Positions 1-64,000 of a stretch of DNA of 64,000 bases are shown here, in pieces (positions within the stretch are counted from its first letter, which is position 1; each line of letters starts with the position of its first letter). This DNA comes from Escherichia phage vB_EcoS_HdH2. The translations under genes and the position numbers were made by a program. Under the pieces are notes generated by a model. It ran no database searches. It worked only from the letters and a program-made list of their open reading frames with translations, and had not been told where the DNA came from. The stretch lies in sequence record NC_048748.1; one strand, 5' to 3'.

Positions 1-71
1 TGTCCAGTGGCCCCCCAGATGAGAATGAGTCTCATTACCGCCCGTTACTATTACCATGCTAACTGTTTCAC

Positions 72-108
72 CCTGCAACCATTTTAATTGCAAGGTGAAA
101 CAATATCA
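72..108. repeat. Imperfect hairpin (gtttcaccctgcaa / ttgcaaggtgaaac) downstream of dmp; possible terminator
   Basis: Inverted repeat read directly; one G-T position. Confidence 0.4.
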
Positions 109-118
109 ACTTTAATTA

Positions 119-853
119 TTACGCAACTTTTAATTTCTCGATATATTGTTGCGGGCTGCAACTATATTCTGCGCGTTCTTCTTCTGTCATACTTTCCCAA
201 CATAATTGCAAGCGATCGGCTAGGAACTGATAATCATTATCATCCTCAAGAGATTCATCAATAAAGGTTTCACCTATCAATGTGACGCCGATTGATAGAA
301 TATCGTTAATAGCTTGCGCGTCCAGCGTTTTAAATCCATATGATGCCGCCGCTGATAGCACGCCTTTATGATCGTCGATCATCGTGAAATCAGCGTTCGG
401 GTATAGCTGTTTGAATAGCTCAAAATAATGGCTTTTATAAATAGCGTCCTTACTGTGGTATATTTCGCTAACTTTATCAGCCGTAAAATATTTGTGAAGT
501 GTATCGCGGGAAAATACACGGATATTACTATCCCCACGCCCTCGCAATCCTTGCTTGCGCAAATAATAATAGTCCGACTTGCTCATCAGTCGAGCGGTAC
601 AAATAATGTTTAACGTGTTGGCGTCATTCATGCACTGGCGCATATATGTAACAAGCGGCAATAAAGTATCCTGCATTATTAAATCATGTTTACATGCTTC
701 ATTTTTATACTTATTTAAATCTAAATTCCCATCGCTATCAAAGCAAGGCGCTACGCGATGAAATGAATTGATGATTGTTCCGTCCAGATCCCAAATCATG
801 ACGCGGGAAATATGCGGGAAATTACGGGTAATATTCGTTTTAACTTGATTCAT
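119..853 (-). CDS. dmp: 5'-deoxyribonucleotidase Dmp (HAD-type phosphatase)
   Basis: 244 aa; N-terminal DLDGT motif (HAD motif I); position and size match T5 dmp. Confidence 0.75.
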   Translation of the reverse strand: MNQVKTNITRNFPHISRVMIWDLDGTIINSFHRVAPCFDSDGNLDLNKYKNEACKHDLIMQDTLLPLVTYMRQCMNDANTLNIICTARLMSKSDYYYLRKQGLRGRGDSNIRVFSRDTLHKYFTADKVSEIYHSKDAIYKSHYFELFKQLYPNADFTMIDDHKGVLSAAASYGFKTLDAQAINDILSIGVTLIGETFIDESLEDDNDYQFLADRLQLCWESMTEEERAEYSCSPQQYIEKLKVA

Positions 854-927
854 TTTGTTACGTTCTCCGTTTAAGGGATTAAATTAAATTAATCCAGCCC
901 ACTGGATGGGCCGGACTATTCCAGCTA

Positions 928-1320
928 TTAAAGACCATAAGCCAACGCATCAGCGATAAAACTAATATCCTCACCTGATACATCGGAACGGATGCCCGCG
1001 CATGTAAATACCTTCGCGCTCATTAGCTGATCATCAAGGCAAGCGGGGCAAGGGGCAACTACTGCGAAAGCTAACCCCGATTTCACCGCGTCGATGATAG
1101 TCGTTTCTTGTTTCATCGTGTCAATATAAACGCCTTTCGCCTTGATGCGGCTGGATAGTTTGCCCGTGGTATAGGCAAAGGTAGTAACCTGCAAAGCGTC
1201 ATTAAAATCTAATAGGTCATCAACAACGTGCCCCGCCTCAACGTGATACCGCTCACCATTAGAATAAACTAGGACGATGGAAGAATGAGCGCGATCGAAT
1301 GGAATATTTTGCTTTTTCAT
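928..1320 (-). CDS. hypothetical protein
   Basis: 130-aa ORF, compact spacing with neighbours. Confidence 0.45.
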   Translation of the reverse strand: MKKQNIPFDRAHSSIVLVYSNGERYHVEAGHVVDDLLDFNDALQVTTFAYTTGKLSSRIKAKGVYIDTMKQETTIIDAVKSGLAFAVVAPCPACLDDQLMSAKVFTCAGIRSDVSGEDISFIADALAYGL

Positions 1321-1341
1321 ATTTATAAAACTCCAATTAGT

Positions 1342-1851
1342 TTAATAAGGGATATTAAATTCTTTACACTTTGATTTAACCCATTCTAAAAGAATAGATA
1401 AATCATAATTGCCTTTTGAAACATATTTATTTGTTATAGGGTTTTTAATTTTTGCCCTGTAATATTCTCCCGCTATGGGATCAACTTTATCAAGATAAAT
1501 ATATTTCGGTAGTTTATTACGCCTTTTATAATCACTCTTATTTGTCATATTAACCGCATGAGTAACTAGGCGTAAATTATTTATATCGTTGTTAACGGGG
1601 TAAGAAATTATTTTATGATCTATATCTAAATCAGGGTTAATTTCTTTATTAAATAAAACCCAAATTAAACGATGAGCTTTATATAATTCACCATTAATCA
1701 TTACATCATAATAGCCTGTCTGATTTAATGTTCCCGCTACACTTCCAGCTTTCACACCGGGCTTACTTATTTTCCATCGTAAAAATGATGGGCTAGATTC
1801 ATCATAATAAACATTCTCGTTAACTTCATTAAAATCTATTTCTTTTGCCAT
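1342..1851 (-). CDS. HNH homing endonuclease
   Basis: YYDESSPSFLRWK ... IDHKI...NNDINNLRLVTHAVN pattern typical of phage HNH_3 endonucleases. Confidence 0.65.
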   Translation of the reverse strand: MAKEIDFNEVNENVYYDESSPSFLRWKISKPGVKAGSVAGTLNQTGYYDVMINGELYKAHRLIWVLFNKEINPDLDIDHKIISYPVNNDINNLRLVTHAVNMTNKSDYKRRNKLPKYIYLDKVDPIAGEYYRAKIKNPITNKYVSKGNYDLSILLEWVKSKCKEFNIPY

Positions 1852-1921
1852 TTATATTCCTCCAATTAATATTATCTCATTAATTGGAGGATTTAGGCAA
1901 ATAAGGTTTTAATTTATCGGC

Positions 1922-3595
1922 TTACTGTACAAAGAATTTACCGTTCTTAAAGTCGATCAAAGTACGCTGGCCGTTCGCATAGGTAATAACATGCGTTTGC
2001 GTCCAGCTTGACGCGCCAACGTTGTAACCCATATCCAGACTACCAGACACGCCGGCAGTGTATACGCCGCCGTAAATGCTGGCGGTGTGAGTGTGCCCCG
2101 TGTTTAATTTGCCCAATTTCTTAAATTGCTTCGGATTGCCACGGCTCCCGTTAATGCCATTGTGACCGTGTACGCCGCATTCAATGCCTGCAATTTTAAA
2201 TGATTGGTCAGTGGTCAGGAAAATAGCGTTAAATTCACAACCTGCAACCTTGCGCAGCGCATAATCTAGCACGTTGAAAGTATCGTCTTTTTCTGCAATA
2301 GCTCCGTAAATCGCAGCATTAAGGCGGTGATATAGTTCCGCGTTGGCTGGATCGTCTTTAATGTTAGCATTACGATCATCAAGCCAACGGGATAACGCCA
2401 GATCATGGTTAGATTCAACAATGATCGTTTGAGCAAAATCGCGCTCCATTGATTCCAGTACGCGCCCGGTATCGATCAAATCATCAATAACCTTATCACG
2501 TCCGGCGGCGTATTGTTTTGCTAGGAATACACCAGACGCACGATTATGATGATTGCGTGATGTAAAATCATGCACGTCATGCACAAACTGATATTTTGGC
2601 TTCAGAATATCAACAAGCCCGTAGGTGTCACCATGCCCCCACGACGCAGCGGCGCACTCCTCATCTAATTTTTCAGCGTGAATATCGCCATATTGTAAAC
2701 CTAAAACGTGCCCCGTTGTTTCATAGCATCCGGCGGGAGTGGCGCAAATATTCAAATCGTAAAACATGCCGCTTTCGTCCATCGTTTCAAGCTGGCGAAC
2801 AAAAAATTCCCCGTCCTCGTCGAACTCAACGACAAGCGCACCAAAGTTATGTAGCGCCTCGGCCTTTTGCCCTGCTTTCTGCTGGATGTAGTTTTTAAGC
2901 GTTGCCGTGCCCGTTGAATACATGCGGCGCACTACTTCACCTTTTAAAGCTGGCACGCTTTCGGCGGTGATTTTAGCCGCCCCGATTGCCAGACCTTCCA
3001 GATTAAGCGCCGTTGCAGTTTCAGCGAATCCAGAAAGCGGATAATCTGCGGTAGGTAACACGTTAATCTCCGCCATGAAAGCAAAACGGCGATTATTTAA
3101 AAACACGTTTTTGCTGCAAATATATTTATCAAATGCAGAATCATATTTGATTCCGTCCGCGCCCTCACCATTTTGGAATCCGTTTTTATTATAAATATAC
3201 TTAGAAACAAGCAAATCAGCGCCGATAAACTGGGCATATTGTTCAAGCGAGGCTAAAAAGTTTTTATGCGGGAAAGTATTATTCTGAATCGAGGTAATAA
3301 TAAAGCGTTTGCCTTGTTTTACTTCCCAGCTTTCCACCGTGCTAGAAATAACTCCGGCGGCTTCAGGGCGGTCATCGTTTTTAATAGCTTTTACAGTTTT
3401 TGCCGCTTTTGGTTTCGCTGGTTTATTTGCTTCCAGCCAATCACAAATAGCGGTGGAATGCTTTGGAGTATCGTAAACCGCTTTCGAAATATCGTCGCAT
3501 ACTTCCAGTTTAGTAGCGCGCAGACGTTTACCATAGAAATTGAAGTCAGCGGCAAGGTTCAGGATAACGGTTTGTTTTTCTGCGGAAATAATCAT
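1922..3595 (-). CDS. A1: Pre-early protein A1 (metallophosphoesterase-like)
   Basis: 557 aa; GDIH and HGHNG...GHTH phosphoesterase-like motifs; size and position match T5 A1. Confidence 0.7.
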   Translation of the reverse strand: MIISAEKQTVILNLAADFNFYGKRLRATKLEVCDDISKAVYDTPKHSTAICDWLEANKPAKPKAAKTVKAIKNDDRPEAAGVISSTVESWEVKQGKRFIITSIQNNTFPHKNFLASLEQYAQFIGADLLVSKYIYNKNGFQNGEGADGIKYDSAFDKYICSKNVFLNNRRFAFMAEINVLPTADYPLSGFAETATALNLEGLAIGAAKITAESVPALKGEVVRRMYSTGTATLKNYIQQKAGQKAEALHNFGALVVEFDEDGEFFVRQLETMDESGMFYDLNICATPAGCYETTGHVLGLQYGDIHAEKLDEECAAASWGHGDTYGLVDILKPKYQFVHDVHDFTSRNHHNRASGVFLAKQYAAGRDKVIDDLIDTGRVLESMERDFAQTIIVESNHDLALSRWLDDRNANIKDDPANAELYHRLNAAIYGAIAEKDDTFNVLDYALRKVAGCEFNAIFLTTDQSFKIAGIECGVHGHNGINGSRGNPKQFKKLGKLNTGHTHTASIYGGVYTAGVSGSLDMGYNVGASSWTQTHVITYANGQRTLIDFKNGKFFVQ

Positions 3596-3692
3596 AGTAA
3601 TAAAGCTCCATTAAAGGGATTAAAAACGTTTGTTATTGGCAAATATTGCCAGATATAACGCCGCTTATTTACAGCGTTATAACTTGCAATAT

Positions 3693-3938
3693 TTAACTAA
3701 TCGGCATAAGGCTAGAACTAACACCACAAGCAACGGCGGCAATAAAGCAAAGTAAGCCCAACCGCTTTGCTAATTTAGATTTACGTTTAAAATAATATGA
3801 ATCTAAATCATTTTGAAAATAAGCGAACAATAATGAGGCCGCTACAATAAATAAGCCTAAAATTAGCGATTCAGTGGGGTAAAAGATCATTTTAATAACT
3901 CCAGTCAAAGGGAAATTATAGTGGGGAATATTCCCCAC
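3693..3938 (-). CDS. small membrane protein
   Basis: 81 aa with two hydrophobic segments. Confidence 0.4.
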   Translation of the reverse strand: MGNIPHYNFPLTGVIKMIFYPTESLILGLFIVAASLLFAYFQNDLDSYYFKRKSKLAKRLGLLCFIAAVACGVSSSLMPIS

Positions 3939-3947
3939 TAATTAAAT

Positions 3948-4355
3948 TTATTCGCCTGCGGCTTGTTTTACTTCATCGGCAACGCCTAACAGCTGCGCCA
4001 CGGCGTCCAACGTTTCTAATTTTGCGCTTTCCAGTGATGCCAGATCGTCAACGTCTTTGATAATGCCGGAATCAATGGCATGTTTAGCGATAACACGCAC
4101 ATAATGCGCTTTACGAATGGAACTGCCGCCGCCAACTTTACGCGGCTTATCGCTTTTCTGATACGCTTTCGCGCTGGTCAATTTTGAGCGAACGGACACG
4201 GGGGAGGCCGCACCTACTGCTTTCGCAATCTCTTTCAAGCCGTCGCTATTTGCGAAATCTAAACCGTTTTCATTGATTAGCTGCTGATACATGGAAACAG
4301 CCTGCTGGGTGTTTTCTTCATTCCAAGAAAATTTTGCGGTTTTAACGTTAGTCAT
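3948..4355 (-). CDS. pre-early protein, possible A2 homolog (DNA-binding)
   Basis: 135 aa, immediately downstream of A1 as in T5; identity inferred from position and size. Confidence 0.5.
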   Translation of the reverse strand: MTNVKTAKFSWNEENTQQAVSMYQQLINENGLDFANSDGLKEIAKAVGAASPVSVRSKLTSAKAYQKSDKPRKVGGGSSIRKAHYVRVIAKHAIDSGIIKDVDDLASLESAKLETLDAVAQLLGVADEVKQAAGE

Positions 4356-4456
4356 GATTATAACTCCTATTGAATTAATTTAAGGGATAAGATTAACATA
4401 ATGTTAATCGTTATATCCCCCGAACTACTGGGGGATATAAAAGTAACACTATAAAC

Positions 4457-4708
4457 TTATGCTACAGCTTCCCATTTTTCGTTACGCTGGATAACCTTTA
4501 CAGCGTCGCCGGATTTAACCCGAACGCTATAAATAGTTTTTCCGTTGTTACTCCGTTCCGTTTCAGCGTATACCGCATCAATTACATCAAACGGCATAAG
4601 CGCCGCGCCTTTGATGCGTTCGGTTTTTCCGGTTGCCTCATCCGTTTTAGTAACGAAAGGAATAAAAACGGATTGACCAATTTTAGGCGCATTAGTAACG
4701 TTTTGCAT
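4457..4708 (-). CDS. hypothetical protein
   Basis: 83-aa ORF. Confidence 0.4.
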   Translation of the reverse strand: MQNVTNAPKIGQSVFIPFVTKTDEATGKTERIKGAALMPFDVIDAVYAETERSNNGKTIYSVRVKSGDAVKVIQRNEKWEAVA

Positions 4709-4909
4709 AGTATAAACTCCAGTTTATTTAGTGGATTGTTCCGCATTACCTGCTGTAAAAGTAGTGGCAGGTAATAAGTAACAATCCGCTCGCCATTATA
4801 ATCAATTTAAGGAACTCCACTCAGGCCGCTATATCCCAGTTAGGGGGCGGGGCACATTATGGCAAGTACCGGCCGTCAAATTTTATCAAGTTATCGCTCT
4901 CATCGAACT

Positions 4910-4933
4910 GGGTACATCTTAAAGCCTATCGGC
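4910..4933. repeat. Left arm of 24-bp inverted repeat flanking ORF 4941-5144
   Basis: gggtacatcttaaagcctatcggc; reverse complement recurs at 5179-5202 with 1 mismatch. Confidence 0.6.
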
Positions 4934-4940
4934 TAGGGTG

Positions 4941-5144
4941 TCAAACAATTTTTTGCAGTTTTTTATGATTCTCTTTCAAGTCAATCATAATATTGCGCCA
5001 GATCATTTCCAACCCTTGCTGGCGGCCTTTCTTGTACTGCGTGAATCTATATTTTACGGATTGCTGAGCTATTGTCAACAATTTTTTAGTAGTACCATCC
5101 AATTTTTTGGCTGGTTTACCAGTTATTAAAAGCGTTTGTTTCAT
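4941..5144 (-). CDS. small basic protein (IR-flanked)
   Basis: 67 aa, Lys/Arg-rich; sits between the 24-bp inverted repeats. Confidence 0.4.
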   Translation of the reverse strand: MKQTLLITGKPAKKLDGTTKKLLTIAQQSVKYRFTQYKKGRQQGLEMIWRNIMIDLKENHKKLQKIV

Positions 5145-5178
5145 ATCTGCGATTCCTTATATAATTGATAAGTTTACC

Positions 5179-5202
5179 GCCGATAGACTTTAAGATGTAC
5201 CC
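5179..5202. repeat. Right arm of 24-bp inverted repeat
   Basis: gccgatagactttaagatgtaccc. Confidence 0.6.
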
Positions 5203-5639
5203 AATTTTTAAAGAGCGCGGCGGTAAACTTTCCCGCCGTGTAGTTCGTCATTGCCGCCCTACGAGATAAATAATAGGGGATACCCAAAAATGGCGCAACC
5301 TTATTTTTGTAAAGAAATGTAAAGAAGGCAACACGCCCGGCGCTCACATAAGTTTAAAGGAAACGGGCGCGCGGATACCACAAAACACAGCAGATAGGCA
5401 AGTAATTTTTTCATTTATATTTGCCTTGCCCTACTTGACAAAACTTAAAAAGCTCGTGGTAGCGATAAACGAGGGTAGGCAATGCAATGGCATACCTGAA
5501 AATTTTACCGCTTTCTAGGGCGTTTTAGGCGGCCTAAAATTGATTTAACAAATATTTAACAACTGCAAAATTGAAAAATAGTTGGAAAAGGTATTGACTT
5601 TTAAAAATCAAGACTAAATGAGTTATTTTATAAAATTAA

Positions 5640-5987
5640 TTAATTGACTTTCTTTTTATATTGTGAAGGCCGGTTTTTATTGTTTTCGGCCTGCGTTACT
5701 TGTCTAAGGTTATCCCCTTTATTATTTAGCTTGTTACGATCAATATGATCAATCATTAGATTACTATCTATTTCACCATGTAATAGTAACCATACGACAC
5801 GATGTACTAAATAACATTCTTTATTAAGTCGAACGATATAATAACCTTGTGAATAGTAAGTACCTGCAACTGTATCTTTCCTAACTCTTCCCTTATTGAC
5901 TTTCCAGCGTAGTGACGTTTTCGATGTTTCATCATAATAAAAGTAATGATTAAACAAGTCATAATCCATTTCTTTATATTTACCCAT
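5640..5987 (-). CDS. HNH homing endonuclease
   Basis: YYDETSKTSLRWK ... IDHIDRNKLNN...NLRQVT; paralogous in pattern to 1342-1851. Confidence 0.6.
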   Translation of the reverse strand: MGKYKEMDYDLFNHYFYYDETSKTSLRWKVNKGRVRKDTVAGTYYSQGYYIVRLNKECYLVHRVVWLLLHGEIDSNLMIDHIDRNKLNNKGDNLRQVTQAENNKNRPSQYKKKVN

Positions 5988-6042
5988 TGTTATAGTTTCC
6001 TTATGTTATTAATTTAATCTCTATTATATTATATCAAAACCA

Positions 6043-6115
6043 TTAGCAGACTACCTAATGAGTTTTTCAAGTTTAATTAGCAGACTACTAATCCCGGAAA
6101 ATCTCATTAGCCAAC
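6043..6115. repeat. Three direct repeats of attagc(a/c)(g/a)actac motif
   Basis: ttagcagactacc, ttagcagactact, ttagccaactaact read in tandem. Confidence 0.45.
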
Positions 6116-6251
6116 TAACTATTTCTTGAGTTATAATATAAATATAAATTAATGAGAAATAATCACTATAAAAATAATCACTACGATAATAATAACAACA
6201 AGAAACTATCGGCCTAAGTGAGAACCACTATCATTTAAGTTATTCACAAAG

Positions 6252-6321
6252 TTATCCACAGCACAAAATGATTTGACACGATAGGCGGCGATATACGGGC
6301 TTATCCACAGACTTATCCACA
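6252..6321 (+). promoter_or_regulatory. Three DnaA-box consensus sites (TTATCCACA)
   Basis: ttatccaca at 6252-6260, 6301-6309, 6313-6321. Confidence 0.6.
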
Positions 6322-6347
6322 GGTTATCCTACTGTATAAATATACAG
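6308..6347. repeat. Left 40-bp inverted repeat (includes palindrome ctgtataaatatacag) bracketing the 6.3-9.4 kb segment
   Basis: Reverse complement of 9374-9413 with about 3 mismatches. Confidence 0.65.
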
Positions 6348-6614
6348 GGTAGAAAGGTAGTGTTAACGACTGCAATCAATTTTATGCCGCCTAAAACGCT
6401 TTCTAACGAGCTAAATGCGGTGGGGTAATATTAAAGTAAAGCCGCAACGCGTCGCCCTGGTGGCTTCGCCGTGTTTTGCTCTTTACTATGCCGCTGCGCG
6501 GTTAGCATAAAACTAGGTGTTAGGCAAGGAAAATAAAAAGGTAAAATAATATTTGCCCCTAGAAAGAAAATACCTTTATCATTCACTCACCGATTAACGA
6601 GGGAGGCCGAACAA

Positions 6615-7592
6615 ATGAGGCTTTATAAACCAGATAACGCAACCGTCTTAAAAGGTGCATTGCGCAACCTGCTGGATGGTAGCAGAACAACCAGCATTAA
6701 ACACTTTGTTAACAAGGCCGAAGATATTCACCAAAATTTTTTTGATGATTTCGACGCCTATGATATGAGTAGCTTTTTGCAACTATATAAGCAAGGGGCA
6801 ACGATTATCTTATATAATCGAGATAATCACCTGCTTACTAGCAGGGGGCCGGACACTGATTTCATAATCGTAAAAGGTAACACAGTAAAAGCCTATGATA
6901 CTGGGGCGGGCTTAGAAGTTTTTTCAATAGAAAACTATGAAGCCAACCCCAATGATCTTTATGACGTTGAAAACTTTCTTGATTCATTTTGGCGTTATTT
7001 ATCCGTTGGCTGGAATCGGTCAATTGGTGACGGGTATCGTCTGGCGGCTGTAATGGCTTTTGATGATAACGGTAATTTTTTGTTACCGTCGGAAGTATAC
7101 CCATACGTATATGATGGGGATATAGAAAGCGCGGGCTTTTCTTTCTGGAAGGAGGAGGATCAGCCTATTGACAACACGGAAAAACATGCTGTAAATTCTA
7201 ACACTCAAACCATTGAAAACAAAGGAAAAAATGCCATGACCAAGATCGCTAATATCGTTGCCGCTAATAAGTCCGCCGTTGTAAATGCTGCAAAACTGGA
7301 AGCGGGTAAAATTGCACTGACTCAAATTACGAAAGTAGCGGCTAAAAAAGCACCGTTTATTATCAAGGGTTATATTGATACGCCGATTGGTCGGGTAGTG
7401 ATTGCCAACCTGCTGAGCGTAGCGGTTGACCAGTACTCCCCTAGCAACCAAAAGGCGAAAGCGGTAGCGGATGCAGCTATGGAAGCGGCTATGTTAGAAA
7501 TGGTACAAAGTTTTAACATCGCTGAAATGATTGACGAAATGGTGAAAGGTATTGATATTTCTACTTTTACCGTTAACACCGAAAACGAGTAA
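6615..7592 (+). CDS. hypothetical protein
   Basis: 325-aa ORF, RBS gagggagg upstream; Ala/Lys-rich C-terminal half. Confidence 0.55.
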   Translation: MRLYKPDNATVLKGALRNLLDGSRTTSIKHFVNKAEDIHQNFFDDFDAYDMSSFLQLYKQGATIILYNRDNHLLTSRGPDTDFIIVKGNTVKAYDTGAGLEVFSIENYEANPNDLYDVENFLDSFWRYLSVGWNRSIGDGYRLAAVMAFDDNGNFLLPSEVYPYVYDGDIESAGFSFWKEEDQPIDNTEKHAVNSNTQTIENKGKNAMTKIANIVAANKSAVVNAAKLEAGKIALTQITKVAAKKAPFIIKGYIDTPIGRVVIANLLSVAVDQYSPSNQKAKAVADAAMEAAMLEMVQSFNIAEMIDEMVKGIDISTFTVNTENE

Positions 7593-7630
7593 TAGTTAAC
7601 CTAGTGTAAAGTTTTGTAAAGGTCGCCATA

Positions 7631-7657
7631 ATCGGCGACCTTTTTTGTTATAATGCC
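7631..7657 (+). terminator. Rho-independent terminator
   Basis: ggtcgccataatcggcgacc hairpin followed by tttttt. Confidence 0.6.
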
Positions 7658-7710
7658 TTTACACCGTTCGAGGACGGTTGAAAATTTTCCCAAAAATTTG
7701 GAGGCTTAAA

Positions 7711-7941
7711 ATGGTTGCTTATTCTTCTTCTGACTCTCTTTTCACTGGAAAAGGTTGGGTGTCCAATCGCTGGATCATTCAAGAAATGGTGCAAGAATAC
7801 GGCATTGCTAAAACTTACACTACCATTCAGGCGCTTTATGATAATGATCAGATTGATCAGCAGACAGCTGGCTTTTTGCTGGATACCCTGAAGGCGGAAC
7901 ATTGTACTAAAAAACAAGCCGCCAAAATCGTTTTAATGTAA
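7711..7941 (+). CDS. hypothetical protein
   Basis: ORF 7678-7941 trimmed to the ATG preceded by ggagg. Confidence 0.45.
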   Translation: MVAYSSSDSLFTGKGWVSNRWIIQEMVQEYGIAKTYTTIQALYDNDQIDQQTAGFLLDTLKAEHCTKKQAAKIVLM

Positions 7942-7983
7942 TTAATAACGGGGCGTTATTTTCGCCCCACTAACTAGGAGAAT

Positions 7984-8139
7984 GAAAATGGTTATTTTTC
8001 GAGCTATTCTGGCGGGTATCTTGGGCGCTATTTTATCTTTGTTTGCAATAGCTTTCGACGTTCACGCGGTTATTATTGGCGCGGGTATCGCTGTTTTTTC
8101 TTATTTGCTGGGCTGCATGAATAAAGGAGAATAAAAATG
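7984..8139 (+). CDS. small hydrophobic peptide (about 51 aa)
   Basis: Below the 60-aa ORF-track cutoff; aggag RBS; hydrophobic. Confidence 0.35.
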
Positions 8140-8349
8140 ATCCGCAACGTTTCTCTTGCTCGTTCAAAAGGTTTTAAGCTGGTGGACGTTAACACGTTCG
8201 AACGGGAAGATTGTAAAATCGAATATATAGCACGGAATAAAAACGCCTTCCGTGTTACAGAAAAGAAATTCGATAAACGGGGTAACGTGATAGCTGAAAC
8301 GGTTAAATATTTTGCCACCTTTTACGCTGCGTTTCGTGGGGTACTATGA
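8137..8349 (+). CDS. hypothetical protein
   Basis: 70 aa; aaaggag RBS. Confidence 0.45.
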   Translation: MIRNVSLARSKGFKLVDVNTFEREDCKIEYIARNKNAFRVTEKKFDKRGNVIAETVKYFATFYAAFRGVL

Positions 8350-8472
8350 AAAGCGTTATTGTTATTCTCCTTGCAATGGTTGGCGGTTTTACCGCCACCT
8401 TATTTAAGAATGATCCCCTTTTACTGGGGATTTTTATGCTTTTATCTGGTTATCTGATCGGGAGGTTATAAA
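8346..8472 (+). CDS. small hydrophobic peptide (about 41 aa)
   Basis: Read from sequence; start overlaps previous stop (ATGA). Confidence 0.3.
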
Positions 8473-8817
8473 ATGGTAATTTATGAGGGCAACCGCTTTG
8501 TTACTAATTGCCGCCCGGCATTATTAGCAAACTACTTAAACCAGCTTTCACCTGAATATAAGGGCGTTGTTAATATTTACGAGGGAAAAGCGCATTATAA
8601 GATTAATGCGGTCGTTGCCCGTGAACTAGCATTTCAATTTTTGACCTTCGCATCGTGTGATATTCAGGTCATGGGTGAAGCATTAATAGCAGAAAATGAA
8701 GACGATTTTATTAATATTTTCCGCAAGGTATGCACCGAGCGCCTGATCATGAAAGGTGTATATATTCAATCAACGGCGGAAAGTATTGAAACGGCTTTTC
8801 GAAAGGTGGCACAATGA
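8473..8817 (+). CDS. hypothetical protein
   Basis: 114 aa; gggagg RBS. Confidence 0.5.
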   Translation: MVIYEGNRFVTNCRPALLANYLNQLSPEYKGVVNIYEGKAHYKINAVVARELAFQFLTFASCDIQVMGEALIAENEDDFINIFRKVCTERLIMKGVYIQSTAESIETAFRKVAQ

Positions 8818-8918
8818 GATTATATATTTTCGCGGGTAATGTTGAGGCTGCAAATGATTCCGCTGGTGGCGATAATGTTCGCCACTATTGGCAAAAATAT
8901 ATTTACTAGGAGCTATAT

Positions 8919-9114
8919 AATGGGCAAGAATATTATTGTGACCAAAATCAGTACAATGGTTGACGTTTTTTACGTGCCCGATACGCCAGAAAACCGGCAA
9001 GCGGTCGAGCGGGGCGATTATGGTAGCGTTATTTATGATCACGATGGCTATTATCGGCATTTGGTCGATTCCTATGGGGAGGAGGAGAAGATCACGCATC
9101 GACTACCAGACTAA
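8919..9114 (+). CDS. hypothetical protein
   Basis: ORF 8839-9114 trimmed to the ATG after taggag. Confidence 0.4.
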
Positions 9115-9191
9115 TAATCACGGGGCGCAACTATCAGGGAGTGCCCCAATTCCCAAATGAGAATCATTCTCATTTGACCGCGCCCGTGATG

Positions 9192-9251
9192 GTTAGCCCG
9201 CTAACGATTAGGGTGTTACGTGTTGCCTTGTGTGATCGTTAGCGGGCTAAC
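9192..9251. repeat. 17-bp inverted repeat hairpin (gttagcccgctaacgat / atcgttagcgggctaac), each arm internally palindromic
   Basis: Read directly. Confidence 0.6.
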
Positions 9252-9373
9252 TAATTTTTAAGCCTCCTCCAATTTTGCCCTTGTTTTAGTATCCCCACCA
9301 AAATTAAACGCGTTAGAATGCGATTCAGGACGTTTTAGCGGTATATTAGAATTATTCACTACATAGGAATACT

Positions 9374-9413
9374 GTATAAATATACAGTAGGATAAGCTGT
9401 GGATAAGTCTGTT
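9374..9413. repeat. Right 40-bp inverted repeat with DnaA boxes (TGTGGATAA at 9399-9407 and 9472-9480)
   Basis: Reverse complement of 6308-6347. Confidence 0.65.
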
Positions 9414-9675
9414 AATAACGCCTCAAAATGGCTAGGATTCTGTCAAGTCAAATCGTGCTGTTAATAAGTCTGTGGATAACTTAAATAACAGTGTTTCTCA
9501 CTTCCATTCTTAAACGAGAATGATTCTCATTTGCATTCCACTGTCTAACCGATAATCATTTCCTTTCTTAAATGAGAATCATTTCACTTTTTGAATAGTT
9601 CTCATTTCACTTCTTAAATGAGAATCATTATCATTCGCATTCCACTTCTTAAATGATAATGATTCTCATTCAAAG

Positions 9676-9695
9676 TCGCAGGGCAATTGCCCTGC
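9676..9695. repeat. Perfect 20-bp palindrome cgcagggcaattgccctgcg
   Basis: Read directly. Confidence 0.6.
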
Positions 9696-9700
9696 GCTTT

Positions 9701-10438
9701 TGTGCAAATCCGACATGTGCTCCAAGGGTTACGTGCTGGCGTGTATGTGCAAATCCGACAATTTTTGGTAGTGTGCAAATCCGACCCGAAAAATTTATAA
9801 ATTCGTGAGAGTGACGAATCTGTCTCCTAAAAACTCCAGCAATCACGAACTGCGTTCGAATCCTGTGGAATTAGCTAGAGTATGTGCAAATCCGACATGT
9901 GTTGAGCTGTGCGAATCCGATGAAATTTTTGTGACTTCGATGAGAGGGTGTGTGATTGTATAGGTTTGAGGAGAAGATGAGAGAGCGAGAAAAATTTGGG
10001 AGGCTAGAAGGATGTGGGTGCAGGATTGGTGCGGAGCACCTGATTTGCGGGGATTTTGGGGAAGAGTTGAGAAGATTTGGGAAGATTTGAGATAGGTGCA
10101 GAAAAAGCGAAATTTTATTAGCTAAATGGGGCAAAATAGCTTGACAAGTGAAAATTCTTGTGGCTCTAAAAACTCAGGCAATCATGGGCCTTCGGCCCGA
10201 AATAATGCTGCCATTTTCAAGAGATTATATGTTCCTAAAAACTTAGGCGTTTGTGCAAATCCGACCATAAATTTCTAGAAATGCAGTGTGCAAATCCGAC
10301 AGTAATTTCTGGAAATGTGTTTTCAAAAAATGTCTCCTAGAAATAACCGCCCTCCCTATAACCGCCCTGTATAGGAAAACCGGCCTAGGATATTTATAGT
10401 AGATGAGAAACTGCCCTAGAACATGTGCAAATCCGATT
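9701..10438 (+). repeat. Array of at least 7 copies of TGTGCAAATCCGA(C/T) in non-coding DNA
   Basis: Copies at 9701, 9746, 9772, 9883, 10252, 10287, 10425 (degenerate 9908); one extra copy inside a CDS at 12127. Confidence 0.65.
9960..10130 (+). repeat. Polypurine (G/A-rich) tract, almost C-free on the plus strand
   Basis: Strong strand composition asymmetry; ORF 9871-10134 here is low-complexity and probably spurious. Confidence 0.5.
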
Positions 10439-10811
10439 TAAAGTTTAGTGTAAACTCTAGAGTTAGTGCTCAACTATTCCTAGAAACTTAGGAGTCTAGA
10501 AGAAAGTGTTGTGCCATCCTAGCAGAAGAGCGGCAACAGGTGTATCATCTTGAACATAGATATTGCCTTTAAAAATATTTAAATAATATAAAGAAAAAGA
10601 GACCCCCAATTTCATGAGAGTCTCTCCTGGGGGCGCGTGATTAATTACGTGAGTACTCATGCCGTCATACCGCTGTTGCTAGGCCGCAAGCTATACGAGA
10701 CATTCGTGTAATAATCATCGCCCCTAGAGTTAATCAACTAGAGTAGTTGTTAATCTATGAGATTATTATAACATGTTTGGGTATGAGAATGCAAGAACTT
10801 TTTGTTAACTT

Positions 10812-11525
10812 TTATTCCTCCTTCTTGGATTTGAGTTTGATACCTAAGGATGCGAAGTAGATATAAGTTGCTAAATAGGAAGCAGTGGATCCTGTATCAC
10901 CGTAATCCATAGTTCCACGAGCTGCTCTAGTATACTCAGGAGCATAGTTTAATATCGTGTAACTTGGCATTCCTAGCGACTTACATAGCTCTTTAAATGT
11001 ATCCTCGTACTTATGGCACATGAAATGCACAGCGTTTTCTAGGGGCGTTAACTCTAGATCTTTATGGAGAGCTACAGTCAAACTCGCTAGCATTGTGCCA
11101 ATCCCACGATAAACTTCATCTTTAACTAGAGTAGGTTTCTCTTTTTCTAGTGGTGGAAGATGTGCATACTTACCATGTTTAAAAGGAATAAGATCTTCGC
11201 TAGCTAATGCTTCTTTAAATGATGCTTCCTTAAATCTTGGGAGATCTTCATCAATTAGAATATGAATAGCATTGGAAGAGAAACCTTTTGCTTCAGGATC
11301 TAAAGCCTTTAACGCTTTATTTACTTCCACATATGAACCTGACCAAACAACTTGTTTTGCATCCCGATCATACTTGATCTTTCCTTTATCCCACTTTGCA
11401 GGATAATGATCTCCTAAAAACATTACTGCATATTTTTCTTCATCAGTTAGCTGGGAAAGGCTCTTTTGTGTAGCACCACGTGCTAACTGGATAAGACGTT
11501 TTAATTTTTCAGCTTCTTTAATCAT
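10812..11525 (-). CDS. hypothetical protein
   Basis: 237-aa ORF; first gene after the repeat field. Confidence 0.5.
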   Translation of the reverse strand: MIKEAEKLKRLIQLARGATQKSLSQLTDEEKYAVMFLGDHYPAKWDKGKIKYDRDAKQVVWSGSYVEVNKALKALDPEAKGFSSNAIHILIDEDLPRFKEASFKEALASEDLIPFKHGKYAHLPPLEKEKPTLVKDEVYRGIGTMLASLTVALHKDLELTPLENAVHFMCHKYEDTFKELCKSLGMPSYTILNYAPEYTRAARGTMDYGDTGSTASYLATYIYFASLGIKLKSKKEE

Positions 11526-11869
11526 ATATCAGACGCTTGCTCCCCTGTTTCTTTCTTTTCTGGCTTAGGTTTTCTTGCAACCTCTGCAAAGGTTCCTTTA
11601 GTTCTTTCTTTAGCTGGAAGATCTACTTTATACCACAGGATTCCTAATTGTTGCGCTAAATGAGCTATATTCTTTGGTGTTATACTTGGAATATCTTCCC
11701 TATCAGAGATATTAGAGATTACACCAAGTAACTCTCCTATTTTAGGCTTATTAGTATTTATAAGAACATACTCTAATGTTTCTATTTCTACATTTTCATC
11801 CTTATAGTAGAGGCTAAGAGTAATTAAATTTTCCCCAGCAGGGGCTATTTTTGTTTTACCAAATATCAT
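11522..11869 (-). CDS. hypothetical protein
   Basis: 115 aa; overlapping stop/start with neighbours. Confidence 0.45.
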   Translation of the reverse strand: MIFGKTKIAPAGENLITLSLYYKDENVEIETLEYVLINTNKPKIGELLGVISNISDREDIPSITPKNIAHLAQQLGILWYKVDLPAKERTKGTFAEVARKPKPEKKETGEQASDI

Positions 11870-12474
11870 TAATTACCTCTTTTATCTTCATTAATAGCAG
11901 CTCCCAACGCCTCCATAATAGCATCCTCTAAACTTCCATGTTTACCAGGATTATTAAAATGAATAGTACAAACAGAACTCCTAGAAACTCCAGCATCCGC
12001 AGGTGCTACGCTTTTCATGTCAGATTCAAAAGCTTCTTGAGTATGTTTCAACTGTGCAGAAGGTCCATAATCTTCACCAACTCGATAGGACTGATTAGAC
12101 GACAGTGTACCACCACATGGAACATTGTGCAAATCCGACGTTATTTTAGGATTATTATTTAATAGTGCAATACCACTTTTTGACCATGGATCACTAACAG
12201 TGGTACTGGGGCGGTTCACCTCAGTCTTCACGAGTTTATAGCCAGCATCTATTAATGCGTTAATAAGGTTATCCGCTGGGATGCGAGCCGTGCCAAAAAT
12301 CTCACGAGCGTTGTTGAGCCTACCTTCAAAACCTTTACATGCTCTAATATTAGTGTGTGCAAAGGTTAGCTTCATAGATTTGAATTGTACAGTAGCAGTT
12401 AAATCTTTAAAGCTATAATCCCATGTATTCAGTTCATGGTCTGGTACTACTTGAATAGATTGTTGTGTAAACAT
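11869..12474 (-). CDS. hypothetical protein
   Basis: 201 aa; contains one TGTGCAAATCCGAC copy. Confidence 0.5.
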   Translation of the reverse strand: MFTQQSIQVVPDHELNTWDYSFKDLTATVQFKSMKLTFAHTNIRACKGFEGRLNNAREIFGTARIPADNLINALIDAGYKLVKTEVNRPSTTVSDPWSKSGIALLNNNPKITSDLHNVPCGGTLSSNQSYRVGEDYGPSAQLKHTQEAFESDMKSVAPADAGVSRSSVCTIHFNNPGKHGSLEDAIMEALGAAINEDKRGN

Positions 12475-12659
12475 TATTTATTCTCCAGTTTGTCTAACAG
12501 TTTATGGGCTGCTAGATTATATTGTTTGAGTTCACGATTAAGGATTTGGTTTTCACACTTTAGCTCTAGATTCTTATTATTAAGAATATTGCAGATCAGT
12601 AGAAGTGCTAATATAACTAGCAAGGAACCTACTAGCATTAAAAGAAAAAGAGTTTCCAT
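12474..12659 (-). CDS. small membrane protein
   Basis: 61 aa; N-terminal transmembrane segment then coiled-coil-like tail. Confidence 0.4.
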   Translation of the reverse strand: METLFLLMLVGSLLVILALLLICNILNNKNLELKCENQILNRELKQYNLAAHKLLDKLENK

Positions 12660-13201
12660 TATTTTATCTCCATTCTTAGCTTTGAAAACTTATTATACCA
12701 AACTATATGATTATCGTCAATTACAAATTTATGGTAACATGCTGGTACGGTATAAGTCCCATAATCCGTGACACGCTGCACAACCTTGTGTGCACACAGT
12801 CGACATCCATGACCTTCTAAATGAGATCTAGCAGTTTGCCAGTAATAACCATCGTGATCTGGGCAGTAGATCTCGACTTGCTGCTGCATTGTTTTATAAT
12901 TTACACGCTCATACCCAAAGAAAGCCCCGTGAGCTGCAATGGCTTTCTTGATAAATATAAGGTTTAGCGCTTCTTGCTGGAAGTCGGGATGTAGTTGCTT
13001 AATTTTAGTTCTATTAATAGACCCATCCGATTTTACGAATCTATTTATTGGAAAGTTGTTAGCTTCCTCGATTAATAATTCATTTACTTTTTCTCTCATA
13101 CTAAATAGTCTCACAGCTAAGGTGGAAACATTCGTAAGCATCTCCAGTAAACTCTTTATCTTGTAGTATACACTTAGCCTGGTCTTCCAGTACTCCAACA
13201 T
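12659..13201 (-). CDS. hypothetical protein with Cys/His cluster
   Basis: CPDHDGYYW...HGCRLCAHK; true start probably internal (MREKV) because of overlap with 13101-13304. Confidence 0.4.
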   Translation of the reverse strand: MLEYWKTRLSVYYKIKSLLEMLTNVSTLAVRLFSMREKVNELLIEEANNFPINRFVKSDGSINRTKIKQLHPDFQQEALNLIFIKKAIAAHGAFFGYERVNYKTMQQQVEIYCPDHDGYYWQTARSHLEGHGCRLCAHKVVQRVTDYGTYTVPACYHKFVIDDNHIVWYNKFSKLRMEIK

Positions 13202-13304
13202 CTAATAATTGTTGTTTACTTGGCTTTTCAGCGAATACTTTTACAAAATACTCGCCATCCTGATTATACTCATTTATATCTCTAGTAAGGACATATACTT
13301 GCAT
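13101..13304 (-). CDS. hypothetical protein
   Basis: 67 aa. Confidence 0.35.
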   Translation of the reverse strand: MQVYVLTRDINEYNQDGEYFVKVFAEKPSKQQLLDVGVLEDQAKCILQDKEFTGDAYECFHLSCETI

Positions 13305-13326
13305 TTGAAGTTCCTTGAAAACATAA

Positions 13327-13358
13327 AAGGCCAGAACAACTAAGTCCTGGCCTCCTAA
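13327..13358 (-). terminator. Rho-independent terminator (minus strand)
   Basis: ggccaggacttagttgttctggcc hairpin then T-run on the minus strand. Confidence 0.55.
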
Positions 13359-13360
13359 AA

Positions 13361-13798
13361 TTAATGAAGTTGTTTACCACTTCTTAACATAGTGGCCGTT
13401 TCCATAAGACCTAGCGTAGCATCACGCTTATTGATCTGTTTACCAAGTTCATCAGTACGTTTACTGATGTAAGCATTAATAGCCATATTCATAGCTGTAG
13501 CGAGATCTTCTTTGGTTATCTCTTCATCGTCTAAAGCTAATTTAGCCAAAGAATCAAATGTGCTAGAGAGTCCTATAAGATCTGAGGTTTCTCCAGCCAA
13601 AATAGGATTAATATTATCTACTGTTACTTCTAGCATGGAGTTGACAATATCTTCACCGTCTATTAGACCAGTTTCAATATTACTCTCCCACTCCTTCATC
13701 TGCTCCAATAATGGATTTTTCTTTTCTGTCATGGTAGAGGTTTCCTGTGTCAGTCGGTAAGAAGGATGATTGCGTTTTAGGTGGATGTTGTTTAGCAA
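13361..13798 (-). CDS. hypothetical acidic protein
   Basis: 145 aa; start probably at MTEKK. Confidence 0.4.
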   Translation of the reverse strand: MLNNIHLKRNHPSYRLTQETSTMTEKKNPLLEQMKEWESNIETGLIDGEDIVNSMLEVTVDNINPILAGETSDLIGLSSTFDSLAKLALDDEEITKEDLATAMNMAINAYISKRTDELGKQINKRDATLGLMETATMLRSGKQLH

Positions 13799-14141
13799 TC
13801 CAGTTAAGAATCAGCACGCGACTAGGAACAATATCGGTATTATACCAAAAATCGTGAACCCATTGACGAGCATCTTCAAACTTACCAAATTTATATGCTT
13901 TCTTAAACAATTCAAATCCAAAACAATCTGGTGTAAAGTCTACTTCGCGATATTGAATTACTTTAGAACCAGTTAGGTCTTGGATCGCTGCATTAATTTC
14001 TGTATGTGAGAATTTTGTTTCATGAAACTTATTAAAGAATCGGTAGTTGAAGCGTCCGTTCGTTTCGACAAACAACTGGATGAAAAGATCGTTAAATTGG
14101 TTATCAAACCAGTAATTCTGTAGTTGTTGTAGTGCTGTCAT
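13680..14141 (-). CDS. hypothetical protein
   Basis: 153 aa. Confidence 0.45.
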   Translation of the reverse strand: MTALQQLQNYWFDNQFNDLFIQLFVETNGRFNYRFFNKFHETKFSHTEINAAIQDLTGSKVIQYREVDFTPDCFGFELFKKAYKFGKFEDARQWVHDFWYNTDIVPSRVLILNWIAKQHPPKTQSSFLPTDTGNLYHDRKEKSIIGADEGVGE

Positions 14142-14338
14142 TTACGAACCCCGTTAATCGCCATAATGATGCCTTCATACATAAAAGGAAGTAACCCAGA
14201 AGTATAGAATATATTTTCTGTTATTCCTAGATGTCGAAAAAGTATATTAAATAATGCTGTTAGAAATACAATCTGAGGCAGTAATATAAAATACTCAGTT
14301 ACAATCTTTGGTGCCTGATAAACAAGACGTTTTACCAT
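14138..14338 (-). CDS. small membrane protein
   Basis: 66 aa hydrophobic. Confidence 0.4.
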   Translation of the reverse strand: MVKRLVYQAPKIVTEYFILLPQIVFLTALFNILFRHLGITENIFYTSGLLPFMYEGIIMAINGVRK

Positions 14339-14437
14339 TGTTTTTAAGTCTCCTTATTACTTTGGCCTGCTCCACAATAATGAAAACTGCGAGCACTAAT
14401 AGTGCTATTAGTCCCGCAGTAACTGGTACTAGATCAA

Positions 14438-14827
14438 TCATGGGAGACGCCATACATAATTAGCTGTCTGTAGAACTTCAGAAACATCATCATGTTGCAT
14501 CACTACAGACGTTGGAGAGTAACTATCCGCCAGTTCTGTACGAACCATCTCACGTTCTTCTCCGGTATTGATATTTTTAACAATCACTTTCATATTAAGG
14601 GGCGTTAATACAGAAAGTGGTTTCCAAGAGTCCTCAATTTCAATCCCTACCTTTTTCTCAATTAACAAGAGAACTTCTAGTGTGTCATCTGGAATACTAA
14701 TATTATTATTTACAAACTGTAACAACTCATGCAAAGTATTTAATTCGTTAAAATTAAGTTTCATCTTTAATAATATCCTCAACCATATCACAAGACTGTT
14801 GCAATTCGTCAGCAATGCGCTTAACAT
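14438..14827 (-). CDS. hypothetical protein
   Basis: 129 aa. Confidence 0.4.
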   Translation of the reverse strand: MLSALLTNCNSLVIWLRILLKMKLNFNELNTLHELLQFVNNNISIPDDTLEVLLLIEKKVGIEIEDSWKPLSVLTPLNMKVIVKNINTGEEREMVRTELADSYSPTSVVMQHDDVSEVLQTANYVWRLP

Positions 14828-14999
14828 CGGTCTTCGTCACTTTACCGATTAACATCACCAGTAGCATAGAAAGTATAATAAGTGGGACTGGAATAACAAA
14901 TAATGCTACCTTAGCTATATTCTTTGGTGCCCATGTATGGTACTTAGTAACTAGAACTCCCACCACGATTAGATAAAATGCTAGAATAAACATCATCAT
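14754..14999 (-). CDS. membrane protein
   Basis: 81 aa, two hydrophobic helices. Confidence 0.4.
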   Translation of the reverse strand: MMMFILAFYLIVVGVLVTKYHTWAPKNIAKVALFVIPVPLIILSMLLVMLIGKVTKTDVKRIADELQQSCDMVEDIIKDET

Positions 15000-15277
15000 T
15001 TTTTAATCTCCGTGATTATCTGTGTACGCATTACTTTAGCAGGTAATTTATTATTCCCAGCTATTGCTTCAATATTGTTTAGTTTTTCTTTTAGAATATC
15101 TGAGCGTCTTTGTGCTAGTTCAATATCTTGTTCTTGTTCTATTAAGCGGCAGTGAAGTCCACTATTAGTAGTAAGCATACTCTCTATATTTTTTCGCATG
15201 CTTACAATACCAATAACCCCACCAATCGCTACTAATGTAGTAAGAACTAGTAACCCAATAAGAATTTCAATTAACAT
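14996..15277 (-). CDS. membrane protein with coiled-coil
   Basis: 93 aa. Confidence 0.4.
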   Translation of the reverse strand: MLIEILIGLLVLTTLVAIGGVIGIVSMRKNIESMLTTNSGLHCRLIEQEQDIELAQRRSDILKEKLNNIEAIAGNNKLPAKVMRTQIITEIKK

Positions 15278-15440
15278 TAAATGTCCTTACATTTTTCATT
15301 GTTTGGAACTAGTTTACACATCTCCACATTTAACTCGTGGATAGAGTTGCCTAATTCTGCTAAACGTGTGTGAAGAGAAGCTATACTATATATTAACACT
15401 CCTAAAAGGAGTGATAGCATAAAAATGGATAGTCTTTCCA

Positions 15441-15737
15441 TTATTTCTTACCTTTCAGTTGCTTAACTTCACGTTCAAAAGATGCTGCACGACGTTCTGC
15501 CACTGCTTGATGCTCCTTAGCAAAGCGTGCCTCTTGTTTTGCTAAGTTAAAGGCCATGGCGTTCTTGTTAAGAGAATCATACATCTTCTTCATCGCCGGA
15601 ATAGACATTTTCATCAGTTGCCCCTCAAATCCTTGCATGTCGAGGAGAATTGCTAATACATTGGCCATTTCAGTCTTGGTAAGGTTAGAGGCGTCGAAGT
15701 CTTTAGTCATGTTTTCCATTAGAATTTCCTCTCTCAT
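15441..15737 (-). CDS. hypothetical protein
   Basis: 98 aa. Confidence 0.4.
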   Translation of the reverse strand: MREEILMENMTKDFDASNLTKTEMANVLAILLDMQGFEGQLMKMSIPAMKKMYDSLNKNAMAFNLAKQEARFAKEHQAVAERRAASFEREVKQLKGKK

Positions 15738-15797
15738 TAATTTATGAACTTATTATACAGAATTTTAAGGCTTAAAGCAACTGAATTTTTTAATTAC

Positions 15798-16229
15798 TTA
15801 CCAATCGTTAACAACGCCGGAGAACTCAGAAGCAAAAACTTTTTCAAATTTTTCTGCAATTTCAGGATGATCTTTGCAGATCAGTTCAATACATGCTTCT
15901 GGAGTCATTCCTTCGTCTTCAGGATCACCATAATACTTGTCCCAAAGATCATCAGGGATGATGTGCTCTGCCAAATCTTGGAAAGAGATTAGCTGATAAC
16001 GTTCTGCTTCCTCGGGGATAAGGATTTCACAAAGATCTTTATCTATATCACTACGGTAATCAGCAATTAGCAGGGCATTGCAAGCATGGCACTCCCAGAC
16101 CATCAATCGTTCAGAAATAGGATTAGACTTATCCTGAACGTAGGACTGAAATAGGGTTTGGAAAGTAGCTTTAACTTGTTCAAACTTATCTGCTGCTGCG
16201 AAAACTAGAGCTTTATCAACTTTGTTCAT
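15798..16229 (-). CDS. hypothetical protein
   Basis: 143 aa. Confidence 0.45.
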   Translation of the reverse strand: MNKVDKALVFAAADKFEQVKATFQTLFQSYVQDKSNPISERLMVWECHACNALLIADYRSDIDKDLCEILIPEEAERYQLISFQDLAEHIIPDDLWDKYYGDPEDEGMTPEACIELICKDHPEIAEKFEKVFASEFSGVVNDW

Positions 16230-16269
16230 TTTGTTTCCTTCTCATCAATTTATAAAGTAATTATACAGA

Positions 16270-16298
16270 AACTTAGGCATTTTAGCAAATAAAACTTT
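16270..16298 (-). promoter_or_regulatory. Early promoter (minus strand; -35 TTGCTA, 17-bp spacer, -10 TATAAT)
   Basis: Reverse complement of attata ... tagcaa; one member of a reiterated family. Confidence 0.55.
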
Positions 16299-16387
16299 TA
16301 ATTAAATGCCTAGTCCTGTACCAATAGCAATACAAATGATTATAAGTATTGCTACTGCTTGTATGATTCGTTTAATAATAGCAATGA

Positions 16388-16909
16388 TTAGACATTTAAC
16401 ATCCAGCTAGTTTTATCGTGGGAAGTATACCTACCACTCATGATGTCTTCCAGTCGTACTGGTGATTTTGCATACTCTACACAAACGTTAATATAACGAG
16501 GGTCTCCCATTAACTCAAAGTGAGTATGCCCATGTAAGTTCTTCTTGCCCCTTAACTCTTCTGGATGTACTGGAGCATGGGAAAGCCAAAAGTTTTTATA
16601 TTTAACTAGTGATTGTACGTTATCTACAACTCCTACTAAGTCTTTGAAAGATAACCCTTCTCGTTCTAAGTCGTGGTTTCCCAAAACTAATGTAGTTCTA
16701 ACATTGCTGAAGAGTTTCCCAAACTTCTCCAAACCATTTCTAGATACAAATGCATCTCCTAAAATATAAAATACTGTACGCTTATCTTTCATGGATGTAA
16801 TAGTATCCATAATAAATTCATCATGCTCTTCCATAGTAGAGAAGATTGGTCTGAATTTAGTAATATTTGCATGTCCTAAGTGGAGATCGCTCCAAAAGCA
16901 AACTTTCAT
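16388..16909 (-). CDS. metallophosphoesterase (calcineurin-like)
   Basis: SDLHLGH, GNHD and GHTH motifs. Confidence 0.65.
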   Translation of the reverse strand: MKVCFWSDLHLGHANITKFRPIFSTMEEHDEFIMDTITSMKDKRTVFYILGDAFVSRNGLEKFGKLFSNVRTTLVLGNHDLEREGLSFKDLVGVVDNVQSLVKYKNFWLSHAPVHPEELRGKKNLHGHTHFELMGDPRYINVCVEYAKSPVRLEDIMSGRYTSHDKTSWMLNV

Positions 16910-17772
16910 TAAAGAATCCTCTGTACACCGCAGCTATTATTTTTGTCTGTGGTAAATGTGGTGATTTTGCCAGTTTCATCATTAACCTGCGCAATCGTCA
17001 ACTGCCCGTTGAAAACACCGCCAGTATCAAGATAGACACGGTTCTTATGTAATATTGGGTAAGGAACTCCAGTATGCCCGTGAAATACGAATTCTACTCC
17101 TTCTACCTTAGGAATGGGATTAATTAAGTTTTCTGGAAGTCCAGCATATCTTTGAAAATATGGGTGGTCAGCATCCTCAGACATATGGGAAAATACATCT
17201 TGGATCACATCCCTATCCCATAGAGCATCGTCTATAATATCTGCTAAATTAATCCCTTTGGCCTGCTCTGCCTCCAGAATAAGAGTGTCCCAATTTGGGA
17301 TTTTAGATACGTTATTATCCCCTTTATGCCTGTAGGGAACCGCACCATGAACAACACCATACTTTTTACCACGATGCAATACAGTTAGGAATACTGGCAT
17401 TTTTTCAGCCATATCTTCGGCAATATTTTTAATGGTATCAGCGTCTAGCTCATTCATAGCCCACATACCGCCATTATACATCCAGTTAGCCCAATCTCCT
17501 ACAATCATAAATTGGTCATGATTACCACGAACGCTACAGAAACGTGGATTATACAGGAATTTGGCTAGAACTTGTAGGTTCTGCGTGCCCCGATCAATTA
17601 AATCCCCCACGCATACAACGCAATCTTTCTTGCTGTTATAGCCAGCTAATTGTAGTGCATCTTCTAGCAAATCATTGCACCCATGAATATCGCCAACAAA
17701 GAATAAGTTAACATCATCAGGCACTACTATTGTTTTATGCACATTAAATTCTTTTTTCATAATTATTCCCAA
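16909..17772 (-). CDS. Ser/Thr protein phosphatase (PPP family)
   Basis: GDIHG, GDLIDRG and GNHD motifs. Confidence 0.7.
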   Translation of the reverse strand: MGIIMKKEFNVHKTIVVPDDVNLFFVGDIHGCNDLLEDALQLAGYNSKKDCVVCVGDLIDRGTQNLQVLAKFLYNPRFCSVRGNHDQFMIVGDWANWMYNGGMWAMNELDADTIKNIAEDMAEKMPVFLTVLHRGKKYGVVHGAVPYRHKGDNNVSKIPNWDTLILEAEQAKGINLADIIDDALWDRDVIQDVFSHMSEDADHPYFQRYAGLPENLINPIPKVEGVEFVFHGHTGVPYPILHKNRVYLDTGGVFNGQLTIAQVNDETGKITTFTTDKNNSCGVQRIL

Positions 17773-18008
17773 ATAACAGTTAAAATAGTTGTGCCATACT
17801 CATTAGATAATTGGAGAGTATAACCCTCTTTATTGAGGGCTTTTATAGCTTCATAACTAATTTCGTCACGATTAAGCTGTACAAAAGAACCTCCAATCTC
17901 GACAGAAGATACTATCCTCCGCTTAACCCATCTATACGTTTTCTTTCGGCTCTTGAGGGACGCGGCTCTATTTATCCTAGCTAAACGTTTTGCTTGCTCT
18001 GCTAACAT
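17763..18008 (-). CDS. hypothetical protein
   Basis: 81 aa. Confidence 0.35.
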   Translation of the reverse strand: MLAEQAKRLARINRAASLKSRKKTYRWVKRRIVSSVEIGGSFVQLNRDEISYEAIKALNKEGYTLQLSNEYGTTILTVIWE

Positions 18009-18066
18009 TTAATCCTCCTATCAATCTATATAAATATTATACCAAAATTTTTAGCAAAAAGCAAGT

Positions 18067-18097
18067 AAAATAAAAGCCTGATCAGCTAAGATCAGGC
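18067..18097 (-). terminator. Rho-independent terminator (minus strand)
   Basis: agcctgatc...gatcaggct hairpin plus T-run. Confidence 0.55.
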
Positions 18098-18105
18098 TTT
18101 GTTTA

Positions 18106-18402
18106 TTAGTCTTCTGGATTATCATCCAGGAAATTTTTAATAGCTTCGTGCATAGTTTCTTTACGAAGCTGACGTCCAATCAAAATATGGTTAGCTTCTA
18201 CTCGACCATTAGGTAAGCGATCTGCCAGAACTACTACAGGAACTTGGCGCACACCAAATTTCTGCATTAATTCTGTATTATCAGTCTCTTTGTGGACTTC
18301 CAAATTATAGTCATTGACTACTTTATCAAATACTGGCTCGAAAAGAGCACAAGGACGACACGTGGAACCTTTTAATAAATAAATAACTTTGCTCATATAC
18401 AC
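18106..18402 (-). CDS. thioredoxin/glutaredoxin-like protein
   Basis: 98 aa with CRPC (CxxC) redox motif near the N-terminus. Confidence 0.5.
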   Translation of the reverse strand: MYMSKVIYLLKGSTCRPCALFEPVFDKVVNDYNLEVHKETDNTELMQKFGVRQVPVVVLADRLPNGRVEANHILIGRQLRKETMHEAIKNFLDDNPED

Positions 18403-18409
18403 TCCTATT

Positions 18410-18949
18410 TTACTTGTTAAGCTCTTCTAAATCTGGTATATATCCAAGAAACTCCTCAATTAAAGCGTACTCCCCAGCAATCTCCTGTCTAGACTTATTC
18501 GCTAAGTCTACTGCCAGAGCTAAGTCTTCATAATTGAAGGTTCCTTTCATACGTTTTCGGCCTGTTTCATCCGTAATTTGAACTCTCCATTTCTGCCTAT
18601 CTTTAGCCCACATAACATTTGCATATCCGGATTTGGACTTTTTATGCTTTTTATTACGACAATTTTGTGGTTTAGATGCAGAACGTAAATTTTTCCATCG
18701 GTTATTTTGTGGATTTCTATCTATATGATCCACAAATTCAGGTATATATCCTTCCATATATAGGAAGGCCCATCTATGGGCTCCCTGCCTCTCCCCTTCC
18801 ACCATTATCATTATGTAATCATTGTTGTACAGGGTTCCAGCTTCCATTCCCCTCTTTACATACTGATTATTACCATCTATCTTCCAGGTAAATATCCCGG
18901 TTTCTGGATTATAGTCCAGAAATTCCTTTAATCTTTCTTGTGTTATCAC
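18410..18949 (-). CDS. HNH homing endonuclease with AP2-like domain
   Basis: HIDRNPQNNRWKNLR HNH motif plus C-terminal AP2-like segment. Confidence 0.65.
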   Translation of the reverse strand: MITQERLKEFLDYNPETGIFTWKIDGNNQYVKRGMEAGTLYNNDYIMIMVEGERQGAHRWAFLYMEGYIPEFVDHIDRNPQNNRWKNLRSASKPQNCRNKKHKKSKSGYANVMWAKDRQKWRVQITDETGRKRMKGTFNYEDLALAVDLANKSRQEIAGEYALIEEFLGYIPDLEELNK

Positions 18950-19374
18950 AATTTATTAATGGCCTCTAAGAAGTTTTTCATAGTTTTTACGGTTGCGGTG
19001 CTCAGATCAAGATTTACACCCAAACACTCGGTTAATGCTTCCTGATAAGGAGCCTTTAATCTGCCTTCTGGGACTTCTACCTTTTTATATTCTTTATTTT
19101 TGACCTTTTTAATCATAGTCTCTAGTACAAGAAGTGGTAATTTAGCACCTTCAATATCAGTACCCAAAAGTTCAGTTAAAATTTTATTAAGATCAAGACG
19201 AGTTAACTTTTTGCCCTTAGACATAGATGCACCTACCTTTGTATCAATAGATTTTTCCGCTTTCTTTTCGAGCTTTTTGTACTCAGGAGAGTCATGATCA
19301 CGGAGTGCAATGTTTAGCTCGTAATGTGGTATACGAAAATGTTCCGCCATTTGAGTATAGAAACGATCAGACAT
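18946..19374 (-). CDS. hypothetical protein
   Basis: 142 aa. Confidence 0.45.
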   Translation of the reverse strand: MSDRFYTQMAEHFRIPHYELNIALRDHDSPEYKKLEKKAEKSIDTKVGASMSKGKKLTRLDLNKILTELLGTDIEGAKLPLLVLETMIKKVKNKEYKKVEVPEGRLKAPYQEALTECLGVNLDLSTATVKTMKNFLEAINKL

Positions 19375-19449
19375 AATATATACCTCTCTTAACTAATTTA
19401 TGTATATATTATATAATAACTAGGGCTAAAAGTCAACTACTTTTTTATC

Positions 19450-19866
19450 TTAATCTACTGCATGGATAAATCTTTTCCTAACTAGATACATAGTTATTGG
19501 GTAAATTGAGTACATAAGTATCGGGGAGAAAAGGGTGAAATATGCTGTAACTCCCCCAGCTAACATCAAAGGTATTAATGCTAGAGTAAGGGCCATAAGA
19601 ATCATGCCGAATGAAACAGCCAAAGCTATGGATATAGGATTCTCTAGTTCCATCCATAACCAACAATATTTCGTATCTCTATGGCAATTGCATTTACAAA
19701 CGCCGAATGAACCCATAATTATATACTCTAGTCCGTGAATAACCTTTATTAATAAGCTATTTCGGGTAGTTAATGCAAGGATAGTAAAGACTATCATTAA
19801 AACGAATACTACTAGACTTATTTTCCAGATACCTAGCAGCATCATAGTGAATAGTTCTGCAAACAT
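19450..19866 (-). CDS. integral membrane protein
   Basis: 138 aa, multiple hydrophobic helices. Confidence 0.45.
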   Translation of the reverse strand: MFAELFTMMLLGIWKISLVVFVLMIVFTILALTTRNSLLIKVIHGLEYIIMGSFGVCKCNCHRDTKYCWLWMELENPISIALAVSFGMILMALTLALIPLMLAGGVTAYFTLFSPILMYSIYPITMYLVRKRFIHAVD

Positions 19867-19943
19867 GGCTTTCTCCTATCTTCAAAAATTATTAAAGCCC
19901 CCTTTGCCTAAAAAGGCGGGAATATTCCCGCCTCAGTTATTAA

Positions 19944-20357
19944 TTAAACTAGTTCGACATGACCGCCATCATAGGTACCACGTTTTATTTCATCGTGATA
20001 GTCTCCCGAAGCATTCCAATCAGCACCAAAACGAAGTTTAATGCCTAGTTCTTTACCTGCTTGTTCAAAAGCCTTTTTAACTACCCAAAATGCTTCTAAG
20101 TCATTCCAATCAATTTTGCCATTAATAAATGGAGCAAAATCAATAGCATCCCCAGTAATATGTTTGCTTTTACTAGGATCTTTTAGAAATGAAGTACCAT
20201 TAGCAATATTCTGGGCACTTTGTGCTACTGTACGAATACCCTGTACGATCGTGAAATCATATGGAGATAATTCTAAAGCTCTACGAGCTACTTTTTGTAA
20301 CTCTGGCTTAACGGTAGCTAATTGTTTTTCGCTATTTTTACCAAATTTAAAACTCAT
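19944..20357 (-). CDS. lys: Endolysin, L-alanyl-D-glutamate peptidase (M15-like)
   Basis: 137 aa; HITGDAIDF ... DGGHVEL zinc-ligand pattern; same size as T5 endolysin. Confidence 0.75.
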   Translation of the reverse strand: MSFKFGKNSEKQLATVKPELQKVARRALELSPYDFTIVQGIRTVAQSAQNIANGTSFLKDPSKSKHITGDAIDFAPFINGKIDWNDLEAFWVVKKAFEQAGKELGIKLRFGADWNASGDYHDEIKRGTYDGGHVELV

Positions 20358-21010
20358 ATTGATCTACCTAAAGATCTCTGTTGTGGGGAACAGAGCTTCG
20401 TTAAATACTCGTTAAATTTCTCAGAATCGGCTGTATCTACAGGATTATCTTTCCAAGCAATACCAATATATCCAGCATAGATATTGTTTAGATTGAAATA
20501 CGGACAAGTGTATATGTAATTAAAAGTAACGTTCTTAAACGCAGGTATATTTAACCCCATATATTTATTTACTTTTACACTTAAATCCGATGCGTAGTTA
20601 AAGCCGTCTAAGTGACGTCTATATAGCTCAGACGTCTTATTTACCGCTTTATCGGCCAAGTCAGCCCTATCTAATTGCGCATTGCTTTCCCATGCAATAA
20701 TGTTAGAATAATCATTAATGGCATCGGGTTTATACTTGACTACAAAAACAGCATCCGCACCCGTTTGGGAAAAAAGCACCATGCTCTTTTCTCTAGCTAC
20801 GTTAGGAAAATTACTTATCCTTTGAGTTTGAACATCCTGTAGAACCGCAGACGTGGAGAAAATCTTTAAGAACGACATCACCTCACTAGTATTACTAACA
20901 AATAAGAAAATAATGACAGCAACTAAGATAGTTAGCAGACGTTTAAGAAGCGATGCTGGATCTTTCGCTTCTTGGAGCAGTACCGTTAATAATTGTAAGA
21001 ACTTTTCCAA
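20354..21010 (-). CDS. hol: Holin (T5-type, single TMD)
   Basis: 218 aa, N-terminal transmembrane segment, directly upstream of and overlapping the endolysin. Confidence 0.6.
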   Translation of the reverse strand: MEKFLQLLTVLLQEAKDPASLLKRLLTILVAVIIFLFVSNTSEVMSFLKIFSTSAVLQDVQTQRISNFPNVAREKSMVLFSQTGADAVFVVKYKPDAINDYSNIIAWESNAQLDRADLADKAVNKTSELYRRHLDGFNYASDLSVKVNKYMGLNIPAFKNVTFNYIYTCPYFNLNNIYAGYIGIAWKDNPVDTADSEKFNEYLTKLCSPQQRSLGRSI

Positions 21011-21130
21011 TTGTAACCTCCTCTAACCAGTACCATTATACTAATTTTGGAGGAAAATTACAATGTGTTTTTAAAGATCACTTCTGGAGCATAAAATTTT
21101 GTCGTTGTCAAGAAGAATTTTAGATAAAAG

Positions 21131-21163
21131 AAAAGCCAGAGTCGTTAAACCCTGGCTTAAAAT
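21131..21163 (-). terminator. Rho-independent terminator (minus strand)
   Basis: gccagggtttaacgactctggc hairpin then ttttctttt. Confidence 0.55.
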
Positions 21164-21166
21164 TAC

Positions 21167-21766
21167 TTACTCTTCGTTATGCTCCTCGGATTGAGGTAAC
21201 TGGGCTTTATTATATTGCTCAGATCGATATTTTGCCAAGATTTCAATACGCTTATGGATTTCTTTGCTATCTAGATAGATATTTTTGTTGTCTTTTACCA
21301 TCTCGTCGATTTCGTCTATTGAGAAGAACGGATAGTAGACATCTAGCATCATATCTTCTACGAACTTGTTGTAAGATTCATAGGCCTTCTTGATTTCTTG
21401 ACCCTTCTCACAGAATCCGCCAGAGAACGTGTGTCCCATTAGCGTAGCATGTGGATGTACTACCCATCCATGACAGGATAGGAAAATTGTGCAGTAAGCA
21501 GAAGCACTAGGACCAATTAGATGCCCTATAACTGTTCCACGGCAATTAGCAATTAAGTTAGATAACTGTGCAGCGGTATCAACATAGCCACCAGGGCCAT
21601 TAATCATCAGATTAATTTCGTCATCCTCATTTGCCTGCATAAGTACCATTGATAAATCACGGTATTCATCCGGCGGACCAAGTTCTTCATCAAAGAAAAA
21701 GGTATACTCGTTAGATTGGCGAATGGAGTGAAACAGGTTAGTCTTTTCTTCTTTTTTATTAGTCAT
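21167..21766 (-). CDS. ClpP-like serine protease
   Basis: INGPGGYVDTA and GPSASAY resemble ClpP INSPGG / catalytic-Ser motifs. Confidence 0.55.
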   Translation of the reverse strand: MTNKKEEKTNLFHSIRQSNEYTFFFDEELGPPDEYRDLSMVLMQANEDDEINLMINGPGGYVDTAAQLSNLIANCRGTVIGHLIGPSASAYCTIFLSCHGWVVHPHATLMGHTFSGGFCEKGQEIKKAYESYNKFVEDMMLDVYYPFFSIDEIDEMVKDNKNIYLDSKEIHKRIEILAKYRSEQYNKAQLPQSEEHNEE

Positions 21767-21778
21767 AGCGATCCTTGA

Positions 21779-22531
21779 TTATCCAACTAGTGGTTCTAGC
21801 TCTAAGTCACAGAAGTTATACACTTCTAGTTTAAGGTTATTGATACCATCGAATTTATTAACTAATTCGTGAGTGATATATTTTGCAGGAATACCACTTT
21901 CAGATGGATGATCTGATTTAATAGTGAACTTCTGCTCAGCGGGCACTACATTTACTAGTAAAGAATCCATATCTAAATGGTTCGTTTCTCTGAGTAACTC
22001 TCCTTCATTGGGGAATCTCACATCTGTTATTACGGCGACATCTGGGTCGTCTTTAGCGATGGATTGCTCCAGAATTATGAGCCAAATGCGTTCATGCACC
22101 AGCTGCCTTCCTAGCTCTGTTCCTACGAGCTGTAACATTTTTCTCGGAGAAATAAATAAACTATAAAGTCCGTCTTCTTTATTCTCTGAGATAAGTTGTT
22201 GAGGATTAAGATATTTTTCCTCAAAAATAGGCCAAACGTACGAGAAGTCTTCAAACTTATCGATACCGTACTTAAACCACACATCTCTGGCTCGCTCCAG
22301 TTGAGATTGTGTGACCGTAAACCATTGGTCAATCTCTTTTCCCCTGCGCTCTCCTAGAAACTCTGGAGTTACACCGAGGATTACGGATGCAAGTTCATAA
22401 ACGGGCTTAGCAAAACTGTAACGACGGGATAAACACGTTGGATACGTGTTATTACACCAATCGATAATTAATTTTGCAACGGTATCTTTTCCCGAACCAG
22501 CTTCACCATGTAAACCGACTAATACTGACAT
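21779..22531 (-). CDS. deoxynucleoside monophosphate kinase
   Basis: P-loop GEAGSGKDT at the N-terminus, about 250 aa as for T4/T5 dNMP kinases. Confidence 0.65.
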   Translation of the reverse strand: MSVLVGLHGEAGSGKDTVAKLIIDWCNNTYPTCLSRRYSFAKPVYELASVILGVTPEFLGERRGKEIDQWFTVTQSQLERARDVWFKYGIDKFEDFSYVWPIFEEKYLNPQQLISENKEDGLYSLFISPRKMLQLVGTELGRQLVHERIWLIILEQSIAKDDPDVAVITDVRFPNEGELLRETNHLDMDSLLVNVVPAEQKFTIKSDHPSESGIPAKYITHELVNKFDGINNLKLEVYNFCDLELEPLVG

Positions 22532-22884
22532 TAATCTTTCCTATTGTTAATTGGTGGATAGTAAACTAAGCAACGTTTTTCTTGTAAATCTTGGCGATAG
22601 AAGCAAACCATACTTGTCAGTCGTGAAATGTAAGAGTAAACTGCTTCCTCACATTTTGCTTTTGCATTCCAATCTTTATATGGTACAACAACTACTACGC
22701 CATCTTCTCCATTTGTAGCTAGTTTCTTTTCAAACTTAAAGTCAAAGCTACAAGGTTGAAGTCCTTTAGGCCAGTCTACATGAGCTTGCTTTAACTCATG
22801 AGATGGCTCTGGTTTTATTTCTTCTGCACAGCCTGTGATTGTGATTGCGGCTGCGAGCAGTATTCCAAGTTTCCAGTTAAACAT
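22531..22884 (-). CDS. lipoprotein (possible o-spanin)
   Basis: Signal peptide with lipobox ITGC; overlaps upstream gene by 70 nt. Confidence 0.45.
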   Translation of the reverse strand: MFNWKLGILLAAAITITGCAEEIKPEPSHELKQAHVDWPKGLQPCSFDFKFEKKLATNGEDGVVVVVPYKDWNAKAKCEEAVYSYISRLTSMVCFYRQDLQEKRCLVYYPPINNRKD

Positions 22885-23264
22885 GCTAATCTTTCCTCGA
22901 ACTCTTTACTCTGCTTTTTAGCAATTAATGTTACCAATCCAGGCTTTGCAGCTATAATATCTTGGCGACTAAGAGCTTTGTCTAACTGCTTAATCTTTTT
23001 GTCTAGATCTGCTTGCGAAATATTATTCATTGTGAAATACTGATTCATTCTAGTCTCACGAAGTTCGCTTTCAGCTTTCACCTTATTGAGGGAAGTCTCT
23101 AGAGAAGAAATCTTTTTAGTAGCTACCGCAAGATCTCCTGCTAAAGTCTCCACTTTATCTACTAAGTGATAAGCACCGAACCCGATGCCTATCGCTAGAC
23201 CTGCTCCCAGGATATACCACTTACCTTGCCATATTCCTGAAAGAAGTTTTTGTATCAAATCCAT
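22815..23264 (-). CDS. type II membrane coiled-coil protein (possible i-spanin)
   Basis: N-terminal transmembrane segment then long coiled coil; overlaps lipoprotein gene. Confidence 0.4.
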   Translation of the reverse strand: MDLIQKLLSGIWQGKWYILGAGLAIGIGFGAYHLVDKVETLAGDLAVATKKISSLETSLNKVKAESELRETRMNQYFTMNNISQADLDKKIKQLDKALSRQDIIAAKPGLVTLIAKKQSKEFEERLACLTGNLEYCSQPQSQSQAVQKK

Positions 23265-23919
23265 GCGCTGCTAACCTATCTTTATCTGATACTTTAATCA
23301 TATCAGGCTCACCAGTTCCTAATACACCAAAGATATACTGTTCGAGAACTTGGTGTAAACGGTATAAGTTACTTTCAATTTCCTGCCACGGAATACCTGA
23401 CTGATGGAAACGAATGTTAGTCTGAATTACGAAGTTACGAACATCATCGTTATCGTTCTTTTTAATACCTTTCACATATGCAATCGGTACACGCAGTTCG
23501 GATAAGATACGTTCTGCTTTAGGTTTTGCTTCAGCGAGCAGATCACGCATTGTTTCACGAACATCTCCACGACTCTTATCCATTAAGTAAGAGCGAGCAT
23601 GCAATCCCATCTCTTCCATTTTATCGAACATAGTGTCGAGGTCGAACGTTTTGAAGCTAAATGCTGGATGCCAGCAGTACAGCTCGTGTAACCAGTAAAC
23701 TTCACCTGCAACAAATAGCGGGTTTACAAAATATTCGAAATCACCACGGAAAGATAGCGAACCATCACGAAATACCTGGCGACTATGCACGATGTTCTTT
23801 TCTGCATCATCAGTTACTTTAACCAGTAGCTCTTCAGTTTTACGCTCCCAAACACGATCTGCATCAAATAAACTGTTCTGCAAATCATATACATCGGCGA
23901 ATTTAGAAATGATCCTCAT
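23221..23919 (-). CDS. hypothetical protein
   Basis: 232 aa. Confidence 0.5.
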   Translation of the reverse strand: MRIISKFADVYDLQNSLFDADRVWERKTEELLVKVTDDAEKNIVHSRQVFRDGSLSFRGDFEYFVNPLFVAGEVYWLHELYCWHPAFSFKTFDLDTMFDKMEEMGLHARSYLMDKSRGDVRETMRDLLAEAKPKAERILSELRVPIAYVKGIKKNDNDDVRNFVIQTNIRFHQSGIPWQEIESNLYRLHQVLEQYIFGVLGTGEPDMIKVSDKDRLAAHGFDTKTSFRNMAR

Positions 23920-24002
23920 ATTTAATCCTCTTGCCTCAATCTATAAACATATTATACAAAAGTTTGGGCATCTAAGCAACTAAAATTTTATTATAAAAAT
24001 AG

Positions 24003-24037
24003 CCCAGTCGCAAAAGTGCAGGCTGGGCTTTGTCATT
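24003..24037 (-). terminator. Rho-independent terminator (minus strand)
   Basis: agcccagcctgcacttttgcgactgggct hairpin then T-run. Confidence 0.55.
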
Positions 24038-24073
24038 ATTTGCTTTTGCTAGTAAGTTGACTTAGTGTCAATC

Positions 24074-24454
24074 TCATGTAATATTAGTTTCTCTAGCTTT
24101 GCGTAGTACCCCTGCATTTCTCCATAACTTAATATCGTCTACTGTTTCTTTATAAGGAGCTATGGTAAAACCTAGTGGGCCAGCACTAAATAGCCCTAAG
24201 AATCCTATTGCACGCATATAGAATAAGCATTCTTCGCCTGTCATTTCTTCAACTGCTTTTCTTTGTTTTTCGTTTTCAAACTCGTGCTCCTTGTTGTCTA
24301 TACGAAGGTGTTTAATGAACCATTCAGCAGAATATTCATCTAAGTGTCTAAGTATAGCTACTGCATACCCAGTGCCAATTAAAAACCAAGTGGTAACAAG
24401 AATTAGTACTATAGTCATATAATCTCCGGTTAAGGTCAGCGACCAACTCACCAC
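24074..24454 (-). CDS. membrane protein
   Basis: 126 aa with hydrophobic segments. Confidence 0.4.
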   Translation of the reverse strand: MVSWSLTLTGDYMTIVLILVTTWFLIGTGYAVAILRHLDEYSAEWFIKHLRIDNKEHEFENEKQRKAVEEMTGEECLFYMRAIGFLGLFSAGPLGFTIAPYKETVDDIKLWRNAGVLRKARETNIT

Positions 24455-24528
24455 TTACCGCACTAAGGGGCACGACTCCCTTATCCGTAACAGTTGCAGG
24501 TGACGCAACTCGGTCCTACGCGAGTTCT

Positions 24529-24813
24529 TTACTTCCCAAAGTATTTAGCTTTGAGTTGTTTCATCTTGCGGGTTTTACGATAGAATCCGTAGAGAGCTAC
24601 TGGCCCTAATAATGTGTCAATTATAATAAACATCACTAGGGCGATCTTGTATCCCTTTTCCACACCAAAGAAGGTTAAGATATCTGGGGAAGTTCGCCAC
24701 AGATGCTTTAATAATACAGCCTTGTTTTTCGAGAAGAACACATCATCAACACAGCTGTAAATAGCAACCACAGAACCAATGACAAACCAAAGAGCAAATG
24801 GAGAGATAATCAT
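24529..24813 (-). CDS. membrane protein
   Basis: 94 aa. Confidence 0.4.
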   Translation of the reverse strand: MIISPFALWFVIGSVVAIYSCVDDVFFSKNKAVLLKHLWRTSPDILTFFGVEKGYKIALVMFIIIDTLLGPVALYGFYRKTRKMKQLKAKYFGK

Positions 24814-25106
24814 TTCAGATCCTTTTCATTAATTAGAATATTAGTAAACAGCGGAGTAAACCCTAGACTCATAGTGGGTCCAAAGGTTTTCATAGCTATC
24901 CATAACTGCATGGTAATCATCCCATCTTTAATCTCTGGATCTTTATATTCACCAATACGTTTCTTGGCAAAAGCAACTATGTCTGGATTATTTTTATTTT
25001 CCTGAATATAGTCATGCCAAAACTGGGTATTCTCACTACGTAGGAATGTTAAAACATCCTTAGTTGCTGGAATCTGCACTGTGCTGTTGATGTTTAGTCT
25101 TTTCAC
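24810..25106 (-). CDS. hypothetical protein
   Basis: 98 aa. Confidence 0.4.
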   Translation of the reverse strand: MKRLNINSTVQIPATKDVLTFLRSENTQFWHDYIQENKNNPDIVAFAKKRIGEYKDPEIKDGMITMQLWIAMKTFGPTMSLGFTPLFTNILINEKDLK

Positions 25107-25503
25107 GTTCTTCTCTCTGACGTTTGCGTTCTTTCATCATATGAGCTGCTACAACTTCATGGTAGTAGTCATTAATGTTACCTTCTGGCAAGAAATGCTT
25201 AATAGTCACTAGCTGACAAATAACTCGATGAAGATGGTTATTTGGTAGACACAATTTTATACCTGCAACAAATCCAGAGAAGCCTGGAACACTGAACATG
25301 GGTTGGGCTTCTACTCTACCTTCAGAGTTGATATTAAGCTCAATTGAGATACCCATTTTCATGCTATAAAGCTGGCAATATTCTCCATTACCAGACCTTG
25401 ACCAAACAGTGAAGTCCTCATCAATTTGATCTTGGATTTCTGTAATAGCAAATTTAATTCTAGGATCTAAATTATTCATCTTCACCTTCAAAGTCGCAAT
25501 CAT
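25060..25503 (-). CDS. hypothetical protein
   Basis: 147 aa. Confidence 0.4.
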   Translation of the reverse strand: MIATLKVKMNNLDPRIKFAITEIQDQIDEDFTVWSRSGNGEYCQLYSMKMGISIELNINSEGRVEAQPMFSVPGFSGFVAGIKLCLPNNHLHRVICQLVTIKHFLPEGNINDYYHEVVAAHMMKERKRQREEREKTKHQQHSADSSN

Positions 25504-25837
25504 AACGACAAGTAAAAGAATCAGAATTATTAGTACGTTGAGTGGTTATTTCACCGCGTTTGCTAATAGTAACGGCTGGAGTAGAGAAGTTTTTATTAGT
25601 ATATATTTCTACTTTACCATTACGTTCCTTAACATCACGAACTTTACCATACTCGGTAATAATGCCGTTCTGTTGTATTCTAACATTCCCATTTTTCATA
25701 AAAACTTTGGTAGATGCTAGAGAACCGAAACTAACCGTGGAGATCATCAGTGCAATAATAAACTTATCCATCTTCATCCTCCCCACTACAATCACGACAT
25801 ACATCATAATCGTTGAAAGAACGTTCGTGAGCTTCAC
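25472..25837 (-). CDS. secreted/membrane-anchored protein
   Basis: 121 aa with N-terminal hydrophobic signal-like segment. Confidence 0.4.
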   Translation of the reverse strand: MKLTNVLSTIMMYVVIVVGRMKMDKFIIALMISTVSFGSLASTKVFMKNGNVRIQQNGIITEYGKVRDVKERNGKVEIYTNKNFSTPAVTISKRGEITTQRTNNSDSFTCRYDCDFEGEDE

Positions 25838-26045
25838 ACCACCAAGAACAAGAATCGCAGAGAAACATTTCGGTTTTCTCTAGTGCTTGACCTAAAAGAT
25901 CATCAGCTTCCTCAGCAGTAATCTTCAATCCGCACACATCTGCCACACGTTCTTTAATTAAACGACCTGCCTCATGGTAAGACATACAGGTTCCAACAAC
26001 ACTATGCTCGACAACGTGAATAGCACAGTCTAGACGAGTTTTCAT
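25764..26045 (-). CDS. Cys-rich protein (zinc-ribbon-like)
   Basis: CDSCSWWC ... CRDC motifs. Confidence 0.4.
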   Translation of the reverse strand: MKTRLDCAIHVVEHSVVGTCMSYHEAGRLIKERVADVCGLKITAEEADDLLGQALEKTEMFLCDSCSWWCEAHERSFNDYDVCRDCSGEDEDG

Positions 26046-26121
26046 TTCAAACCTCTCTCATCAATTTATAAATATATTATAGCAAGAAAAGAGAGGTTTA
26101 GCAAATGAATTATTTCAGAAT

Positions 26122-26469
26122 TTAGTCATAGCACCACCATAACCCACGCTTACGCATGTCATGATCGCGATTATAGTCGTAATTTTCTGGGTCTTTCATC
26201 ACGCGGTGGAGTTCTTGACGATTCCCTTGACGAACCATTTTATTAGAATGCCACTTAACATTCTTACTAACAGAATTCCAGCTATAACCATCCTTTTTCT
26301 CATTACGAATGGTTGCTTCTTCCATTTCCTGTTCTACCTCATCCCAGGATTTAGCATAAGTAACACGAATCCAGTAGCCACTTGCTTTGAGGAAAGTATA
26401 TCCCTGGGTGTAATTAGCTTTAGACTTCCACCACTGATCACCAGATTGTTTACGATAAGTACGGCTCAT
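26122..26469 (-). CDS. hypothetical protein
   Basis: 115 aa, Trp-rich. Confidence 0.4.
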   Translation of the reverse strand: MSRTYRKQSGDQWWKSKANYTQGYTFLKASGYWIRVTYAKSWDEVEQEMEEATIRNEKKDGYSWNSVSKNVKWHSNKMVRQGNRQELHRVMKDPENYDYNRDHDMRKRGLWWCYD

Positions 26470-26548
26470 ATTACCTCCATTAAGTCTTTTAAATTAACCT
26501 AATGTGGATGAATTTTATTATACATAAATTATTTACCTGTATATAGAA

Positions 26549-26582
26549 AAACCCCAGACTACTTATTCAATAGCTGGGGTTT
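26549..26582 (-). terminator. Rho-independent terminator (minus strand)
   Basis: aaaccccagctattgaataagtagtctggggttt hairpin. Confidence 0.5.
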
Positions 26583-26590
26583 GTTATTAA

Positions 26591-26905
26591 TCACAGATCG
26601 GGGCGTTCATCTTCGAAACAGCCTGAGCTAATTCCTTCTCCGAATCCTACAAAGCCATCAAATTCATCATTTGAAATATCCGTAATCATTGCTTCCATTT
26701 TCCTAATTTCCGAGGTTTTCATCCCTGCTTTACTATTCTTAAAGTGTTTGCGAGGATTCCCACACATCCAACAAGAACAGATACAAGGAGTAGTAGTGAT
26801 AATACCTAACCGTTTAGGGCTTTCTTCATGTGGGAAGACTGTCCAGTATTTCTTGCGGTTGTTCTTCACACGTTGCCGGTGATGACGTCTTAATGCTCGA
26901 TCCAC
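26591..26905 (-). CDS. Cys-rich hypothetical protein
   Basis: 104 aa; CICSCWMC motif. Confidence 0.4.
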   Translation of the reverse strand: MDRALRRHHRQRVKNNRKKYWTVFPHEESPKRLGIITTTPCICSCWMCGNPRKHFKNSKAGMKTSEIRKMEAMITDISNDEFDGFVGFGEGISSGCFEDERPDL

Positions 26906-26986
26906 ACATTTCTCCTAAAACTTGGGAGATAAATGGAGTTTGCTCGACTACCTTACGTAGTTCGTAGAAACCGTATCCAAGCCCCA

Positions 26987-27355
26987 TTACATCGCCTGAG
27001 TAAATGTACGACTAATAACATCGTTCTGTTGTTCACGCGTCAGTGCATTAAAACGTACAGCGTACCCTGAAACACGGATAGTTAATTGAGGGTATTTTTC
27101 AGGATGTTTCTGTGCATCCAAAAGCTGATCACGACTTAACACATTGACGTTTAGGTGTTGACCACCTTCAATTTGAGGGGCGACTTCCACCTTGACTTCA
27201 CGAAAGGACTCTGGGTCAAAGTGAGGTGTGATACCTTCTAGATCCTCAACTAGAACTTTTTGTTTAAGTTCACCATCTTTAGAGTATAATTGAATAATCT
27301 GATTATTATGAACAATATTAATTACGCCAGATTTAAGATTTTGGTACGCTTTCAT
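26987..27355 (-). CDS. grcA: Autonomous glycyl radical cofactor GrcA/YfiD-like
   Basis: C-terminus [10 protein letters not shown]...[20 protein letters not shown] closely matches E. coli GrcA (as recalled) including RVSGY; start trimmed to MKAYQ (about 123 aa). Confidence 0.7.
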
Positions 27356-27540
27356 TAGATCTCCTGTTTGGTAGTTAGTAGTGGATTTGAACCACTGTAG
27401 TCGCTCCGTATGAAGGAGGTGCATAACCACTCTGCCAACTAACTATTATGTTTTACTAGACTAAGTAAGTATTCTTTATACTCTTTAGACCAATTAGCTT
27501 TTTTAAACTTTCCTGGACGCATAGTCTTAATTCCTAAATT

Positions 27541-27617
27541 TGGTACTCCGGGAGGGATTTAAACCCCCGATCTCTCGGTTATCAGCTGAGTGCTTTAGAT
27601 CGCTAAGCTACCGAAGC
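27541..27617 (-). tRNA. tRNA, anticodon GAT (Ile) by manual fold
   Basis: Encoded CCA; acceptor with 2 G-U; T arm GGGGG/TTTAAAT/CCCTC. Confidence 0.45.
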
Positions 27618-27632
27618 ATTAAAATATTTACA

Positions 27633-27938
27633 TCACACACTGTCTAAGTAAGAAGTATAATGGAATTTAGTTTCTCCAGTCTTATCTACTTCTACCTCAG
27701 TTCGTGGTACTTGACGCACTATACCATGAATCATCTTATAGCGAATGCCTTTAGCTGGTTCATGATCTTTTGGAAATACTTGTTTAACCGTTACTACTTT
27801 ATACTCTTCACGCGGGGTTAGCACAACTACTTGATCACCTTCTTTGATTTTCCAAGAAGATGGAAATTCATAGGTATATCTTTGGCCACTAGTTTGGAAT
27901 ACTACAGAAAGATAACGTTTCATTTGGTTTCCTCTCAT
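27633..27938 (-). CDS. hypothetical protein
   Basis: 101 aa. Confidence 0.45.
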   Translation of the reverse strand: MRGNQMKRYLSVVFQTSGQRYTYEFPSSWKIKEGDQVVVLTPREEYKVVTVKQVFPKDHEPAKGIRYKMIHGIVRQVPRTEVEVDKTGETKFHYTSYLDSV

Positions 27939-27996
27939 TAATTTATATAAATATTATAGCAATAAATAAGAGAGAAAGCAAATGAATTTTTAAATT

Positions 27997-28071
27997 TGGT
28001 GCTCCCACCAGGAATCGAACCCGGTTCCACGGTTTACAAGACCGTTGCATCGCCAGCAATGCTTTAAGAGC
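27997..28071 (-). tRNA. tRNA-Thr (anticodon TGT)
   Basis: GGTTCGATTCC T-loop, CCA encoded, loop CTTGTAA. Confidence 0.55.
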
Positions 28072-28463
28072 TATCGTTGTCTTGTTGAAACTCTATTTCT
28101 GGCCCTATGCGTAGGGGTCATAGAGTGACAGTTAGGGCAGAGAATCTTTAGATTTTCTGGAGAACAGTTAGTTGCATCTCCATCTATATGATCTACCTCA
28201 GTTAAAACTGCTCCGTCAATTGGATGTTTCCCATCCCAACCACATACTTCACAAGCAGTACCACGAGTATCCCACAGCCACTTCCTAACAAAAGGTTTTA
28301 ATTGTGCAGCTTTACCAGTATAACCAGGTTCTTCACCTGCCAACCACTTTAATACTTTTTGCTTTGTCTGGTACTCCTGCTGACAAGCAGGACCACAATA
28401 CTTACCTGCGGAGCCCCTACTTTTAGGTTTTGTGATTCCGCAATTTAAACAAGTAAACTCCAT
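28071..28463 (-). CDS. HNH endonuclease
   Basis: EVDHIDGDATNCSPENLKILCPNCH HNH core plus N-terminal Cys-rich region. Confidence 0.65.
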   Translation of the reverse strand: MEFTCLNCGITKPKSRGSAGKYCGPACQQEYQTKQKVLKWLAGEEPGYTGKAAQLKPFVRKWLWDTRGTACEVCGWDGKHPIDGAVLTEVDHIDGDATNCSPENLKILCPNCHSMTPTHRARNRVSTRQR

Positions 28464-28628
28464 GTTGCTTCCTATTTCAACGGGATTTCTTTTTCAATAA
28501 CGGGAGACTTATCAGTCATAACTGCCATAGCCAACTGCTGAAGAAACTCGAAAGTTAGCTTTAAGCGTTCTTCGCCTAATTCAACCTCAACGTATTTCTT
28601 TTGTTTGTCAACCTTTAATTTTAGGTTA

Positions 28629-28850
28629 TCAGCCATCTTCGGATTCTCGTTGCTCGGCTACTGCTAGCCAGTCTGGTAAAAGAAACTTAGTACGAAACTC
28701 TTCATAAGATTCTTCTGGATAAAAGCTAAAACCTCCTTTCTCATCATTCAAGATAACAGAGCCGTCAGTTTGTTCATATGCTCGATATGTTTCTCCAATA
28801 ATGATAACTCGCTTATCAGTACTTTTATTACGAAACTCAAAAACGTGCAT
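28629..28850 (-). CDS. hypothetical protein
   Basis: 73 aa. Confidence 0.4.
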   Translation of the reverse strand: MHVFEFRNKSTDKRVIIIGETYRAYEQTDGSVILNDEKGGFSFYPEESYEEFRTKFLLPDWLAVAEQRESEDG

Positions 28851-28867
28851 AGAGATTCCTTAAAGAT

Positions 28868-28943
28868 TGGTGCGGGATACGAGAGTCGAACTCGTGTCTA
28901 CTGGTTGGAAGCCAGTTATTCTAGCCACTGAACTAATCACGCA
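28868..28943 (-). tRNA. tRNA-Gly (anticodon TCC)
   Basis: TTCGACT T-loop, CCA encoded, anticodon loop CTTCCAA; one acceptor mismatch. Confidence 0.5.
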
Positions 28944-28948
28944 TAAAT

Positions 28949-29023
28949 TGGCAGGAAAGTAGGGATTCGAACCCTAACTAAGAGATTCAAAATCTCCAGT
29001 GCTAACCGTTACACTACTCTCCA
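28949..29023 (-). tRNA. tRNA-Gln-like (anticodon TTG); acceptor/T-stem register ambiguous
   Basis: TTCGAAT T-loop, anticodon loop TTTTGAA. Confidence 0.4.
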
Positions 29024-29029
29024 ATTGTT

Positions 29030-29105
29030 TGGCTGGGATGCCACGGATCGAACGTGGAACCTTCGGAGTCAGAGGCCGACGATCTGCCAATTGATCTACA
29101 TCCCA
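29030..29105 (-). tRNA. tRNA, probable anticodon CTG (Gln)
   Basis: CCACG/TTCGATC/CGTGG T arm, perfect acceptor TGGGATG/CATCCCA. Confidence 0.45.
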
Positions 29106-29118
29106 ATAATTCTTTACT

Positions 29119-29313
29119 CTACGGAAATAGAGTAACTGGCTCAGGGTCTTCAAGACGCTTACCTTCATGATCTACTCGAATGACTCCACATCCTTCGCAA
29201 ACCACAACTGCACCATAACCTTCTTTGACTTCGGCTTCTGTAATCAAACCAGAAAGATCACCAGTATCTCTGCCCCACATATCAATGGAGCATTGTTTGC
29301 AGAAATCAGCCAT
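29119..29313 (-). CDS. small Cys-rich protein (zinc ribbon)
   Basis: CKQC ... CEGC pairs. Confidence 0.35.
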   Translation of the reverse strand: MADFCKQCSIDMWGRDTGDLSGLITEAEVKEGYGAVVVCEGCGVIRVDHEGKRLEDPEPVTLFP

Positions 29314-29338
29314 ATTTTATTTCCTATTTAAGTTAACT

Positions 29339-29415
29339 TGGGGTGGCTAGTGGAATTCGAATCCACATAGGCCTGATTCACAATCAGGATCATTAACCAA
29401 TTATGATATAGCCAC
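29339..29415 (-). tRNA. tRNA-His (anticodon GTG)
   Basis: Anticodon arm CCTGA/TTGTGAA/TCAGG, extra 5' G typical of tRNA-His. Confidence 0.55.
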
Positions 29416-29782
29416 AATTGAAAACTCGCAGGGTTAGCGAAACCTTCCTCAATTAGCATGTTCTAGAATACTAATCAAGTTATCTCCTATTGCACGCAGC
29501 TCAAGACGAGTACGAATTTTCAATTGTGGTGGCTCTCAGAAACTCTTCTATTCTAGCCTCAGAAGCTTACCCCCGAACGCCTGTCGGGAAAGTCTTTCCA
29601 AGAGCATCAAATAGCACCGTTACACTTTGAGCCATTGATGTATCGAGGAATAGAAGGACTTGAACCTTCATGAGTTAGACCATTTAACTCAACCGCTTTT
29701 AAGGTATATTTCTAGGAGTGGATGTTCCTAGTAAACCTATTGGGCAGTCCCATCTACCAATTCCGGCATATTCCAAGAACTT

Positions 29783-29965
29783 TTATAAACCAGCAGAAGC
29801 CTCATTTAAAGCATCAACAATAGCCTGTTGTTGAGTCCATCCTCTACCAGTAGAATTAACGTGTGGAAGATATACTTCCCAATAACCGTCTTCTAGTAAA
29901 GTTATTTGTGCACTAAACTCTGTGCCATCAGTTAGTGTAACCTTCACAGTTTTCGTTAAAGACAT
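29783..29965 (-). CDS. hypothetical protein
   Basis: 60 aa. Confidence 0.35.
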   Translation of the reverse strand: MSLTKTVKVTLTDGTEFSAQITLLEDGYWEVYLPHVNSTGRGWTQQQAIVDALNEASAGL

Positions 29966-29980
29966 ATATTACCCTATAAG

Positions 29981-30070
29981 TTGGCAGAAGGTAATGGAGT
30001 CGAACCATCACCGTATCACTACAGCGGGCTAGTTTTCAAGACTAGTTGCGTACCACTACGCCCTACCTTC
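29981..30070 (-). tRNA. tRNA-Ser (anticodon TGA), type II
   Basis: 90 nt with long variable arm; anticodon arm CTAGT/CTTGAAA/ACTAG. Confidence 0.55.
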
Positions 30071-30077
30071 TATTTGT

Positions 30078-30168
30078 TTGGCGGAAGAGGAGAGATTTGA
30101 ACTCTCAAGCCGTTTTACCAGTCAGCCACTTTCCAAGCGGTTTTCGTCGCCAATTCGATTTGCTCTTC
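30078..30168 (-). tRNA. type II tRNA (Ser/Leu class; anticodon possibly GGA)
   Basis: 91 nt, TTCAAAT T-loop, perfect 7-bp acceptor. Confidence 0.45.
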
Positions 30169-30280
30169 CAATAATAAGATGATGCCTCTATCACACCAGG
30201 CAGTTACGCCCCACTGGGATTCGAACCCATTAAAACAGCTCAACCGAGATAGTAGGTTTAATTTACTCTGAACATCAAAT

Positions 30281-30357
30281 TTGGTGCGTGACAAGGGATT
30301 CGAACCCTCAAAACCCGACTTCTAAGGACGGTATGTATGCCCATTCCATCAATCACG
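30281..30357 (-). tRNA. tRNA (anticodon unresolved, possibly TAG)
   Basis: GAGGG/TTCGAAT/CCCTT T arm and acceptor GCGTGAT/GTCACGC. Confidence 0.4.
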
Positions 30358-30362
30358 CGTAT

Positions 30363-30441
30363 TTGGTGGAGAATAACGGAATCGAACCGTTCTGATGTCC
30401 TCGGTGCAAGCGAGGTGTCCACTCCATGCAGACCCATTCCC
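30363..30441 (-). tRNA. tRNA-Ala (anticodon TGC)
   Basis: Anticodon arm CCTCG/CTTGCAC/CGAGG, T-loop TTCGATT. Confidence 0.5.
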
Positions 30442-30700
30442 CAAATTCTTTAGTTTACTAAGGCTATTAGCTCGGCGTAACTACAGCACCTTCGCTTCGA
30501 GCGGAAGGAACCGCGTCATCTCGCAAACCCGATACACTATTCAGTTGCCATGAATCTAGTGGACTAATCTAGAACTTCTCCCAAATCGTAGGGATCGTGC
30601 TTTTTGGCAGCCAGTCCTAGGTCGAGCTAATACCTTAGTGAACTATGATGAGGATTTCTCCCCATCAATTTATATAAATATTATAACAAGAAATTAAGCA

Positions 30701-31060
30701 TTAAGCAAGTACATTTTTGCAGATTTCTTGTAGTTCCTTTACATCACGAACGTAAAGATAGTCTGAACTTCCAGAGTGCATACTTTGCATAAACACACCC
30801 TCATCTGGCGCAGTATCCTTCAAAGTAATTCCTAACCAGAACTCGGCAAAACTAGGTGTTATCTCACCTTGACTTGCCTTGAATACATCGGCTTCTGTGA
30901 TCTCCTGACCAGTAGAAAGTCCCATATACGGTACGTTCAGATCAATATCTTTGTAGAATTCAGCTAGGTCTTGTTCGAAGTCCCAACCTTTAGAGATAGC
31001 GAACTCTATTGTTACATGACCGAAATAGCCTTGAACCTTGCTTGATAATTGCATTTGCAA
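30701..31060 (-). CDS. hypothetical protein
   Basis: 119 aa. Confidence 0.45.
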   Translation of the reverse strand: MQMQLSSKVQGYFGHVTIEFAISKGWDFEQDLAEFYKDIDLNVPYMGLSTGQEITEADVFKASQGEITPSFAEFWLGITLKDTAPDEGVFMQSMHSGSSDYLYVRDVKELQEICKNVLA

Positions 31061-31079
31061 TTCCTTATTTTGAGTTAAT

Positions 31080-31152
31080 TGGTACTCGGTGATAGAATCG
31101 AACTATCGCAACCGCCGTGTAAAGACGGGGTTCTCCCATTAAACTAACCGAG
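31080..31152 (-). tRNA. tRNA-Val (anticodon TAC)
   Basis: Loop TTTACAC, T arm GATAG/TTCGATT/CTATC. Confidence 0.5.
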
Positions 31153-31286
31153 CAAAAGATTTGCTACTAAAAATGCTTCGAACAGAAATTCACAAAATCC
31201 CGCTAAAAACATACCTATTGTAAAATCGGCAGAAAATACATAGGAATCTTTTATTTTCTGCTTCATTAAGTAAAACCAGATAGTCA

Positions 31287-31604
31287 TTAAAATCTCTCCA
31301 TTCTAAAGCCAATGAAGTAAGGTGCATTACACGGAACATGCTTAAGATCTTTGAGAGTAATTTTACGTCCTAAGCGTCGTTCCATACAAGTGAAACATAG
31401 AACAATATCTTTGGGCTGCTCTTTTCTTATCTGATCCCAGACCCAATCTTCAACCATACACATTTCATGGTATTGTTCACAGTCTCGACAATAATGACAC
31501 TGATGTTCTGGTACTTTTTGATTTTTAATACACAGTTCGGTAAAGCGTTTTCCGGCTCTGCCAGACATTTCTGATATTGTTTCTAGAACTTTGTTAATAT
31601 TCAT
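31287..31604 (-). CDS. Cys-rich hypothetical protein
   Basis: 105 aa; CHYCRDC ... CFTC. Confidence 0.45.
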   Translation of the reverse strand: MNINKVLETISEMSGRAGKRFTELCIKNQKVPEHQCHYCRDCEQYHEMCMVEDWVWDQIRKEQPKDIVLCFTCMERRLGRKITLKDLKHVPCNAPYFIGFRMERF

Positions 31605-31621
31605 AACAAATTCCTTTAAAT

Positions 31622-31700
31622 TGGTAGATCGCCTGGGACTCGAACCCAGAACCTTCCGATTAAAAGTCGGATGCTGCTAAACCTATTGCGCTAGCGACCT
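31622..31700 (-). tRNA. tRNA-Lys (anticodon TTT)
   Basis: Anticodon arm TCCGA/CTTTTAA/TCGGA, T arm CTGGG/TTCGAGT/CCCAG. Confidence 0.55.
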
Positions 31701-31889
31701 ATTAGTAGCCATTATATACTTCTTTAATAGAATGGACTTTTAAGTAAGAATGATTAATCCCAAACTCCGCCATTACTTCTTTTTCATCTTTTCCATAATG
31801 TGCAAGTAAGGATCTTGAGGTATTATTACCTAAACGTTTGTCACTTACTACTAATCGAAATACTTTCATTTCGAAATCCTCTATTAAAA

Positions 31890-31967
31890 TGGAAGCGGGT
31901 GCAGGAATCGAACCTACCTCTTTCTAGCTTATGAGACTAGCGATCTCTACCAGAGATCTAACCCGCA
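31890..31967 (-). tRNA. tRNA with CAT anticodon (Met/fMet/Ile2)
   Basis: Anticodon loop CTCATAA; U-U at acceptor 1:72. Confidence 0.45.
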
Positions 31968-31973
31968 ATTGTT

Positions 31974-32049
31974 TGGTCAGTGCGGCAGGACTCGAACCTG
32001 CGACCCGAAGCATCCAAGGCTCCCACGCTACCAACTGCGCTACGCACTG
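31974..32049 (-). tRNA. tRNA-Pro (anticodon TGG)
   Basis: Perfect acceptor CAGTGCG/CGCACTG, anticodon arm GGAGC/CTTGGAT/GCTTC. Confidence 0.55.
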
Positions 32050-32258
32050 TTAATTTTTGTTAACTCACTTTATAAAATATATTATACAGATAATTAAGCA
32101 TAATAGCAAATGAATTTTTAATAAATTTACTTATTGTGTAGGCCACCTGGAGGCTACCAACCCCACGGCTGACAAAGAAGTTTGCGAGACTTCTCTTAAA
32201 AGCCAGAATAGACCCGCCGATCTATCGGAACCTACATAATAAGTAAACTTTATAGTGT

Positions 32259-32379
32259 CATTCTAGACAGGATTCGAACCTGTTATCCCTTGTGCGGACT
32301 TACGAGAACCCTTCTTTCACTCGAATCGAACGAGCTTCTGCCCTCGCCAAGTTGGTTTCCCCATCAACCACGCTAGAAT
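32259..32379 (-). ncRNA. tRNA-like element about 121 nt with two T-arm-like hairpins and a matched acceptor-like stem
   Basis: ATTCTAG/CTAGAAT ends, D-arm-like TGGT...ACCA, hairpins GCTCG-TTCGATT-CGAGT and ACAGG-TTCGAAT-CCTGT. Confidence 0.35.
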
Positions 32380-32501
32380 GTTTGGTTGTTTTCAGTGCAA
32401 GAGTCCGAGTCTTGGACACGACCGCTTCGCAAGTACATAGGCAGCTTATCATGAGTCAGCACTTCCGAATTGCTAGCTCCGTGTTCTGCACTGAAATTTT
32501 A

Positions 32502-32849
32502 TTAGTTTAACCGTAAAGTATTATCTACTTCAACATTAATTGTTCGGCATTCCTCTGGGATTGCTGGGGTGGCCTTGTATTCCCACCACTCAGCACCGTC
32601 ATACTCCCCACGTTCTAGCCAAGTTCCATCGGCAAACCATACATTACCATAAAGTAATTGTCCACCGTATCCAGAATCATATTCAAAGTCTAGGTTATTA
32701 AGAAAATCCTCAATATCTTCTTCTGTATAGCCTAAAGGTAGTACCCAAATTTTTTTATCCCCATAATACCCGAATTCTATTTTAATACACTTAACTTTAG
32801 AATTGGTATTTTTTAAGGCGAGTAACAGCTCTTCTTTAGCATTACGCAT
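32502..32849 (-). CDS. hypothetical protein
   Basis: 115 aa. Confidence 0.45.
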   Translation of the reverse strand: MRNAKEELLLALKNTNSKVKCIKIEFGYYGDKKIWVLPLGYTEEDIEDFLNNLDFEYDSGYGGQLLYGNVWFADGTWLERGEYDGAEWWEYKATPAIPEECRTINVEVDNTLRLN

Positions 32850-32874
32850 AGTATATTCTCATACTGAATTAATT

Positions 32875-32951
32875 TGGCGCGACCGATGGGATTTGAACCC
32901 ACATTCCCTCCCGTGACAGGGGAGTACCATTACCAAGCCAGCCCCGGTCGC
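32875..32951 (-). tRNA. tRNA-Asp (anticodon GTC)
   Basis: Perfect acceptor GCGACCG/CGGTCGC, anticodon arm CTCCC/CTGTCAC/GGGAG. Confidence 0.55.
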
Positions 32952-32960
32952 ATAATTTAT

Positions 32961-33146
32961 TTACTCAGCTTTGAGTTTTTCAATAGCTGCATTAAGTTCT
33001 TTAAGAAACTCTTTTCGTACATTAAGACGATTGAGACTTACTAGTATATCATGTTTAAGTTCTTCGATGTATTTCTTCTCAACTTCAATATTGTTGATAG
33101 TGCTATCACGATGAACTTCTAGCTGCGCAATCACATTCTTGGACAT
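32961..33146 (-). CDS. hypothetical coiled-coil protein
   Basis: 61 aa. Confidence 0.35.
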   Translation of the reverse strand: MSKNVIAQLEVHRDSTINNIEVEKKYIEELKHDILVSLNRLNVRKEFLKELNAAIEKLKAE

Positions 33147-33247
33147 GCTTGTTTCCTCAGTTATTAATGAAAATGGTATCTGTGGCTGAATTCGATGTCA
33201 GCAATGATAGCTGGTTGGCTACCGGTTTACTTAACTCTACACAGAAT

Positions 33248-33330
33248 TTGGCGGGCCGTGTAGGATTCGAACCTACGTTGTCTTTCGACATGGATTAACA
33301 GTCCACCGCCAAACCGCTTGGCTAACGACC
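33248..33330 (-). tRNA. tRNA, anticodon GTT (Asn) by manual fold, unusually long variable region
   Basis: 83 nt; D arm GCCA...TGGC, loop CTGTTAA. Confidence 0.4.
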
Positions 33331-33483
33331 CTAAATTTATATTGCTGACTAGGATTTTCACCTAGACGGAGTTAGCACCGTAGCGTGTAGCGGCATACCT
33401 CTCCAAACCGTGCCTCATCTTTCAATTACGGAGACAGTGTTCCTACGCGTGCCTGAATTGATTTAACAATTCTTTCAGCAAAT

Positions 33484-33559
33484 TGGACGACCGCATGAGA
33501 TTTGAACTCACATAAAAAGGATTTGCAATCCTTCGCCTAAGCCATTCAGCCAACGGTCG
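33484..33559 (-). tRNA. tRNA-Cys (anticodon GCA)
   Basis: Anticodon arm AAGGA/TTGCAAA/TCCTT, T-loop TTCAAAT. Confidence 0.5.
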
Positions 33560-33628
33560 GTTTATCTTGTTCTGTTATGTTGCTTCTCCAGTTCAATTTA
33601 TGTAATTATTATACAGAACTTTCGGAAA

Positions 33629-33901
33629 CTAAGCAACTACATTTTTTAAGAATTTGATGCCTTTCTTTTTCTTCTTATATTTCCACGTTAATGGATTCTG
33701 TCGATTATGAACGCTTGAGATCTTCGTCTCGTCAAAGTTCTTCAATATCATGTAATCACAAGATAATTGTTCTAGTGGAATGTGATCACCGTCAAAAGCA
33801 TATACATAAGGCTGTTGACTAGCACGATAATGATAGACTTTATTAATTCTACGTTTCAGCGACTTATCCGCGCAGTAAATAAAGAAGTTTTCAGGATGCA
33901 T
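33629..33901 (-). CDS. hypothetical protein
   Basis: 90 aa. Confidence 0.4.
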   Translation of the reverse strand: MHPENFFIYCADKSLKRRINKVYHYRASQQPYVYAFDGDHIPLEQLSCDYMILKNFDETKISSVHNRQNPLTWKYKKKKKGIKFLKNVVA

Positions 33902-33918
33902 CAGCAGCTCCTTTAATT

Positions 33919-33993
33919 TGGTGCACCCTGTTCGTATCGAACGAACCTCTCAAGCTCTTCAGGCAAGCGCTAATCCATCTCAGCTAAAGGTGC
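33919..33993 (-). tRNA. tRNA (anticodon unresolved)
   Basis: T arm GTTCG/TTCGATA/CGAAC, CCA encoded, 7-bp acceptor with G-U. Confidence 0.4.
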
Positions 33994-33999
33994 AAATTT

Positions 34000-34076
34000 T
34001 GGCAAACCTACTAGGACTCGAACCTAGACCGTACGGTTTTGGAGACCGACATGCTGTCCAGTAACACTCTAGGAAT
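34000..34076 (-). tRNA. tRNA-like, possible anticodon CCA (Trp); acceptor pairing poor
   Basis: T arm CTAGG/TTCGAGT/CCTAG, loop CTCCAAA. Confidence 0.3.
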
Positions 34077-34083
34077 GCAGAAA

Positions 34084-34161
34084 TTGGCGTCCTGTGCGGG
34101 GATCGAACCCGCAAATCCTACCTTGAAAGGGTAGTGACTTTACCAGTTTGTCTAACAGGAC
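34084..34161 (-). tRNA. tRNA-Glu (anticodon TTC)
   Basis: Perfect acceptor, anticodon arm CTACC/CTTTCAA/GGTAG. Confidence 0.55.
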
Positions 34162-34168
34162 TTAAATT

Positions 34169-34259
34169 TGGTGTTGGATGATGGAGTCGAACCACCCGAG
34201 ACCCTTCCGAGTCGGCAGATTTACAGTCTGCTTCGCTACCTCTACGATACTAATCCAAC
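34169..34259 (-). tRNA. tRNA-Tyr (anticodon GTA), type II
   Basis: 91 nt, anticodon arm GCAGA/CTGTAAA/TCTGC, long variable arm. Confidence 0.55.
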
Positions 34260-34387
34260 ATATTTAAAAGTATTCAAATACTAGTTTAAACACTTTTAAA
34301 TATGTTTCCGAATTAGATAACTATTATACCAAGTTTTAAGGCACTGAGCAAGTCAAATTTTAAAGAACTTGCTCAGTGCTGTATTAG

Positions 34388-34663
34388 TTAGTCGAACTTA
34401 GGAGTGACAGTTAAGGAGAACGGAAGTTCGAAAACTTCTTCGCCCTCATTACTAACGGTAACTACACGACCTTTAAGTTCAGACATTAAAATATCAATAT
34501 CAGCTTTTGCATCTGGAGCCATGCCAGCTTCAATACATTTAGCTTTAACTTCCGGTAAAAGCTCTACGTTATAGAGATAGAGCCACTCAATCTCACCTTC
34601 CCAGTCTTCCCAGGATTTGCAGATTGCACTTTCAATACCAGTTGCTACAACACGATTTTGCAT
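34388..34663 (-). CDS. hypothetical protein
   Basis: 91 aa. Confidence 0.4.
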   Translation of the reverse strand: MQNRVVATGIESAICKSWEDWEGEIEWLYLYNVELLPEVKAKCIEAGMAPDAKADIDILMSELKGRVVTVSNEGEEVFELPFSLTVTPKFD

Positions 34664-34753
34664 TCGTTAACTCCTTCATCAATTTATACAACTATTATAT
34701 CAGAAATTTAAAGCAAAAGGCAAGTACATTTTTAAAAATTCTGTTTGGAGGAG

Positions 34754-34960
34754 CTAAACTCCAGATTCTTCAGCTAAGTCTAGACTAATAAGAGTTATAG
34801 CCATAATTGCTGCACCGTGTTCTTTTTCTCCGGTGTTTTTAGCAGAGTCTATAATATCCTTAATCTGTTCGTAATAACTTTTTACTTCTTGTTCAATGCC
34901 TGCCTCGGCTATCATGCCTTTAGCCATGAATCGTTGCATGGTAATTTCAGGATTAGCCAT
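34754..34960 (-). CDS. hypothetical protein
   Basis: 68 aa. Confidence 0.35.
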   Translation of the reverse strand: MANPEITMQRFMAKGMIAEAGIEQEVKSYYEQIKDIIDSAKNTGEKEHGAAIMAITLISLDLAEESGV

Positions 34961-35134
34961 GTTGTTTCTCCAGTTTCATTTTTAATAGTTTACAGAGGAA
35001 ATCAACGTCTTCATCTGTGCCTAAGTCTCTATCCTCAAGGGTCGCCTTGAAGTTTTTCGTCAATTCCATGAGGATGACTTCCCTAGAACGACGTGTTAGC
35101 GGAGGTGGATGTCTATACATCTTATTTCCTTAAT

Positions 35135-35211
35135 TTGGTAGGGGTGGTGGGATTCGAACCCACAAAACCTGAATTTTAAGTCCAGTACCTATGCCAATTC
35201 GATTACACCCC
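35135..35211 (-). tRNA. tRNA (type I length; apparent anticodon TAA, assignment uncertain)
   Basis: T arm GTGGG/TTCGAAT/CCCAC, acceptor GGGGGTG/CACCCCT. Confidence 0.4.
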
Positions 35212-35428
35212 CGTGTAATTTAGTCAATTACTTTTGAAGCTTCAAGGTAGTCGATATAGTGTACGTTTTCTACCGTAATCATATAATCTGCCACTTTATC
35301 CATAGCTTGGGCTTCAGAGGTAGCTCTGGCTAACCTATATCCTTTTTTATATTCATCAGGGTATTCTCTATCTTGAATAAACACAACATAAACTATGTAT
35401 AATTCCACTTGTAATCCCCTAATTAAGT

Positions 35429-35506
35429 TGGTGGCTCCCCGAGGATTCGAACCTACGTACCTTCCGGTTATGAGCCGGGTGCTCATACCATATGAGCTTG
35501 AGAACC
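35429..35506 (-). tRNA. tRNA-like with CAT anticodon; T stem has a bulge
   Basis: Acceptor GGTTCTC/GGGAGCC pairs with G-U; loop CTCATAA. Confidence 0.35.
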
Positions 35507-35512
35507 AGAATT

Positions 35513-35601
35513 TGGCGGAAGAAGTGGGAATCGAACCCACAAGGCTATATTTCAAACCGACAGATTAGCAATCTGCTGCAATACCGTTATGCTATTCTTC
35601 C
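35513..35601 (-). tRNA. tRNA-Ser (anticodon GCT), type II
   Basis: 89 nt, perfect acceptor GGAAGAA/TTCTTCC, loop TTGCTAA. Confidence 0.5.
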
Positions 35602-35621
35602 GAATTTATAAATATATTATA

Positions 35622-36191
35622 TTAGAAATTTAACTTCATAGCAAGAAAATTTTTCAAGTTTTCGGTAGACATCTCATCCACATCTATAGGAGAAACAAAC
35701 CCATTTAATTGTCTAGCAAACTTTTCGCCAGCAGGATCATTATCCCCAACAGCTACCAATTTAAAAGGTAGTAATTTCAATTGCTTTAACAACGCTTTTC
35801 CGGGGGAAGAACCCAACATTGCTAGGGCAGGATAACCAGCGTTATGTAACGCAACTGCCTTAAATACAGATTCAGCAATCAATACTACTTTTTCATCTCC
35901 ATTGAGAGTTTCTAGTCCCCATACACACTGTGTAGTAGAATAAGTAAAATATTTAGCCTCAAAGGGACACTTACCATGACCTTTTGGAGCAGAAGGATTA
36001 TAAGTCTGATAGCCTCTCAACATCCCAGAGAAGTCATACAATGGGACTGTTAGCCAGCCTTCTGGGCTTAACCAGCAATGATATTTATCTGTATCAAACC
36101 CTCTAGATAAGAGATGTTCTGTTAGTTCATCAACAGTCATATTAGATTCCTCTCTCAAATTTATAAATATATTATACAGAGAATTTAGCAT
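35622..36191 (-). CDS. hypothetical protein, possible Toprim-like fold
   Basis: LIAESVFKAVAL ... VAVGDNDPAGEKFA resembles E...DxD Toprim signature; weak. Confidence 0.4.
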   Translation of the reverse strand: MLNSLYNIFINLREESNMTVDELTEHLLSRGFDTDKYHCWLSPEGWLTVPLYDFSGMLRGYQTYNPSAPKGHGKCPFEAKYFTYSTTQCVWGLETLNGDEKVVLIAESVFKAVALHNAGYPALAMLGSSPGKALLKQLKLLPFKLVAVGDNDPAGEKFARQLNGFVSPIDVDEMSTENLKNFLAMKLNF

Positions 36192-36315
36192 TCAAGCAAT
36201 TGAATTTTTTAACTTTTTAGAGGAAAATCATAGGATGCTTAAGGGTAGCAGATAAGTGGTGAGTACCGAAATTTGTGACCCCACTAAAAATCTGGGGGCA
36301 ATTTTTAAAGACCCC

Positions 36316-36344
36316 TTGACATTTTCGCCGGGGTAGTGTAAAGT
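36316..36344 (+). promoter_or_regulatory. sigma70-type promoter (TTGACA-17-TAAAGT, TG-extended)
   Basis: Consensus -35; precedes the plus-strand three-gene cassette. Confidence 0.5.
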
Positions 36345-36406
36345 ATATGTTATGGATGAGTGATCAAAGAGACACACATTTTCTATATACTAGGAGGTGT
36401 CAAAAA

Positions 36407-37396
36407 ATGACAGAAGAAGTAGCTAAGAGTCCTGAAACCGTCGCTAGCGTAGCAGCAGAACTGCATCGTCACGAGGAATCAGATAAGAAAAAGTGGGAGA
36501 AAGTCAAAGCCTACGAAGAAGAACATCGTGAACACGATGATAAAGATGAAGAAGATGACGATGATGAACATTGTCATAAATATGGAAAACATAAAATGCA
36601 AGAACCAGTAAACGTATTTACTAACGGCTTCCCTGGCATGGGTGCATTCCCAGCTAACGCAAGTGCTTTCGGTGGAGAAGGTATGGGCCTATTCGGAGCT
36701 ATCCTAATCGGTGCTCTATTAACAGGCGGATTTGGTGGTTTCGGTGGATTCGGTGGACGTGGTGTAGTTAGTGATGGTACCGCAGTTGATGCAGTACTTC
36801 AGAACCAAGATACCGCTAGTATTCTAGCAGCTATTAACACTACTCGTACAGAAGCTAATCAGGGTACTGGAGCTGTTTTAAGCGCAGTTAACAATGGTTT
36901 TAGCCAGACATCCCAAAACCAGAGCCGTGATACTCAGTCTGTACTAACTACGATCTATGGTACAGGTGCTAATCTGTCTAATCAGATCTGCCAGGAAACT
37001 CGCAACGTTATTCAGGGTCAGTTCGATCTTTCTCGCCAGATTGATCAATCTTTCGCAGCTAACCAGATAGCTCGTGCACAAGATAAGTTTGATTCTGCAC
37101 AGATCGCTTTCCAGCAGACTTTACAAACTAATAACCAGTTTGCCGCTGTTCAGGCTCAGATGTGTGCTAACCAGAACTCTCTGGAACGTCAGATCGCTGA
37201 ATGTTGCTGTGAACTTCAGACTGCGATCGCTGGTGTAACTACTGCGCGTATCCAGGATGAGTTAGACGCATGTCGCCTACGTGAAGCAATCGCTGCGGGT
37301 AGCGGTGCTAACGGTCAGGTAATTAATCAAATCGCTTTAAGTCTTGGTGCTATCACTCAGACTCTGGCTGGTCTGCAGGCTAAACTGCCGGCTTAA
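36407..37396 (+). CDS. membrane protein: acidic His-rich N-terminus, Gly-zipper TM segment, Q/N/T/A-rich C-terminal domain
   Basis: ORF 36347-37396 trimmed to MTEEV after aggagg RBS; GLFGAILIGALLTGGFGGFGGFGG segment. Confidence 0.5.
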   Translation: MTEEVAKSPETVASVAAELHRHEESDKKKWEKVKAYEEEHREHDDKDEEDDDDEHCHKYGKHKMQEPVNVFTNGFPGMGAFPANASAFGGEGMGLFGAILIGALLTGGFGGFGGFGGRGVVSDGTAVDAVLQNQDTASILAAINTTRTEANQGTGAVLSAVNNGFSQTSQNQSRDTQSVLTTIYGTGANLSNQICQETRNVIQGQFDLSRQIDQSFAANQIARAQDKFDSAQIAFQQTLQTNNQFAAVQAQMCANQNSLERQIAECCCELQTAIAGVTTARIQDELDACRLREAIAAGSGANGQVINQIALSLGAITQTLAGLQAKLPA

Positions 37397-37417
37397 TATT
37401 AAGGGGAGGAGCCCATT

Positions 37418-46684: not shown

Positions 46685-47524
46685 TTAGGAAGACATTTTA
46701 GCTTTAAGAGCTGGGTGAGGATCATACCCTTCCAAATGGAATGACCAAGCTGCCGTATTATTTTCTAGCAAGTCGTAAAGATCTACAAACTCTGGCATTA
46801 CTAGAGTTGGCAGAGGGCGTGGCTTGCGTTTTACCTGTTCTTCTACCTGTTCCATGTGGTCATTATAGATATGAGTATCCCCGCCACTAAAGATAAGATA
46901 ACGAGGTTTTAATCCTGTCAGTTTTGCTAATATATGCGTTAATAAAGCATAACTAGCAATATTGAAAGGTAAACCGAGGAAACAATCCACAGAGCGTTGT
47001 GTCCATTTAAGATCTAGGTATCCATCGTTACTTACATAGCACTGGAAGCCGTAGTGACAAGGTGGTAATGCCATTTTATCAAGTTCAGCTACGTTCCACG
47101 CAGAAACTAGATGTCTGCGGCCATGAGGATTATTCTTGAGTCCTTCAATAAGTTCTAGAATCTGATCTCGCCCACCAAAGTTACGCCACTGTTTACCATA
47201 TACTGGTCCTAGATTACCCTTATCATACCCCATACTTATAGCTTGGTCTTCATAATTTGGAGTCCAGATGGTCCACTGTCCTTCGTCACGACCAAATGTG
47301 AATACACGTAGATCATGAAGATTTGTGGAACCAGACAAGAACCATAAGAGTTCTCCTACTACGGATTTCCAAGCTAGACGTTTGGTAGTGACGGCAGGAA
47401 ACCCATCACGTAGATCGAATTTAGCGTAAGAATCAAAAATTGAAACTGTGCCTGTTCCTGTACGGTCATTACGGGGTTCACCTAGTAAAATTACATCTGT
47501 CAAAATTTTTAAGTATTGTTGCAT
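46685..47524 (-). CDS. thyA: Thymidylate synthase
   Basis: RNDRTGTGT, FPAVTTKR, ELLWFLSG, PPCH signatures. Confidence 0.85.
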   Translation of the reverse strand: MQQYLKILTDVILLGEPRNDRTGTGTVSIFDSYAKFDLRDGFPAVTTKRLAWKSVVGELLWFLSGSTNLHDLRVFTFGRDEGQWTIWTPNYEDQAISMGYDKGNLGPVYGKQWRNFGGRDQILELIEGLKNNPHGRRHLVSAWNVAELDKMALPPCHYGFQCYVSNDGYLDLKWTQRSVDCFLGLPFNIASYALLTHILAKLTGLKPRYLIFSGGDTHIYNDHMEQVEEQVKRKPRPLPTLVMPEFVDLYDLLENNTAAWSFHLEGYDPHPALKAKMSS

Positions 47525-48057
47525 TAATAAGTAACCAATTCCTGTACAAATCGCAGGCTGTTATCACTGTTTGCGCCAACTGCATAGACTAATCGAGTGG
47601 ATTCATAGTTATAATCCAGTATCATACTATCTAGGTGTACATCTGACTCTAGCTTCTGCTCACTAAAGATTGTAGATACAAAAGCACTTTCTATATGCCC
47701 ATGCTGATACATTTCTAGGAGAAGATTAGCTCCGCCTAGAACTACTGTCTGTTGATCTTTTAAGAATGTAGGTAATGTATCCCCAATCTTTGAAATTGGG
47801 GTATAGATACCCTGTTTAATATCATCAGGCAGAGGACGATCCGCACGAATAAAGAGGTCGGATTCTCCAATCATACGTTGCCGAACAACTTCTGGAAGTG
47901 CTAAATAAGTACCCGCACCAATGATGATGTTATCTGGATTCAACACGTCCAGTTGAGAATAGAAAGCATCTAGCTCTTCTTTGAAGGAACCCCAGGGAAG
48001 TTTACCTCGGAGGCCGAACTCTCCATTCGGCCCAACTGCATACATTGCTGTAATCAT
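47524..48057 (-). CDS. Dihydrofolate reductase
   Basis: 177 aa, N-terminal MITAMYAVGPNGEFG...LPW DHFR pattern; immediately downstream of thyA. Confidence 0.65.
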   Translation of the reverse strand: MITAMYAVGPNGEFGLRGKLPWGSFKEELDAFYSQLDVLNPDNIIIGAGTYLALPEVVRQRMIGESDLFIRADRPLPDDIKQGIYTPISKIGDTLPTFLKDQQTVVLGGANLLLEMYQHGHIESAFVSTIFSEQKLESDVHLDSMILDYNYESTRLVYAVGANSDNSLRFVQELVTY

Positions 48058-49199
48058 AAGAAATCTCCAAATTCATTACCCAGATCTTTCAGAGTATCAG
48101 TAGAGGTCTCAGTTACCTGACCTACACGGTAGGCTGCACCAATCTGGATTTCTTGCGGAGCAGGCTGTAGAGAAGTAGTATCCAACCAGTTCATGATCCA
48201 CGGAATAGGGTTTTTGGTGATTACCGGCAGATTACTTGGCCATTCTACACCGATGTGCATAAATGCATTACGCCCCACAAAGTACAAGTATTCTTCTAGA
48301 AGTTCTGCATTCAAACCGATTAGACTACGACCTTTGAAGATGAAATGACCCCATTCAATTTCAGTTTTCAGAGTTTTCAGGAGCTGTGCTGGTGCTTTAG
48401 CCACTGCTTCATCTACCAGATCTTTGTCAAACTGCTGGAACATAATCTGGATGATTGCTTTAGACATCTGGGTGTGCAGAGCCTCATCTTTAGCGATTAA
48501 TTGCAGGTTCTTAGCAATACCTTGCAGAATATCGTTCTCTGCTAGAGCAAAAGTACATGCAAAGGATGCGTAGAACTGCATTGCTTCCAGACCGTAGATT
48601 GCAAAATAAGCATCTAACAGTTTAGCCTGAGTTTCACGCTTAACTTCAGGGAACTCAGTTTCTGGATATGTATTGTCACCACGATGATCACGTACTGCGA
48701 TGAAATACTGACCTAACTGGTACAGTTCATCGAACAGTTCAACAGAATCTGCGATACGTGCAAATGCTTCTTGGTTTTTAGTTACAGAATCAATAAATTC
48801 TGCTGGATCAGTCAGCACATTACGAATAATATTGCTATAGGCACGACTATGCAGGTCTTCGAAGTAGCTCCACTGCTTTAGCATACCTTCCAATTCTGGA
48901 CGACTTACAAGTGGCATAATAGCTGCTTCAGGCGCTCGACTGATAAAGGAATCAGTTTGAGTCTGCCATGCTAAATTCAGAAGTGTAATTTCCTGAATTT
49001 CACGTGGGAGGTTAGGCCATTGTTTCTTATCGGCTTCTAAACTGATTTCTGTCTCAGTCCAAAATTGAGAGCGTTGCAGAAGTGCCAGACGTTCTAGTTC
49101 TGGATGTGCTACACGTACATAATCTGCGATACCTAGAGAATCGCCCAGGAAAAGATCAGCGTTAGTATGATCCCAATTCAGGTTTAGTAAAGTAGTCAT
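48054..49199 (-). CDS. nrdB: Ribonucleotide reductase small subunit (class Ia beta)
   Basis: 381 aa ferritin-like; adjacent to nrdA. Confidence 0.8.
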   Translation of the reverse strand: MTTLLNLNWDHTNADLFLGDSLGIADYVRVAHPELERLALLQRSQFWTETEISLEADKKQWPNLPREIQEITLLNLAWQTQTDSFISRAPEAAIMPLVSRPELEGMLKQWSYFEDLHSRAYSNIIRNVLTDPAEFIDSVTKNQEAFARIADSVELFDELYQLGQYFIAVRDHRGDNTYPETEFPEVKRETQAKLLDAYFAIYGLEAMQFYASFACTFALAENDILQGIAKNLQLIAKDEALHTQMSKAIIQIMFQQFDKDLVDEAVAKAPAQLLKTLKTEIEWGHFIFKGRSLIGLNAELLEEYLYFVGRNAFMHIGVEWPSNLPVITKNPIPWIMNWLDTTSLQPAPQEIQIGAAYRVGQVTETSTDTLKDLGNEFGDFL

Positions 49200-49306
49200 T
49201 GATTTTCCTCTTTCTCACTATTTCAGGAATATTATAGCAAATCAGGTAGCGATTAGCAAGTAAAATTTCAAAGAAAAAGGAGACCCGAAGATCTCCTTGT
49301 CTTTTA

Positions 49307-51637
49307 TTACAACTGGCAACCACCAGAAGCACAACCCGCTGCTTCTTCACCCGCTCCTCCACCATTCGCAGTGTTGAAGTTTGCGTAGTACCAAGTCTTC
49401 CAACCATATTTAACAGCAGTCATGAAATCACGAACTACTACTGGGCCAGGAATGATTTCATTCTCAAACTTGGTGTAGTCGTAGTACATATTAGTACTGA
49501 TAGACTGGCTGAAGAATTTCTGCATAGTTGCTACCCATTTGATCCATTCAATACGATCCACATCATAAGCCAGTTTATAGCTCATTAAAGTTTCCCAATC
49601 AGTTGCACCTGGGGCAATTGCAATTACTTTATTCACTGCACTACCCTTGATAGATACAATCTTACGAGGTGGTTCAATAGAGTTAGTAACGCCTAACAGA
49701 ACAGAAGAACTTTCTCCCGGCATCTGCGCAGTCAGAACAGAGTTACGCATACCGTACTTCAGAATATCTGCACGCAGAGACTCCCAATCCATTTCTAGAC
49801 CTACTGATACCAGTTCATCAACAGTTTTCTTGTACGTGTCGATTACTAGTATTCCTTTAGATGGTTTAGTACGATCGAACCACTCACATGCACCTTGCTC
49901 TTTGGCTAGACGTACAGAGGCTTTATGCAGGAAGTAAGACAGTTTTTCAGCTTCACGATGGATCCAGTTACGTGCTTCAACGCCTTCATAAGCCAGACCT
50001 TCTGCTGCCATTGCACCTGCTGCGTTCATAAGGCCAATACCAACGTTACGACGTTTCTTAGCTGTATATTCCATAGTTGGGAACGGATAGTCCTGAATTT
50101 CAATGATGGTATCAACGAATTTCAGAAGAATATAGCAAGTCTTTTCCCACTCAGCCAGAGATTCCATGCGTCCTAGTACAACACCACCTAAGTTACACAG
50201 AGATACTTCACCAATATCCTCCGGCTTCATTTGATCAAGTTGTTCTTTTGTTTTATACAGTTCCGTGATATGATGGAACGGACGTGTAGGCTGAGTAATT
50301 TCAACACAAAGGTTTGTCATACGGATCGGATCAAGGAAGTTACCGTGACGATTAGATTCCCCGATGTGGTGAGCATACATACGTCCTGTTTCCATTCGGA
50401 TACGTAGCCAAGTATCTAGGATTTCTTTTGCAGAGACTTTAGGAGCTGCTGGAACTGTTTTTCCTTCGTGGTCGATCTTTGTAAGAGATGCCACACGTTT
50501 CTCCGCTGCCACATAGATTTTTTCAAATTTAGCCTCGTCATCACTATAAAACGCTTCATGAACTTCTGGGGCATAGAAGTATGACATTAGCGTAATATCT
50601 TCATTTTTCAGATAACGTTTTAACAAAAGATTGTTGAAGCTCAGAGAATAATCCATCTTATCGATTTTATTCTCATCTGTAGCACGTTGTTGCTTAACCT
50701 GCATCAACTGAATGATTTCAGGGTCAAAGTAAGGATAAGACACTGTAGCAGAACCACCACGAGTTTGCTGAGTATTGGCCTTTACTGAGCGGTCAATGTG
50801 TCGATAATATGGCAGTTTTCCGGAATGCGGGAATGCCCCATTTCGCACCGGATCAGCAATTGATCGGCTTTCAAGATGATACCCGATTCCCGCTCTGGCT
50901 GCGACCATTTTGAAGACGATGTGCTCGGCTGTGTCGATTGAATCCAATGTGTCAGTGGAATCAACGAGGCAACAACTAGCAAATCCACGGTCACTAGAGC
51001 GCAAGCCAACCAATGGCGGCGTAGGAACGTTGATTTTGTGGAGCGACATTGCATTGTAGAGATCGATTGCATCTAGAATTGTCCAGTTAGGTTGAGATAG
51101 CATCGCCATTGCCATACCCATGTAGGCAAACTGCGGGGTTTCGTAAATTTCGCCAGTTGCGATATTACGACGGGAATACTTATCAAAGAATTGTTTCAAT
51201 CCTCCGCTAGTGAAAAGACGGTCGCGATCATGGTCGATAACCTGATTCAGAGCTTCAAATTGCTCATCGGTAATCCATGCACTCATGTCTTCCCATGCAC
51301 CTACACTAACCATATGATCGTGGAAAAAGCGTAGAGAAGGTGGTTCGAAGGAATCATAAAGGCGTTTACGCATCTGCGCAAGACGTAATTCCTTTGCTGG
51401 CACGTCGTATGCTGGATTATCTTTGATAAGACTTTCAGCAGCTTTAATTAAAGCATCCATCAGAGTGTCGGAATCTACAACCCCTTTAGGCAGAGTTTTT
51501 TGAGCAGCCATAGTAATGGCTGACCAACTTACATCAACTGTTTTGCAACCATACTCTGCCCAACCATTGAGTTTTTCAGGAGCAAAGTCTTCTACAGTAC
51601 CGTCACGTTTAATTACTTTTTCGATGCGATGGCTCAT
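49307..51637 (-). CDS. nrdA: Ribonucleotide reductase large subunit (class Ia alpha)
   Basis: ATP-cone VIKRDGTVEDF at N-terminus; C-terminal Cys pair; ORF trimmed to MSHRIEK start. Confidence 0.85.
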   Translation of the reverse strand: MSHRIEKVIKRDGTVEDFAPEKLNGWAEYGCKTVDVSWSAITMAAQKTLPKGVVDSDTLMDALIKAAESLIKDNPAYDVPAKELRLAQMRKRLYDSFEPPSLRFFHDHMVSVGAWEDMSAWITDEQFEALNQVIDHDRDRLFTSGGLKQFFDKYSRRNIATGEIYETPQFAYMGMAMAMLSQPNWTILDAIDLYNAMSLHKINVPTPPLVGLRSSDRGFASCCLVDSTDTLDSIDTAEHIVFKMVAARAGIGYHLESRSIADPVRNGAFPHSGKLPYYRHIDRSVKANTQQTRGGSATVSYPYFDPEIIQLMQVKQQRATDENKIDKMDYSLSFNNLLLKRYLKNEDITLMSYFYAPEVHEAFYSDDEAKFEKIYVAAEKRVASLTKIDHEGKTVPAAPKVSAKEILDTWLRIRMETGRMYAHHIGESNRHGNFLDPIRMTNLCVEITQPTRPFHHITELYKTKEQLDQMKPEDIGEVSLCNLGGVVLGRMESLAEWEKTCYILLKFVDTIIEIQDYPFPTMEYTAKKRRNVGIGLMNAAGAMAAEGLAYEGVEARNWIHREAEKLSYFLHKASVRLAKEQGACEWFDRTKPSKGILVIDTYKKTVDELVSVGLEMDWESLRADILKYGMRNSVLTAQMPGESSSVLLGVTNSIEPPRKIVSIKGSAVNKVIAIAPGATDWETLMSYKLAYDVDRIEWIKWVATMQKFFSQSISTNMYYDYTKFENEIIPGPVVVRDFMTAVKYGWKTWYYANFNTANGGGAGEEAAGCASGGCQL

Positions 51638-51779
51638 TTGGCTTTCCTTTTTATAGTTATCAGGATTTAAGGAATATTCTACTTTATTATTGGTCATTAG
51701 GCAAATAAAATTTTCTGATAGAAAAGGCCCGAGTATTTTCATACCCAGGCCCTGTATATTACCAGTCTAGCTTTTTAGC

Positions 51780-52070
51780 TTATTCAATTACTTTAGCTCT
51801 AGCTACTTCTTTTAATAGAATATCTATGGAGGTGCTCAGCTCGTTATAATTGAATGGTTTATTTGGATTTGAGGTTACAATTTTCCACGCTAGGGTTGTC
51901 TTAGGACTTTCTTCCCCTTCCTTACGTGTAATCATATTAGCAGCACTCAGTGAAGTACGATGTATTTTAGTTTTACGGCTCAGATGAACGACGTTTTCCA
52001 TATTACACCTTCCCCATGTCTTTAAAAATATCATAGAATGCTTTAGACTCAACAGAACGAACGTTATCAA
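51780..52070 (-). CDS. hypothetical protein
   Basis: 96-aa ORF; start probably internal (MENVV). Confidence 0.35.
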   Translation of the reverse strand: MITFVLLSLKHSMIFLKTWGRCNMENVVHLSRKTKIHRTSLSAANMITRKEGEESPKTTLAWKIVTSNPNKPFNYNELSTSIDILLKEVARAKVIE

Positions 52071-52764
52071 TCAATTCGATCATTGAGAATGGAGCATTTT
52101 CATATTTCTCATAAACTTCCATAAGAAGTGCTAGACCTGAGTCACCTTTAATGTCTTTCTGAGCTATATCCCCGCAGATAATTAAACGGCAGTCTTGTCC
52201 TACACGAGTTAGGAGACAAACCATTGCCTCAACGGAAATATTCTGAGCTTCATCGACAATTACATAGGAGTTGTTGAAAGTTCTGCCACGAGCATGTTCT
52301 ATAGCCAAAAATTTAATTTTCTGACGTTCGACATATCCCTTATAGGCATGATCACCGATGGCCCATTTCATACCATCAGCTATTGGCTCTAACCAAGGCT
52401 CTAGCTTTTCTGCTAGATCACCAGGAAGCATACCAAGAGACTTACCTAGAGGTTCATTAGGACGTACGAGGATCACTTGCTCAATATCTGAGTGAATGTC
52501 TATGAGTTCCTGAGCTGCAAGAACAGACGGGATAAAGGTTTTACCAGTACCTGGCTCACCAATACCCACAGTCACTGTGTTGTTCTTGATCATATTGATA
52601 TATGATTTTTGCTCGCGGTTTTTACCTACTAGGGATTTAGCAACTGGGTTAGCGTAATCATTAGAAAAATCAGCCTGAATTACGTTATTCTCATATTTGT
52701 TGCCACGCTTTCTTGAACCATTGCGGTTCTCTCTTTTTTGACGTGCTTTTCCCATAAATAACAC
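52003..52764 (-). CDS. phoH: PhoH-like ATPase
   Basis: Walker A GEPGTGKTF and PhoH-family core. Confidence 0.8.
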   Translation of the reverse strand: MLFMGKARQKRENRNGSRKRGNKYENNVIQADFSNDYANPVAKSLVGKNREQKSYINMIKNNTVTVGIGEPGTGKTFIPSVLAAQELIDIHSDIEQVILVRPNEPLGKSLGMLPGDLAEKLEPWLEPIADGMKWAIGDHAYKGYVERQKIKFLAIEHARGRTFNNSYVIVDEAQNISVEAMVCLLTRVGQDCRLIICGDIAQKDIKGDSGLALLMEVYEKYENAPFSMIELIDNVRSVESKAFYDIFKDMGKV

Positions 52765-52828
52765 TCCTATAGTGTACTTCGCTAACAGAGGATCAACAAA
52801 AAGATCTTGTTTATCAACTTACAAATAT

Positions 52829-52857
52829 ATTATACCAATATGTACAGTAAAAAGCAA
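52829..52857 (-). promoter_or_regulatory. Early promoter (minus strand) upstream of phoH
   Basis: Reverse complement of attata-17-aagcaa gives TTGCTT-17-TATAAT. Confidence 0.55.
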
Positions 52858-53049
52858 CTACAATTTTAAATAAGCCTATGATATTGCATTTAAATAAAAA
52901 ATTTGCTTGCTTTTAACGTGAGATGTGTGATACTAGATAATCATTTTATATCGCGTGCACGAGTGCGTGATTATACAATTTTTAATAGAGATTGGCAAAT
53001 AAAATTTTTTGACTCAGATCATGTTACAGAACTTTATAGTAAAATATTG

Positions 53050-53078
53050 TTGACATCCGCCCTCGAATGAGTTATAAT
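53050..53078 (+). promoter_or_regulatory. Consensus sigma70 promoter TTGACA-17-TATAAT upstream of nrdD
   Basis: Perfect consensus hexamers with 17-bp spacer. Confidence 0.65.
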
Positions 53079-53107
53079 AGTAGTCTTAGTTAGAGAAGGA
53101 GAGTATA

Positions 53108-55079
53108 ATGAATCGCAATGAAGAACTAAAGTATAAAGAAATGCAGGCGTTAATTAGAAACTGCAAAGAGATTATCGAAGGGTCAGCAGATGAAGAGCTG
53201 CTGTTTAATAATGCCAATAAACCCTCAGAACGTTTCCCTACACAAAGGGATATGCTTGCAGGTGAATTGAGTAAGTATCTGATTCTAGAAGAAATGCCAA
53301 TTCAGATTCGAAATGCTCATATGATTGGGGATATTCATTTCCATGATGCTGATTATGCTGCATTAGGCATGACTAACTGTTGCCTGGTAGCTCTGGAAGA
53401 TATGTTGAAGAATGGTATGAAGGTTGGTAATGCTGAAATTAGCACTCCAAACTCTATCACTACTGCGGCGGCTATCACTGCTCAGATTATCACTCAAGTT
53501 AGCTCCCATCAGTATGGTGGTACTTCTGTAGACCGATTAGATGAAGTATTGGCTCCTTATGTTCGTAAGTCTTATGATAAGAATCATGCGTTTGCAAAAC
53601 GTTGGACTAAGGATGAAGCCAAAGCATCCGTAATGGCTACGGAGATGACTGAAAAAGAAGTCTATGATGCTTGTCAAGGTTTAGAATATGAAATCAATAC
53701 CATGTTCAACTCTAATGGTCAGAGCCCATTTATTACCTTTGGTTTTGGTCTAGGGACTTCTTGGGAAGCTCGTCTAGTACAGAAAGCAATACTGAAAGTA
53801 CGTATGGATGGTTTAGGTATCAATAAACGTACAGCTATCTTTCCGAAACTGGTGTTTGTTCTGCGTGATGGCGTAAATATGAAGCCAGGAGATGTTAATT
53901 ATGACATCAAGAAGTTAGCTATGAAATGTACTGCTGAACGTATGTATCCCGACTATATCAGCTACGATAAGGTTGTGGAAGTTACTGGTGACTATAAAGT
54001 TTCTATGGGCTGCCGTTCATTCCTAGCTGCTACAGAAGATGGTGAAACTGCAGGTCGTAATAACTTAGGTGTTGTTTCTGTAAACTTGCCTAGAATTGCT
54101 ATCGAAGCTGAAGGGAATATTGATCTATTCTTTGATTTGCTTGAGCTACGTGTGGATACAGCGTTAAAAGCATTGGAGTGGAGAGTTGATCGCTTAAAAT
54201 ACATTCAAGCTAAAGCCGCGCCCATCCTCTATATGTCAGGAGCCTTTGGGTTACGCTTGGGGCCTGATGAATATGTATTCGATCATTTCTATAACCGTGC
54301 TTTTATGCAGGTCTCGGACATTGTGTCTACATCTTTGCCAAACATGAACTGTAGCATTTCATGGCAACCAATATACCCTAGAGATACAGAAGCACCGTTC
54401 TGTATCTCTAGGGTATATTGGTTGCCATGAAATGCTACAGTTCATGTTTGGCAAAGATGTAGACACAATGTCCGAGACCTGCATAAAGTTTGTTCAGCGT
54501 GTATTGCAGTACATGCGAGATAGAGTCGATCAGAAGAAGGAAGAAACTAAGTTAGGTTATAGCCTGTATGCTACACCATCAGAATCCCTATGTGACCGTT
54601 TTTGTCGTCTAGACCGGGAATATTTCCCGGAGCATGAAGATATTCTGTCCAAAGGATACTACACTAACTCTCACCACCTTGATGTGGAACGTAAAGTTGC
54701 TCCTAACGTGAAATTTGATTATGAATCTAACTTTACTCCTATTGCTTCTGGTGGGTGTATTTCCTATGTAGAACTACCGGATATGAAACGATTCCCAGAT
54801 GCACTGGAATGGGTTATTAATTATGCTGCTAGTAAAGTTCATTACTTCGGTATTAATACTCCAGTGGATTCTTGTGGTAAATGTGGATTCTTAGGTGAAA
54901 CAATAGCATCCGAAGATGGGTTTAAGTGCCCTATCTGTGGTAATCATGACCCAGAAACTCTTGAAGTAACTCGTCGAGTTTGTGGATATCTTGGAAATCC
55001 AGGTGCTCGTCCATTTAACCCTGGCAAACAGCACGAGGTTATGGGCAGGGTGAAACACCAGGATATTCGAGCTAAATAA
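53108..55079 (+). pseudogene. nrdD: Anaerobic ribonucleotide reductase NrdD, reading frame split at 54302-54398 by an inverted duplication
   Basis: ORFs 53108-54430 and 54432-55079 match the N- and C-terminal parts of NrdD (C-terminal CPICG/RVCGYLG glycyl-radical region); removing 97 nt restores one frame. Confidence 0.7.
54302..54487. repeat. Perfect palindrome: 88-bp arms (54302-54389 and 54400-54487) around a 10-bp spacer
   Basis: Right arm is the exact reverse complement of the left arm, verified base by base. Confidence 0.85.
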
Positions 55080-55084
55080 GATAA

Positions 55085-55120
55085 TCAGCCGGGTTGCTAG
55101 TCGACCTGGCTTTTATTTTA
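55085..55120 (+). terminator. Terminator-like hairpin after nrdD
   Basis: agccgggttgctagtcgacctggct then ttttatttt. Confidence 0.45.
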
Positions 55121-55121
55121 T

Positions 55122-55150
55122 TTGCTTTCAGCCAAAAATTTATATATAAT
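55122..55150 (+). promoter_or_regulatory. PN25-like early promoter (TTGCTT-17-TATAAT)
   Basis: Nearly identical to the promoter at 61877-61905, including the downstream agatt(t/c)ataaatttgagag box. Confidence 0.65.
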
Positions 55151-55177
55151 AGATTTATAAATTTGAGAGGAGAGTAT

Positions 55178-55537
55178 ATGGAACTAAAGCCATTTATTGT
55201 TGTATCTAAGTTAGGACATTATCACTTAGGAGTAGATACTATTCAGGAAGCTATTTTTGCTGCTACAGGTGATTACTCATTACTAGAAGGTATTGGATAT
55301 CCTACATTACTAGGTGACTTTGTAGAGCAAGAATTAGATATTACTGTTTATAATCCTATATATGAAGAACCTGAAGACTTAAAAGAGACCCTAGAATTTG
55401 TATATTGGAACCACCTGCAAGTGTTTAATGTTACCTCTAATGGCACAGAGGATTTCTCTTCTGTTATTAAACATCATATTAAGCAGGTTTACTACGATTA
55501 TTTCTATGAGGATATTGGAACGGAGCTAAAAGTATGA
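55178..55537 (+). CDS. hypothetical acidic protein
   Basis: ORF 55094-55537 trimmed to MELKP after gagaggagag RBS. Confidence 0.45.
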   Translation: MELKPFIVVSKLGHYHLGVDTIQEAIFAATGDYSLLEGIGYPTLLGDFVEQELDITVYNPIYEEPEDLKETLEFVYWNHLQVFNVTSNGTEDFSSVIKHHIKQVYYDYFYEDIGTELKV

Positions 55538-55737
55538 AAAACGTAAAACATCTTAAATATCGCTTAATTTACAACGGACGTATGGAAACAGAAGACCTGG
55601 CCCAGTTAGCTATTAATTCTAATGAGGTTATAGTGCGTGCGCTGGCAATTGAAAAGTTGCGTGCTTCTTATGAAAATCGTGTTATGGAACTAGAGGAGAA
55701 ACTTTATGGCATTCTCGAAGCCGATGCTACCAGATAA
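55534..55737 (+). CDS. hypothetical protein
   Basis: 67 aa. Confidence 0.4.
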   Translation: MKNVKHLKYRLIYNGRMETEDLAQLAINSNEVIVRALAIEKLRASYENRVMELEEKLYGILEADATR

Positions 55738-55927
55738 GGGTTTAAACTCCGTTTTGGAAAACGCATTAATGCAGCACTGGGAAACTGGCTATAAGGATGG
55801 TGTTGAATCCTGCGCTACTATGCTAGAAGTTATTGCTAATACCTTAATGGAGAAAGACAATAAAGAATTAGCTGAGCTATTAGACAGTATTGGGCAAAAC
55901 TTCAGAGAACAGGTGAAAAATGCGTAG
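55706..55927 (+). CDS. hypothetical protein
   Basis: 73 aa. Confidence 0.4.
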   Translation: MAFSKPMLPDKGLNSVLENALMQHWETGYKDGVESCATMLEVIANTLMEKDNKELAELLDSIGQNFREQVKNA

Positions 55928-56744
55928 ATTAATTATTATTAGCGGTGCAGGTTTGAGTGTTGAAAGTGGCGTACGAGCTTTTCGTACTGATACTGCTAGT
56001 GGTAAAGCACTGTGGGATGATTATGATCTAGAAGAAGTATGTAATATTCATGCCTTTCGTGGTAATTTTTATCATAAAACCCATATGTTTTACAACAAGC
56101 GTCGTGAAGAGTTAGAAACTGTTGAACCTAATCTTGCACACTTGCGTATTGGTGAATGGTATAAGAAATATCCGGGTCAAGTAGTAAATTTGACTACTAA
56201 CGTTGATGACCTTATTGAGCGTGCTGGTGTTCCGCATAGTGACATTTTGCATATTCATGGATATTTAAAAGAGGTTGTTGTAGCTGACAGCTACAATAGT
56301 AGCAATAAACGAGTTATTGATGTTGGGTATAGCTCTATTGACCCAGATGATTATAAATGGGCTAAACCTAATGTAATCTTCTTTGGTGAGCATGCTCCAG
56401 CGTACGCAGAAATGTACAATATTTTTGATGGTATTACCAGTCAAGATATGATCGTTGTGGTTGGTTGCTCTAACCAAGTAATTAACTTCTACTGGGAATT
56501 ATTTCCTGTTCTTAATTTGACTGCTGCCAAATTAATGGTAGTTAACTACTATGATAGTGCCCTAGCGACAGAGCCAGGCTATCAAGGTATGACTCGTAGT
56601 GAGATGTACCAGCTGGAAGAACGCGGTATCCCTTACTGGAGTAAAGGGGCTGTAGATGCCTTCAGTGACCCTGATTTTATTGCTCGTGTAGAAGCTCATC
56701 TAGAGGGTAGACCTTATATGCCGGGGAAACAAATATGTCCATAA
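55920..56744 (+). CDS. Sir2-family (sirtuin-like) NAD-dependent enzyme
   Basis: GAGLSVESGVRAFR, TTNVDDLIERAG, HIHGYL, PNVIFFGE, VVGCS mirror the sirtuin motifs GAGIS..SGIP.FR, TQN.D.LH.RAG, HG, P.VV.FGE, VVGTS. Confidence 0.65.
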   Translation: MRRLIIISGAGLSVESGVRAFRTDTASGKALWDDYDLEEVCNIHAFRGNFYHKTHMFYNKRREELETVEPNLAHLRIGEWYKKYPGQVVNLTTNVDDLIERAGVPHSDILHIHGYLKEVVVADSYNSSNKRVIDVGYSSIDPDDYKWAKPNVIFFGEHAPAYAEMYNIFDGITSQDMIVVVGCSNQVINFYWELFPVLNLTAAKLMVVNYYDSALATEPGYQGMTRSEMYQLEERGIPYWSKGAVDAFSDPDFIARVEAHLEGRPYMPGKQICP

Positions 56745-56917
56745 TTAAATCTGTGTATACACACCCTGATGATATATTTGTATGGGCGGACGGTAGTTGG
56801 TGCTATCGCTGTGAGTTGTGGGAAATGGACTATAAATCCGATGACTATGGTGTTATATATGTGGATACGGTTGAGTATGATACGTTCTTAGAAAGGAACA
56901 AAAATGGAAATAAGTAA
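56735..56917 (+). CDS. hypothetical protein
   Basis: 60 aa. Confidence 0.35.
   Translation: MSIIKSVYTHPDDIFVWADGSWCYRCELWEMDYKSDDYGVIYVDTVEYDTFLERNKNGNK

Positions 56918-64000: not shown

What the first reader, a model, noticed from the sequence alone, without database searches (positions are those of the whole stretch)
1342..28463. At least four free-standing HNH endonuclease genes
HNH genes at 1342-1851, 5640-5987, 18410-18949 and 28071-28463 lie between conserved genes and next to the tRNA cluster. This is consistent with homing endonucleases acting as mobile elements; two (1342 and 5640) look paralogous.
Basis: partly seen in the sequence, partly recalled or inferred. Interest (0 to 1): 0.35.

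Follow-up and report, generated by a model that had tools for sequence, protein, structure and literature searches.

The report
Four mobile HNH endonuclease genes
The window is the left end of a T5-like phage, and it carries four small selfish nuclease genes (HNH homing endonuclease genes) wedged between ordinary genes, a well-known and already annotated feature of this phage group, so the finding is real but ordinary.

Summary

- **Source.** The window is the left ~64 kb of a Tequintavirus (T5/BF23-like, ~90-92% identity).
- **Domains.** All four ORFs, at the exact coordinates given, pass Pfam HNH thresholds. No other HNH gene is detectable in the window.
- **Insertions.** Against BF23 each ORF is a clean 400-580 bp intergenic insertion.
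- **Rarity.** Each is rare among relatives. HNH1 is in 17 of 314 records and HNH3 in 11 of 286. The exact HNH2 form is in 2 records. HNH4 is in about 7 of 439.
- **Recent spread.** The genes are 97-100% identical in phages whose flanks are only 75-93% identical. For HNH3 this contrast depends on which partner is compared.
- **Linked alleles.** HNH3 and HNH4 are tied to distinctive alleles of the adjacent thioredoxin 5' end and tRNA-Thr anticodon arm.
- **Relationships.** HNH1 and HNH2 are paralogues of T5 hegG (45% identical to each other). HNH2 lacks the C-terminal domain. HNH3 is hegE-like. HNH4 is a zinc-finger HNH.
- **Prior knowledge.** HNH1, HNH2 and HNH3 are already annotated as homing endonucleases in GenBank relatives. 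HNH4 copies there are unannotated or 'hypothetical'. The phenomenon is described for T5-like phages.
- **One less ordinary result.** HNH4's family sits in tRNA clusters across unrelated phages, preferentially next to tRNA-Thr(UGU).

No cleavage activity was tested.

The parts
1342..1851 (-). HNH1: 169-aa HNH_3 endonuclease gene. It is a paralogue of T5 hegG (P-TflVII, 54% aa) and sits between the A1 gene and the T5.002 homologue, inside the inferred left terminal repeat.
   Evidence: Pfam HNH_3 at 26.8 bits and phrog_99 at E = 8e-37. It is 100% aa identical to the SHSML-45 'homing endonuclease'. 15 of 17 carrier records are at least 99% nt identical.
1349..1929 (.). HNH1 insertion block. BF23 has 48 bp of unrelated spacer here, and T5 and SP15 carry a different 92-aa ORF (T5p003).
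   Evidence: blastn breakpoints against BF23, T5, SP15 and vB_Sen_I1; junction sequences.
1858..1891 (-). Perfect 14-bp hairpin whose 3' arm contains the GGAGG ribosome-binding site of HNH1. A promoter-like -10 element (GATAAT with an upstream TG) lies in its loop. It may act as a translational throttle (inferred).
   Evidence: Fold energy -22.9 kcal/mol, z = -4.1; promoter-like site at 1900-1871 on the minus strand.
5640..5987 (-). HNH2: 115-aa HNH_3 gene at the hegG locus of T5. It is a hegG-type gene that lacks the ~55-aa C-terminal domain of full-length relatives. The catalytic motif is intact.
   Evidence: Pfam HNH_3 at 58.8 bits. Alignment with T5p009, NR01, EC100 and HNH1, with no C-terminal remnant downstream. 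Only vB_Sen_I1 and vB_Sen_H9 carry this form, at 99.7%.
5532..6075 (.). HNH2 replacement block in the divergent pre-early intergenic region. BF23 and SP15 have ~205 bp of other sequence here.
   Evidence: blastn breakpoints. Identity is 97-100% to vB_Sen_I1 across 5500-6100, against 77-93% in the flanks.
18410..18949 (-). HNH3: 179-aa HNH_3 gene with an AP2-like C-terminal domain. It is 49% identical to T5 hegE (F-TflV) but sits at a different locus. Its GTG start overlaps the stop codon of the upstream gene (GTGA).
   Evidence: Pfam HNH_3 at 51.1 bits and phrog_99 at E = 3e-57. Present in 11 of 286 relatives. Junctions. Structure model and weak AP2-type matches.
18398..18952 (.). HNH3 insertion block. 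In T5 and BF23 the two flanking genes overlap directly at this point (1 bp between the alignment ends).
18343..18402 (-). First ~60 nt of the thioredoxin gene, including the CxxC-coding part. All HNH3 carriers share a block of about 17 substitutions here that empty-site alleles lack. This is a candidate target or immunity region (inferred).
   Evidence: Alignment of 3 HNH3+, 2 empty and 3 alternative-HNH alleles.
28071..28463 (-). HNH4: 130-aa gene with an N-terminal four-Cys zinc ribbon and a CxxC...DH...N...CxxCH HNH domain. Its stop codon overlaps base 1 of tRNA-Thr.
   Evidence: Pfam HNH at 23.6 and HNH_3 at 24.9 bits; phrog_1271 and phrog_2255. Weak match to the McrA HNH domain. 99% aa identical in Epseptimavirus PMBT27, MET_P1_137_112 and MET_P1-88.
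28075..28472 (.). HNH4 insertion block. T5, BF23, SP15 and vB_Sen_I1 have 8-10 bp here.
27997..28071 (-). tRNA-Thr(UGU) allele linked to HNH4. Its anticodon stem is ACGGT/ACCGT, against GTTGC/GCATC in all HNH4-less alleles examined except two. It also has T5 where the others have C5.
   Evidence: ARAGORN; allele alignment. The database is bimodal, with 11 records at 95-99% and 626 at 80-90%. Two HEG-less phages carry the same anticodon arm.

Best explanation
These are four free-standing homing endonuclease genes (HEGs) of a T5-like phage: selfish DNA that has settled in intergenic positions without breaking its neighbours.

**Proposed mechanism (inferred, not shown).** When this phage co-infects a cell with a relative that lacks one of the genes, the encoded HNH (His-Me finger) nuclease nicks or cuts the relative's DNA. 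The cut falls at a specific site close to the empty insertion point. Recombinational repair from the HEG-carrying genome then copies the HEG and a few hundred bp of flank into the recipient. The carrier is protected because the sequence next to its own HEG differs at the target.

**What each gene is.**
- HNH1 and HNH3 are I-HmuI-type (HNH_3) enzymes with a C-terminal DNA-binding module. They are relatives of T5 hegG and hegE.
- HNH2 is a hegG-type gene that lacks that module. It may be a decaying or passively transferred copy.
- HNH4 is a zinc-finger HNH. Its whole family lives in phage tRNA clusters, and its likely target is the adjacent tRNA-Thr(UGU) gene.

**Shown here:** domains, insertion anatomy, sporadic distribution, recent horizontal spread and linked flank alleles.

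**Inferred:** cleavage, target positions and homing itself.
For: **Domains.**
- Pfam HNH_3 or HNH above the cut-off for all four; PHROG HNH families.
- The D-H...N...N residues align with I-HmuI.

**Insertion anatomy.**
- Clean indels against BF23, T5 and SP15, with intact neighbouring genes.

**Sporadic presence.**
- HNH1 in 17 of 314 records, HNH3 in 11 of 286, the exact HNH2 form in 2 records, and HNH4 at 99% aa or more in 7 records against 439 that share the locus.
- The window lacks every T5 heg gene at its T5 locus except a variant at the hegG site.

**Gene much more conserved than its flanks.**
- HNH1 is 99.8% identical to SHSML-45 where the median 500-nt window is 91%. None of 433 windows is as high.
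- HNH2 is 99.7% identical to vB_Sen_I1, with a median of 93%. Only 1.2% of windows are as high.
- HNH4 plus tRNA-Thr are 97-99% identical to two Epseptimavirus genomes whose flanks are 75-86%.
- HNH3 is 97.6% identical to Kenya-K38, with flanks at 84-86%.

**Recurrent invasion of the same sites.**
- Three HNH_3 lineages occupy the site upstream of thioredoxin.
- Full-length and short hegG types occupy the hegG site.

**Linked flank alleles.**
- Thioredoxin 5' block.
- tRNA-Thr anticodon arm.

**HNH4 family context.**
- Of 66 distinct homologues on diverse viral contigs, 49 have a same-strand tRNA within 150 nt.
- In 31 the stop codon abuts a tRNA 5' end.
- The nearest tRNA is Thr(UGU) in 21 of 64, against 10% of all tRNAs in those loci.
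- The same adjacency holds in Sugarlandvirus, Asteriusvirus and Mydovirus phages.

**Literature.**
- HEGs are named as the main source of differences among T5-like genomes (PMC10644984).
- T5 F-TflI, II and IV are HNH endonucleases in the tRNA region (Akulenko 2004, cited in PMC2330249).
- A variable HNH HEG has been reported in a new Tequintavirus (PMC12639943).
Against: - No enzymatic activity, cleavage site or biased inheritance was or could be tested here.
- T5-like genomes are mosaics anyway: 1.6-3.4% of windows reach 99% identity or more without any HEG.
- HNH3's 96.9% identity to SHSML-45 is matched by 11% of windows.
- HNH2 lacks the C-terminal domain of full-length relatives and occurs in only two other records. 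It may not be an autonomous homing enzyme.
- The HNH4-linked tRNA-Thr anticodon arm also occurs in two phages without the HEG. It may therefore be hitch-hiking background rather than the immunity determinant.
- HNH1's Pfam score is only just above the cut-off (26.8 against 24.8).
- Sequence matches to solved structures are weak (E = 0.01-0.6).
Confidence: 0.8

Rival explanations
1. The presence/absence pattern comes from ordinary recombination and deletion in a mosaic phage population. On this reading the HNH genes are passive cargo or relics, not the drivers of their own spread.
For: - High-identity blocks occur elsewhere without any HEG. For example, 19400-19900 is 98-100% identical to SHSML-45.
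- 1.6-3.4% of windows reach 99% identity or more.
- HNH2 is truncated.
- HNH3's identity to SHSML-45 is not exceptional.
Against: - All four genes coincide with identity peaks that decay within ~100-300 bp.
- HNH1 is nearly identical in 15 records from two genera, while their flanks are 80-90% identical.
- Independent HNH lineages have repeatedly landed at the same junctions.
- ORFs and catalytic residues are intact.
Confidence: 0.12
2. Some of the genes are domesticated and serve the phage. HNH1 and HNH2 sit in the first-step-transfer (pre-early) DNA and might attack host or competitor DNA early in infection. HNH4 might, like T4 SegB, drive exchange or amplification of tRNA genes that counter tRNA-cleaving host defences.
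For: - HNH1 and HNH2 lie in the terminal repeat, among the pre-early genes.
- HNH1 is present in both repeats of phage Shivani.
- The HNH4 family is tightly embedded in tRNA arrays.
- SegB amplifies tRNA and anti-defence loci and is tRNA-associated (PMC13096335).
Against: - About 95% of relatives lack each gene, so none is a core function.
- No experiment here bears on benefit to the phage.
- A selfish element can sit in any transcribed intergenic spot.
Confidence: 0.15
3. The HNH proteins are the nickases that make the site-specific single-strand interruptions characteristic of T5-type virion DNA.
For: - I-HmuI-type HNH enzymes are nickases (established knowledge, from memory).
- T5 and BF23 DNA carry specific nicks (annotation; PMC10644984).
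Against: - Nicks are a shared trait of T5 and BF23, yet these four genes are absent from both.
- heg content differs completely between genomes that share the trait.
Confidence: 0.03

Closest known systems
T5 hegG (T5p009, putative H-N-H endonuclease P-TflVII) in the left terminal repeat
   Same: - It is an HNH_3 protein.
- HNH1 is 54% identical to it over its full length.
- HNH2 is 54-57% identical over the N-terminal ~80-106 aa and occupies the same intergenic locus.
   Different: - HNH1 sits at another locus, between A1 and T5.002.
- HNH2 lacks the C-terminal ~55 aa.
- hegG itself is only a predicted enzyme.
T5 hegE (H-N-H endonuclease F-TflV, T5.051) and BF23 hegE
   Same: HNH3 is 49% identical to both over the full length, with the same HNH_3 plus C-terminal module layout.
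   Different: The loci differ: T5.050/052 in T5, next to rnh in BF23, and upstream of thioredoxin here. The target site is presumably different too.
[quoted passage not shown]
   Same: - They are free-standing HNH genes inside the tRNA cluster.
- The 3' ends of the hegC and hegD ORFs overlap the 5' end of a tRNA gene, as the HNH4 stop codon does.
- HNH4 shares its HNH zinc-finger motif with hegA, at 43% over 53 aa.
   Different: - HNH4 has no orthologue in T5 or BF23.
- It is much shorter (130 aa against 194-227 aa), with a different N-terminal region.
- The window lacks hegA, hegC and hegD.
I-HmuI (PDB 1U3E), HNH homing nickase of Bacillus phage SPO1
   Same: It is the best, though weak, solved-structure match for HNH1 and HNH3, with the D-H...N...N catalytic residues aligned. 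It belongs to the same His-Me finger group 2 (PMC5714182).
   Different: - I-HmuI is intron-encoded and has a helix-turn-helix C-terminal domain.
- The genes here are free-standing. HNH3's C-terminal domain looks AP2-like, but this is not significant.
T4 SegB (GIY-YIG homing endonuclease in the T4 tRNA cluster)
   Same: - It is a free-standing HEG inside a tRNA cluster.
- Its ORF ends at the 5' end of a tRNA, so tRNA processing cuts the mRNA.
- Its family is statistically associated with tRNA genes (PMC2330249, PMC13096335).
   Different: - It has a different nuclease fold (GIY-YIG, not HNH).
- No tRNA isotype preference was reported for SegB, whereas the HNH4 family favours tRNA-Thr(UGU).

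Membership tests
HNH_3 / I-HmuI-type His-Me finger endonucleases (HNH1, HNH2, HNH3) | Match to the family profile above the curated threshold | tested here: met
   Pfam PF13392 at 26.8, 58.8 and 51.1 bits against a cut-off of 24.8. phrog_99 at E = 8e-37, 2e-35 and 3e-57.
HNH_3 / I-HmuI-type His-Me finger endonucleases (HNH1, HNH2, HNH3) | Catalytic Asp-His and metal-binding Asn residues conserved | tested here: met
   D74/H75, N82/N83, N87 and N96 (HNH3 numbering) are invariant across HNH1-3 and two homologues. DH and the Asn residues align with I-HmuI.
HNH_3 / I-HmuI-type His-Me finger endonucleases (HNH1, HNH2, HNH3) | Separate DNA-binding module (AP2, NUMOD or HTH) conferring site specificity | tested here: inconclusive
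   - **HNH3:** the model has a three-strand-plus-helix C-terminal domain at pLDDT ~68. The Pfam AP2 match is faint (E = 0.11). The best Foldseek hits are AP2 proteins but none is significant. The homologue P0004 carries Pfam AP2.
- **HNH1:** it has a conserved C-terminal domain with no family match.
- **HNH2:** the domain is absent.
HNH (PF01844) zinc-finger His-Me group 1, the group of McrA, MobA-E and F-TflIV (HNH4) | Profile match above threshold, with the CxxC...DH...N...CxxCH motif | tested here: met
   PF01844 at 23.6 bits against 21.4. The motif is invariant in 5 homologues. Weak match to the McrA HNH domain, E = 0.011.
Free-standing homing endonuclease gene | Intergenic position, not in an intron or intein, with neighbouring genes intact | tested here: met
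   Breakpoints and junction sequences against BF23, T5 and SP15.
Free-standing homing endonuclease gene | Sporadic presence among close relatives at an otherwise conserved locus | tested here: met
   17 of 314, at most 25 of 526 (exact form in 2), 11 of 286, and about 7 of 439 records.
Free-standing homing endonuclease gene | Signature of recent lateral spread: the gene and its immediate flank are more similar than the genomic background | tested here: met
   The signal is strong for HNH1, HNH2 and HNH4. For HNH3 it is clear against Kenya-K38 but unremarkable against SHSML-45.
Free-standing homing endonuclease gene | Site-specific cleavage or nicking of the HEG-less allele near the insertion point, with the carrier allele resistant | not testable with these tools
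   Only indirect evidence: carrier-specific substitution blocks in the thioredoxin 5' end and the tRNA-Thr anticodon arm.
Free-standing homing endonuclease gene | Endonuclease-dependent over-transmission in mixed infection | not testable with these tools
   Requires phage crosses.
Orthologues of the named T5 heg genes (hegA-H) | Same locus and high identity to a T5 heg gene | tested here: not met
   - Best identities are 49-57% aa.
- Only HNH2 shares a locus (hegG), and it is truncated.
- HNH4 has no T5 counterpart.
- All four are therefore relatives, not orthologues, of the characterised F-Tfl enzymes.
SegB-type tRNA-cluster homing endonucleases | GIY-YIG catalytic domain | tested here: not met
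   HNH4 matches only HNH families. The resemblance lies in genomic niche and ORF-tRNA arrangement, not in ancestry.

The most novel reading that the evidence does not exclude
HNH4 may represent a widespread, uncharacterised clade of ~130-aa zinc-ribbon-HNH endonucleases that specialise in phage tRNA genes, preferentially tRNA-Thr(UGU). On this reading the clade moves between unrelated phage families (Demerecviridae, Vequintavirinae, jumbo Asteriusvirus and many uncultured viruses). It carries the adjacent tRNA allele along, and so shapes tRNA arrays much as SegB does. A tRNA isotype preference has not been reported for SegB.
Probability: 0.35. Interest if true: 0.5.

Novelty: already known. 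Interest (0 to 1): 0.2.

Why it matters
The finding adds little on its own. Variable HNH homing endonuclease genes are a textbook source of mosaicism in T5-like phages. HNH1, HNH2 and HNH3 are already annotated as homing endonucleases in GenBank relatives.

It is useful for annotation. It explains four of the larger indels between this phage and BF23 or T5.

It also gives two concrete, cheap test cases for target-site mapping: the thioredoxin CxxC-coding region for HNH3 and the tRNA-Thr anticodon arm for HNH4.

The family-level link between HNH4 homologues and tRNA-Thr genes could be of modest interest for how phage tRNA arrays are exchanged.

Tried and rejected
**Led nowhere or inconclusive.**
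- **More HNH or other homing nucleases in the window.** tblastn with the four proteins and with 16 T5-group HNH or endonuclease proteins found none. Pfam on 20 ORFs between 30 and 47 kb found none either.
- **A remnant of the missing C-terminal domain downstream of HNH2.** tblastn with relaxed settings found nothing.
- **RBS-sequestering hairpins upstream of HNH2, HNH3 and HNH4.** Folds were no better than shuffles, with z between -1.5 and +1.3. Only HNH1 has one.
- **Sequence matches to solved structures.** Only weak ones: I-HmuI at E = 0.027 and 0.61, McrA at 0.011.
- **Pfam on isolated C-terminal fragments.** AP2 at E = 0.11 for HNH3, nothing for HNH1.
- **Large-database homologue search for HNH1.** It returned only 4 proteins. 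The structure model of HNH3 was therefore shallow (pLDDT 67), and the Foldseek search gave no significant hit.

**Considered and rejected.**
- **A shared target sequence in the tRNA-Thr genes next to HNH4 homologues.** Those tRNAs are very diverse apart from the anticodon loop, so no conserved target could be read off.
- **The 140-aa ORF beside tRNA-Thr in phage STG2 as another HEG.** It is a globin-like protein.
- **Perfect linkage between HNH4 and the tRNA-Thr allele.** Two HEG-less phages carry the same anticodon arm.
- **The T5 genome-nick nickase idea.** T5 and BF23 lack all four genes.

Full report
**What the window is.**
The first 25 kb match 570 phage records, almost all T5-like Demerecviridae. 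The best matches are 90-92% identical over about 90% of the query. The window is colinear with Escherichia phage BF23 from base ~41 onward. It also carries the 24-tRNA cluster typical of T5. It is therefore the left ~64 kb of a Tequintavirus genome.

By homology with the annotated repeats of BF23 (1-9743) and T5 (1-9749), roughly the first 10 kb is the left terminal repeat, which holds the first-step-transfer pre-early genes.

**Checking the observation.**
The four ORFs exist exactly as reported, all on the minus strand. All pass the curated Pfam thresholds for HNH_3 or HNH. All match PHROG 'HNH endonuclease' families. Their relationships are:
- HNH1 and HNH2 are 45% identical over 110 residues (E = 1e-28).
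- HNH3 is about 35% identical to both.
- HNH4 is unrelated apart from the HNH motif.

In the published classification of His-Me finger nucleases, HNH1-3 fall in group 2 (HNH_3, I-HmuI-like). HNH4 falls in group 1, with McrA, MobA-E and F-TflIV (PMC5714182; for the weak structural-sequence matches).

No further HNH gene is detectable. tblastn with 16 HNH or endonuclease proteins from T5, BF23, SHSML-45, vB_Sen_I1 and SP15 hit only these four loci. Pfam scans of 20 other ORFs found none.

**Anatomy.**
Against BF23, each gene is a clean insertion or replacement:

| Gene | Window block | BF23 counterpart |
|---|---|---|
| HNH1 | 1349-1929 | 48 bp |
| HNH2 | 5532-6075 | ~205 bp |
| HNH3 | 18398-18952 | 1 bp |
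| HNH4 | 28075-28472 | 8 bp |

The junctions show that no neighbour is broken.
- **HNH3** starts with a GTG that overlaps the stop codon of the upstream gene (GTGA). It supplies a new ribosome-binding site for the thioredoxin gene downstream.
- **HNH4** begins 8 nt after the stop codon of a 54-aa ORF. Its own stop codon shares its last base with position 1 of tRNA-Thr.
- The same ORF-into-tRNA arrangement is seen for hegC and hegD in T5. It was also described for T4 segB (PMC2330249).
- **HNH1** has a strong GGAGG site buried in the 3' arm of a perfect 14-bp hairpin (-22.9 kcal/mol, z = -4.1). A promoter-like -10 element lies in the loop. This recalls the translational throttling known for T4 homing endonuclease genes, which I cite from memory. 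It is an inference only.
- **HNH2** is preceded by a TGATATAAT extended -10-like sequence (read directly).

**Relation to the named T5 genes.**
T5 carries hegA and hegC-hegH (hegG is named in the T5 rows).
- HNH1 is 54% identical to hegG (P-TflVII) but sits at another locus.
- HNH2 sits at the hegG locus. It is 54-57% identical to hegG over the N-terminal ~80-106 residues. It lacks the ~55-aa C-terminal domain that hegG, HNH1 and the NR01 and EC100 proteins share. No remnant lies downstream.
- HNH3 is 49% identical to hegE (F-TflV), which occupies other loci in T5 and BF23.
- HNH4 has no T5 counterpart.
- The window lacks hegA, C, D, E, F and H at their T5 positions.

The heg repertoire of this phage is therefore almost completely different from that of T5 and of BF23.

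**Presence and absence.**
I ran database searches with flank + gene + flank.
- **HNH1** is present in 17 of 314 records that share the locus.
- **HNH3** is present in 11 of 286.
- **HNH4** with both flanks is in none of 439 complete records, and in one small fragment record.
- **HNH2:** at most 25 of 526 records cover the locus fully. Only two records carry this exact gene.
- A protein search found HNH4 at 99% identity or more in 7 records. These include three Epseptimavirus genomes, where it sits at the same junction.

Other phages carry different occupants at the same sites.
- Three HNH_3 lineages, 37-46% identical to each other, sit at the junction upstream of thioredoxin.
- Full-length hegG types sit at the HNH2 site.
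- An unrelated 92-aa ORF sits at the HNH1 site in T5 and SP15.

**Evidence for recent lateral movement.**
Identity profiles peak on the genes and decay within 100-300 bp. The table compares each gene with the background.

| Gene | Partner | Gene identity | Background |
|---|---|---|---|
| HNH1 | SHSML-45 | 99.8% | median window 91%; 0 of 433 windows as high |
| HNH2 | vB_Sen_I1 | 99.7% | median 93%; 1.2% of windows as high |
| HNH4 + tRNA-Thr | PMBT27, MET_P1_137_112 | 97-99% | flanks 75-86% |
| HNH3 | Kenya-K38 | 97.6% | flanks 84-86% |
| HNH3 | SHSML-45 | 96.9% | unremarkable; 11% of windows as high |

Across the database, 15 of the 17 HNH1 copies are at least 99% identical. The flanks of nearly all records are only 80-90% identical.

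**Linked flank alleles.**
- **HNH3.** All three carriers examined share about 17 substitutions in the first ~60 nt of the thioredoxin gene, including the CxxC-coding part. Empty alleles share another version. SP15-type HNH carriers share a third. Beyond +65 all are nearly identical.
- **HNH4.** All carriers, in both genera, share a tRNA-Thr with a different, fully paired anticodon stem. The stem is ACGGT/ACCGT, against GTTGC/GCATC in seven HNH4-less phages of both genera. Carriers also have T where the others have C at position 5.
- **Database view of the tRNA-Thr allele.** The distribution is bimodal, with 11 records at 95-99% and 626 at 80-90%.
- **Imperfect linkage.** Phages smaug and phagemcphageface carry the same anticodon arm with an ancestral-looking empty junction. 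So the HEG is always found with this allele, but the allele is not always found with the HEG.

This fits a resistant-target model. It equally fits hitch-hiking of a donor allele, and it does not prove where the enzyme cuts.

**The HNH4 family.**
Homologues 57-73% identical to HNH4 lie directly beside tRNA-Thr(UGU) in three unrelated phages:
- a Klebsiella Sugarlandvirus;
- a jumbo Asteriusvirus;
- a Mydovirus.

A fourth homologue, in CB7, is not next to tRNA-Thr.

I then ran a similarity-ranked sample of 80 loci from viral contigs, which gave 66 distinct proteins.
- 64 have a tRNA within 1.5 kb.
- 49 have a same-strand tRNA within 150 nt.
- 31 have their stop codon within 10 nt of, or overlapping, a tRNA 5' end.
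- The nearest tRNA is Thr(UGU) in 21 of 64. Thr(UGU) makes up 10% of all tRNAs in those loci (binomial p = 6e-7).

The adjacent tRNA-Thr sequences are very diverse, so no common target can be read off.

HNH genes in tRNA arrays have been noted before (PMC5966550, PMC6409571). A tRNA association was recently shown for the GIY-YIG enzyme SegB, without isotype preference (PMC13096335). The Thr preference of this HNH clade is, as far as I could find, not described. It is the only part of the finding with some novelty.

**Domain architecture.**
A five-sequence AlphaFold model of HNH3 (pLDDT 67) shows the HNH core followed by a three-strand-plus-helix domain. The evidence that this domain is AP2-like is weak:
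- The best Foldseek hits are AP2-domain proteins, but none is significant.
- Pfam AP2 is faint (E = 0.11).
- One homologue has a precomputed AP2 hit.

AP2 modules are known in this nuclease group (PMC5714182). The assignment is therefore plausible but not established. HNH2 lacks any such module.

**Verdict.**
Activity and homing remain untested. The phenomenon is already known:
- HNH1, HNH2 and HNH3 are annotated as homing or HNH endonucleases in SHSML-45, Shivani, LVR16A and vB_Sen_I1. The near-identical HNH4 copies in relatives are unannotated or called 'hypothetical protein'.
- The BF23 genome paper states that homing endonuclease genes are the main source of differences among T5-like genomes (PMC10644984).

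Interest is low. The tRNA-Thr-associated HNH clade is a modest lead.

Noticed in passing
window 54302-54487 (within nrdD; ORFs 53108-54430 and 54432-55079, + strand): - There is a perfect 90-nt inverted repeat, with arms at 54302-54391 and 54398-54487 separated by 6 nt.
- The right arm is native nrdD sequence. The left arm and spacer are a ~97-nt insertion that shifts the frame and splits nrdD into 440-aa and 215-aa ORFs.
- nrdD is one 624-aa gene in BF23.
- None of 382 related records has the insertion.
- It looks like a fold-back assembly or sequencing artefact, or a very recent template-switch duplication.
   Followed up: partly
window 35146-39731: - This block is absent from BF23. It corresponds to T5.076-T5.080, with 88-98% aa identity.
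- It holds a Toprim_2 ORF at 35622-36191 (-), two plus-strand ORFs without Pfam hits at 36347-37396 and 37418-37837, and an SPFH/Band-7 protein at 38163-39110 (-).
- The BF23 paper describes what appears to be this T5 region, numbered ORF071-075 in another T5 assembly, as an anti-defence island. It names the TOPRIM protein there as Rad, a retron inhibitor (PMC10644984).
- BF23 has hegA (F-TflIV) at the deletion boundary.
   Followed up: partly
window 1858-1891 (- strand): - The ribosome-binding site of HNH1 lies in the 3' arm of a perfect 14-bp hairpin.
- A promoter-like TG-n-GATAAT lies in the loop.
- The arrangement resembles hairpin-controlled translation of T4 homing endonuclease genes (from memory).
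- There is no covariation to test, because all carriers are about 99% identical here.
   Followed up: partly
window 6252-6321 (+ strand coordinates): Three exact TTATCCACA (DnaA-box consensus) copies lie at 6252, 6301 and 6313. They sit in the divergent pre-early intergenic region just beside the HNH2 block.
   Followed up: no
L017 850-1272 (Salmonella phage STG2, NC_048089.1): A 140-aa bacterial-like globin gene (Pfam Bac_globin, E = 7e-7) is inserted on the other side of tRNA-Thr in this Epseptimavirus. The tRNA-Thr neighbourhood is therefore a general insertion hotspot, not only for nucleases.
   Followed up: no
L102 and L103 1290-1440 (Salmonella phages smaug and phagemcphageface): These phages carry the HNH4-linked tRNA-Thr anticodon arm (ACGGT/ACCGT) but have an empty, ancestral-looking junction and C at tRNA position 5. 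They could be naturally resistant alleles or the lineage in which the linked allele arose.
   Followed up: partly
window 44786-45235 (-), 46069-46634 (-) and 55173-55530: There are further small differences from BF23:
- a NADAR-domain ORF at 44786-45235 that lies mostly outside the stretches that align with BF23;
- two small ORFs of 89 and 98 aa where BF23 has hegE next to rnh;
- a ~357-bp replacement after nrdD.
   Followed up: no

What the first reader, a model, noticed from the sequence alone, without database searches (positions are those of the whole stretch)
4910..5202. Small basic ORF flanked by 24-bp inverted repeats (miniature cassette)
gggtacatcttaaagcctatcggc (4910-4933) and its reverse complement (5179-5202, one mismatch) bracket a 245-bp unit containing a single 67-aa Lys/Arg-rich ORF. 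This is the geometry of a miniature mobile element or a hairpin-bounded regulatory unit.
Basis: seen in the sequence. Interest (0 to 1): 0.5.

Follow-up and report, generated by a model that had tools for sequence, protein, structure and literature searches.

The report
RNA helix bracketing phage hdi gene
The inverted repeat is real but not a mobile element: in this T5-like phage it brackets the known cell-division-inhibitor gene hdi, and it most likely pairs in the messenger RNA, next to a host antitermination signal, much as ribosomal RNA precursors do.

Summary
Arms 4910-4933 and 5179-5202 differ by one mismatch and are the strongest inverted repeat (IR) in the window. They enclose a 67-aa minus-strand ORF.

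Both parts are already known. The window is the left end of a T5-like phage. The IR is annotated in T5 as 'inverted repeat A/A''. The ORF is the ortholog (66/67) of T5.008 = Hdi, an experimentally shown FtsZ inhibitor.

The mobile-element reading fails. There is one locus per terminal repeat, no target-site duplication, no match in about 185,000 bacterial and archaeal genomes, and no empty site.

New here:
- An IR sits at this position in 57 of 58 distinct relatives across five lineages. Its sequence is genus-specific, but the arms stay complementary through two-sided changes, matched insertions and G·U intermediates.
- The left arm is the core of the classical promoter P_D/E20.
- The right arm lies in the hdi 5' leader. 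A consensus boxA (Nus-factor site, GCTCTTTAAAA), present on the transcribed strand in all 57, directly precedes it.

Best model: a 24-29-bp leader-trailer RNA helix around the hdi cistron, built like the rRNA precursor helix and a likely RNase III substrate. Pairing is well supported. Nus binding and cleavage are inferred.

The parts
5179..5202 (-). Distal (5') arm of the IR, equal to T5 'inverted repeat A''. It lies in the hdi 5' leader and ends 34 nt before the hdi AUG. In the predicted RNA the helix continues to 5206 (U-A, U·G, A-U, A-U).
4910..4933 (-). Proximal (3') arm of the IR, equal to T5 'inverted repeat A'. It starts 7 nt after the hdi stop codon. The same bases form the spacer, -10 (TAAGAT, 4921-4916) and discriminator of promoter P_D/E20. 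The helix extends to 4906.
   Evidence: AY692264 annotates P-D/E20 over the homologous 4664-4738
4941..5144 (-). hdi (T5.008 ortholog), 67 aa, host division inhibitor acting on FtsZ. Shine-Dalgarno AAGGAA at 5157-5152.
   Evidence: 66/67 identity; PMC10714956 main text and supplement primers
5203..5217 (-). boxA plus spacer. The sense strand reads CGCUCUUUAAAAAUU, a perfect match to the gamma-proteobacterial boxA consensus GYTCTTTAANA and equal to the lambda nutL boxA-spacer with the extra consensus U. It abuts the distal arm.
5218..5238 (-). GC hairpin (CGGCGG / 9-nt loop / CCGCCG) immediately 5' of boxA, in the position boxB occupies in rrn leaders. The stem is conserved and the loop is inverted in two relatives.
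5270..5298 (-). Candidate un-annotated sigma-70 promoter ('P_X') for the hdi leader: -35 TTGCGC (5298-5293), 17-nt spacer, -10 TATTAT (5275-5270), with an A/T-rich stretch upstream (5299-5320). The hexamers are conserved and the spacer sequence varies across four genera.
   Evidence: alignment and hexamer scan; inferred, not mapped
5051..5078 (-). Promoter P_H22 inside the hdi coding sequence: -35 TTGACA (5078-5073), -10 TAAAAT (5056-5051). Its transcripts carry only the proximal arm.
4939..4944 (-). -35 hexamer TTGACA of P_D/E20. It contains the hdi stop codon TGA (4943-4941).
4895..4901 (-). 'Anti-boxA': sense GAGAGCG, which pairs with GCGCUCU of boxA as a 7-bp lower helix below a 4x4 internal loop. 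In other genera a second, direct boxA occupies this position.
   Evidence: (I1)

Best explanation
The IR is the DNA footprint of a long-range RNA helix in the leftward pre-early transcript of a T5-like phage.

Proposed sequence of events:
1. Transcription enters from upstream of 5202. The source is a conserved candidate promoter at 5298-5270, or promoters further upstream.
2. The RNA first makes a GC hairpin, then a consensus boxA, then the 5' strand of the helix (5202-5179).
3. Next come the hdi cistron and, 7 nt after its stop codon, the 3' strand (4933-4910). These same bases are the core of promoter P_D/E20.
4. The two strands pair into a helix of about 28 bp that encloses hdi.

By analogy with rRNA operons, host NusB/NusE bound to boxA would keep the 5' strand at the RNA exit channel of RNA polymerase until the 3' strand emerges. 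The finished helix would then be cut by RNase III. That cut would separate the hdi message from the upstream leader and from the downstream T5.007-A2-A1 message, and so set its stability and output.

Shown here:
- the IR, its position and its conservation;
- maintained complementarity with genus-specific sequence;
- boxA next to the 5' strand, on the transcribed strand only;
- the predicted fold.

Inferred:
- that one RNA spans both arms. This follows from hdi being expressed with no promoter between the distal arm and hdi and no terminator-like site before the proximal arm;
- Nus-factor binding;
- RNase III cleavage;
- the effect on hdi expression.
For: (1) The slot just upstream of the T5.007 homolog carries the top-scoring long-range IR in 57 of 58 distinct loci from Tequintavirus, Epseptimavirus, Sugarlandvirus, Erwinia phage KEY and Pectobacterium phage My1. 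The arm sequence differs between genera, yet the arms are 88-100% complementary within each genome, and the helix is always about 24-29 bp.

(2) Two-sided changes:
- GGGTAC/GTACCC to GGGAAC/GTTCCC;
- TACATC/GATGTA to TATATC/GATATA, with the U·G intermediate common;
- ATCTT/AAGAT to ATTTT/AAAAT;
- KEY GGTATC/GATACC versus L104 GGTGTC/GACACC;
- a 1-nt insertion in both arms of L061.

(3) Formal count on 24 distinct rows:
- 98.6% of cells are paired, against 27-48% when the partner is slid by 1-3 columns;
- 4 pairs and 10 cells changed on both sides, against 1.7 and 2.2 in shuffles (8/500 and 0/500 reach the observed values);
- covariation score 0.126 against 0.091 (0/500).

(4) Over the 57 loci the sense RNA has 1286 Watson-Crick pairs, 52 G·U, 7 A·C and 0 transversion mismatches. 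The sense fold has 28 contiguous pairs, with z = -8.65. The antisense helix is broken by C·A mismatches.

(5) In all six Sugarlandvirus loci the arms differ by a 1-nt bulge. The bulge removes the -10 copy from the distal arm but keeps the pairing. The distal arm is therefore not a second promoter or an identical protein site.

(6) The arms lie just outside the ORF(s), whatever the slot holds: hdi alone, an extra ORF plus hdi, that ORF alone, or two ORFs.

(7) GCTCTTTAA lies on the sense strand 1-7 nt before the full distal arm in 57 of 57 loci and never on the antisense strand. It matches the published boxA consensus. The order hairpin-boxA-leader strand … trailer strand mirrors rrn operons.

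(8) hdi RNA and Hdi function during infection are experimentally shown (PMC10714956). No terminator-like site lies between 5270 and 4900 on the minus strand.
Against: - No transcript ends, RNase III sites or Nus-factor binding have been mapped for T5 pre-early RNA.
- The candidate upstream promoter rests on sequence conservation alone.
- Counted as independent events, G·U outnumbers A·C only by about 9 to 6. That is not significant, and excess C-to-T change on the non-template strand could mimic it.
- Template-switch correction of quasi-palindromes could produce matched changes in both arms without selection on RNA.
- The 3' arm coincides with the -10 region of P_D/E20 in every genus. That may point to a DNA-level role.
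- The rightward operon has boxA but no comparable helix, so boxA and the helix need not be functionally coupled.
- In rrn operons boxA lies 18-19 nt from boxC. Here it abuts the helix, and in Tequintavirus part of boxA can itself pair, which could compete with NusB/E binding.
Confidence: 0.5

Rival explanations
1. DNA-level operator pair. The two arms are two copies of the P_D/E20 core. RNA polymerase or a phage regulator (for example the A1-dependent shut-off function, or the DNA-binding protein A2) binds both and loops out P_H22 and hdi to shut off pre-early transcription.
For: The proximal arm is centred on the -10 of the leftward promoter in every genus: T5 TTGACA-17-TAAGAT, Shiner TTGACA-17-TATTAT, KEY TTGCAA-17-CATAAT. 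[quoted passage not shown] Genus-specific arm sequences could co-evolve with a phage-encoded binder.
Against: - The distal arm has no -35 in any genus.
- The Sugarlandvirus arms differ by an internal 1-nt indel, which would change a protein site but only bulges a helix.
- The matched insertion in L061 lengthens the promoter spacer to 18 nt and is mirrored in the distal arm for no promoter-related reason.
- One-sided differences are all transitions, and mostly G·U in the sense RNA.
- Arm spacing varies (217, 243-245, 249-261, 341-344, 398-430 nt) without helical phasing.
Confidence: 0.15
2. Recombination scaffold. The conserved arms, boxA copies and promoter cores act as homology blocks for swapping small host-takeover ORFs between phages, like the promoter-stem-loop cassettes of T4-type phages. 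Replication template switching keeps the arms alike. No RNA function is involved.
For: Slot content varies while the flanks are conserved: hdi; orfX plus hdi with an ATGA overlap; orfX only; two ORFs in Sugarlandvirus and KEY; two consecutive IR-bounded units in My1. A 20-nt hairpin next to the arm is exactly inverted in two relatives, which shows that template-switch events occur here.
Against: Exchange between genomes needs conserved flanks, not complementarity between the two flanks of one genome. Arms in inverted orientation would invert the segment rather than swap it, and no inverted orientation was seen in 57 loci. The model does not explain the constant helix length of about 24-29 bp or the strand-specific boxA abutting the arm.
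Confidence: 0.1
3. Invertible promoter switch (inverton). The IR arms are recombination sites, and flipping the 245-bp segment would redirect the strong promoter P_H22.
For: The geometry fits: arms of about 24 bp around a segment of about 250 bp that contains a strong promoter.
Against: All 57 distinct loci have the same orientation. The segment carries a whole functional gene that inversion would disconnect from its leader. No invertase was looked for or noticed nearby.
Confidence: 0.03
4. Miniature inverted-repeat mobile element carrying a small ORF.
For: Terminal inverted repeats bracket a short unit.
Against: There is a single locus and 0 matches in genome contigs. No target-site duplication is present. 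The unit is present at the orthologous site in all relatives. The cargo is the functional gene hdi plus two classical promoters.
Confidence: 0.02

Closest known systems
T5 'inverted repeat A / A'' (GenBank AY587007; 'Repeat Region 1' of Davison, bioRxiv 10.1101/866236)
   Same: Same element: same sequence and position (T5 4682-4706 and 4950-4974), 93% identical surroundings.
   Different: It was annotated only as a repeat. Davison called the region 'untranslated' and assigned no function. It in fact holds hdi and two promoters.
T5 gene 008 = hdi, host division inhibitor (Mahata et al. 2023, PMC10714956)
   Same: The ORF is 66/67 identical. The published cloning primers, Cas13a spacer and flanking primers map onto this locus.
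   Different: That work did not address the flanking IR or the leader.
rRNA operon leader-trailer helix with boxB-boxA-boxC (rrn antitermination complex; PMC4807359, PMC10250234)
   Same: Same order of parts: promoter, hairpin, consensus boxA, leader strand, looped-out cargo, complementary trailer strand. The helix exceeds 17 bp (here 24-29 bp; the 23S helix is 27 bp). The flanks vary in sequence and covary. Such a helix is the kind of substrate RNase III cuts.
   Different: The cargo is a 67-aa protein cistron (217-430 nt), not an rRNA. boxA abuts the helix instead of lying 18-19 nt before boxC. The trailer strand doubles as a promoter core. Nus binding and RNase III cleavage are untested here.
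Lambda nutL (boxA-spacer cgcucuuaaaaauuaa; PMC2724277)
   Same: The phage motif CGCUCUUUAAAAAUU is nutL boxA plus spacer with the one extra U that makes the consensus boxA. The spacer AUU needed for NusA binding is present.
   Different: No N-type boxB follows boxA and no N protein is known in T5. The hairpin precedes boxA, as in rrn operons.
T7 early mRNA processing by RNase III around small early genes, including the FtsZ inhibitor 0.4 (from general knowledge; not checked here)
   Same: A lytic coliphage that uses host RNA polymerase cuts its first polycistronic transcript into units around small host-takeover genes.
   Different: The T7 sites are local hairpins between genes, not a helix that brackets a cistron.
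MITEs and invertons
   Same: Short inverted repeats around a segment of a few hundred base pairs.
   Different: No copies elsewhere, no target-site duplication, no empty sites and no alternative orientation.

Membership tests
T5 inverted repeat A/A' (annotated repeat of Tequintavirus) | Same sequence at the orthologous position, between the T5.007 homolog and Repeat Region 2 | tested here: met
   T5 arms at 4683-4706 and 4950-4973 are identical to the window arms
hdi / T5.008 | Orthology to the experimentally characterised protein | tested here: met
   66/67 identity; published primers and Cas13a spacer match the locus; phrog_4718
hdi / T5.008 | Inhibition of FtsZ ring formation | not testable with these tools
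   Shown for the T5 protein in PMC10714956. Inferred here from 99% identity.
MITE / miniature mobile element | Terminal inverted repeats | tested here: met
MITE / miniature mobile element | Target-site duplication flanking the repeats | tested here: not met
   the flanks TCGAACT and AATTTTT are not a direct repeat
MITE / miniature mobile element | Multiple dispersed copies, and presence/absence polymorphism among relatives | tested here: not met
   only the two arms; 0 matches in 185,579 species genomes; present at the same site in 57 of 57
boxA (Nus-factor loading site) | Match to consensus GYTCTTTAANA (rrn UGCUCUUUA; lambda CGCUCUUA) | tested here: met
   GCTCTTTAAAA at 5216-5206 (minus strand). 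The window has 4 matches against 0.72 expected; two of the other three were inspected and look incidental.
boxA (Nus-factor loading site) | Lies on the transcribed strand in a leader, conserved among relatives | tested here: met
   (57 of 57 on the sense strand, 0 on the antisense strand); a second and third copy lie in the leaders of the other pre-early units, each on its own transcribed strand.
boxA (Nus-factor loading site) | Binds NusB/NusE and modifies RNA polymerase | not testable with these tools
   Needs ChIP, binding assays or nus mutant hosts
rrn-type leader-trailer helix | Complementary strands flanking the cargo, more than 17 bp, with covariation | tested here: met
rrn-type leader-trailer helix | boxA upstream of the leader strand at a fixed short distance | tested here: met
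   1-7 nt before the full arm in all genera (rrn: 18-19 nt to boxC)
rrn-type leader-trailer helix | Cleavage by RNase III | not testable with these tools
   Inferred from a near-perfect duplex of 24-28 bp; no data
rrn-type leader-trailer helix | Cargo is a structural RNA (rRNA) | tested here: not met
   The cargo is the hdi protein cistron. It is therefore filed as a variant, not a member.
Inverton (invertible promoter) | Both orientations of the segment occur | tested here: not met
   one orientation in 57 distinct loci
Rfam RNA families | Match to any curated covariance model | tested here: not met
   nothing relevant in 4300-6700 at E up to 1

The most novel reading that the evidence does not exclude
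T5-like phages have borrowed the host's rRNA-type machinery for a protein gene. A consensus boxA loads Nus factors on pre-early transcripts. At the hdi slot the complex chaperones a leader-trailer helix that RNase III cuts, which makes a self-contained expression cassette for a toxic host-takeover gene. That cassette can hold different small ORFs. It would be the first boxA-coupled leader-trailer helix around an mRNA cistron, and the first indication that T5 pre-early transcription is Nus-modified.
Probability: 0.35. Interest if true: 0.7.

Novelty: new variant of a known kind. Interest (0 to 1): 0.55.

Why it matters
The function of the conserved repeats in the T5 first-step-transfer DNA has been open since the genome was sequenced. 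So has the way pre-early genes are expressed and then shut off.

If the model holds, it gives one of those repeats (IRA/IRA') a concrete and testable role. It would also show that T5-like phages carry rrn-type boxA signals in every pre-early transcription unit, which links T5 host takeover to the host Nus factors. And it would extend the rRNA leader-trailer and boxA design to a protein-coding cassette.

On the practical side, P_D/E20 and P_H22 are widely used strong promoters. Here the P_D/E20 core doubles as one strand of an RNA helix, and its -35 contains the hdi stop codon.

If the model fails, the finding is simply the known IRA/IRA' pair around the known gene hdi.

Tried and rejected
- **Mobile element.** A scan of genome contigs for the arm found 0 matches. 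There is no target-site duplication and no empty site.
- **Distal arm as a mirror-image promoter.** No acceptable -35 at 16-18 nt in T5-type, Sugarlandvirus or KEY. Rejected.
- **Rfam.** No family matched the region.
- **Strand test by wobble counts.** Suggestive by cells (52 G·U against 7 A·C) but only about 9 against 6 by independent events. I do not rest the case on it.
- **One alignment across all genera for the pair count.** MAFFT put KEY, Sugarlandvirus and My1 out of register. The formal test was therefore run only on Tequintavirus and Epseptimavirus, and the other genera were analysed one genome at a time.
- **Second leader-trailer helix next to the rightward boxA.** None found.
- **Other boxA-consensus hits in the window.** 34358(-) lies in a hairpin loop upstream of a promoter and 43639(-) at the end of an ORF, so both look incidental. 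32996(+) was not inspected.
- **Alternative local hairpin 5170-5182 / 5218-5230 (13 bp, I8).** It is lost in the two relatives where the neighbouring hairpin is inverted, so it is not treated as essential.
- **T5.009-like upstream ORF across the distal arm.** Its length varies from 25 to 56 aa through frameshifts, and it is absent in Epseptimavirus. Doubtful as a gene.
- **Literature.** No paper links boxA or Nus factors with T5. No TSS or processing map of pre-early RNA was found. The Davison 2015 review is not held in the library.

Full report
**Observation.** The 24-mer GGGTACATCTTAAAGCCTATCGGC lies at 4910-4933. Its reverse complement lies at 5179-5202 with one mismatch, and 245 nt separate the two. 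The repeat finder extends the pair to 39 nt at 82% complementarity. The 24-mer has no other match in the window with up to 3 mismatches, against 0.00 expected. It is the only inverted repeat (IR) in the window with at least 23 matches and a 50-600 nt loop, and none of 60 simulated sequences gave any IR of 20 nt or more. The 67-aa basic ORF is at 4941..5144 on the minus strand.

**What the locus is.** The window is the left end of a T5-like phage (Tequintavirus).
- The region is about 93% identical to T5 and lies in the left terminal repeat, the first-step-transfer DNA.
- A1, A2 and the T5.007 homolog lie to its left on the minus strand. The window also holds 24 tRNA genes.
- GenBank AY587007 already annotates 'inverted repeat A' (4682-4706) and 'A'' (4950-4974) at the homologous positions.
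- AY543070 annotates the ORF as T5.008.
- AY692264 places the classical promoters P-D/E20 (4664-4738) and P-H22 (4810-4867) there.
- Davison calls the area 'Repeat Region 1'. [quoted passage not shown]

T5.008 has since been characterised as Hdi. It blocks FtsZ ring formation, is made during infection, and gives T5 a competitive advantage (PMC10714956). The window ORF is 66/67 identical. The published cloning primers, Cas13a spacer and flanking primers map exactly onto this unit.

**Anatomy on the transcribed (minus) strand.**
- The promoter scan finds TTGACA-17-TAAGAT with its -35 at 4944-4939 and -10 at 4921-4916. It also finds TTGACA-16-TAAAAT at 5078-5051.
- The left arm is therefore the spacer, -10 and discriminator of P_D/E20. 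The -35 of P_D/E20 contains the hdi stop codon. P_H22 lies inside hdi.
- The right arm ends 34 nt before the hdi AUG, so it sits in the hdi 5' leader.
- The left arm begins 7 nt after the stop codon.

**Not a mobile element.**
- The arm has no exact match in one genome from each of 185,579 bacterial and archaeal species.
- There is no target-site duplication.
- Every relative has the unit at the same site and in the same orientation.

**Comparative evidence.** I collected loci from IMG/VR, GenBank phages and metagenomes through the conserved neighbour gene. That gave 58 distinct upstream regions. In 57 of them the top-scoring long-range IR is at this slot. The exception is a Vibrio phage, where the gene sits in a different context.

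The arm sequence is genus-specific:

| Lineage | Arm |
|---|---|
| Tequintavirus | GGGTACATC… |
| Epseptimavirus | GGGAACATC… |
| Sugarlandvirus | 14 bp + 1-nt bulge + 14 bp, around TTCTATAA…GCGTTATCGGC |
| Erwinia phage KEY | AATCTGGTATCTATTATGCGCCGCT |
| Pectobacterium My1 | 16 bp + bulge + 11 bp, plus a second IR-bounded unit upstream |

Within each genome the arms are 88-100% complementary, and the helix is always about 24-29 bp.

Two-sided changes occur between close relatives. They include a matched 1-nt insertion in both arms of L061, and an A-U to G-C change between KEY and a metagenomic relative.

On 24 distinct alignable rows:
- 98.6% of cells are paired, against 27-48% when the partner is slid by 1-3 columns.
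- 4 pairs and 10 cells changed on both sides, against 1.7 and 2.2 in shuffles.
- The covariation score exceeds all 500 shuffles.
- All 31 one-sided changes are G·U in the sense RNA.

Over all 57 loci the tally is 1286 Watson-Crick pairs, 52 G·U, 7 A·C and 0 transversion mismatches.

The Sugarlandvirus bulge removes the -10 copy from the distal arm but preserves pairing. The distal arm has no -35 in any genus. These two facts argue against two equivalent promoter or protein sites.

The content between the arms varies:
- hdi alone in most loci;
- an extra 52-aa ORF joined to hdi by an ATGA overlap;
- only that ORF's relative in DT57C-like phages, Gostya9 and HK6;
- two ORFs in Sugarlandvirus and KEY.

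The arms always stay just outside the ORFs.

**Folding.** The sense RNA 5265-4880 folds with the long-range helix in the minimum-free-energy and centroid structures. It has 28 contiguous pairs, a 4x4 internal loop and a 7-bp lower helix (z = -8.65). C·A mismatches interrupt the antisense helix. Across all 57 loci the arm pairs have a mean probability of 0.99 in the sense RNA, and the sense fold is the more stable in 45 of 57. With loops of 217-430 nt, only RNA pairing is physically plausible.

**Leader.** An alignment of the region upstream of the distal arm shows two things.

First, it has the signature of a sigma-70 promoter in four genera: an A/T-rich stretch, TTGnnn, a 16-17-nt spacer of variable sequence, and an invariant TATTAT (window 5298-5270). 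This promoter is un-annotated, and I infer it from conservation alone.

Second, it contains an invariant motif, CGCTCTTTAA(A/C)AATT, that abuts the arm. The motif is a consensus boxA:
- Published sequences are rrn UGCUCUUUA (with spacer acaauuua), lambda CGCUCUUA, and nutL boxA-spacer cgcucuuaaaaauuaa. The extra U makes the high-efficiency consensus, and the spacer AUU is needed for NusA binding (PMC2724277).
- The gamma-proteobacterial consensus is GYTCTTTAANA (PMC5725501), and the window matches it perfectly.
- GCTCTTTAA lies on the sense strand 1-7 nt before the full arm in 57 of 57 loci and never on the antisense strand.
- In Epseptimavirus, KEY, Sugarlandvirus and My1 a second copy follows the proximal arm, at the start of the P_D/E20-type transcript. 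It is often identical to rrn boxA plus spacer over 15 nt.
- In Tequintavirus that position instead holds an inverted GAGAGCG, which pairs with boxA.
- The rightward pre-early operon has its own GC hairpin plus TGCTCTTTA in its leader (6458-6484, plus strand), conserved among relatives.

I found no paper linking boxA or Nus factors with T5.

**Mechanism proposed.** The order promoter, hairpin, boxA, leader strand, cargo, trailer strand is that of rRNA operons. There, boxA-bound NusB/E (with SuhB) tethers the leader strand to the elongating polymerase, so that it pairs with the trailer when the trailer emerges. The resulting helix carries the RNase III site (PMC4807359; PMC10250234).

I propose that the IR is such a leader-trailer helix around the hdi cistron. 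Pairing is well supported by the evidence above. Nus binding, RNase III cleavage and the effect on hdi output are inferred.

Because P_D/E20 transcripts start just past the proximal arm, and P_H22 transcripts carry only that arm, only transcripts that enter from upstream would form the helix.

**Rivals.**
- A DNA operator pair remains possible, because the proximal arm is always the promoter core. The bulge, the matched insertion, the transition-only differences and the unphased spacing all count against it.
- A recombination scaffold explains the variable cargo but not the maintained complementarity.
- Inverton and MITE readings fail their defining tests.

**Verdict.** The feature as reported is real but already annotated (IRA/IRA' around hdi), and its 'mobile cassette' reading is wrong. 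The comparative analysis adds an unreported and testable reading: a boxA-coupled leader-trailer RNA helix, a new variant of a known kind. Public RNA-seq of a Tequintavirus (PRJEB101990) and rnc or nus mutant hosts could settle it.

Noticed in passing
window 6458-6484 (+): The leader of the rightward pre-early operon has a GC hairpin followed by TGCTCTTTA, an exact match to the rrn boxA 9-mer. It lies upstream of the first rightward ORF (6615..7592) and is conserved in Tequintavirus relatives. Every pre-early transcription unit therefore seems to carry boxA on its transcribed strand.
   Followed up: partly
window 5270-5320 (-): Candidate un-annotated sigma-70 promoter: an A/T-rich stretch, TTGCGC, a 17-nt spacer and TATTAT. 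The hexamers are conserved but the spacer varies across Tequintavirus, Epseptimavirus, KEY and Sugarlandvirus. A weak terminator-like hairpin (5338-5326, minus strand) lies just upstream.
   Followed up: partly
window 4730-4753 / 4767-4790 (-): A hairpin in the 5' leader of the T5.007 homolog, just before its Shine-Dalgarno sequence, shows clear compensatory changes among relatives: CCTGC/GCAGG to TCTGC/GCAGA, to CCTGA/TCAGG, and to ATAGCG/CGCTAT.
   Followed up: no
L026 and L027 (= L064, L065), homologous to window 5218-5238: The 20-nt hairpin CGGCGGTAAACTTCCCGCCG is exactly reverse-complemented in two relatives. The stem is kept and the loop is flipped, which is a footprint of template switching at a hairpin.
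   Followed up: no
window 5145-5262 (-); T5 T5.009: A short upstream ORF (MTNYTAG…) starts in the leader, runs across the distal arm, and in T5 ends in an ATGA overlap with hdi. Its length varies from 25 to 56 aa through frameshifts, and it is absent in Epseptimavirus. It is doubtful as a gene but could be a leader peptide.
   Followed up: partly
L006/L007, L023 (extra ORF); L014/L016, L037, L038 (only ORF in the slot): A 52-56-aa ORF (MQTIYNDHPATHDTIEKIEQW…; phrog_21018, function unknown) sits beside hdi or replaces it between the arms. DT57C-like phages, Gostya9 and HK6 therefore lack hdi.
   Followed up: partly
window 5640-5987 (-): A 115-aa HNH-type homing endonuclease ORF lies between Repeat Regions 1 and 2. 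It differs in length from T5 hegG (172 aa), and Davison reports no such insert in most T5-like phages.
   Followed up: no
window 6250-6335 (+): A cluster of DnaA-box-like sequences (TTATCCACA three times, plus GTTATCC) sits between the divergent pre-early promoters. It matches Davison's description of Repeat Region 2.
   Followed up: no
window 9149-9702: A dense set of palindromes and inverted repeats built on AATGAGAATCATTCTCATTT. This is presumably the injection-stop-signal region (Repeat Region 3).
   Followed up: no
window 34300-34380 (-): A 12-bp hairpin (GCACTGAGCAAG…CTTGCTCAGTGC) overlaps the -35 of an extended -10 promoter (TTGACT … TGGTATAAT), just upstream of the tRNA cluster. The boxA-consensus match in its loop looks incidental.
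   Followed up: no
L079 (My1) 808-845 / 1078-1115 and 1133-1148 / 1476-1491: Pectobacterium phage My1 has two consecutive IR-bounded small-ORF units upstream of its T5.007 homolog. A boxA follows each promoter-bearing arm, which suggests the design is modular.
   Followed up: partly

What the first reader, a model, noticed from the sequence alone, without database searches (positions are those of the whole stretch)
7984..8472. Tiny hydrophobic peptides with strong RBSs in the pre-early plus-strand block
At least two ORFs of about 40-50 aa (7984-8139, 8346-8472), below the ORF-track cutoff, encode single-helix hydrophobic peptides. They are translationally coupled to neighbours through overlapping stop/start codons. 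Such peptides in first-injected DNA often act on host membrane proteins or defences.
Basis: seen in the sequence. Interest (0 to 1): 0.4.

Follow-up and report, generated by a model that had tools for sequence, protein, structure and literature searches.

The report
Two tiny T5-phage membrane protein genes
The two short hydrophobic reading frames are real, conserved genes for miniature inner-membrane proteins in the first-injected DNA of a T5-like phage: one is the known, dispensable gp013, the other an optional unstudied gene that T5 itself lacks, and both are already annotated in public phage genomes.

Summary
The window is the left end of a T5-like phage (Tequintavirus), and the finding lies inside the first-step-transfer pre-early block. 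Both ORFs exist, but the coordinates are slightly off: ORF1 is 7988-8134 (48 aa) and ORF2 is 8346-8471 (41 aa). Both are under purifying selection in the stated frame (dN/dS 0.10 and 0.19; flanking genes 0.06-0.07). They are the two most hydrophobic of the 102 ORFs of 38-60 aa in the window.

ORF1 is the short-loop form of T5 gp013 (phrog_5607). A 2026 preprint reports that T5 gp013 has two predicted TM segments, is dispensable, and produces lysed ghost cells when over-expressed.

ORF2 (phrog_19184) is absent from T5. It occurs in 158 of about 435 T5-like phage records and has no relatives outside this phage group. It sits in a variable slot between genes 014 and 015 that holds other, unrelated mini-membrane genes in relatives.

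ORF2 is a two-helix hairpin, not a single helix. Its SD is weak and badly spaced. Only the 014/ORF2 junction truly overlaps (ATGA).

Function remains inferred: accessory membrane-acting host-takeover factors. The features are real but largely already annotated, so interest is modest.

The parts
7950..7968 (+). GGGGCG-TTATTTT-CGCCCC hairpin in the 46-nt gap between the gene 012 homologue (stop at 7941) and ORF1. It has no T-run, so it is not a typical intrinsic terminator.
   Evidence: MFE -15.1 kcal/mol for 7936-7995; z -1.9. The same hairpin is present in T5.
7976..7980 (+). Shine-Dalgarno AGGAG for ORF1, 7 nt before the ATG at 7988.
   Evidence: duplex dG -7.3 kcal/mol; 6% of random 20-mers reach -6.
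7988..8134 (+). ORF1: a 48-aa small membrane protein, the short-loop orthologue of T5 gp013 (T5.013, phrog_5607). Hydrophobic segments are residues 2-23 and 27-44, split by D24-V25-H26. The in-frame ATG at 7982 is an unlikely start.
   Evidence: E 2.3e-30; dN/dS 0.10.
8124..8129 (+). SD AAGGAG for gene 014, embedded in the last codons (K-G-E) of ORF1. The ORF1 stop is at 8132-8134 and the 014 ATG at 8137.
   Evidence: dG -8.7 kcal/mol. The C-terminal KGE is nearly invariant in the family.
8137..8349 (+). Homologue of T5.014 (70 aa, phrog_4227). It separates the two small ORFs.
   Evidence: 435 phage records.
8346..8471 (+). ORF2: a 41-aa two-helix membrane hairpin (phrog_19184). Its ATG overlaps the 014 stop (ATGA, 8346-8349). 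Helix 1 is residues 2-19, the turn is K21-N-D-P24, and helix 2 is residues 24-40. It is absent from T5.
   Evidence: E 2.6e-26; 158 records; dN/dS 0.19; pLDDT 92.
8460..8465 (+). SD GGGAGG for gene 015, embedded in the last codons (G-R-L) of ORF2. The ORF2 stop is at 8469-8471 and the 015 ATG at 8473.
   Evidence: dG -11.0 kcal/mol. The junction is nearly identical to T5's empty 014/015 junction.
8473..8817 (+). Homologue of T5.015 (114 aa, phrog_4379), the downstream partner in the coupled chain.

Best explanation
Both ORFs are genuine, translated pre-early genes of a T5-like phage. They encode miniature inner-membrane proteins that are accessory, not essential, host-takeover factors.

ORF1 (7988-8134) is the short-loop allele of T5 gp013. 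It most likely forms an N-in/C-in two-segment hairpin that inserts into the inner membrane within minutes of first-step DNA transfer. At high dose it perturbs envelope integrity.

ORF2 (8346-8471) is an optional cassette gene for a 41-aa Gly-rich helical hairpin. It is translated mainly by ribosomes terminating on gene 014 (ATGA overlap) and passes ribosomes to gene 015 through the SD built into its last codons. It occupies a recombination-prone slot where related phages carry nothing, ORF2, or unrelated mini-membrane genes. I infer that ORF2 likewise acts in the inner membrane, on membrane permeability or energetics or on a membrane-embedded host partner, with a benefit that depends on host or competitor.

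Shown here: the genes, their coding constraint, the junction architecture, the distribution, and the predicted hairpin for ORF2.
Shown by others, for T5 gp013 only: toxicity with lysis-like ghosts, and dispensability.
Inferred: membrane insertion, topology, and any physiological role, especially everything about ORF2's function.
For: Identity of the region:
- The window is a T5-like left end with the same gene order as T5.

Coding status:
- dN/dS is 0.10 (ORF1) and 0.19 (ORF2) in frame, against 0.5-3.3 off-frame. Third-position variation dominates.
- Between the two ORF2 allele classes, synonymous sites are saturated (pS 0.63-0.75) while pN is about 0.3.
- Full-length PHROG matches: phrog_5607 and phrog_19184.
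- The two ORFs are the hydrophobicity outliers of the window.

Structure and topology:
- ORF2 AF2 hairpin with pLDDT 92.
- Invariant G13, G14, K21, D23, G28, G35, G39 and R40; N22 and P24 nearly invariant.
- K2 and R40 would flank the cytoplasmic ends of a hairpin.
- gp013 relatives carry an 11-aa polar insertion exactly between the two hydrophobic halves. The T5 record notes 'two transmembrane domains'.

Translation signals:
- SDs and junction spacing.

Experiments by others:
- T5 013 is toxic from pBAD24 and gives shrunken, DAPI-negative ghosts. The hegG-017 block is deletable.
- The gp013 homologue bas33_0175 is transcribed at about 537 TPM during Bas33 infection.

Cassette behaviour:
- The 014|015 slot is empty in T5 (1 nt). 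In relatives it holds ORF2 (123 nt), 'MIQQIK..' (115 nt), 'MERAIVK..' (106 nt), or two of these in either order (242 nt).
- Record counts are 435 (014), >=333 (ORF1), 158 (ORF2), 52 and 37.
- gp013 short, long and absent forms assort independently of slot content.
Against: - There is no direct evidence of translation or membrane localisation for either protein in this phage.
- Mahata et al. saw no toxicity of T5.013 from pBAD33, so the lytic phenotype may be an over-expression artefact common to small hydrophobic peptides.
- AF2 models the short gp013 form as one 43-residue helix, not a hairpin.
- ORF2's own SD is weak and poorly spaced.
- The only expression record found for an ORF2 homologue (bas33_0173) shows a value of 1.6 against 325-594 for its neighbours. 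This is probably a counting artefact for a 126-nt feature with 150-nt reads, but I could not verify that.
- T5 and about 64% of relatives do without ORF2. The multi-deletion T5 lacking 013 is viable.
Confidence: 0.6

Rival explanations
1. Superinfection-exclusion or anti-competitor factors. The small membrane hairpins, made first after injection, would block DNA entry of secondary phages at the inner membrane or protect against lysis from without. This would be analogous in role to T4 Imm/Sp, P22 SieA or HK97 gp15.
For: - They are expressed from the first DNA to enter the cell.
- They are small inner-membrane proteins.
- Presence or absence is patchy, and unrelated cassettes are interchangeable at one slot.
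- ORF2 shows two deeply diverged alleles (61% nt identity) between flanks that are 84-86% identical. This pattern is typical of genes in an arms race.
- They are dispensable in single-phage laboratory infections.
The comparison with Imm, Sp, SieA and gp15 rests on general knowledge, not on a test made here.
Against: - There is no sequence or profile similarity to any known exclusion protein (Pfam and NCBIfam gave nothing).
- T5's known exclusion function is the Llp lipoprotein acting on FhuA (general knowledge; reference listed).
- No experiment addresses this role.
Confidence: 0.17
2. Counter-defence factors. The peptides would bind and neutralise membrane-embedded effectors or sensors of host abortive-infection or defence systems, so they would pay off only on hosts that carry those systems.
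For: - The accessory distribution, the variable slot and the allele divergence are the same as for the exclusion hypothesis.
- Pre-early timing is when anti-defence functions are needed.
- T5-like phages are known to meet a membrane-depolarising Abi (the ColIb ibf/abi locus triggered by A2; PMC10644984).
Against: - No homology to any known anti-defence protein was found.
- No genetic data exist.
- The ColIb system is triggered by A2, and no role of 013 is reported.
- The ORF2 family has no relatives outside T5-like phages, so nothing can be transferred by homology.
Confidence: 0.13
3. ORF2 is mainly a translational coupler or leader. Its role would be to tune ribosome delivery to gene 015, and the peptide itself would be unimportant.
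For: - ATGA overlap with 014, a strong SD for 015 embedded in its last codons, and a 1-nt gap.
- The right junction is almost identical to T5's direct 014/015 junction.
- All alternative cassettes keep the same start-overlap and end-SD layout.
Against: - The amino-acid sequence is constrained (dN/dS 0.19; 21 invariant residues including Gly, Lys and Asp positions).
- The protein is still recognisable at 55% identity after synonymous saturation.
- T5 couples 014 to 015 without it.
Confidence: 0.05
4. The 126-nt insert is primarily an RNA element (attenuator or terminator hairpins at 8381-8397 and 8412-8432), and the ORF is incidental.
For: - Two terminator-like hairpins fall inside ORF2.
- The window's ORF2 RNA folds more stably than synonymous resamples (z -2.3).
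- The Bas33 RNA-seq value at the homologue is low.
Against: - There is no covariation: 0-1 double compensatory changes, and changes are wobble pairs or disruptions.
- Excess stability is not reproduced in other homologues (z +0.24 to -1.7).
- Hairpin 2 is degraded in the Epseptimavirus alleles.
- The stems coincide with conserved Gly-Gly/Thr-Ala and Asp-Pro/Gly codons.
- Clear frame-specific purifying selection.
- Gene 015 downstream is expressed in Bas33.
Confidence: 0.03

Closest known systems
Bacteriophage T5 gp013 (T5.013, YP_006841; phrog_5607)
   Same: ORF1 is its positional orthologue, between genes 012 and 014 in the FST plus-strand operon. The TM1 and TM2 sequences are near-identical, and it has the same C-terminal KGE that encodes the SD of 014.
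   Different: The window carries the 48-aa short-loop allele (D-V-H between the hydrophobic halves). T5 has 59 aa with an 11-aa polar loop (IQDSYCGLVNTKP). The toxicity and ghost phenotype was measured only for the T5 allele.
phrog_19184 hypothetical proteins of T5-like phages (e.g. bas32_0181 of phage IrisVonRoten, 100% identical; HWD09_gp013 of NBEco001)
   Same: ORF2 is a full-length member with the same position and the same ATGA overlap with gene 014.
   Different: None in sequence. The family has no assigned function, is absent from T5, and is left unannotated in several RefSeq records.
Pinholins / class II holins (e.g. the phage 21 S21 two-TM holin) - comparison from general knowledge
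   Same: These are small two-TM phage proteins rich in Gly/Ala faces. Over-expression compromises the envelope, as reported for T5 gp013.
   Different: ORF1 and ORF2 are expressed pre-early rather than late and are not next to an endolysin. They give no Pfam holin match and are dispensable for lysis. T5 completes lysis without the 013 block.
Small membrane superinfection-exclusion proteins (T4 Imm and Sp, P22 SieA, HK97 gp15) - comparison from general knowledge
   Same: These are small inner-membrane proteins made early, non-essential in single infections, and variable among relatives.
   Different: No sequence or profile similarity was found, and no exclusion phenotype has been tested.
Bacterial type I toxins and small hydrophobic peptides (Hok, TisB, Ldr, Ibs) and Pmp3/YqaE two-TM proteolipids - comparison from general knowledge
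   Same: Similar size (30-55 aa), extreme hydrophobicity, and toxicity on over-expression.
   Different: There is no antisense-RNA partner or toxin-antitoxin context. The ORFs are encoded within a coupled phage operon. There are no Pfam or NCBIfam hits and no relatives among 1.84 billion representative proteins beyond T5-like phages.

Membership tests
T5 gp013 family (phrog_5607) | Full-length profile match. | tested here: met
   hmmscan E 2.3e-30, residues 1-48 on profile positions 1-48 of 49. 64-98% identity to database members.
T5 gp013 family (phrog_5607) | Conserved position between genes 012 and 014 in the FST plus-strand operon. | tested here: met
   Gene order compared with T5, NBEco001, ESCO30 and IrisVonRoten.
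T5 gp013 family (phrog_5607) | Two transmembrane segments. | tested here: inconclusive
   For two segments: hydrophobic segments of 22 and 18 residues, and the loop-insertion site in long alleles. Against: AF2 gives one continuous helix for the short allele. No dedicated TM-topology predictor was available.
T5 gp013 family (phrog_5607) | Toxicity or loss of cell integrity on ectopic expression. | not testable with these tools
   Reported for the T5 allele only and contradicted.
phrog_19184 (ORF2 family) | Full-length profile match and position between 014 and 015. | tested here: met
   E 2.6e-26, residues 1-41 on profile positions 1-41 of 46. Same slot in all loci that carry it. 158 phage records.
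Holins / pinholins | Match to a holin family profile, late expression next to an endolysin, and a requirement for lysis. | tested here: not met
   No Pfam hit at E <= 0.1. The location is in the pre-early FST operon. The block containing 013 is deletable.
Known small toxic or proteolipid families (Hok/Gef, Ldr, TisB, Pmp3/YqaE) | Profile match to the family. | tested here: not met
   No Pfam or NCBIfam match. The profile search of 1.84 billion representatives returned only the two T5-like clusters. No PDB fold match.
Superinfection-exclusion proteins (Imm, Sp, SieA, gp15) | Homology to a known member, or a demonstrated block of secondary infection. | tested here: not met
   The homology part was tested and is negative: no Pfam or NCBIfam match at all. 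The functional part cannot be tested with these tools.

The most novel reading that the evidence does not exclude
The 014|015 junction, and the neighbouring 012|014 slot, of T5-like phages would be a dedicated cassette site. There, unrelated mini-membrane-protein genes (ORF2 in two deep alleles, 'MIQQIK..', 'MERAIVK..', gp013 short and long, a 31-aa 'MSITT..' peptide) are swapped while translational coupling is preserved. Together they would form a diversifying pre-early arsenal aimed at inner-membrane targets, such as competitor-phage DNA entry or membrane-bound defence effectors. That would be a new class of phage host-range or competition determinants.
Probability: 0.2. Interest if true: 0.55.

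Novelty: new member of a known kind. Interest (0 to 1): 0.3.

Why it matters
Small membrane proteins are often missed or inconsistently annotated. ORF2 is unannotated in several RefSeq T5-like genomes. It is also invisible to work on T5 itself, because T5 lacks it. T5 pre-early genes set up host takeover in the minutes before the rest of the genome enters, and most remain without a function. Here two tiny ORFs are shown to be selected coding genes. One of them sits in a swap-prone slot that holds several unrelated mini-membrane genes. This gives concrete, cheap targets for knock-out, expression and exclusion assays. On present evidence, however, they are ordinary accessory 'moron-like' genes of known families with no demonstrated mechanism.

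Tried and rejected
- Common origin of ORF1 and ORF2. Profile-profile comparison gave probability 2.8%, with only a 10-residue C-terminal resemblance (S-x-YL-x-G). No demonstrable homology.
- Pfam, NCBIfam and PDB. No family hit for either peptide. Foldseek of the ORF2 model against the PDB gave zero matches.
- Distant relatives. The word-indexed search and the exhaustive profile search of 1.84 billion representatives found only T5-like phage proteins. One hit labelled Salmonella Derby comes from a 108,815-bp contig, which is the size of a whole T5-like phage genome.
- RNA-element reading of ORF2. The hairpins lack covariation, and the excess folding stability is not reproducible across homologues.
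- Start at 7982 for ORF1. Rejected because of the 1-nt SD spacing and because that ATG is absent in many relatives.
- Expression evidence from Bas33 RNA-seq and proteomics (PMC13250531). The gp013 homologue is transcribed. The ORF2 homologue's near-zero value is probably a feature-length artefact. The list of detected proteins was not in the text held.
- Davison 2015 review (PMC4743489). Not held. Davison's 2020 preprint, the CRISPRi-ART paper and the BF23 paper say nothing about these genes.

Full report
**What the window is**

Megablast of 7600-9200 finds 417 phage records, all T5-like (Tequintavirus and Epseptimavirus), with 90-93% identity for the listed full-length matches. The gene order matches T5's left terminal repeat:
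- dmp at 119-853(-) and A1 at 1922-3595(-).
- A plus-strand block: the 011 homologue (6615-7592, DUF7566), a strong terminator at 7618-7643, then 012 (7711-7941), ORF1, 014 (8137-8349), ORF2, 015 (8473-8817) and further small genes.
- A repeat-dense region at 9147-10436 that corresponds to T5's injection stop signal.

**Checking the observation**

The two ORFs are real.

ORF1:
- The ORF listing gives 7982-8134. The SD AGGAG (7976-7980) lies 1 nt from the ATG at 7982 and 7 nt from the ATG at 7988.
- Relatives often lack the first ATG, and their annotations start at the second.
- ORF1 is therefore 7988-8134, 48 aa.

ORF2:
- It is 8346-8471, 41 aa.

Junctions:
- 012->ORF1: a 46-nt gap with a GC hairpin, so no coupling.
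- ORF1->014: TAA at 8132-8134 and ATG at 8137. The SD of 014 (AAGGAG) is encoded by ORF1's final K-G-E codons.
- 014->ORF2: ATGA overlap.
- ORF2->015: TAA at 8469-8471 and ATG at 8473. The SD of 015 (GGGAGG, dG -11.0 kcal/mol) is encoded by ORF2's final G-R-L codons.
- ORF2's own SD is only GGGGU ending 2 nt before the ATG (dG -6.1 kcal/mol).

'Strong RBS' therefore holds for ORF1 only, and 'overlapping stop/start' holds for one junction only.

**More than chance?**

Of 102 Met-to-stop ORFs of 38-60 aa in the six frames of the window, these two are the most hydrophobic. They are the only ones with GRAVY >= 1.4.

I used 34 IMG/VR loci anchored on gene 014 plus GenBank loci to compute Nei-Gojobori statistics:

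| Region | dN/dS in frame | dN/dS off-frame | Variable sites by codon position (1/2/3) |
|---|---|---|---|
| ORF1 | 0.10 | 0.6 and 3.3 | 13/4/22 |
| ORF2 | 0.19 | 0.5 and 1.2 | 15/7/22 |
| 014 | 0.07 | - | 11/8/49 |
| 015 | 0.06 | - | 36/20/93 |

Epseptimavirus ORF2 alleles fetched later are 51-56% identical in protein. Their synonymous sites are saturated (pS 0.63-0.75) while pN is about 0.3. Both ORFs are protein-coding genes under purifying selection.

**What they are**

ORF1:
- It matches phrog_5607 end to end (E 2.3e-30).
- It is the positional orthologue of T5.013, whose record reads 'contains two transmembrane domains'.
- The family comes in two forms. The short form, as here, has 48-51 aa with G/D-V-H between the hydrophobic halves. 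The long form, as in T5, has 59-61 aa with an 11-aa polar insertion (IQDSYCGLVNTKP) at exactly that point.
- The insertion marks a loop and argues for a two-segment hairpin.
- AF2 drew the short allele as one 43-residue helix (pLDDT 80), so the topology of the short form is not settled in silico.

ORF2:
- It matches phrog_19184 (E 2.6e-26).
- AF2 with a 25-sequence alignment gives a confident hairpin: pLDDT 92, helices at residues 2-19 and 24-40.
- The turn K21-N-D-P24 and G13, G14, G28, G35, G39 and R40 are invariant or nearly so.
- 'Single-helix' is therefore wrong for ORF2 and probably wrong for ORF1.
- Profile comparison finds no homology between the two families.

**Distribution**

tblastn against 50,697 phage records gives:

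| Query | Records |
|---|---|
| 014 | 435 |
| ORF1 | at least 333 (TM1 is masked by the low-complexity filter) |
| ORF2 | 158 (119 at >= 80% identity; 39 at 51-56%; the four of this low-identity class examined are Epseptimavirus-type or Salmonella-phage loci) |

- T5 itself has no ORF2. Its 014 stop and 015 start are 1 nt apart.
- Neither a word-indexed search of 5.8 billion proteins nor an exhaustive profile search of 1.84 billion representatives finds ORF2 relatives outside these phages. Only two 50%-identity clusters exist.
- There are no Pfam, NCBIfam or PDB-fold matches.

**A variable slot**

Across relatives the 014|015 junction takes these forms:
- Empty (1 nt).
- ORF2 (123 nt).
- An unrelated 40-41-aa single-TM peptide 'MIQQIK..' (115 nt; 52 records).
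- A 35-aa peptide 'MERAIVK..' (106 nt; 37 records).
- ORF2 plus MIQQIK, in either order (242 nt).

Features of the slot:
- Every ORF2 or MIQQIK cassette that directly follows 014 begins with the ATGA overlap. The MERAIVK cassette starts at an ATG that overlaps 014's TAA stop by 2 nt.
- Every cassette ends with an SD for the next gene.
- ORF2's right junction (TCGGGAGGTTATAAAATGG) is nearly the same as T5's empty junction (CGTGGAGTGTTATAAAATGG). This suggests gain or loss by recombination at the repeated SD-stop-start motif. That is an inference.
- The ORF1 slot also varies: short, long, absent (56-57 nt), or replaced by a 31-aa 'MSITT..' peptide. It assorts independently of the ORF2 slot.
- Between the window and Epseptimavirus loci, 014, 015 and ORF1 are 77-86% identical in DNA (84-86% in L038 and L039) but ORF2 only about 61%. 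The two ORF2 alleles are far older, or faster evolving, than their surroundings.

**Rival: an RNA element**

Two terminator-like hairpins lie inside ORF2.
- Their stems coincide with conserved Gly-Gly/Thr-Ala and Asp-Pro/Gly codons.
- They vary only by wobble or disruption, with 0-1 compensatory double changes.
- Excess folding stability relative to synonymous recodings is seen in the window (z -2.3) but not consistently in homologues (z +0.24 to -1.7).

I reject this reading.

**What is known experimentally**

- Mahata et al. 2021 cloned T5.013 with its native RBS in pBAD33 and did not list it among the toxic genes (PMC8201957).
- Annor et al. 2026 (bioRxiv 10.64898/2026.04.02.716235) found 013 toxic from pBAD24 in strains F and DH5alpha. 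They saw shrunken, DAPI-negative ghost cells and attributed this to its two predicted TM domains. A T5 mutant lacking hegG-017, which includes 013, is viable and is the only mutant with smaller plaques. In one-step growth and virulence it grouped with the other dmp-deleted mutants.
[quoted passage not shown] This agrees with my count.
- In Bas33 RNA-seq (PMC13250531), the gp013 homologue bas33_0175 reads about 537 TPM.
- The 126-nt ORF2 homologue bas33_0173 reads 1.6, while its operon neighbours read 325-594. With 150-nt reads and the CLC counting tool this is probably an artefact, but I could not verify it. It says nothing about translation.
- No study addresses ORF2.

**Most likely mechanism**

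- Shown: both are selected coding genes for very hydrophobic 41-48-aa products in a tightly linked pre-early operon.
- Inferred: they insert into the inner membrane as N-in/C-in hairpins. Basic residues R5 in ORF1, and K2 and R40 in ORF2, sit at the presumed cytoplasmic ends. Conserved Gly/Ala/Ser faces would allow close helix packing or oligomerisation.
- For gp013, the only phenotype on record is envelope damage at high dose.
- I therefore commit to 'accessory membrane-acting host-takeover factors'. ORF2 would be translated by termination-reinitiation from 014.
- The patchy distribution, cassette swapping and deep ORF2 alleles fit a host- or competitor-dependent benefit, either superinfection exclusion or counter-defence. 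These are listed as rivals because nothing discriminates between them yet.

**Novelty and score**

- ORF1 is a known gene family with a recently described phenotype.
- ORF2 is an already annotated hypothetical protein. It is 100% identical to bas32_0181 of phage IrisVonRoten and has no known function.
- I did not find the slot pattern described in the literature I could search, but it is ordinary phage mosaicism.
- The finding is real and mostly ordinary. Interest is 0.3.

Noticed in passing
relatives: L024, L026, L027, L028, L029, L031, L032, L036, L040 (junction between the 014 and 015 homologues); corresponds to window 8346-8472: The slot that holds ORF2 in the window holds unrelated mini-membrane genes in relatives. 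These are a 40-41-aa 'MIQQIK..' peptide (52 phage records) and a 35-aa 'MERAIVK..' peptide (37 records). Some loci carry ORF2 plus MIQQIK in either order. All keep the overlap with the 014 stop and the SD before 015.
   Followed up: partly
window 8346-8471 versus L028, L038, L039, L040: ORF2 exists as two deep alleles with 61% nt and 55% aa identity. The flanking genes 014 and 015 and ORF1 are 77-86% nt identical between the same phages.
   Followed up: partly
window 7950-7968: A conserved GC hairpin (GGGGCG/CGCCCC) lies between gene 012 and ORF1 and has no T-run. It is also present in T5. It could be an mRNA processing or stability element, or a weak attenuator.
   Followed up: partly
window 8381-8397 and 8412-8432: Two terminator-like hairpins lie inside ORF2. 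Their stems are built from conserved Gly-Gly/Thr-Ala and Asp-Pro/Gly codons. No covariation was found.
   Followed up: yes
window 9147-10436: Dense families of direct and inverted repeats (CAAATGAGAATCATTCTCATT-like, 6 copies; TGTGCAAATCCGA, at least 6 copies). They match the position of T5's injection stop signal region.
   Followed up: partly
window 8137-8349 and 8473-8817; T5 record NC_005859 (L003): RefSeq and PHROGs attach 'endonuclease nicking abasic sites generated by Ung' to the 70-aa T5.014 family. The experimental papers name the nickase 015. This is a likely annotation or numbering mismatch, and I did not resolve it.
   Followed up: partly
window 8814-8909: A 31-aa non-hydrophobic ORF (phrog_22819) overlaps the 015 stop by ATGA. 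T5 has a different gene (T5.016) there. This is another variable small gene in the same coupled chain.
   Followed up: no
L036 and L037 (IMGVR_UViG_2974620381), match at 2501-2711: The gene 014 homologue is frameshifted to 34 aa in this phage genome. This is either a pseudogene or a sequencing error.
   Followed up: no
Bas33 dataset (PMC13250531, Dataset S01): bas33_0173: The ORF2 homologue shows an RNA-seq value of 1.6, while adjacent genes of the same operon show 325-594. This is probably a counting artefact for a 126-nt feature.
   Followed up: partly
phage records: Some T5-like records are labelled Listeria, Campylobacter or Klebsiella phages (e.g. Campylobacter phage A148, Listeria phage LM 4-11-1). 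The host labels look doubtful for near-identical Tequintavirus or Epseptimavirus sequences.
   Followed up: no

What the first reader, a model, noticed from the sequence alone, without database searches (positions are those of the whole stretch)
9701..10438. Array of TGTGCAAATCCGAC repeats in a 1.4-kb non-coding region
At least seven near-identical copies of the 14-mer at irregular spacing (9701, 9746, 9772, 9883, 10252, 10287, 10425), with a degenerate copy at 9908 and one more inside the CDS at 12127. They are interleaved with cctaaaaact(c/t)agg-type repeats. The spacing is irregular, so this is not a CRISPR array; it looks like a clustered protein-binding site field, and it lies where a T5 terminal repeat would end.
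Basis: partly seen in the sequence, partly recalled or inferred. Interest (0 to 1): 0.55.

Follow-up and report, generated by a model that had tools for sequence, protein, structure and literature searches.

The report
Known T5 "direct repeat D" array
The repeated 14-mer is real and clearly functional, but it is the already catalogued "direct repeat D" family of the phage T5 injection-stop / terminal-repeat boundary region. What is still unknown is which protein reads it.

Summary
TGTGCAAATCCGAC occurs exactly at 9701, 9746, 9772, 9883, 10252, 10287 and 12126. Near-copies lie at 9908 and 10424, and a decayed copy at 9810. All are on the + strand (11 hits at ≤2 mismatches versus 0.36 expected).

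The window is the left 64 kb of a T5-like phage (Tequintavirus) and starts at the genome's left terminus. GenBank AY587007 (T5) already annotates the same elements, in the same order and spacing, as "direct repeat D copies 1-12". Davison's preprint calls them DRD in "Repeat Region 3" (the iss region) and assigns no function.

What this analysis adds:
- The motif, its strand and its two-cluster layout persist from Escherichia and Salmonella phages to Klebsiella and Vibrio T5-like phages.
- The two clusters bracket the right end of the terminal repeat (window 10166|10167 by homology).
- The field lies between convergent terminators.
- The copy inside the ORF019 homologue shows no synonymous variation.

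Best reading: oriented binding sites for a conserved phage DNA-binding protein. The pre-early protein A2 (restart of DNA transfer) leads slightly. Terminase recognition of the terminal-repeat end is a close rival. Neither is proven. Novelty: already known.

The parts
9701..9714 (+). DRD copy 1 (exact). It starts 3 nt after the CCCTGCGC nick motif.
   Evidence: homologue of T5 DRD1 at 9672
9746..9759 (+). DRD copy 2 (exact)
   Evidence: T5 DRD2
9772..9785 (+). DRD copy 3 (exact)
   Evidence: T5 DRD3
9810..9824 (+). Decayed DRD copy 4 (AGTGACGAATCTGTC: one inserted base plus substitutions). This copy is intact in T5, K38 and Epseptimavirus.
9883..9896 (+). DRD copy 5 (exact). In relatives it sits either 81 or 71 bp after copy 4.
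9908..9921 (+). DRD copy 6 (TGTGCGAATCCGAT)
10252..10265 (+). DRD copy 7 (exact), the first copy outside the terminal repeat
   Evidence: pairwise identity 1.0 in 19 loci
10287..10300 (+). DRD copy 8 (exact)
10424..10437 (+). DRD copy 9 (TGTGCAAATCCGAT)
12126..12139 (+). DRD copy 10, antisense inside the ORF019 homologue (CDS 11869-12474, - strand). It covers codons S-D-L-H.
   Evidence: no synonymous change in 19 unique sequences
9677..9696 (+). palJ hairpin, a terminator-like stem ending the rightward pre-early transcription unit. It overlaps the CCCTGCGC motif (9690-9697) that is the T5 7.9% major nick site.
9826..9839 (+). CCTAAAAACTCCAG, a copy of the boundary-type motif inside the terminal repeat
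   Evidence: (family D9)
9930..10100 (+). G-rich, C-poor tract (GC skew up to 0.68) between DRD cluster 1 and the boundary block. It contains the T5 'direct repeat A' units.
10105..10225 (+). Most conserved block of the region. It contains TTGACA (10141-10146), ...CTTGTGGCTC|TAAAAACTCAGG with the inferred right end of the terminal repeat at 10166|10167, and a GGGCC-TTCG-GGCCC hairpin (10186-10198).
   Evidence: (0.944 pairwise identity)
10234..10247 (+). CCTAAAAACTTAGG repeat directly upstream of DRD7
10479..10492 (+). CCTAGAAACTTAGG repeat
10595..10628 (-). Terminator-like hairpin ending the leftward early operon. With palJ it encloses the DRD field in a zone between convergent terminator-like hairpins, where no transcription is predicted to read through.
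9370..9479 (+). Upstream iss core: palD (9370-9389) and DnaA boxes TGTGGATAA (9398, 9471). This is the same untranslated region but not DRD.
3948..4355 (-). A2 gene, the candidate trans-acting reader (a pre-early DNA-binding protein). It is not shown to bind DRD.

Best explanation
These are the 'direct repeat D' (DRD) elements of the T5-type Repeat Region 3, the injection-stop (iss) region. Each copy is an asymmetric site of about 15 bp, TGTGC(A/G)AATCCGA(C/T)A, usually followed by an A/T tract. All copies point the same way. They form two arrays that bracket the right end of the long terminal repeat. In T5 six copies lie 244-467 bp inside it; here five are intact and one is decayed. Three more lie 86-270 bp outside. 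The whole field sits between two convergent terminators, where no transcription is predicted to read through. I read them as DNA-level docking sites for one conserved, sequence-specific phage protein. My preferred candidate is the essential pre-early protein A2. In that model A2, made from the first-step-transfer DNA and partnered with A1 (by the literature), binds the DRD ladder that begins 3 nt beyond the 7.9% nick / first-step-transfer end. It thereby captures or remodels the paused DNA so that second-step transfer resumes. SHOWN: identity with T5 DRD, non-random clustering, strand polarity, family-wide conservation of motif and layout, the position relative to the terminal-repeat end, and the absence of coding or RNA signal. 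INFERRED: that a protein binds, that it is A2, and what binding achieves.
For: Identity with the annotated T5 feature:
- T5 record AY587007 annotates 12 'direct repeat D' copies with the same sequence and order.
- Davison's preprint lists nine DRD copies in Repeat Region 3 and gives them no role.

Non-randomness and polarity:
- 11 hits versus 0.36 expected.
- No copy at ≤1 mismatch on the opposite strand in any of about 34 loci.
- Paired copies occur only on 104-123 kb T5-like contigs in IMG/VR.

Conservation:
- In Tequintavirus and Epseptimavirus the motif and its spacing (46, 26, 31, 81/71, 25/35 | ~344 | 35) are kept.
- Klebsiella Sugarlandvirus, Pantoea AAS21 and two Vibrio lineages (A1 only about 32-34% identical in the Vibrio phages) keep the GTGCAAATCCGA core in two clusters, although the flanks have diverged.
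- A logo from 234 copies shows positions 1-5 and 9-13 near-invariant.
- The untranslated region is far more conserved (0.78-0.94) than the flanking genes (0.40-0.49), and DRD columns exceed spacer columns (0.875 vs 0.815, p = 8e-5).
- DRD10 sits in six codons with no synonymous change in 19 unique sequences, while the next four codons vary at wobble positions.

Not RNA or coding:
- No Rfam hit.
- The field lies between convergent terminators.
- The ORF across the boundary block is stopped in the Klebsiella phages.

A2 as candidate reader:
- A2 is essential and DNA-binding, and its target is unknown (bioRxiv 10.64898/2026.04.02.716235).
- It is found in 891 phage records across Vibrio, Salmonella, Escherichia, Klebsiella and Proteus phages.
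- Its helix ...SVRSKL..., which I take to be the DNA-recognition helix, is nearly invariant.
Against: - No binding data exist.
- Proteus Novosibvirus phages keep an A2 homologue (40% identity, helix SVRTKL) but retain only one diverged DRD, next to the nick motif. A full array is therefore not obligatory wherever A2 is present.
- Three to five copies lie outside the terminal repeat. The arrays bracket the conserved cut site. A pac-type site predicts that layout more specifically than an injection signal does.
- The DRDs lie to the right of the estimated shear point (Davison). During the pause they may not yet be in the cytoplasm where A2 is.
- From memory, and not checked here, A2 was described as a general dsDNA binder.
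Confidence: 0.35

Rival explanations
1. The DRDs are a terminus-recognition (pac/cos-like) site. The two arrays would be docking sites for the packaging machinery (a small terminase subunit or equivalent). They would position the nuclease on the conserved boundary block so that concatemers are cut at ...GTGG(C/A)TC|TAAAAA, which creates the right genome end. Because the left end is injected first, it is presumably packaged last, so the right end would be where packaging starts.
For: - The arrays bracket the terminal-repeat right end in T5, where the LTR ends at 10139 between DRD6 and DRD7.
- In a 123-kb Klebsiella phage contig, the RTR and LTR copies diverge exactly after CTGTGGCTC.
- The Vibrio phage VCPH record ends between the clusters.
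- In Vibrio phage Cody the duplicated ends place 8 copies inside the repeat and 2 outside.
- The block at the cut is the most conserved part of the region (0.944).
[quoted passage not shown] A junction-straddling site explains this.
- From my own knowledge, not checked here: P1 pac (hexamer clusters on both sides of the cut), SPP1 pacL/pacR, lambda cosB R sites, and the short-repeat arrays next to the T7 terminal repeat are comparable layouts.
Against: - No DRD lies at the left terminal-repeat junction.
- No small terminase subunit was identified or tested here. From memory, the T5 terminase genes lie in the late region, far from the site and outside this window; this was not checked.
- Isolated conserved copies in ORF019 and D13 have no role in this model.
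- A recognition motif nearly unchanged from Vibrio to Escherichia phages is unusual for terminase sites.
- Proteus phages lack the arrays.
Confidence: 0.3
2. The DRDs are host-factor sites that form part of the injection stop itself. A conserved gammaproteobacterial DNA-binding protein (DnaA at weak boxes, or another) would bind the entering DNA and hold it at the envelope, as in Davison's DnaA model.
For: - The reverse complement of DRD, ATTTGCACA, is one mismatch from the relaxed DnaA box TT(A/T)TNCACA.
- True DnaA boxes lie 230-300 bp upstream.
- A motif conserved across phages of different host genera would fit a conserved host protein.
- Complete ejection into FhuA proteoliposomes in vitro implies that cell factors cause the stop (Davison).
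Against: - The commonest variants (A6→G; the Vibrio form AGTGCGAAA) change a T that the DnaA-box consensus fixes.
- The non-DnaA half, TCCGA, is invariant.
- The genuine DnaA boxes nearby stay canonical in the same phages.
- The copies lie to the right of the shear point.
- No known host regulator motif was matched.
Confidence: 0.1
3. The DRDs serve another DNA transaction at the repeat end. Candidates are end protection or LTR-RTR synapsis for circle or concatemer formation (telomere-like), a polar barrier to replication or exonucleases, or iterons of an auxiliary origin.
For: - In the RTR, cluster 1 lies 244-467 bp from the physical right end.
- It is followed by a G-rich strand running 5'→3' toward that end.
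- The A2 model resembles the Rap1, Reb1 and Sap1 DNA-binding domains.
- DnaA boxes plus direct repeats resemble an origin.
Against: - T5 origins were mapped near the genome centre (Davison).
- The spacing shows no helical phasing.
- Nothing here tests these ideas directly.
Confidence: 0.15
4. The copies are neutral relics of local duplication with no function of their own.
For: Copies do decay or shift in individual phages: D4 in this window, D5 at +71 or +81, and D9 is variable.
Against: - The motif, strand and two-cluster layout are kept across genera whose flanks no longer align.
- The core positions are invariant in 234 copies.
- Synonymous sites are constrained at DRD10.
Confidence: 0.03

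Closest known systems
T5 'direct repeat D' (DRD) of Repeat Region 3 / injection stop signal region (GenBank AY587007; Davison bioRxiv 10.1101/866236)
   Same: The 14-15-mer is the same, all copies lie on the + strand, and the order and spacing match. The nick motif sits just before copy 1. Three copies lie outside the LTR, and one lies in the ORF019 homologue.
   Different: This phage has lost copy D4 (decayed at 9810-9824). Copies 11 and 12 (in D13) lie beyond the 64-kb window.
Terminase recognition sites built from repeated short motifs around the cut: P1 pac, SPP1 pacL/pacR, lambda cosB (from my own knowledge)
   Same: Clusters of short same-family repeats lie on both sides of a conserved cleavage position at a genome end.
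   Different: No terminase binding or terminase dependence is known for DRD. The field is about 740 bp long. Extra conserved copies lie elsewhere in the genome. There is no counterpart at the left end.
Short-repeat arrays next to the T7 terminal repetition (from memory of Dunn and Studier 1983; not checked here)
   Same: Arrays of short direct repeats flank a direct terminal repeat in a virulent phage, and their role has long been unclear.
   Different: The motif, the repeat length and the scale of the terminal repeat (160 bp vs about 10 kb) all differ. There is no sequence relationship.
Iterons of plasmid and phage origins
   Same: Same-orientation direct repeats lie near DnaA boxes and A/T-rich DNA.
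   Different: The spacing is irregular with no helical phasing, no adjacent initiator gene is known, and T5 origins were mapped elsewhere.
DnaA boxes
   Same: The reverse complement of the 5' half of DRD is one mismatch from the relaxed consensus.
   Different: The conservation pattern does not follow the DnaA-box consensus, and the invariant TCCGA half lies outside it.

Membership tests
T5 direct repeat D (DRD) / Repeat Region 3 of Demerecviridae | Consensus TGTGCAAATCCGAC(A) | tested here: met
   The window has seven exact copies. The T5 annotated copies have the same sequence.
T5 direct repeat D (DRD) / Repeat Region 3 of Demerecviridae | Location in the untranslated region between pre-early and early genes, straddling the LTR/unique junction and just right of the 7.9% nick motif | tested here: met
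   The terminal-repeat end is placed by homology only, because the window lacks the RTR.
T5 direct repeat D (DRD) / Repeat Region 3 of Demerecviridae | Copy order and spacing (46, 26, 31, 81, 25 | 344 | 35, 137) and an extra copy in ORF019 | tested here: met
   The window shows 45, 26, (111 = 31+80 with D4 decayed), 25 | 344 | 35, 137, and a copy at 12126.
CRISPR array | Regularly spaced repeats of 23-50 bp with unique spacers of similar length | tested here: not met
   The unit is 14 bp. Spacings run from 25 to 344 bp. The spacers are themselves conserved between phages.
DnaA box cluster | Match to TT(A/T)TNCACA, with conservation following that consensus | tested here: not met
   There is one mismatch at best. 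Variants hit consensus positions, and the invariant TCCGA lies outside the box. Real DnaA boxes are at 9398 and 9471.
Terminase recognition (pac/cos-type) site | Lies at or around the terminase cleavage position | tested here: met
   The arrays bracket the terminal-repeat right end in T5, in a Klebsiella phage and in Vibrio phage Cody. For the window itself this is by homology.
Terminase recognition (pac/cos-type) site | Bound by the small terminase subunit and required in cis for packaging | not testable with these tools
   This needs binding and packaging assays.
Replication-origin iterons | Helically phased direct repeats next to an unwinding element and bound by a cognate initiator | tested here: inconclusive
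   DnaA boxes and A/T-rich DNA are nearby, but the spacing is irregular. Literature places the T5 origins near mid-genome.
Structured RNA / known RNA family | Match to an Rfam covariance model | tested here: not met
   Only sub-threshold chance hits were found.

The most novel reading that the evidence does not exclude
The DRD ladder is the missing cis-element of T5 two-step DNA delivery or of long-terminal-repeat formation. On the second it is the recognition array that tells the packaging machinery where to cut the right end of a 10-kb terminal repeat. Either would give a molecular handle on a question open since the 1960s-80s.
Probability: 0.6. Interest if true: 0.6.

Novelty: already known. 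Interest (0 to 1): 0.3.

Why it matters
How T5 stops DNA entry after 8% of the genome and then restarts it is still unexplained. So is how phages with 10-kb direct terminal repeats cut their ends. The DRD array sits exactly at that spot and is conserved across the whole family. It is short enough to test directly by EMSA or ChIP with A2, and by scrambling the single-copy cluster 2 with existing T5 genome-editing tools.

The sequence feature itself is not new. The small additions here are:
- its conservation across the family and its strict polarity;
- the bracketing of the conserved cut site;
- the constrained copy inside the ORF019 homologue;
- the Novosibvirus exception.

Tried and rejected
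- **CRISPR or satellite:** rejected. TRF finds only a 34-bp 1.9-copy unit at 10252-10317 plus the neighbouring DRC and DRA units.
- **RNA element:** no Rfam match.
- **Coding:** the small ORFs over the field are not conserved, and the ORF across the boundary block is stopped in the Klebsiella phages.
- **Promoter array:** the number of promoter-like hits is no more than in shuffles.
- **General association with T5 nick sites:** rejected. DRD1 follows nick 1 by 3 nt, and DRD11/12 lie 368 bp from nick 4. The CCTGCGC at 22343, near where T5's 18.5% nick would fall (percentage from memory), has no DRD.
- **A shared motif at the left terminal-repeat junction:** none found.
- **A co-occurrence test using Demerecviridae that lack A2:** not feasible, because A2 is nearly universal in the family.
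- **Proteus phage Stubb's PhageTerm boundary as an independent terminal-repeat end:** uninformative. It falls exactly at the CCCTGCGC nick motif, so it probably reports the nick.
- **Kenya-K38 and Cody boundaries:** these annotated or derived boundaries lie 26 to about 70 bp left of the T5-type cut. Exact ends outside T5 and the Klebsiella contig are therefore uncertain.
- **Papers not held in the library:** Wang et al. 2005 and Davison 2015.

Full report
**1. The observation**

The 14-mer TGTGCAAATCCGAC occurs exactly at window 9701, 9746, 9772, 9883, 10252, 10287 and 12126. It has one mismatch at 10424 and two at 9908. All copies are on the + strand. At ≤2 mismatches there are 11 hits against 0.36 expected, and no shuffle reaches 11. 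A decayed copy with one inserted base lies at 9810-9824.

The companion CCTAAAAACT(Y)AGG repeats are real: 9826, 10165, 10234 and 10479.

The field lies in a 1.7-kb ORF-free interval (9115-10811) between the last rightward pre-early ORF and the last leftward early ORF. Within that interval it sits between a + strand terminator-like hairpin (9677-9696) and a - strand one (10628-10595).

**2. What the window is**

The window starts at the left terminus of a T5-like genome: TGTCCAGTGGCC... versus T5 TGTCCACTGCC.... The region matches 473 phage records by megablast and 543 by blastn, nearly all Demerecviridae. The best match is Salmonella phage Kenya-K38 at 93.9%.

**3. The element is already annotated**

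T5 record AY587007 annotates 'direct repeat D' copies as follows:
- copies 1-6 at 9672-9895;
- the LTR end at 10139;
- copies 7-9 at 10225-10409;
- copy 10 at 12073, inside ORF019;
- copies 11 and 12 at 79019 and 79035, inside exo2/D13.

The sequences are identical to those in the window. [quoted passage not shown] It notes that the region overruns the LTR by 270 bp. [quoted passage not shown] The feature is therefore known, and its function is not.

**4. Distribution**

In the complete 108-kb record of Kenya-K45, the only hits at ≤1 mismatch outside the 9-12 kb zone are the two adjacent D13 copies. These include a 17-nt exact match to DRD2 plus its flank. D13 is very conserved at the nucleotide level anyway, so these copies cannot be judged separately. 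An IMG/VR scan for two copies within 8-38 bp found 40 stretches, all on 104-123 kb T5-like contigs.

**5. Conservation**

- Tequintavirus and Epseptimavirus keep the motif, its strand and its spacing: 46, 26, 31, 81 (or 71), 25 (or 35) | ~344 | 35.
- No locus has a copy at ≤1 mismatch on the other strand.
- In an alignment of 19 loci, the untranslated region has pairwise identity 0.78-0.94, against 0.40-0.49 for the flanking genes. DRD columns score 0.875 and spacers 0.815 (p = 8e-5). The top blocks are palD with the DnaA boxes (0.93) and the 10105-10225 boundary block (0.94).
- The logo from 234 copies is T-G-T-G-C-(A .76/G .21)-A-A-T-C-C-G-A-(C .82/T .18)-(A .65), followed by A/T-rich sequence.
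- Klebsiella Sugarlandvirus and Pantoea AAS21 keep the same 14-mer in two clusters. In some Klebsiella phages cluster 2 is 27-bp periodic.
- Vibrio phage VCPH has AGTGCGAAA(C/T)C(G/T)AC. Vibrio phage Cody (Thalassavirus; A1 about 32% identical) has GGTGCAAATCCGAC and variants.
- The wider architecture is also conserved. In order it runs: palindrome AATGAGAAT..ATTCTCATT, palD, DnaA boxes, a lineage-specific repeat block, CC(C)TGCGC, DRD1, cluster 1, G-rich tract, TTGACA...GTGGCTC block, hairpin, cluster 2.
- Proteus Novosibvirus phages are the exception. Only one diverged copy (TGTGCGTAATCGAC) remains after the nick motif. At the cluster-2 position there is a variable array of AATAATAGAATGG.

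**6. Relation to the terminal-repeat end**

The T5 LTR ends ...CTGTGGATC|TAAAAACTCAGG. The window has ...CTTGTGGCTC|TAAAAACTCAGG, which places the boundary at 10166|10167. That position is inside one of the CCTAAAAACT-type repeats, 245 bp after DRD6 and 86 bp before DRD7.

- In a 123-kb Klebsiella phage contig that carries both repeats, the RTR copy diverges from the LTR copy exactly after CTGTGGCTC.
- In Vibrio phage Cody, self-comparison puts the duplicated segment's edge between eight DRD-like copies and two more.
- The VCPH record ends between its clusters.
- No DRD occurs at the left terminal-repeat junction.

**7. DRD10**

DRD10 lies antisense in the ORF019 homologue, across the codons for S-D-(L/M)-H. 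The six codons S-D-L/M-H-N-V show no synonymous change in 19 unique sequences. The next four codons (P-C-G-G) vary at wobble positions, and the upstream protein sequence is highly variable. This suggests selection on the DNA motif itself.

**8. Candidate reader**

A2 (3948-4355, - strand) belongs to PHROG 1725, 'DNA binding protein'. It has homologues in 891 phage records spanning Vibrio to Escherichia phages. Its ...SVRSKL... helix, which I take to be the DNA-recognition helix, is almost invariant.

**9. Mechanism**

I commit, with low confidence (0.35), to the following. DRDs are oriented docking sites for A2. The ladder starts 3 nt beyond the first-step-transfer/nick point and lets A2, with A1, engage the paused DNA to restart transfer.

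The close rival (0.30) is a pac-like recognition array for cutting the right end of the terminal repeat. It explains better why the arrays straddle the conserved cut. It explains worse the isolated conserved copies, the extreme conservation of the motif and the distance from the terminase genes.

Host-factor binding such as DnaA (0.10) is disfavoured by the conservation pattern. Other end-related roles together get 0.15. Neutral relics get 0.03.

**10. Verdict**

The feature is already known, as T5 DRD in the iss region. Interest is modest, because the element is catalogued, but it remains a directly testable handle on an old open problem.

Noticed in passing
window 9370-9389 (and 6330-6349): palD, TACTGTATAAATATACAGTA, is one mismatch from the LexA SOS-box consensus TACTGTATATATATACAGTA. 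A second copy with 3 mismatches lies in the inverted partner region. The CTGT-N8-ACAG core is kept in Klebsiella, Vibrio and Proteus T5-like phages. The Davison preprint never mentions LexA or SOS.
   Followed up: partly
window 9158-9172, 9619-9633, 9654-9668; also 228-242: The 'direct repeat C' palindromes match the Fur 7-1-7 consensus TGATAATNATTATCA with 1-2 mismatches. A perfect Fur box lies at 228-242, inside the dmp ORF (119-853, - strand). In total there are 5 hits against 0.89 expected. This is notable for a phage whose relatives use iron-regulated receptors such as FhuA.
   Followed up: partly
window 18-36 and 9156-9174, 9513-9531, 9617-9635, 9652-9670: The palindrome AATGAGAATCATTCTCATT occurs only at these five places in 64 kb. 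One of them is 18 bp from the left genome terminus. The 9153-9187 copy with its GACCGCGCCCG tail is kept almost unchanged in Vibrio phage VCPH.
   Followed up: partly
window 9900-10100: There is a strongly G-rich, C-poor top strand (GC skew up to 0.68) between DRD cluster 1 and the terminal-repeat end. In the RTR it runs 5'→3' toward the physical right end. Klebsiella phages have a canonical four-run G-quadruplex motif here (GGGGTTAATTGGGGATGATGGGGGCAGGGGGCAG; L014 about 3012-3045).
   Followed up: no
beyond the window: Kenya-K45 74657 and 74672 (L006 24657-24685); T5 AY587007 79019-79048: Two adjacent DRD copies lie inside the D13 (SbcC/Rad50-like) gene, encoding NVQILQVQIRQL. They lie 368 bp downstream of the T5 64.7% major nick and are conserved in Epseptimavirus. 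They include a 17-nt exact match to DRD2 plus its flank.
   Followed up: partly
L068 (Proteus phage Stubb NC_048086) record 11415: The 'terminal repeat predicted with PhageTerm' ends exactly after CCCTGCGC, the T5-type nick motif. Read-start based terminus calls in T5-like phages may therefore report the 7.9% nick rather than the true repeat end.
   Followed up: partly
window 22343-22366: A CCTGCGC nick-type motif lies near where T5's 18.5% major nick would fall (that percentage is from memory). Three bases later comes CCTAGAAACTCTGG, a 2-mismatch relative of the CCTAAAAACTYAGG boundary repeat. This is possibly chance.
   Followed up: no
L062 (Proteus phage 1) locus about 3950-4130; L057 (Vibrio phage VCPH) about 6150-6300: Lineage-specific direct-repeat arrays replace T5 elements at equivalent positions. 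Proteus phage 1 has about 11 copies of AATAATAGAATGG, but Stubb has only 2-3. VCPH has ten 15-bp units of GCGGTGACAACTGTT where T5 has the DRC repeats.
   Followed up: no

What the first reader, a model, noticed from the sequence alone, without database searches (positions are those of the whole stretch)
9960..10130. Strand-asymmetric polypurine tract
About 170 bp of plus-strand sequence is almost entirely G and A (gaggagaagatgagagagcgag ... ggggattttggggaagag). A tract like this can form triplex or R-loop structures; it sits at the boundary between the repeat field and the first early genes.
Basis: seen in the sequence. Interest (0 to 1): 0.35.

Follow-up and report, generated by a model that had tools for sequence, protein, structure and literature searches.

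The report
G-rich tract at T5 repeat end
The flagged stretch is a real, very cytosine-poor (not truly polypurine) non-coding segment that forms the last ~200 bp of the long terminal repeat of a T5-like phage; it is kept in composition across the whole phage family, probably helps make or package the DNA end (or stops stray transcription), and cannot form a triplex.

Summary
The window is the left 64 kb of a T5-like phage (Tequintavirus) and starts at the physical left end. The compositional anomaly at 9940-10140 is real and is the most extreme in the window: GC skew 0.75 against 0.455 for the next highest, and 6% C. It is not a polypurine tract. It holds 24% T, its longest purine-only run is 10 nt, and it has no homopurine mirror repeats or canonical G4 motifs. 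Triplex and R-loop readings are therefore not supported.

By homology, the tract spans -227 to -27 from the right boundary of the direct terminal repeat (window 10166|10167, ...GTGGCTC|TAAAAAC). That boundary recurs in T5, other Tequintavirus records, Klebsiella IME260 and Pectobacterium My1.

The tract belongs to a conserved module:
- GTGCAAATCCGA repeats on both sides.
- A G-rich arm with 10-nt phasing of T-runs and G-runs.
- A small two-stem hairpin.
- A sequence-conserved 57-bp core that abuts the boundary.

The arm varies in sequence but keeps its composition even where it no longer aligns.

My best reading (0.35) is the cis-acting arm of the signal that generates or packages the right terminus. 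The main rival (0.25) is a Rho-utilisation site for leftward early transcripts, because that RNA is the most C>G-biased and least structured in the window. Neither function was tested here. The region is already annotated in T5 as iss / Repeat Region 3.

The parts
9702..9920 (+). Left field of five direct 'DR-D' repeats, GTGC(A/G)AATCCGA, at 9702, 9747, 9773, 9884 and 9909
   Evidence: 16 matches at 2 mismatches or fewer against 4.1 expected. Eight copies with 1 mismatch or fewer cluster at 9702-10436, all on the + strand. They are annotated as direct repeat D in T5 AY587007. Similar repeats are present in Klebsiella, Pectobacterium and Vibrio T5-like phages.
9940..10109 (+). G-rich, C-depleted arm, the core of the finding. 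T/A-runs alternate with G-runs about every 10 nt. The sequence is variable but the composition is conserved.
   Evidence: Searches give the composition. Searches give the periodicity: W and identity peak at period/lag 10.0 in every lineage, and the strongest segment of this signal (151-nt window starting 9991, running on into the core) is in the top 0.17% of 151-nt windows; 64% of columns vary among 24 relatives. GC skew is 0.55-0.78 in 28 distinct relatives; the composition is kept in Klebsiella and My1, where the sequence no longer aligns.
10019..10049 (+). Two-stem hairpin or palindrome inside the arm. The outer stem is (T)GCA/TGC(G), the inner stem is GGTGC-GGA-GCACC (10028-10040). It holds many of the tract's cytosines.
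   Evidence: it is the only structure in the MFE fold of the tract (-5.1 kcal/mol, z -1.7); the same architecture is the MFE in 19 of 22 Markadamsvirinae variants. Pairing is kept through changes (GGCGT..ACGCC; GGTGT..GCACC wobble; loops of 3-5 nt). My1 has an unrelated 7+5-bp hairpin at the same distance from the end. Klebsiella has a GC palindrome cluster.
10053..10091 (+). Two tandem copies of the motif ATTT(T)GGG(G)AAGA(G)TTGAG (T5 'direct repeat A', copies 2 and 3)
   Evidence: AY587007 annotation, mapped to the window; the sequence is shown.
10110..10166 (+). Sequence-conserved terminal core, AAATTTTATTAGCTAAATGGGGCAAAATAGCTTGACAAGTGAAAATTCTTGTGGCTC, which ends at the inferred boundary of the terminal repeat
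   Evidence: only 26% of columns vary; this is the only part that still aligns by BLAST to Klebsiella Sugarlandvirus phages (query 171-246). My1 keeps AAATATTATTCGC...GGGGGCAAAAGGATTGACAAATGAAAAAGTTC.
10166..10167 (.). Inferred right boundary of the direct terminal repeat, which is also the right physical end of virion DNA in the right-hand copy: ...CTTGTGGCTC|TAAAAACTCAGG
   Evidence: Both T5 records place the end of the left repeat here. Seven of 10 records holding two repeat copies end exactly at GTGGCTC. In IME260 the two copies stop being identical exactly here. The My1 boundary is at the homologous spot, followed by AAAAAC. This is not directly verifiable for this phage, because the right repeat lies outside the window.
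10186..10198 (+). GC hairpin GGGCC-TTC-GGCCC, 20 nt beyond the boundary
   Evidence: Klebsiella phages have a different hairpin (CACGGTG-ACA-CACCGTG) at the same place.
10253..10436 (+). Right field of three DR-D repeats (10253, 10288, 10425), in the unique region beyond the boundary
   Evidence: T5 annotation of DR-D copies 7-9.
10595..10628 (-). Intrinsic-terminator-like hairpin plus T-run that ends the leftward early transcription unit. The tract lies about 430 nt further downstream for any read-through RNA.
   Evidence: 14-pair stem followed by TCTTTATATT.
9677..9696 (+). GC hairpin CGCAGGGCAATTGCCCTGCG, homologous to T5 palindrome J and the site of the major 7.9% single-strand nick
   Evidence: hairpin; the T5 nick at 9748/9749 (NC_005859) maps to window ~9697.

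Best explanation
The tract is the variable, strand-asymmetric arm of a conserved non-coding module at the inner (right) end of the T5-type long direct terminal repeat. In the right-hand repeat copy, that is the last ~230 bp of the virion DNA.

Module order:
1. GTGCAAATCCGA iterons.
2. About 170 bp of G-runs and T/A-runs phased one helical turn apart, with a small two-stem hairpin in the middle.
3. A 57-bp sequence-conserved core.
4. The repeat boundary (GTGGCTC|TAAAAAC).
5. A GC hairpin.
6. More iterons.

I think the module is most likely the cis-acting signal used to generate and package the right genome end. In this reading the core positions the cut at a fixed distance. The phased arm is a bendable landing pad with little ability to fold, on which the packaging or end-processing proteins (small terminase or a partner) assemble. 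Its position would be analogous to lambda cosB next to cosN.

Shown here: the anatomy, the position relative to the boundary, and the conservation of composition, phasing and hairpin.

Inferred, not shown:
- The right end is packaged first. This follows from the left end being injected first.
- Terminase acts at this site.
- The arm binds protein.
For: (1) Position.
- The window starts at the same left terminus as T5.
- The end of the T5 left repeat in two independent records maps to window 10166.
- Seven of 10 two-copy records end exactly there.
- In the Sugarlandvirus IME260 the two copies stop being identical exactly at GTGGCTC.
- The Myunavirus My1 boundary is homologous.
- The tract therefore lies 27-227 bp inside a boundary conserved across four genera.

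(2) Two-part conservation.
- The core has 26% variable columns and still aligns to Klebsiella phages.
- The arm has 64% variable columns, yet keeps GC skew 0.55-0.78 in 28 distinct relatives.
- The arm stays G-rich and C-poor in Klebsiella and My1, where it is unalignable.

(3) Helical phasing.
- The W/S power spectrum and the identity autocorrelation peak at 10.0 nt in the window, T5, Epseptimavirus, IME260, My1 and Cody. Flanks lack this signal.
- The tract is in the top 0.17% of 151-nt windows in the 64 kb.

(4) A positionally conserved hairpin with pairing kept through sequence change.

(5) Iterons flank the module on both sides of the boundary.

(6) The left boundary of the repeat in T5, IME260 and My1 is also preceded by a conserved block. 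A G-rich, C-poor stretch lies 75-220 nt upstream of it. In My1 that stretch is three tandem 20-nt repeats resembling window 9965-9990.

(7) The tract is non-coding.
- The frame that stays free of stop codons differs between relatives.
- Two frames are often open at once, as expected for a G-free strand.
- There are no PHROG hits and no Rfam family.
Against: - There is no experimental or bioinformatic link to terminase. Nothing in the searched literature defines a T5 packaging signal.
- Double-stranded DNA binding does not by itself require strand asymmetry. Depletion of C on one strand points rather to a single-strand (RNA or ssDNA) property.
- The arm is the least sequence-conserved part of the module, which is unusual for a specific protein site.
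- There is no detectable sequence similarity between the left-cut and right-cut contexts in T5.
- The G-rich stretch upstream of the T5 left cut lies inside a CDS and is not the local skew maximum.
- The relatives share ancestry, so conservation of phasing and composition is not many independent observations.
- The boundary for this phage itself is inferred by homology.
- Three records annotate other repeat ends: Kenya-K38 at -28, chee158 at about -210, Stitch at +5.
Confidence: 0.35

Rival explanations
1. The tract is a Rho-utilisation (rut) site. It would act as a backstop Rho-dependent terminator for leftward early transcripts that read through the intrinsic terminator at 10628-10595. This would keep early transcription out of the terminal repeat, where it would be antisense to the rightward pre-early genes. 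It could also keep transcription away from the terminus signal.
For: - The leftward RNA of 9940-10140 is C 38%, G 6%, with C/G 5.8 and 55 YC dinucleotides.
- The two highest 78-nt C/G windows of the whole 64 kb on that strand are both in the tract (13.8 and 7.9, against 5.0 for the next).
- It is the least structured 150-nt RNA in the window (-9.4 kcal/mol, against a mean of -31.5 and a least-stable background of -14.3).
- Rut sites are defined by C>G bias, weak structure and an optimal length of 60-90 nt rather than by sequence (PMC12360218). That matches 'composition conserved, sequence free'.
- The tract lies in a convergent-transcription zone downstream of the last leftward early gene and its terminator.
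- The G-rich stretch upstream of the left repeat boundary could do the same job for leftward dmp-operon read-through from the right repeat.
- A central hairpin between two C-rich halves recalls lambda tR1 rutA-boxB-rutB (from my own knowledge).
Against: - There is no evidence that RNA polymerase reaches the tract. A strong intrinsic terminator lies 430 nt upstream of it, and no promoter-like site lies between them.
- The bias and the length (200 nt, 6% G) far exceed what rut function needs.
- It does not explain why the tract abuts the repeat boundary in four genera.
- It does not explain the sequence-conserved sub-blocks such as GGGTGTGTGATTGT.
- The G-T wobble variants of the hairpin pair only on the + strand, not in the leftward RNA.
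- No literature links T5 to Rho.
Confidence: 0.25
2. The tract matters for the two-step DNA injection. When first-step transfer pauses with about 9.65 kb inside the cell, the DNA still in the tail and at the portal would be roughly the segment that holds the tract and the repeat end. The tract would then be part of the brake or the restart signal.
For: - NC_005859 annotates the injection stop signal as 9140-10149, which covers most of the homologous tract.
- The tract lies 300-500 bp to the right of the estimated shear point (AY587007 9618, about window 9647). That is about one tail length of DNA. The tail length is my own estimate, not a tool result.
- Conservation of the whole non-coding region is noted as unexplained by Davison (bioRxiv 10.1101/866236).
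Against: - Davison places the stop signal left of the shear point, in the IRD'-spacer-IRC'/DRE cluster with DnaA boxes. He assigns no role to this stretch.
- No mechanism is known by which a portal or tail reads DNA sequence.
- The same tract sits at the extreme right end of the genome, where no pause is needed.
- It does not explain the strand asymmetry.
Confidence: 0.1
3. The tract serves as single-stranded DNA. After 5'-to-3' resection, or loss of the short terminal fragment of the nicked strand, the right end would expose a G/T-rich 3' tail that can hardly fold. That tail would invade the inner end of another left repeat to form concatemers or prime replication. A telomere-like end-protection role would be a variant of the same idea.
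For: - The G-rich strand runs 5'-to-3' toward the right end, which is the telomere orientation. It includes GGGGATTTTGGGG.
- The T5 nick homologous to window ~9697 would leave only a ~470-nt fragment of the other strand covering this end in the right repeat.
- Strand asymmetry implies a single-strand-level property.
- Hairpin wobble variants fit + strand folding.
- Klebsiella relatives have 10 canonical G4 motifs here.
Against: - The left terminus shows only a mild mirror-image bias (GC skew -0.1 to -0.4), largely explained by the dmp gene.
- There are no canonical G4 motifs in this phage or in T5.
- The tract stops 27 bp short of the end.
- The preference of recombinases for GT-rich DNA is recalled from memory, not tested here.
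Confidence: 0.08
4. The tract is a non-B DNA element (intramolecular triplex/H-DNA, or an R-loop-prone zone) that acts through that structure.
For: Strong purine/pyrimidine and G/C asymmetry: 69.6% purine and GC skew 0.75. G4Hunter reaches 1.44, the second-highest cluster in the window.
Against: - The longest homopurine run is 10 nt and there are no mirror repeats.
- 24% T interrupts the tract throughout.
- There are no canonical G4 motifs.
- R-loop formation needs rightward transcription. That is blocked by upstream terminator-like hairpins, and no promoter-like site fires rightward into the tract.
Confidence: 0.03
5. The A/T-phased DNA plus TTGACA (10141-10146) is a curved upstream region and UP element of a rightward sigma-70 promoter that straddles the repeat boundary.
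For: A perfect TTGACA is conserved in all lineages. AAATTTTATTA and GCAAAATAG upstream resemble UP-element subsites (my own knowledge). Phased A-tracts lie upstream.
Against: - The hexamer 17 nt downstream is TCTAAA, which lacks the essential A2 and T6. The scan does not call a promoter here.
- In My1 the corresponding hexamer is GGCGGA.
- No conserved gene lies downstream. The ATG of ORF 10126-10278 is absent in T5.
- In the right repeat copy the promoter would be cut in two.
Confidence: 0.05

Closest known systems
Bacteriophage T5 'Repeat Region 3' / annotated injection stop signal (iss) at the right end of the left terminal repeat (AY587007, NC_005859; Davison, bioRxiv 10.1101/866236)
   Same: It is a direct sequence homologue, 94.7% identical over 9925-10170. 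It has the same order of elements: nick site, DR-D repeats, DR-A copies 2 and 3, repeat end, more DR-D repeats.
   Different: In what I could read, the published descriptions list repeats and palindromes. They do not describe the C depletion, the 10-nt phasing, the hairpin, or the conserved core at the boundary. The proposed iss elements (DnaA boxes, IRD'-spacer-IRC', DRE) lie 300-600 bp to the left.
Lambda cos (cosN-cosB) and pac regions of pac-type phages such as SPP1: terminase small-subunit assembly sites with bent DNA next to the cut (from my own knowledge)
   Same: It is a ~200-bp non-coding region immediately inside the end that is presumably packaged first. It has helically phased motifs, a conserved block at a fixed distance from the cut, and flanking repeats.
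   Different: No terminase binding has been shown. There is no IHF consensus. The extreme single-strand base bias is not a feature of cosB or pac. T5 makes 10-kb direct repeats rather than cohesive ends or headful cuts.
Rho-utilisation (rut) sites, e.g. lambda tR1 rutA-boxB-rutB
   Same: On the leftward transcript the tract has C>G bias, minimal secondary structure, a length of at least 60-90 nt, conservation of composition rather than sequence, and a small hairpin between two C-rich halves.
   Different: It is much longer and more biased than needed. It sits behind a good intrinsic terminator. It is tied to the repeat boundary. Rho dependence is untested.
Herpes simplex virus 'a' sequence: G-rich, strand-asymmetric DR2 repeats between the pac1 and pac2 cleavage/packaging signals (from my own knowledge)
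   Same: It is a strongly strand-asymmetric G-rich repeat tract next to terminase cleavage signals at a genome terminus, in a virus with a related terminase.
   Different: There is no sequence relationship. HSV DR2 is a true polypurine/polypyrimidine tandem array, and this tract is not.

Membership tests
H-DNA / triplex-forming polypurine-polypyrimidine tract | Uninterrupted homopurine run of roughly 15 nt or more on one strand | tested here: not met
   The longest purine-only run in 9940-10140 is 10 nt. The tract holds 24% T and 6% C.
H-DNA / triplex-forming polypurine-polypyrimidine tract | Mirror-repeat symmetry of the homopurine tract | tested here: not met
   There are no homopurine mirror repeats with arms of 7 nt or more and spacer of 8 nt or less.
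G-quadruplex motif | Four runs of G3 or longer separated by loops of 1-7 (or 1-12) nt | tested here: not met
   There are 0 canonical motifs in the window and in T5, and G4Hunter reaches at most 1.44. Klebsiella IME260 has 10 (G4Hunter 2.24), so the property is not conserved.
T5 left-repeat terminal non-coding region (Repeat Region 3) | Sequence homology and the same order of annotated repeats | tested here: met
   94.7% identity to T5 over 246 bp. DR-A, DR-D, the nick site and the repeat end all map in the same order.
T5 injection stop signal (functional iss) | Lies at or left of the first-step-transfer shear point, so that it is at the cell envelope when transfer pauses | tested here: not met
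   The shear point at about AY587007 9618 corresponds to window ~9647. The tract starts about 300 bp further right. NC_005859 nevertheless draws its iss feature over most of it.
Terminase recognition / cleavage region (cos- or pac-like) | Adjacent to the mature genome end | tested here: met
   The tract ends 27 bp before, and the core abuts, the position homologous to the repeat and virion end in T5, six other records, IME260 and My1. For this phage the position is inferred by homology.
Terminase recognition / cleavage region (cos- or pac-like) | Bound by small or large terminase and required in cis for packaging | not testable with these tools
   There are no binding or genetic data. No paper found defines a T5 packaging signal.
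Terminase recognition / cleavage region (cos- or pac-like) | Helically phased motifs or intrinsically bent DNA | tested here: inconclusive
   The 10.0-nt periodicity is significant and conserved. Actual curvature was not modelled or measured.
Rho-utilisation (rut) site | C>G-biased RNA with weak structure, at least about 60-90 nt long | tested here: met
   The leftward RNA has C/G 5.8 over 201 nt. It holds the top two 78-nt C/G windows of the 64 kb and the least stable 150-nt fold in the window. The criteria are from PMC12360218.
Rho-utilisation (rut) site | Transcribed as untranslated RNA, with termination that depends on Rho | not testable with these tools
   It is untranslated if transcribed. 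It lies 430 nt beyond an intrinsic terminator. There are no transcript data.
Sigma-70 promoter (TTGACA at 10141-10146) | A -10 hexamer with A at position 2 and T at position 6, 16-18 nt downstream | tested here: not met
   TCTAAA in this phage, which the scan does not call. GGCGGA in My1.
Protein-coding gene | A conserved open frame and homologues | tested here: not met
   The minus-strand ORF 9871-10134 is expected on a strand with almost no G. Relatives differ in which frame is open, and two frames are often open together. There are no PHROG hits.
Known structured RNA (Rfam) | A match to a covariance model | tested here: not met
   There are only two sub-threshold chance matches in 8800-11200, neither in the tract.

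The most novel reading that the evidence does not exclude
T5-family phages mark both boundaries of their 10-kb terminal repeat with the same kind of bipartite signal. Each signal would be a G-rich, C-free, helically phased arm that cannot fold on either strand, followed within about 30-100 bp by a conserved block that fixes the cut. The strand asymmetry would be the functional property. For example, it could give an unstructured single strand for the nick-and-displace duplication of the repeat, or for loading of the packaging or flap-processing enzymes. That would be the first defined cis-element for how long direct terminal repeats are made.
Probability: 0.2. Interest if true: 0.7.

Novelty: new member of a known kind. 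Interest (0 to 1): 0.42.

Why it matters
How T5-type phages recognise and cut their concatemers, and how they duplicate a 10-kb terminal repeat, is still unknown. So is the role of the conserved non-coding DNA at the repeat end.

This analysis locates a compact, family-wide module right at the repeat boundary. The module has a sequence-conserved core and an arm conserved only in composition and phasing. It also gives two concrete, cheap-to-test functions: a packaging or terminus signal, or a Rho backstop terminator.

There are two practical consequences:
- The conserved ...GTGGCTC|TAAAAAC junction gives annotators a sequence landmark for the repeat end. Deposited T5-like genomes currently place that end inconsistently.
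- The G-rich tract may itself distort coverage-based estimates of the repeat end.

Tried and rejected
- **Triplex/H-DNA:** rejected. The longest purine run is 10 nt and there are no mirror repeats.
- **G-quadruplex as the conserved property:** rejected. There are none in this phage or T5 and many in Klebsiella relatives.
- **Rfam families:** none found.
- **Promoter scan:** nothing in the tract. The TTGACA-17-TCTAAA reading was rejected on the -10 hexamer and on My1.
- **IHF consensus:** none near the tract.
- **Coding potential:** rejected.
- **Shared sequence between left-cut and right-cut contexts in T5:** Smith-Waterman scores were no better than shuffles.
- **Mirror-image C-rich bias at the left terminus (telomere-like symmetry):** only weak, and explained by the dmp gene.
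- **RNAalifold on a MAFFT alignment:** it did not recover the hairpin, because loop-length differences misaligned the 3' arm.
- **Covariance model of the hairpin:** it found only the Tequintavirus type, so it added no independent covariation. Hairpin support therefore rests on per-sequence folds and on inspection.
- **Test for selection against new C alleles in the arm:** not distinguishable from the flanks (C share 0.16 against 0.12-0.25).
- **Terminal inverted repeat ACAAG/CTTGT in the core:** not conserved in T5.
- **Literature:** searches for a T5 packaging signal or T5-Rho link found nothing relevant. Davison 2015 is not held.
Full report
**What the window is**

BLAST of 9300-10700 finds 473 phage records, nearly all Demerecviridae. 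The best hit is Salmonella phage Kenya-K38 at 93.5%. The tract alone (9925-10170) matches 508 records, 431 of them over at least 80% of its length. T5 itself is 94.7% identical. The first bases of the window (TGTCCAGTGG...) correspond to the first bases of T5 AY587007 (TGTCCACTGC...). The window is therefore the left 64 kb of a T5-like genome and begins at the physical left end.

**The observation**

Positions 9960-10130 contain A54, C11, G65 and T41. That is 69.6% purine, but also 24% T, so 'almost entirely G and A' is wrong. What is exceptional is the lack of C together with the excess of G.
- Among 171-nt windows, the region has the highest purine fraction in the 64 kb (0.713, against mean 0.484 and sd 0.049).
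- It has the lowest C fraction (0.058, against 0.088 for the next lowest).
- It has by far the highest GC skew (0.753, against 0.455 for the next highest).
- The longest purine-only run is 10 nt, and there are no homopurine mirror repeats.
- There is no canonical G-quadruplex motif, and G4Hunter reaches 1.44.

The tract is real, spans roughly 9940-10140, and is far beyond chance. It is a C-depleted G/T/A tract, not a polypurine tract.

**Where it sits**

In T5 the homologous DNA lies in the 1.2-1.7-kb untranslated 'Repeat Region 3' at the right end of the left terminal repeat.
- NC_005859 annotates the injection stop signal (iss) over 9140-10149, a major nick at 9748/9749, and the repeat end at 10219.
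- AY587007 annotates direct repeat D copies on both sides, direct repeat A copies 2 and 3 inside the tract, and the repeat end at 10139.
- Both T5 repeat ends map to the same place in the window...CTTGTGGCTC|TAAAAACTCAGG, 10166|10167.

An exact-pattern scan of viral contigs returned the right-hand repeat copies of five genomes. Each ended exactly 105 nt after TTGCGGGGATTTTGGGG, which corresponds to window 10166. Reading the record ends directly, 7 of 10 two-copy records end at GTGGCTC. Stitch ends 5 nt later, Kenya-K38 28 nt earlier, and chee158 about 210 nt earlier, at the start of the tract.

Two more distant genera agree with the T5 position.
- In Klebsiella phage IME260 (Sugarlandvirus), the two repeat copies are identical up to GTGGCTC and differ immediately after it.
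- The odd 20-nt tail of the IME260 record equals the 20 nt that precede its annotated right repeat. The record therefore looks shifted by 20 nt.
- In Pectobacterium phage My1 (Myunavirus; A1 protein 65% identical), both repeat copies end at ...TTGACAAATGAAAAAGTTCGGGGGGCGG|AAAAAC. That is the homologous spot.

The tract thus occupies about -227 to -27 from a repeat boundary conserved across four genera. In the right-hand repeat copy it is almost the last DNA of the virion. For this phage the boundary is inferred by homology, because the right repeat lies outside the window.

**Anatomy of the module**

From left to right:
- The homologue of the T5 nick site and palindrome J hairpin (9677-9696).
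- Five GTGC(A/G)AATCCGA repeats (9702-9920).
- The G-rich arm (9940-10109), with a two-stem hairpin at 10019-10049 and two DR-A motif copies at 10053-10091.
- A 57-bp core (10110-10166) that ends at the boundary.
- TAAAAAC, then a GC hairpin (10186-10198).
- Three more GTGCAAATCCGA repeats (10253-10436).
- An intrinsic-terminator-like hairpin for the leftward early genes (10628-10595, minus strand).

The GTGCAAATCCGA repeat is strongly over-represented, with 16 matches against 4.1 expected. Its copies with 0 or 1 mismatch are confined to this zone, except for one at 12127. Similar repeats occur even in a Vibrio T5-like phage.

**Conservation pattern**

Among 24 Markadamsvirinae sequences:
- The core has 26% variable columns.
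- The right flank has 35%.
- The left flank has 53%.
- The arm has 64%.

The arm is the most variable part in sequence. Even so, all 28 distinct relatives keep GC skew 0.55-0.78, 10-24 C per 200 nt, 5-14 G-runs of three or more, and 0-1 C-runs. In Klebsiella phages only the last 76 bp still aligns by BLAST. The DNA upstream of that is again G-runs separated by A/T. In My1 the last 300 nt have GC skew 0.42-1.0. Composition is therefore conserved where sequence is not.

**Phasing**

The A/T-versus-G/C pattern has its spectral peak at 10.0 nt in several lineages.
- Window: p = 0.000-0.006 for the central 130-160 nt.
- T5: p = 0.018.
- Three Epseptimavirus genomes: p = 0.000.
- IME260: p = 0.001 for the last 160 nt.
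- My1 and Vibrio phage Cody: peaks at 10.0 and 9.75 nt with p of about 0.05-0.07.
- Three flanking non-coding controls have no 10-nt signal.

The best tract window ranks in the top 0.17% of all 151-nt windows. Identity autocorrelation peaks at lag 10 in all right-end tracts, with z of 2.2-3.8. The repeating unit is a T-run followed by a G-run (TTTGRG). These lineages share ancestry, so these results are not independent tests.

**Hairpin**

The only structure in the MFE fold of the G-rich strand across the arm (9940-10089) is a two-stem hairpin (-5.1 kcal/mol, z -1.7).
- The same architecture is the MFE in 19 of 22 variants.
- Pairing is kept through GGTGC/GCACC to GGCGT/ACGCC, through a G-T wobble, and through loops of 3-5 nt.
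- The outer stem changes from CGCA/TGCG to GCAGC/GCTGC in Epseptimavirus.
- My1 has an unrelated 7+5-bp hairpin at the same distance from the end.
- Klebsiella phages have a GC palindrome cluster.

The number of independent compensatory events is small. RNAalifold on a MAFFT alignment and a covariance model added nothing.

**What it is not**

- It is not coding. The 87-aa minus-strand ORF is what a strand with almost no G produces. The open frame differs among relatives and two frames are often open together. There are no PHROG hits.
- It is not a known RNA family.
- It is not a convincing promoter. TTGACA at 10141-10146 is followed at 17 nt by TCTAAA, and by GGCGGA in My1.
- It has no IHF site nearby.

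**Explanations**

Adjacency to a conserved genome end, a conserved block abutting the cut, helical phasing and flanking iterons point to a cis-acting signal for making or packaging the right end. T5 injects its left end first. By the usual last-in-first-out rule, the right end would then be packaged first. That would put this module where lambda has cosB. This step is inference, not a tool result.

A lead from outside the window supports the reading. The left repeat boundary in T5, IME260 and My1 is also preceded by a conserved block (...AAGATTACACATGAAGGTG| in T5, ...AAAGTTACACATGGATGGGG| in My1).
- A G-rich, C-poor stretch lies 75-220 nt upstream of it, with 100-nt skew of 0.50, 0.64 and 0.69. 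The 99.9th percentile of this window's background is 0.50.
- In My1 that stretch is three tandem copies of GTTTGCGTGAGATGAGAGAA.
- The background is imperfect. In T5 the stretch lies inside a CDS and is not the local maximum.

Several points count against the packaging reading.
- Double-stranded binding does not need single-strand base bias.
- The arm is the least sequence-conserved part.
- The left-cut and right-cut contexts share no significant sequence.
- Nothing ties the region to terminase.

The strongest rival takes the strand bias at face value. The leftward RNA across the tract is C 38% and G 6% (C/G 5.8).
- It holds the two highest 78-nt C/G windows of the 64 kb (13.8 and 7.9, against 5.0 for the next).
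- It is the least structured 150-nt RNA in the window (-9.4 kcal/mol, against mean -31.5).
- These are the accepted hallmarks of Rho-utilisation sites, which are defined by composition rather than sequence (PMC12360218).
- The tract lies downstream of the last leftward early gene, in a convergent-transcription zone.

Against the rival:
- It sits 430 nt behind a good intrinsic terminator.
- It is far longer and more biased than needed.
- A rut function would not explain its fixed position next to the repeat boundary.

The two readings are not exclusive. The core could serve the cut while the arm serves termination.

Minor rivals are a role in the injection pause, a recombinogenic or protective 3' single strand, non-B DNA, and a promoter UP region.
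- Injection pause: the tract lies right of the shear point, and Davison assigns the stop to elements further left.
- 3' single strand: the bias at the left end is only a weak mirror image.

**Comparison with what is known, and verdict**

The DNA is a close homologue of a region sequenced and annotated in T5. In the sources available to me, its extreme C depletion, phasing, hairpin and boundary-abutting core are not described, and no function is assigned. I file it as a new member of a known, functionally unassigned element.
- The triplex/R-loop interpretation is not supported.

My confidence is 0.35 in the terminus or packaging reading and 0.25 in the rut reading.

Noticed in passing
window 9702-10436 and 12127-12138: GTGCAAATCCGA ('DR-D') occurs eight times on the + strand around the repeat boundary. 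There is one further exact copy inside a minus-strand ORF at 12127. Similar repeats are present in Klebsiella, Pectobacterium and even Vibrio T5-like phages, so this looks like a deeply conserved protein-binding iteron of unknown partner.
   Followed up: partly
L043 (T5 109500-112500), L063 (IME260), L064 (My1): the junction of the unique right end and the right terminal repeat: The left boundary of the repeat is preceded by its own conserved block (...AAGATTACACATGAAGGTG| in T5, ...AAAGTTACACATGGATGGGG| in My1). A G-rich, C-poor stretch lies 75-220 nt upstream of it. In My1 that stretch is three tandem 20-nt repeats, GTTTGCGTGAGATGAGAGAA.
   Followed up: partly
L057/L058/L063 (Klebsiella phage IME260, KX845404): The record appears shifted by 20 nt. 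Its last 20 nt (GCTTAGAGGGTTGGGGGGTG) follow GTGGCTC and are identical to the 20 nt just before its annotated right repeat. The two annotated 10,277-bp 'identical' repeats actually differ in their last 20 nt.
   Followed up: yes
L001/L048 (Kenya-K38), L044/L049 (chee158), L052 (Stitch): Deposited terminal-repeat ends differ from the T5 position by -28, about -210 and +5 nt. The chee158 end falls exactly at the start of the G-rich tract. The cause may be coverage bias over the tract in coverage-based estimates.
   Followed up: partly
window 10186-10198: The GC hairpin GGGCC-TTC-GGCCC lies 20 nt beyond the repeat boundary. Klebsiella phages have a different hairpin (CACGGTG-ACA-CACCGTG) at the same place, so the structure rather than the sequence seems to be kept.
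   Followed up: partly
window 3511-3760: This region has the strongest 10-nt A/T periodicity in the whole 64 kb (power 13.4). It lies near the end of the A1 gene and the small ORFs upstream of A2.
   Followed up: no
window 9400-9480: DnaA-box-like sequences (TGTGGATAA and TGGATAAGT variants, paired) are present, as described for the T5 iss region by Davison.
   Followed up: no
window 9476-9650: The DRE/DRC repeat block is G-poor on the + strand (about 9% G, GC skew -0.43). On the rightward transcript it would be a C>G region facing the tract across the DR-D field.
   Followed up: no
L054 (Shigella phage SSP1 contig), homologue of window ~10000: A run of 12 G sits inside the tract, so homopolymer expansion is tolerated there.
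   Followed up: no
L055/L056/L046 (Klebsiella Sugarlandvirus), last 130 nt of the repeat: There are ten overlapping canonical G-quadruplex motifs on the strand running 5'-to-3' toward the genome end (G4Hunter 2.24). They are absent from T5 and from this phage.
   Followed up: partly
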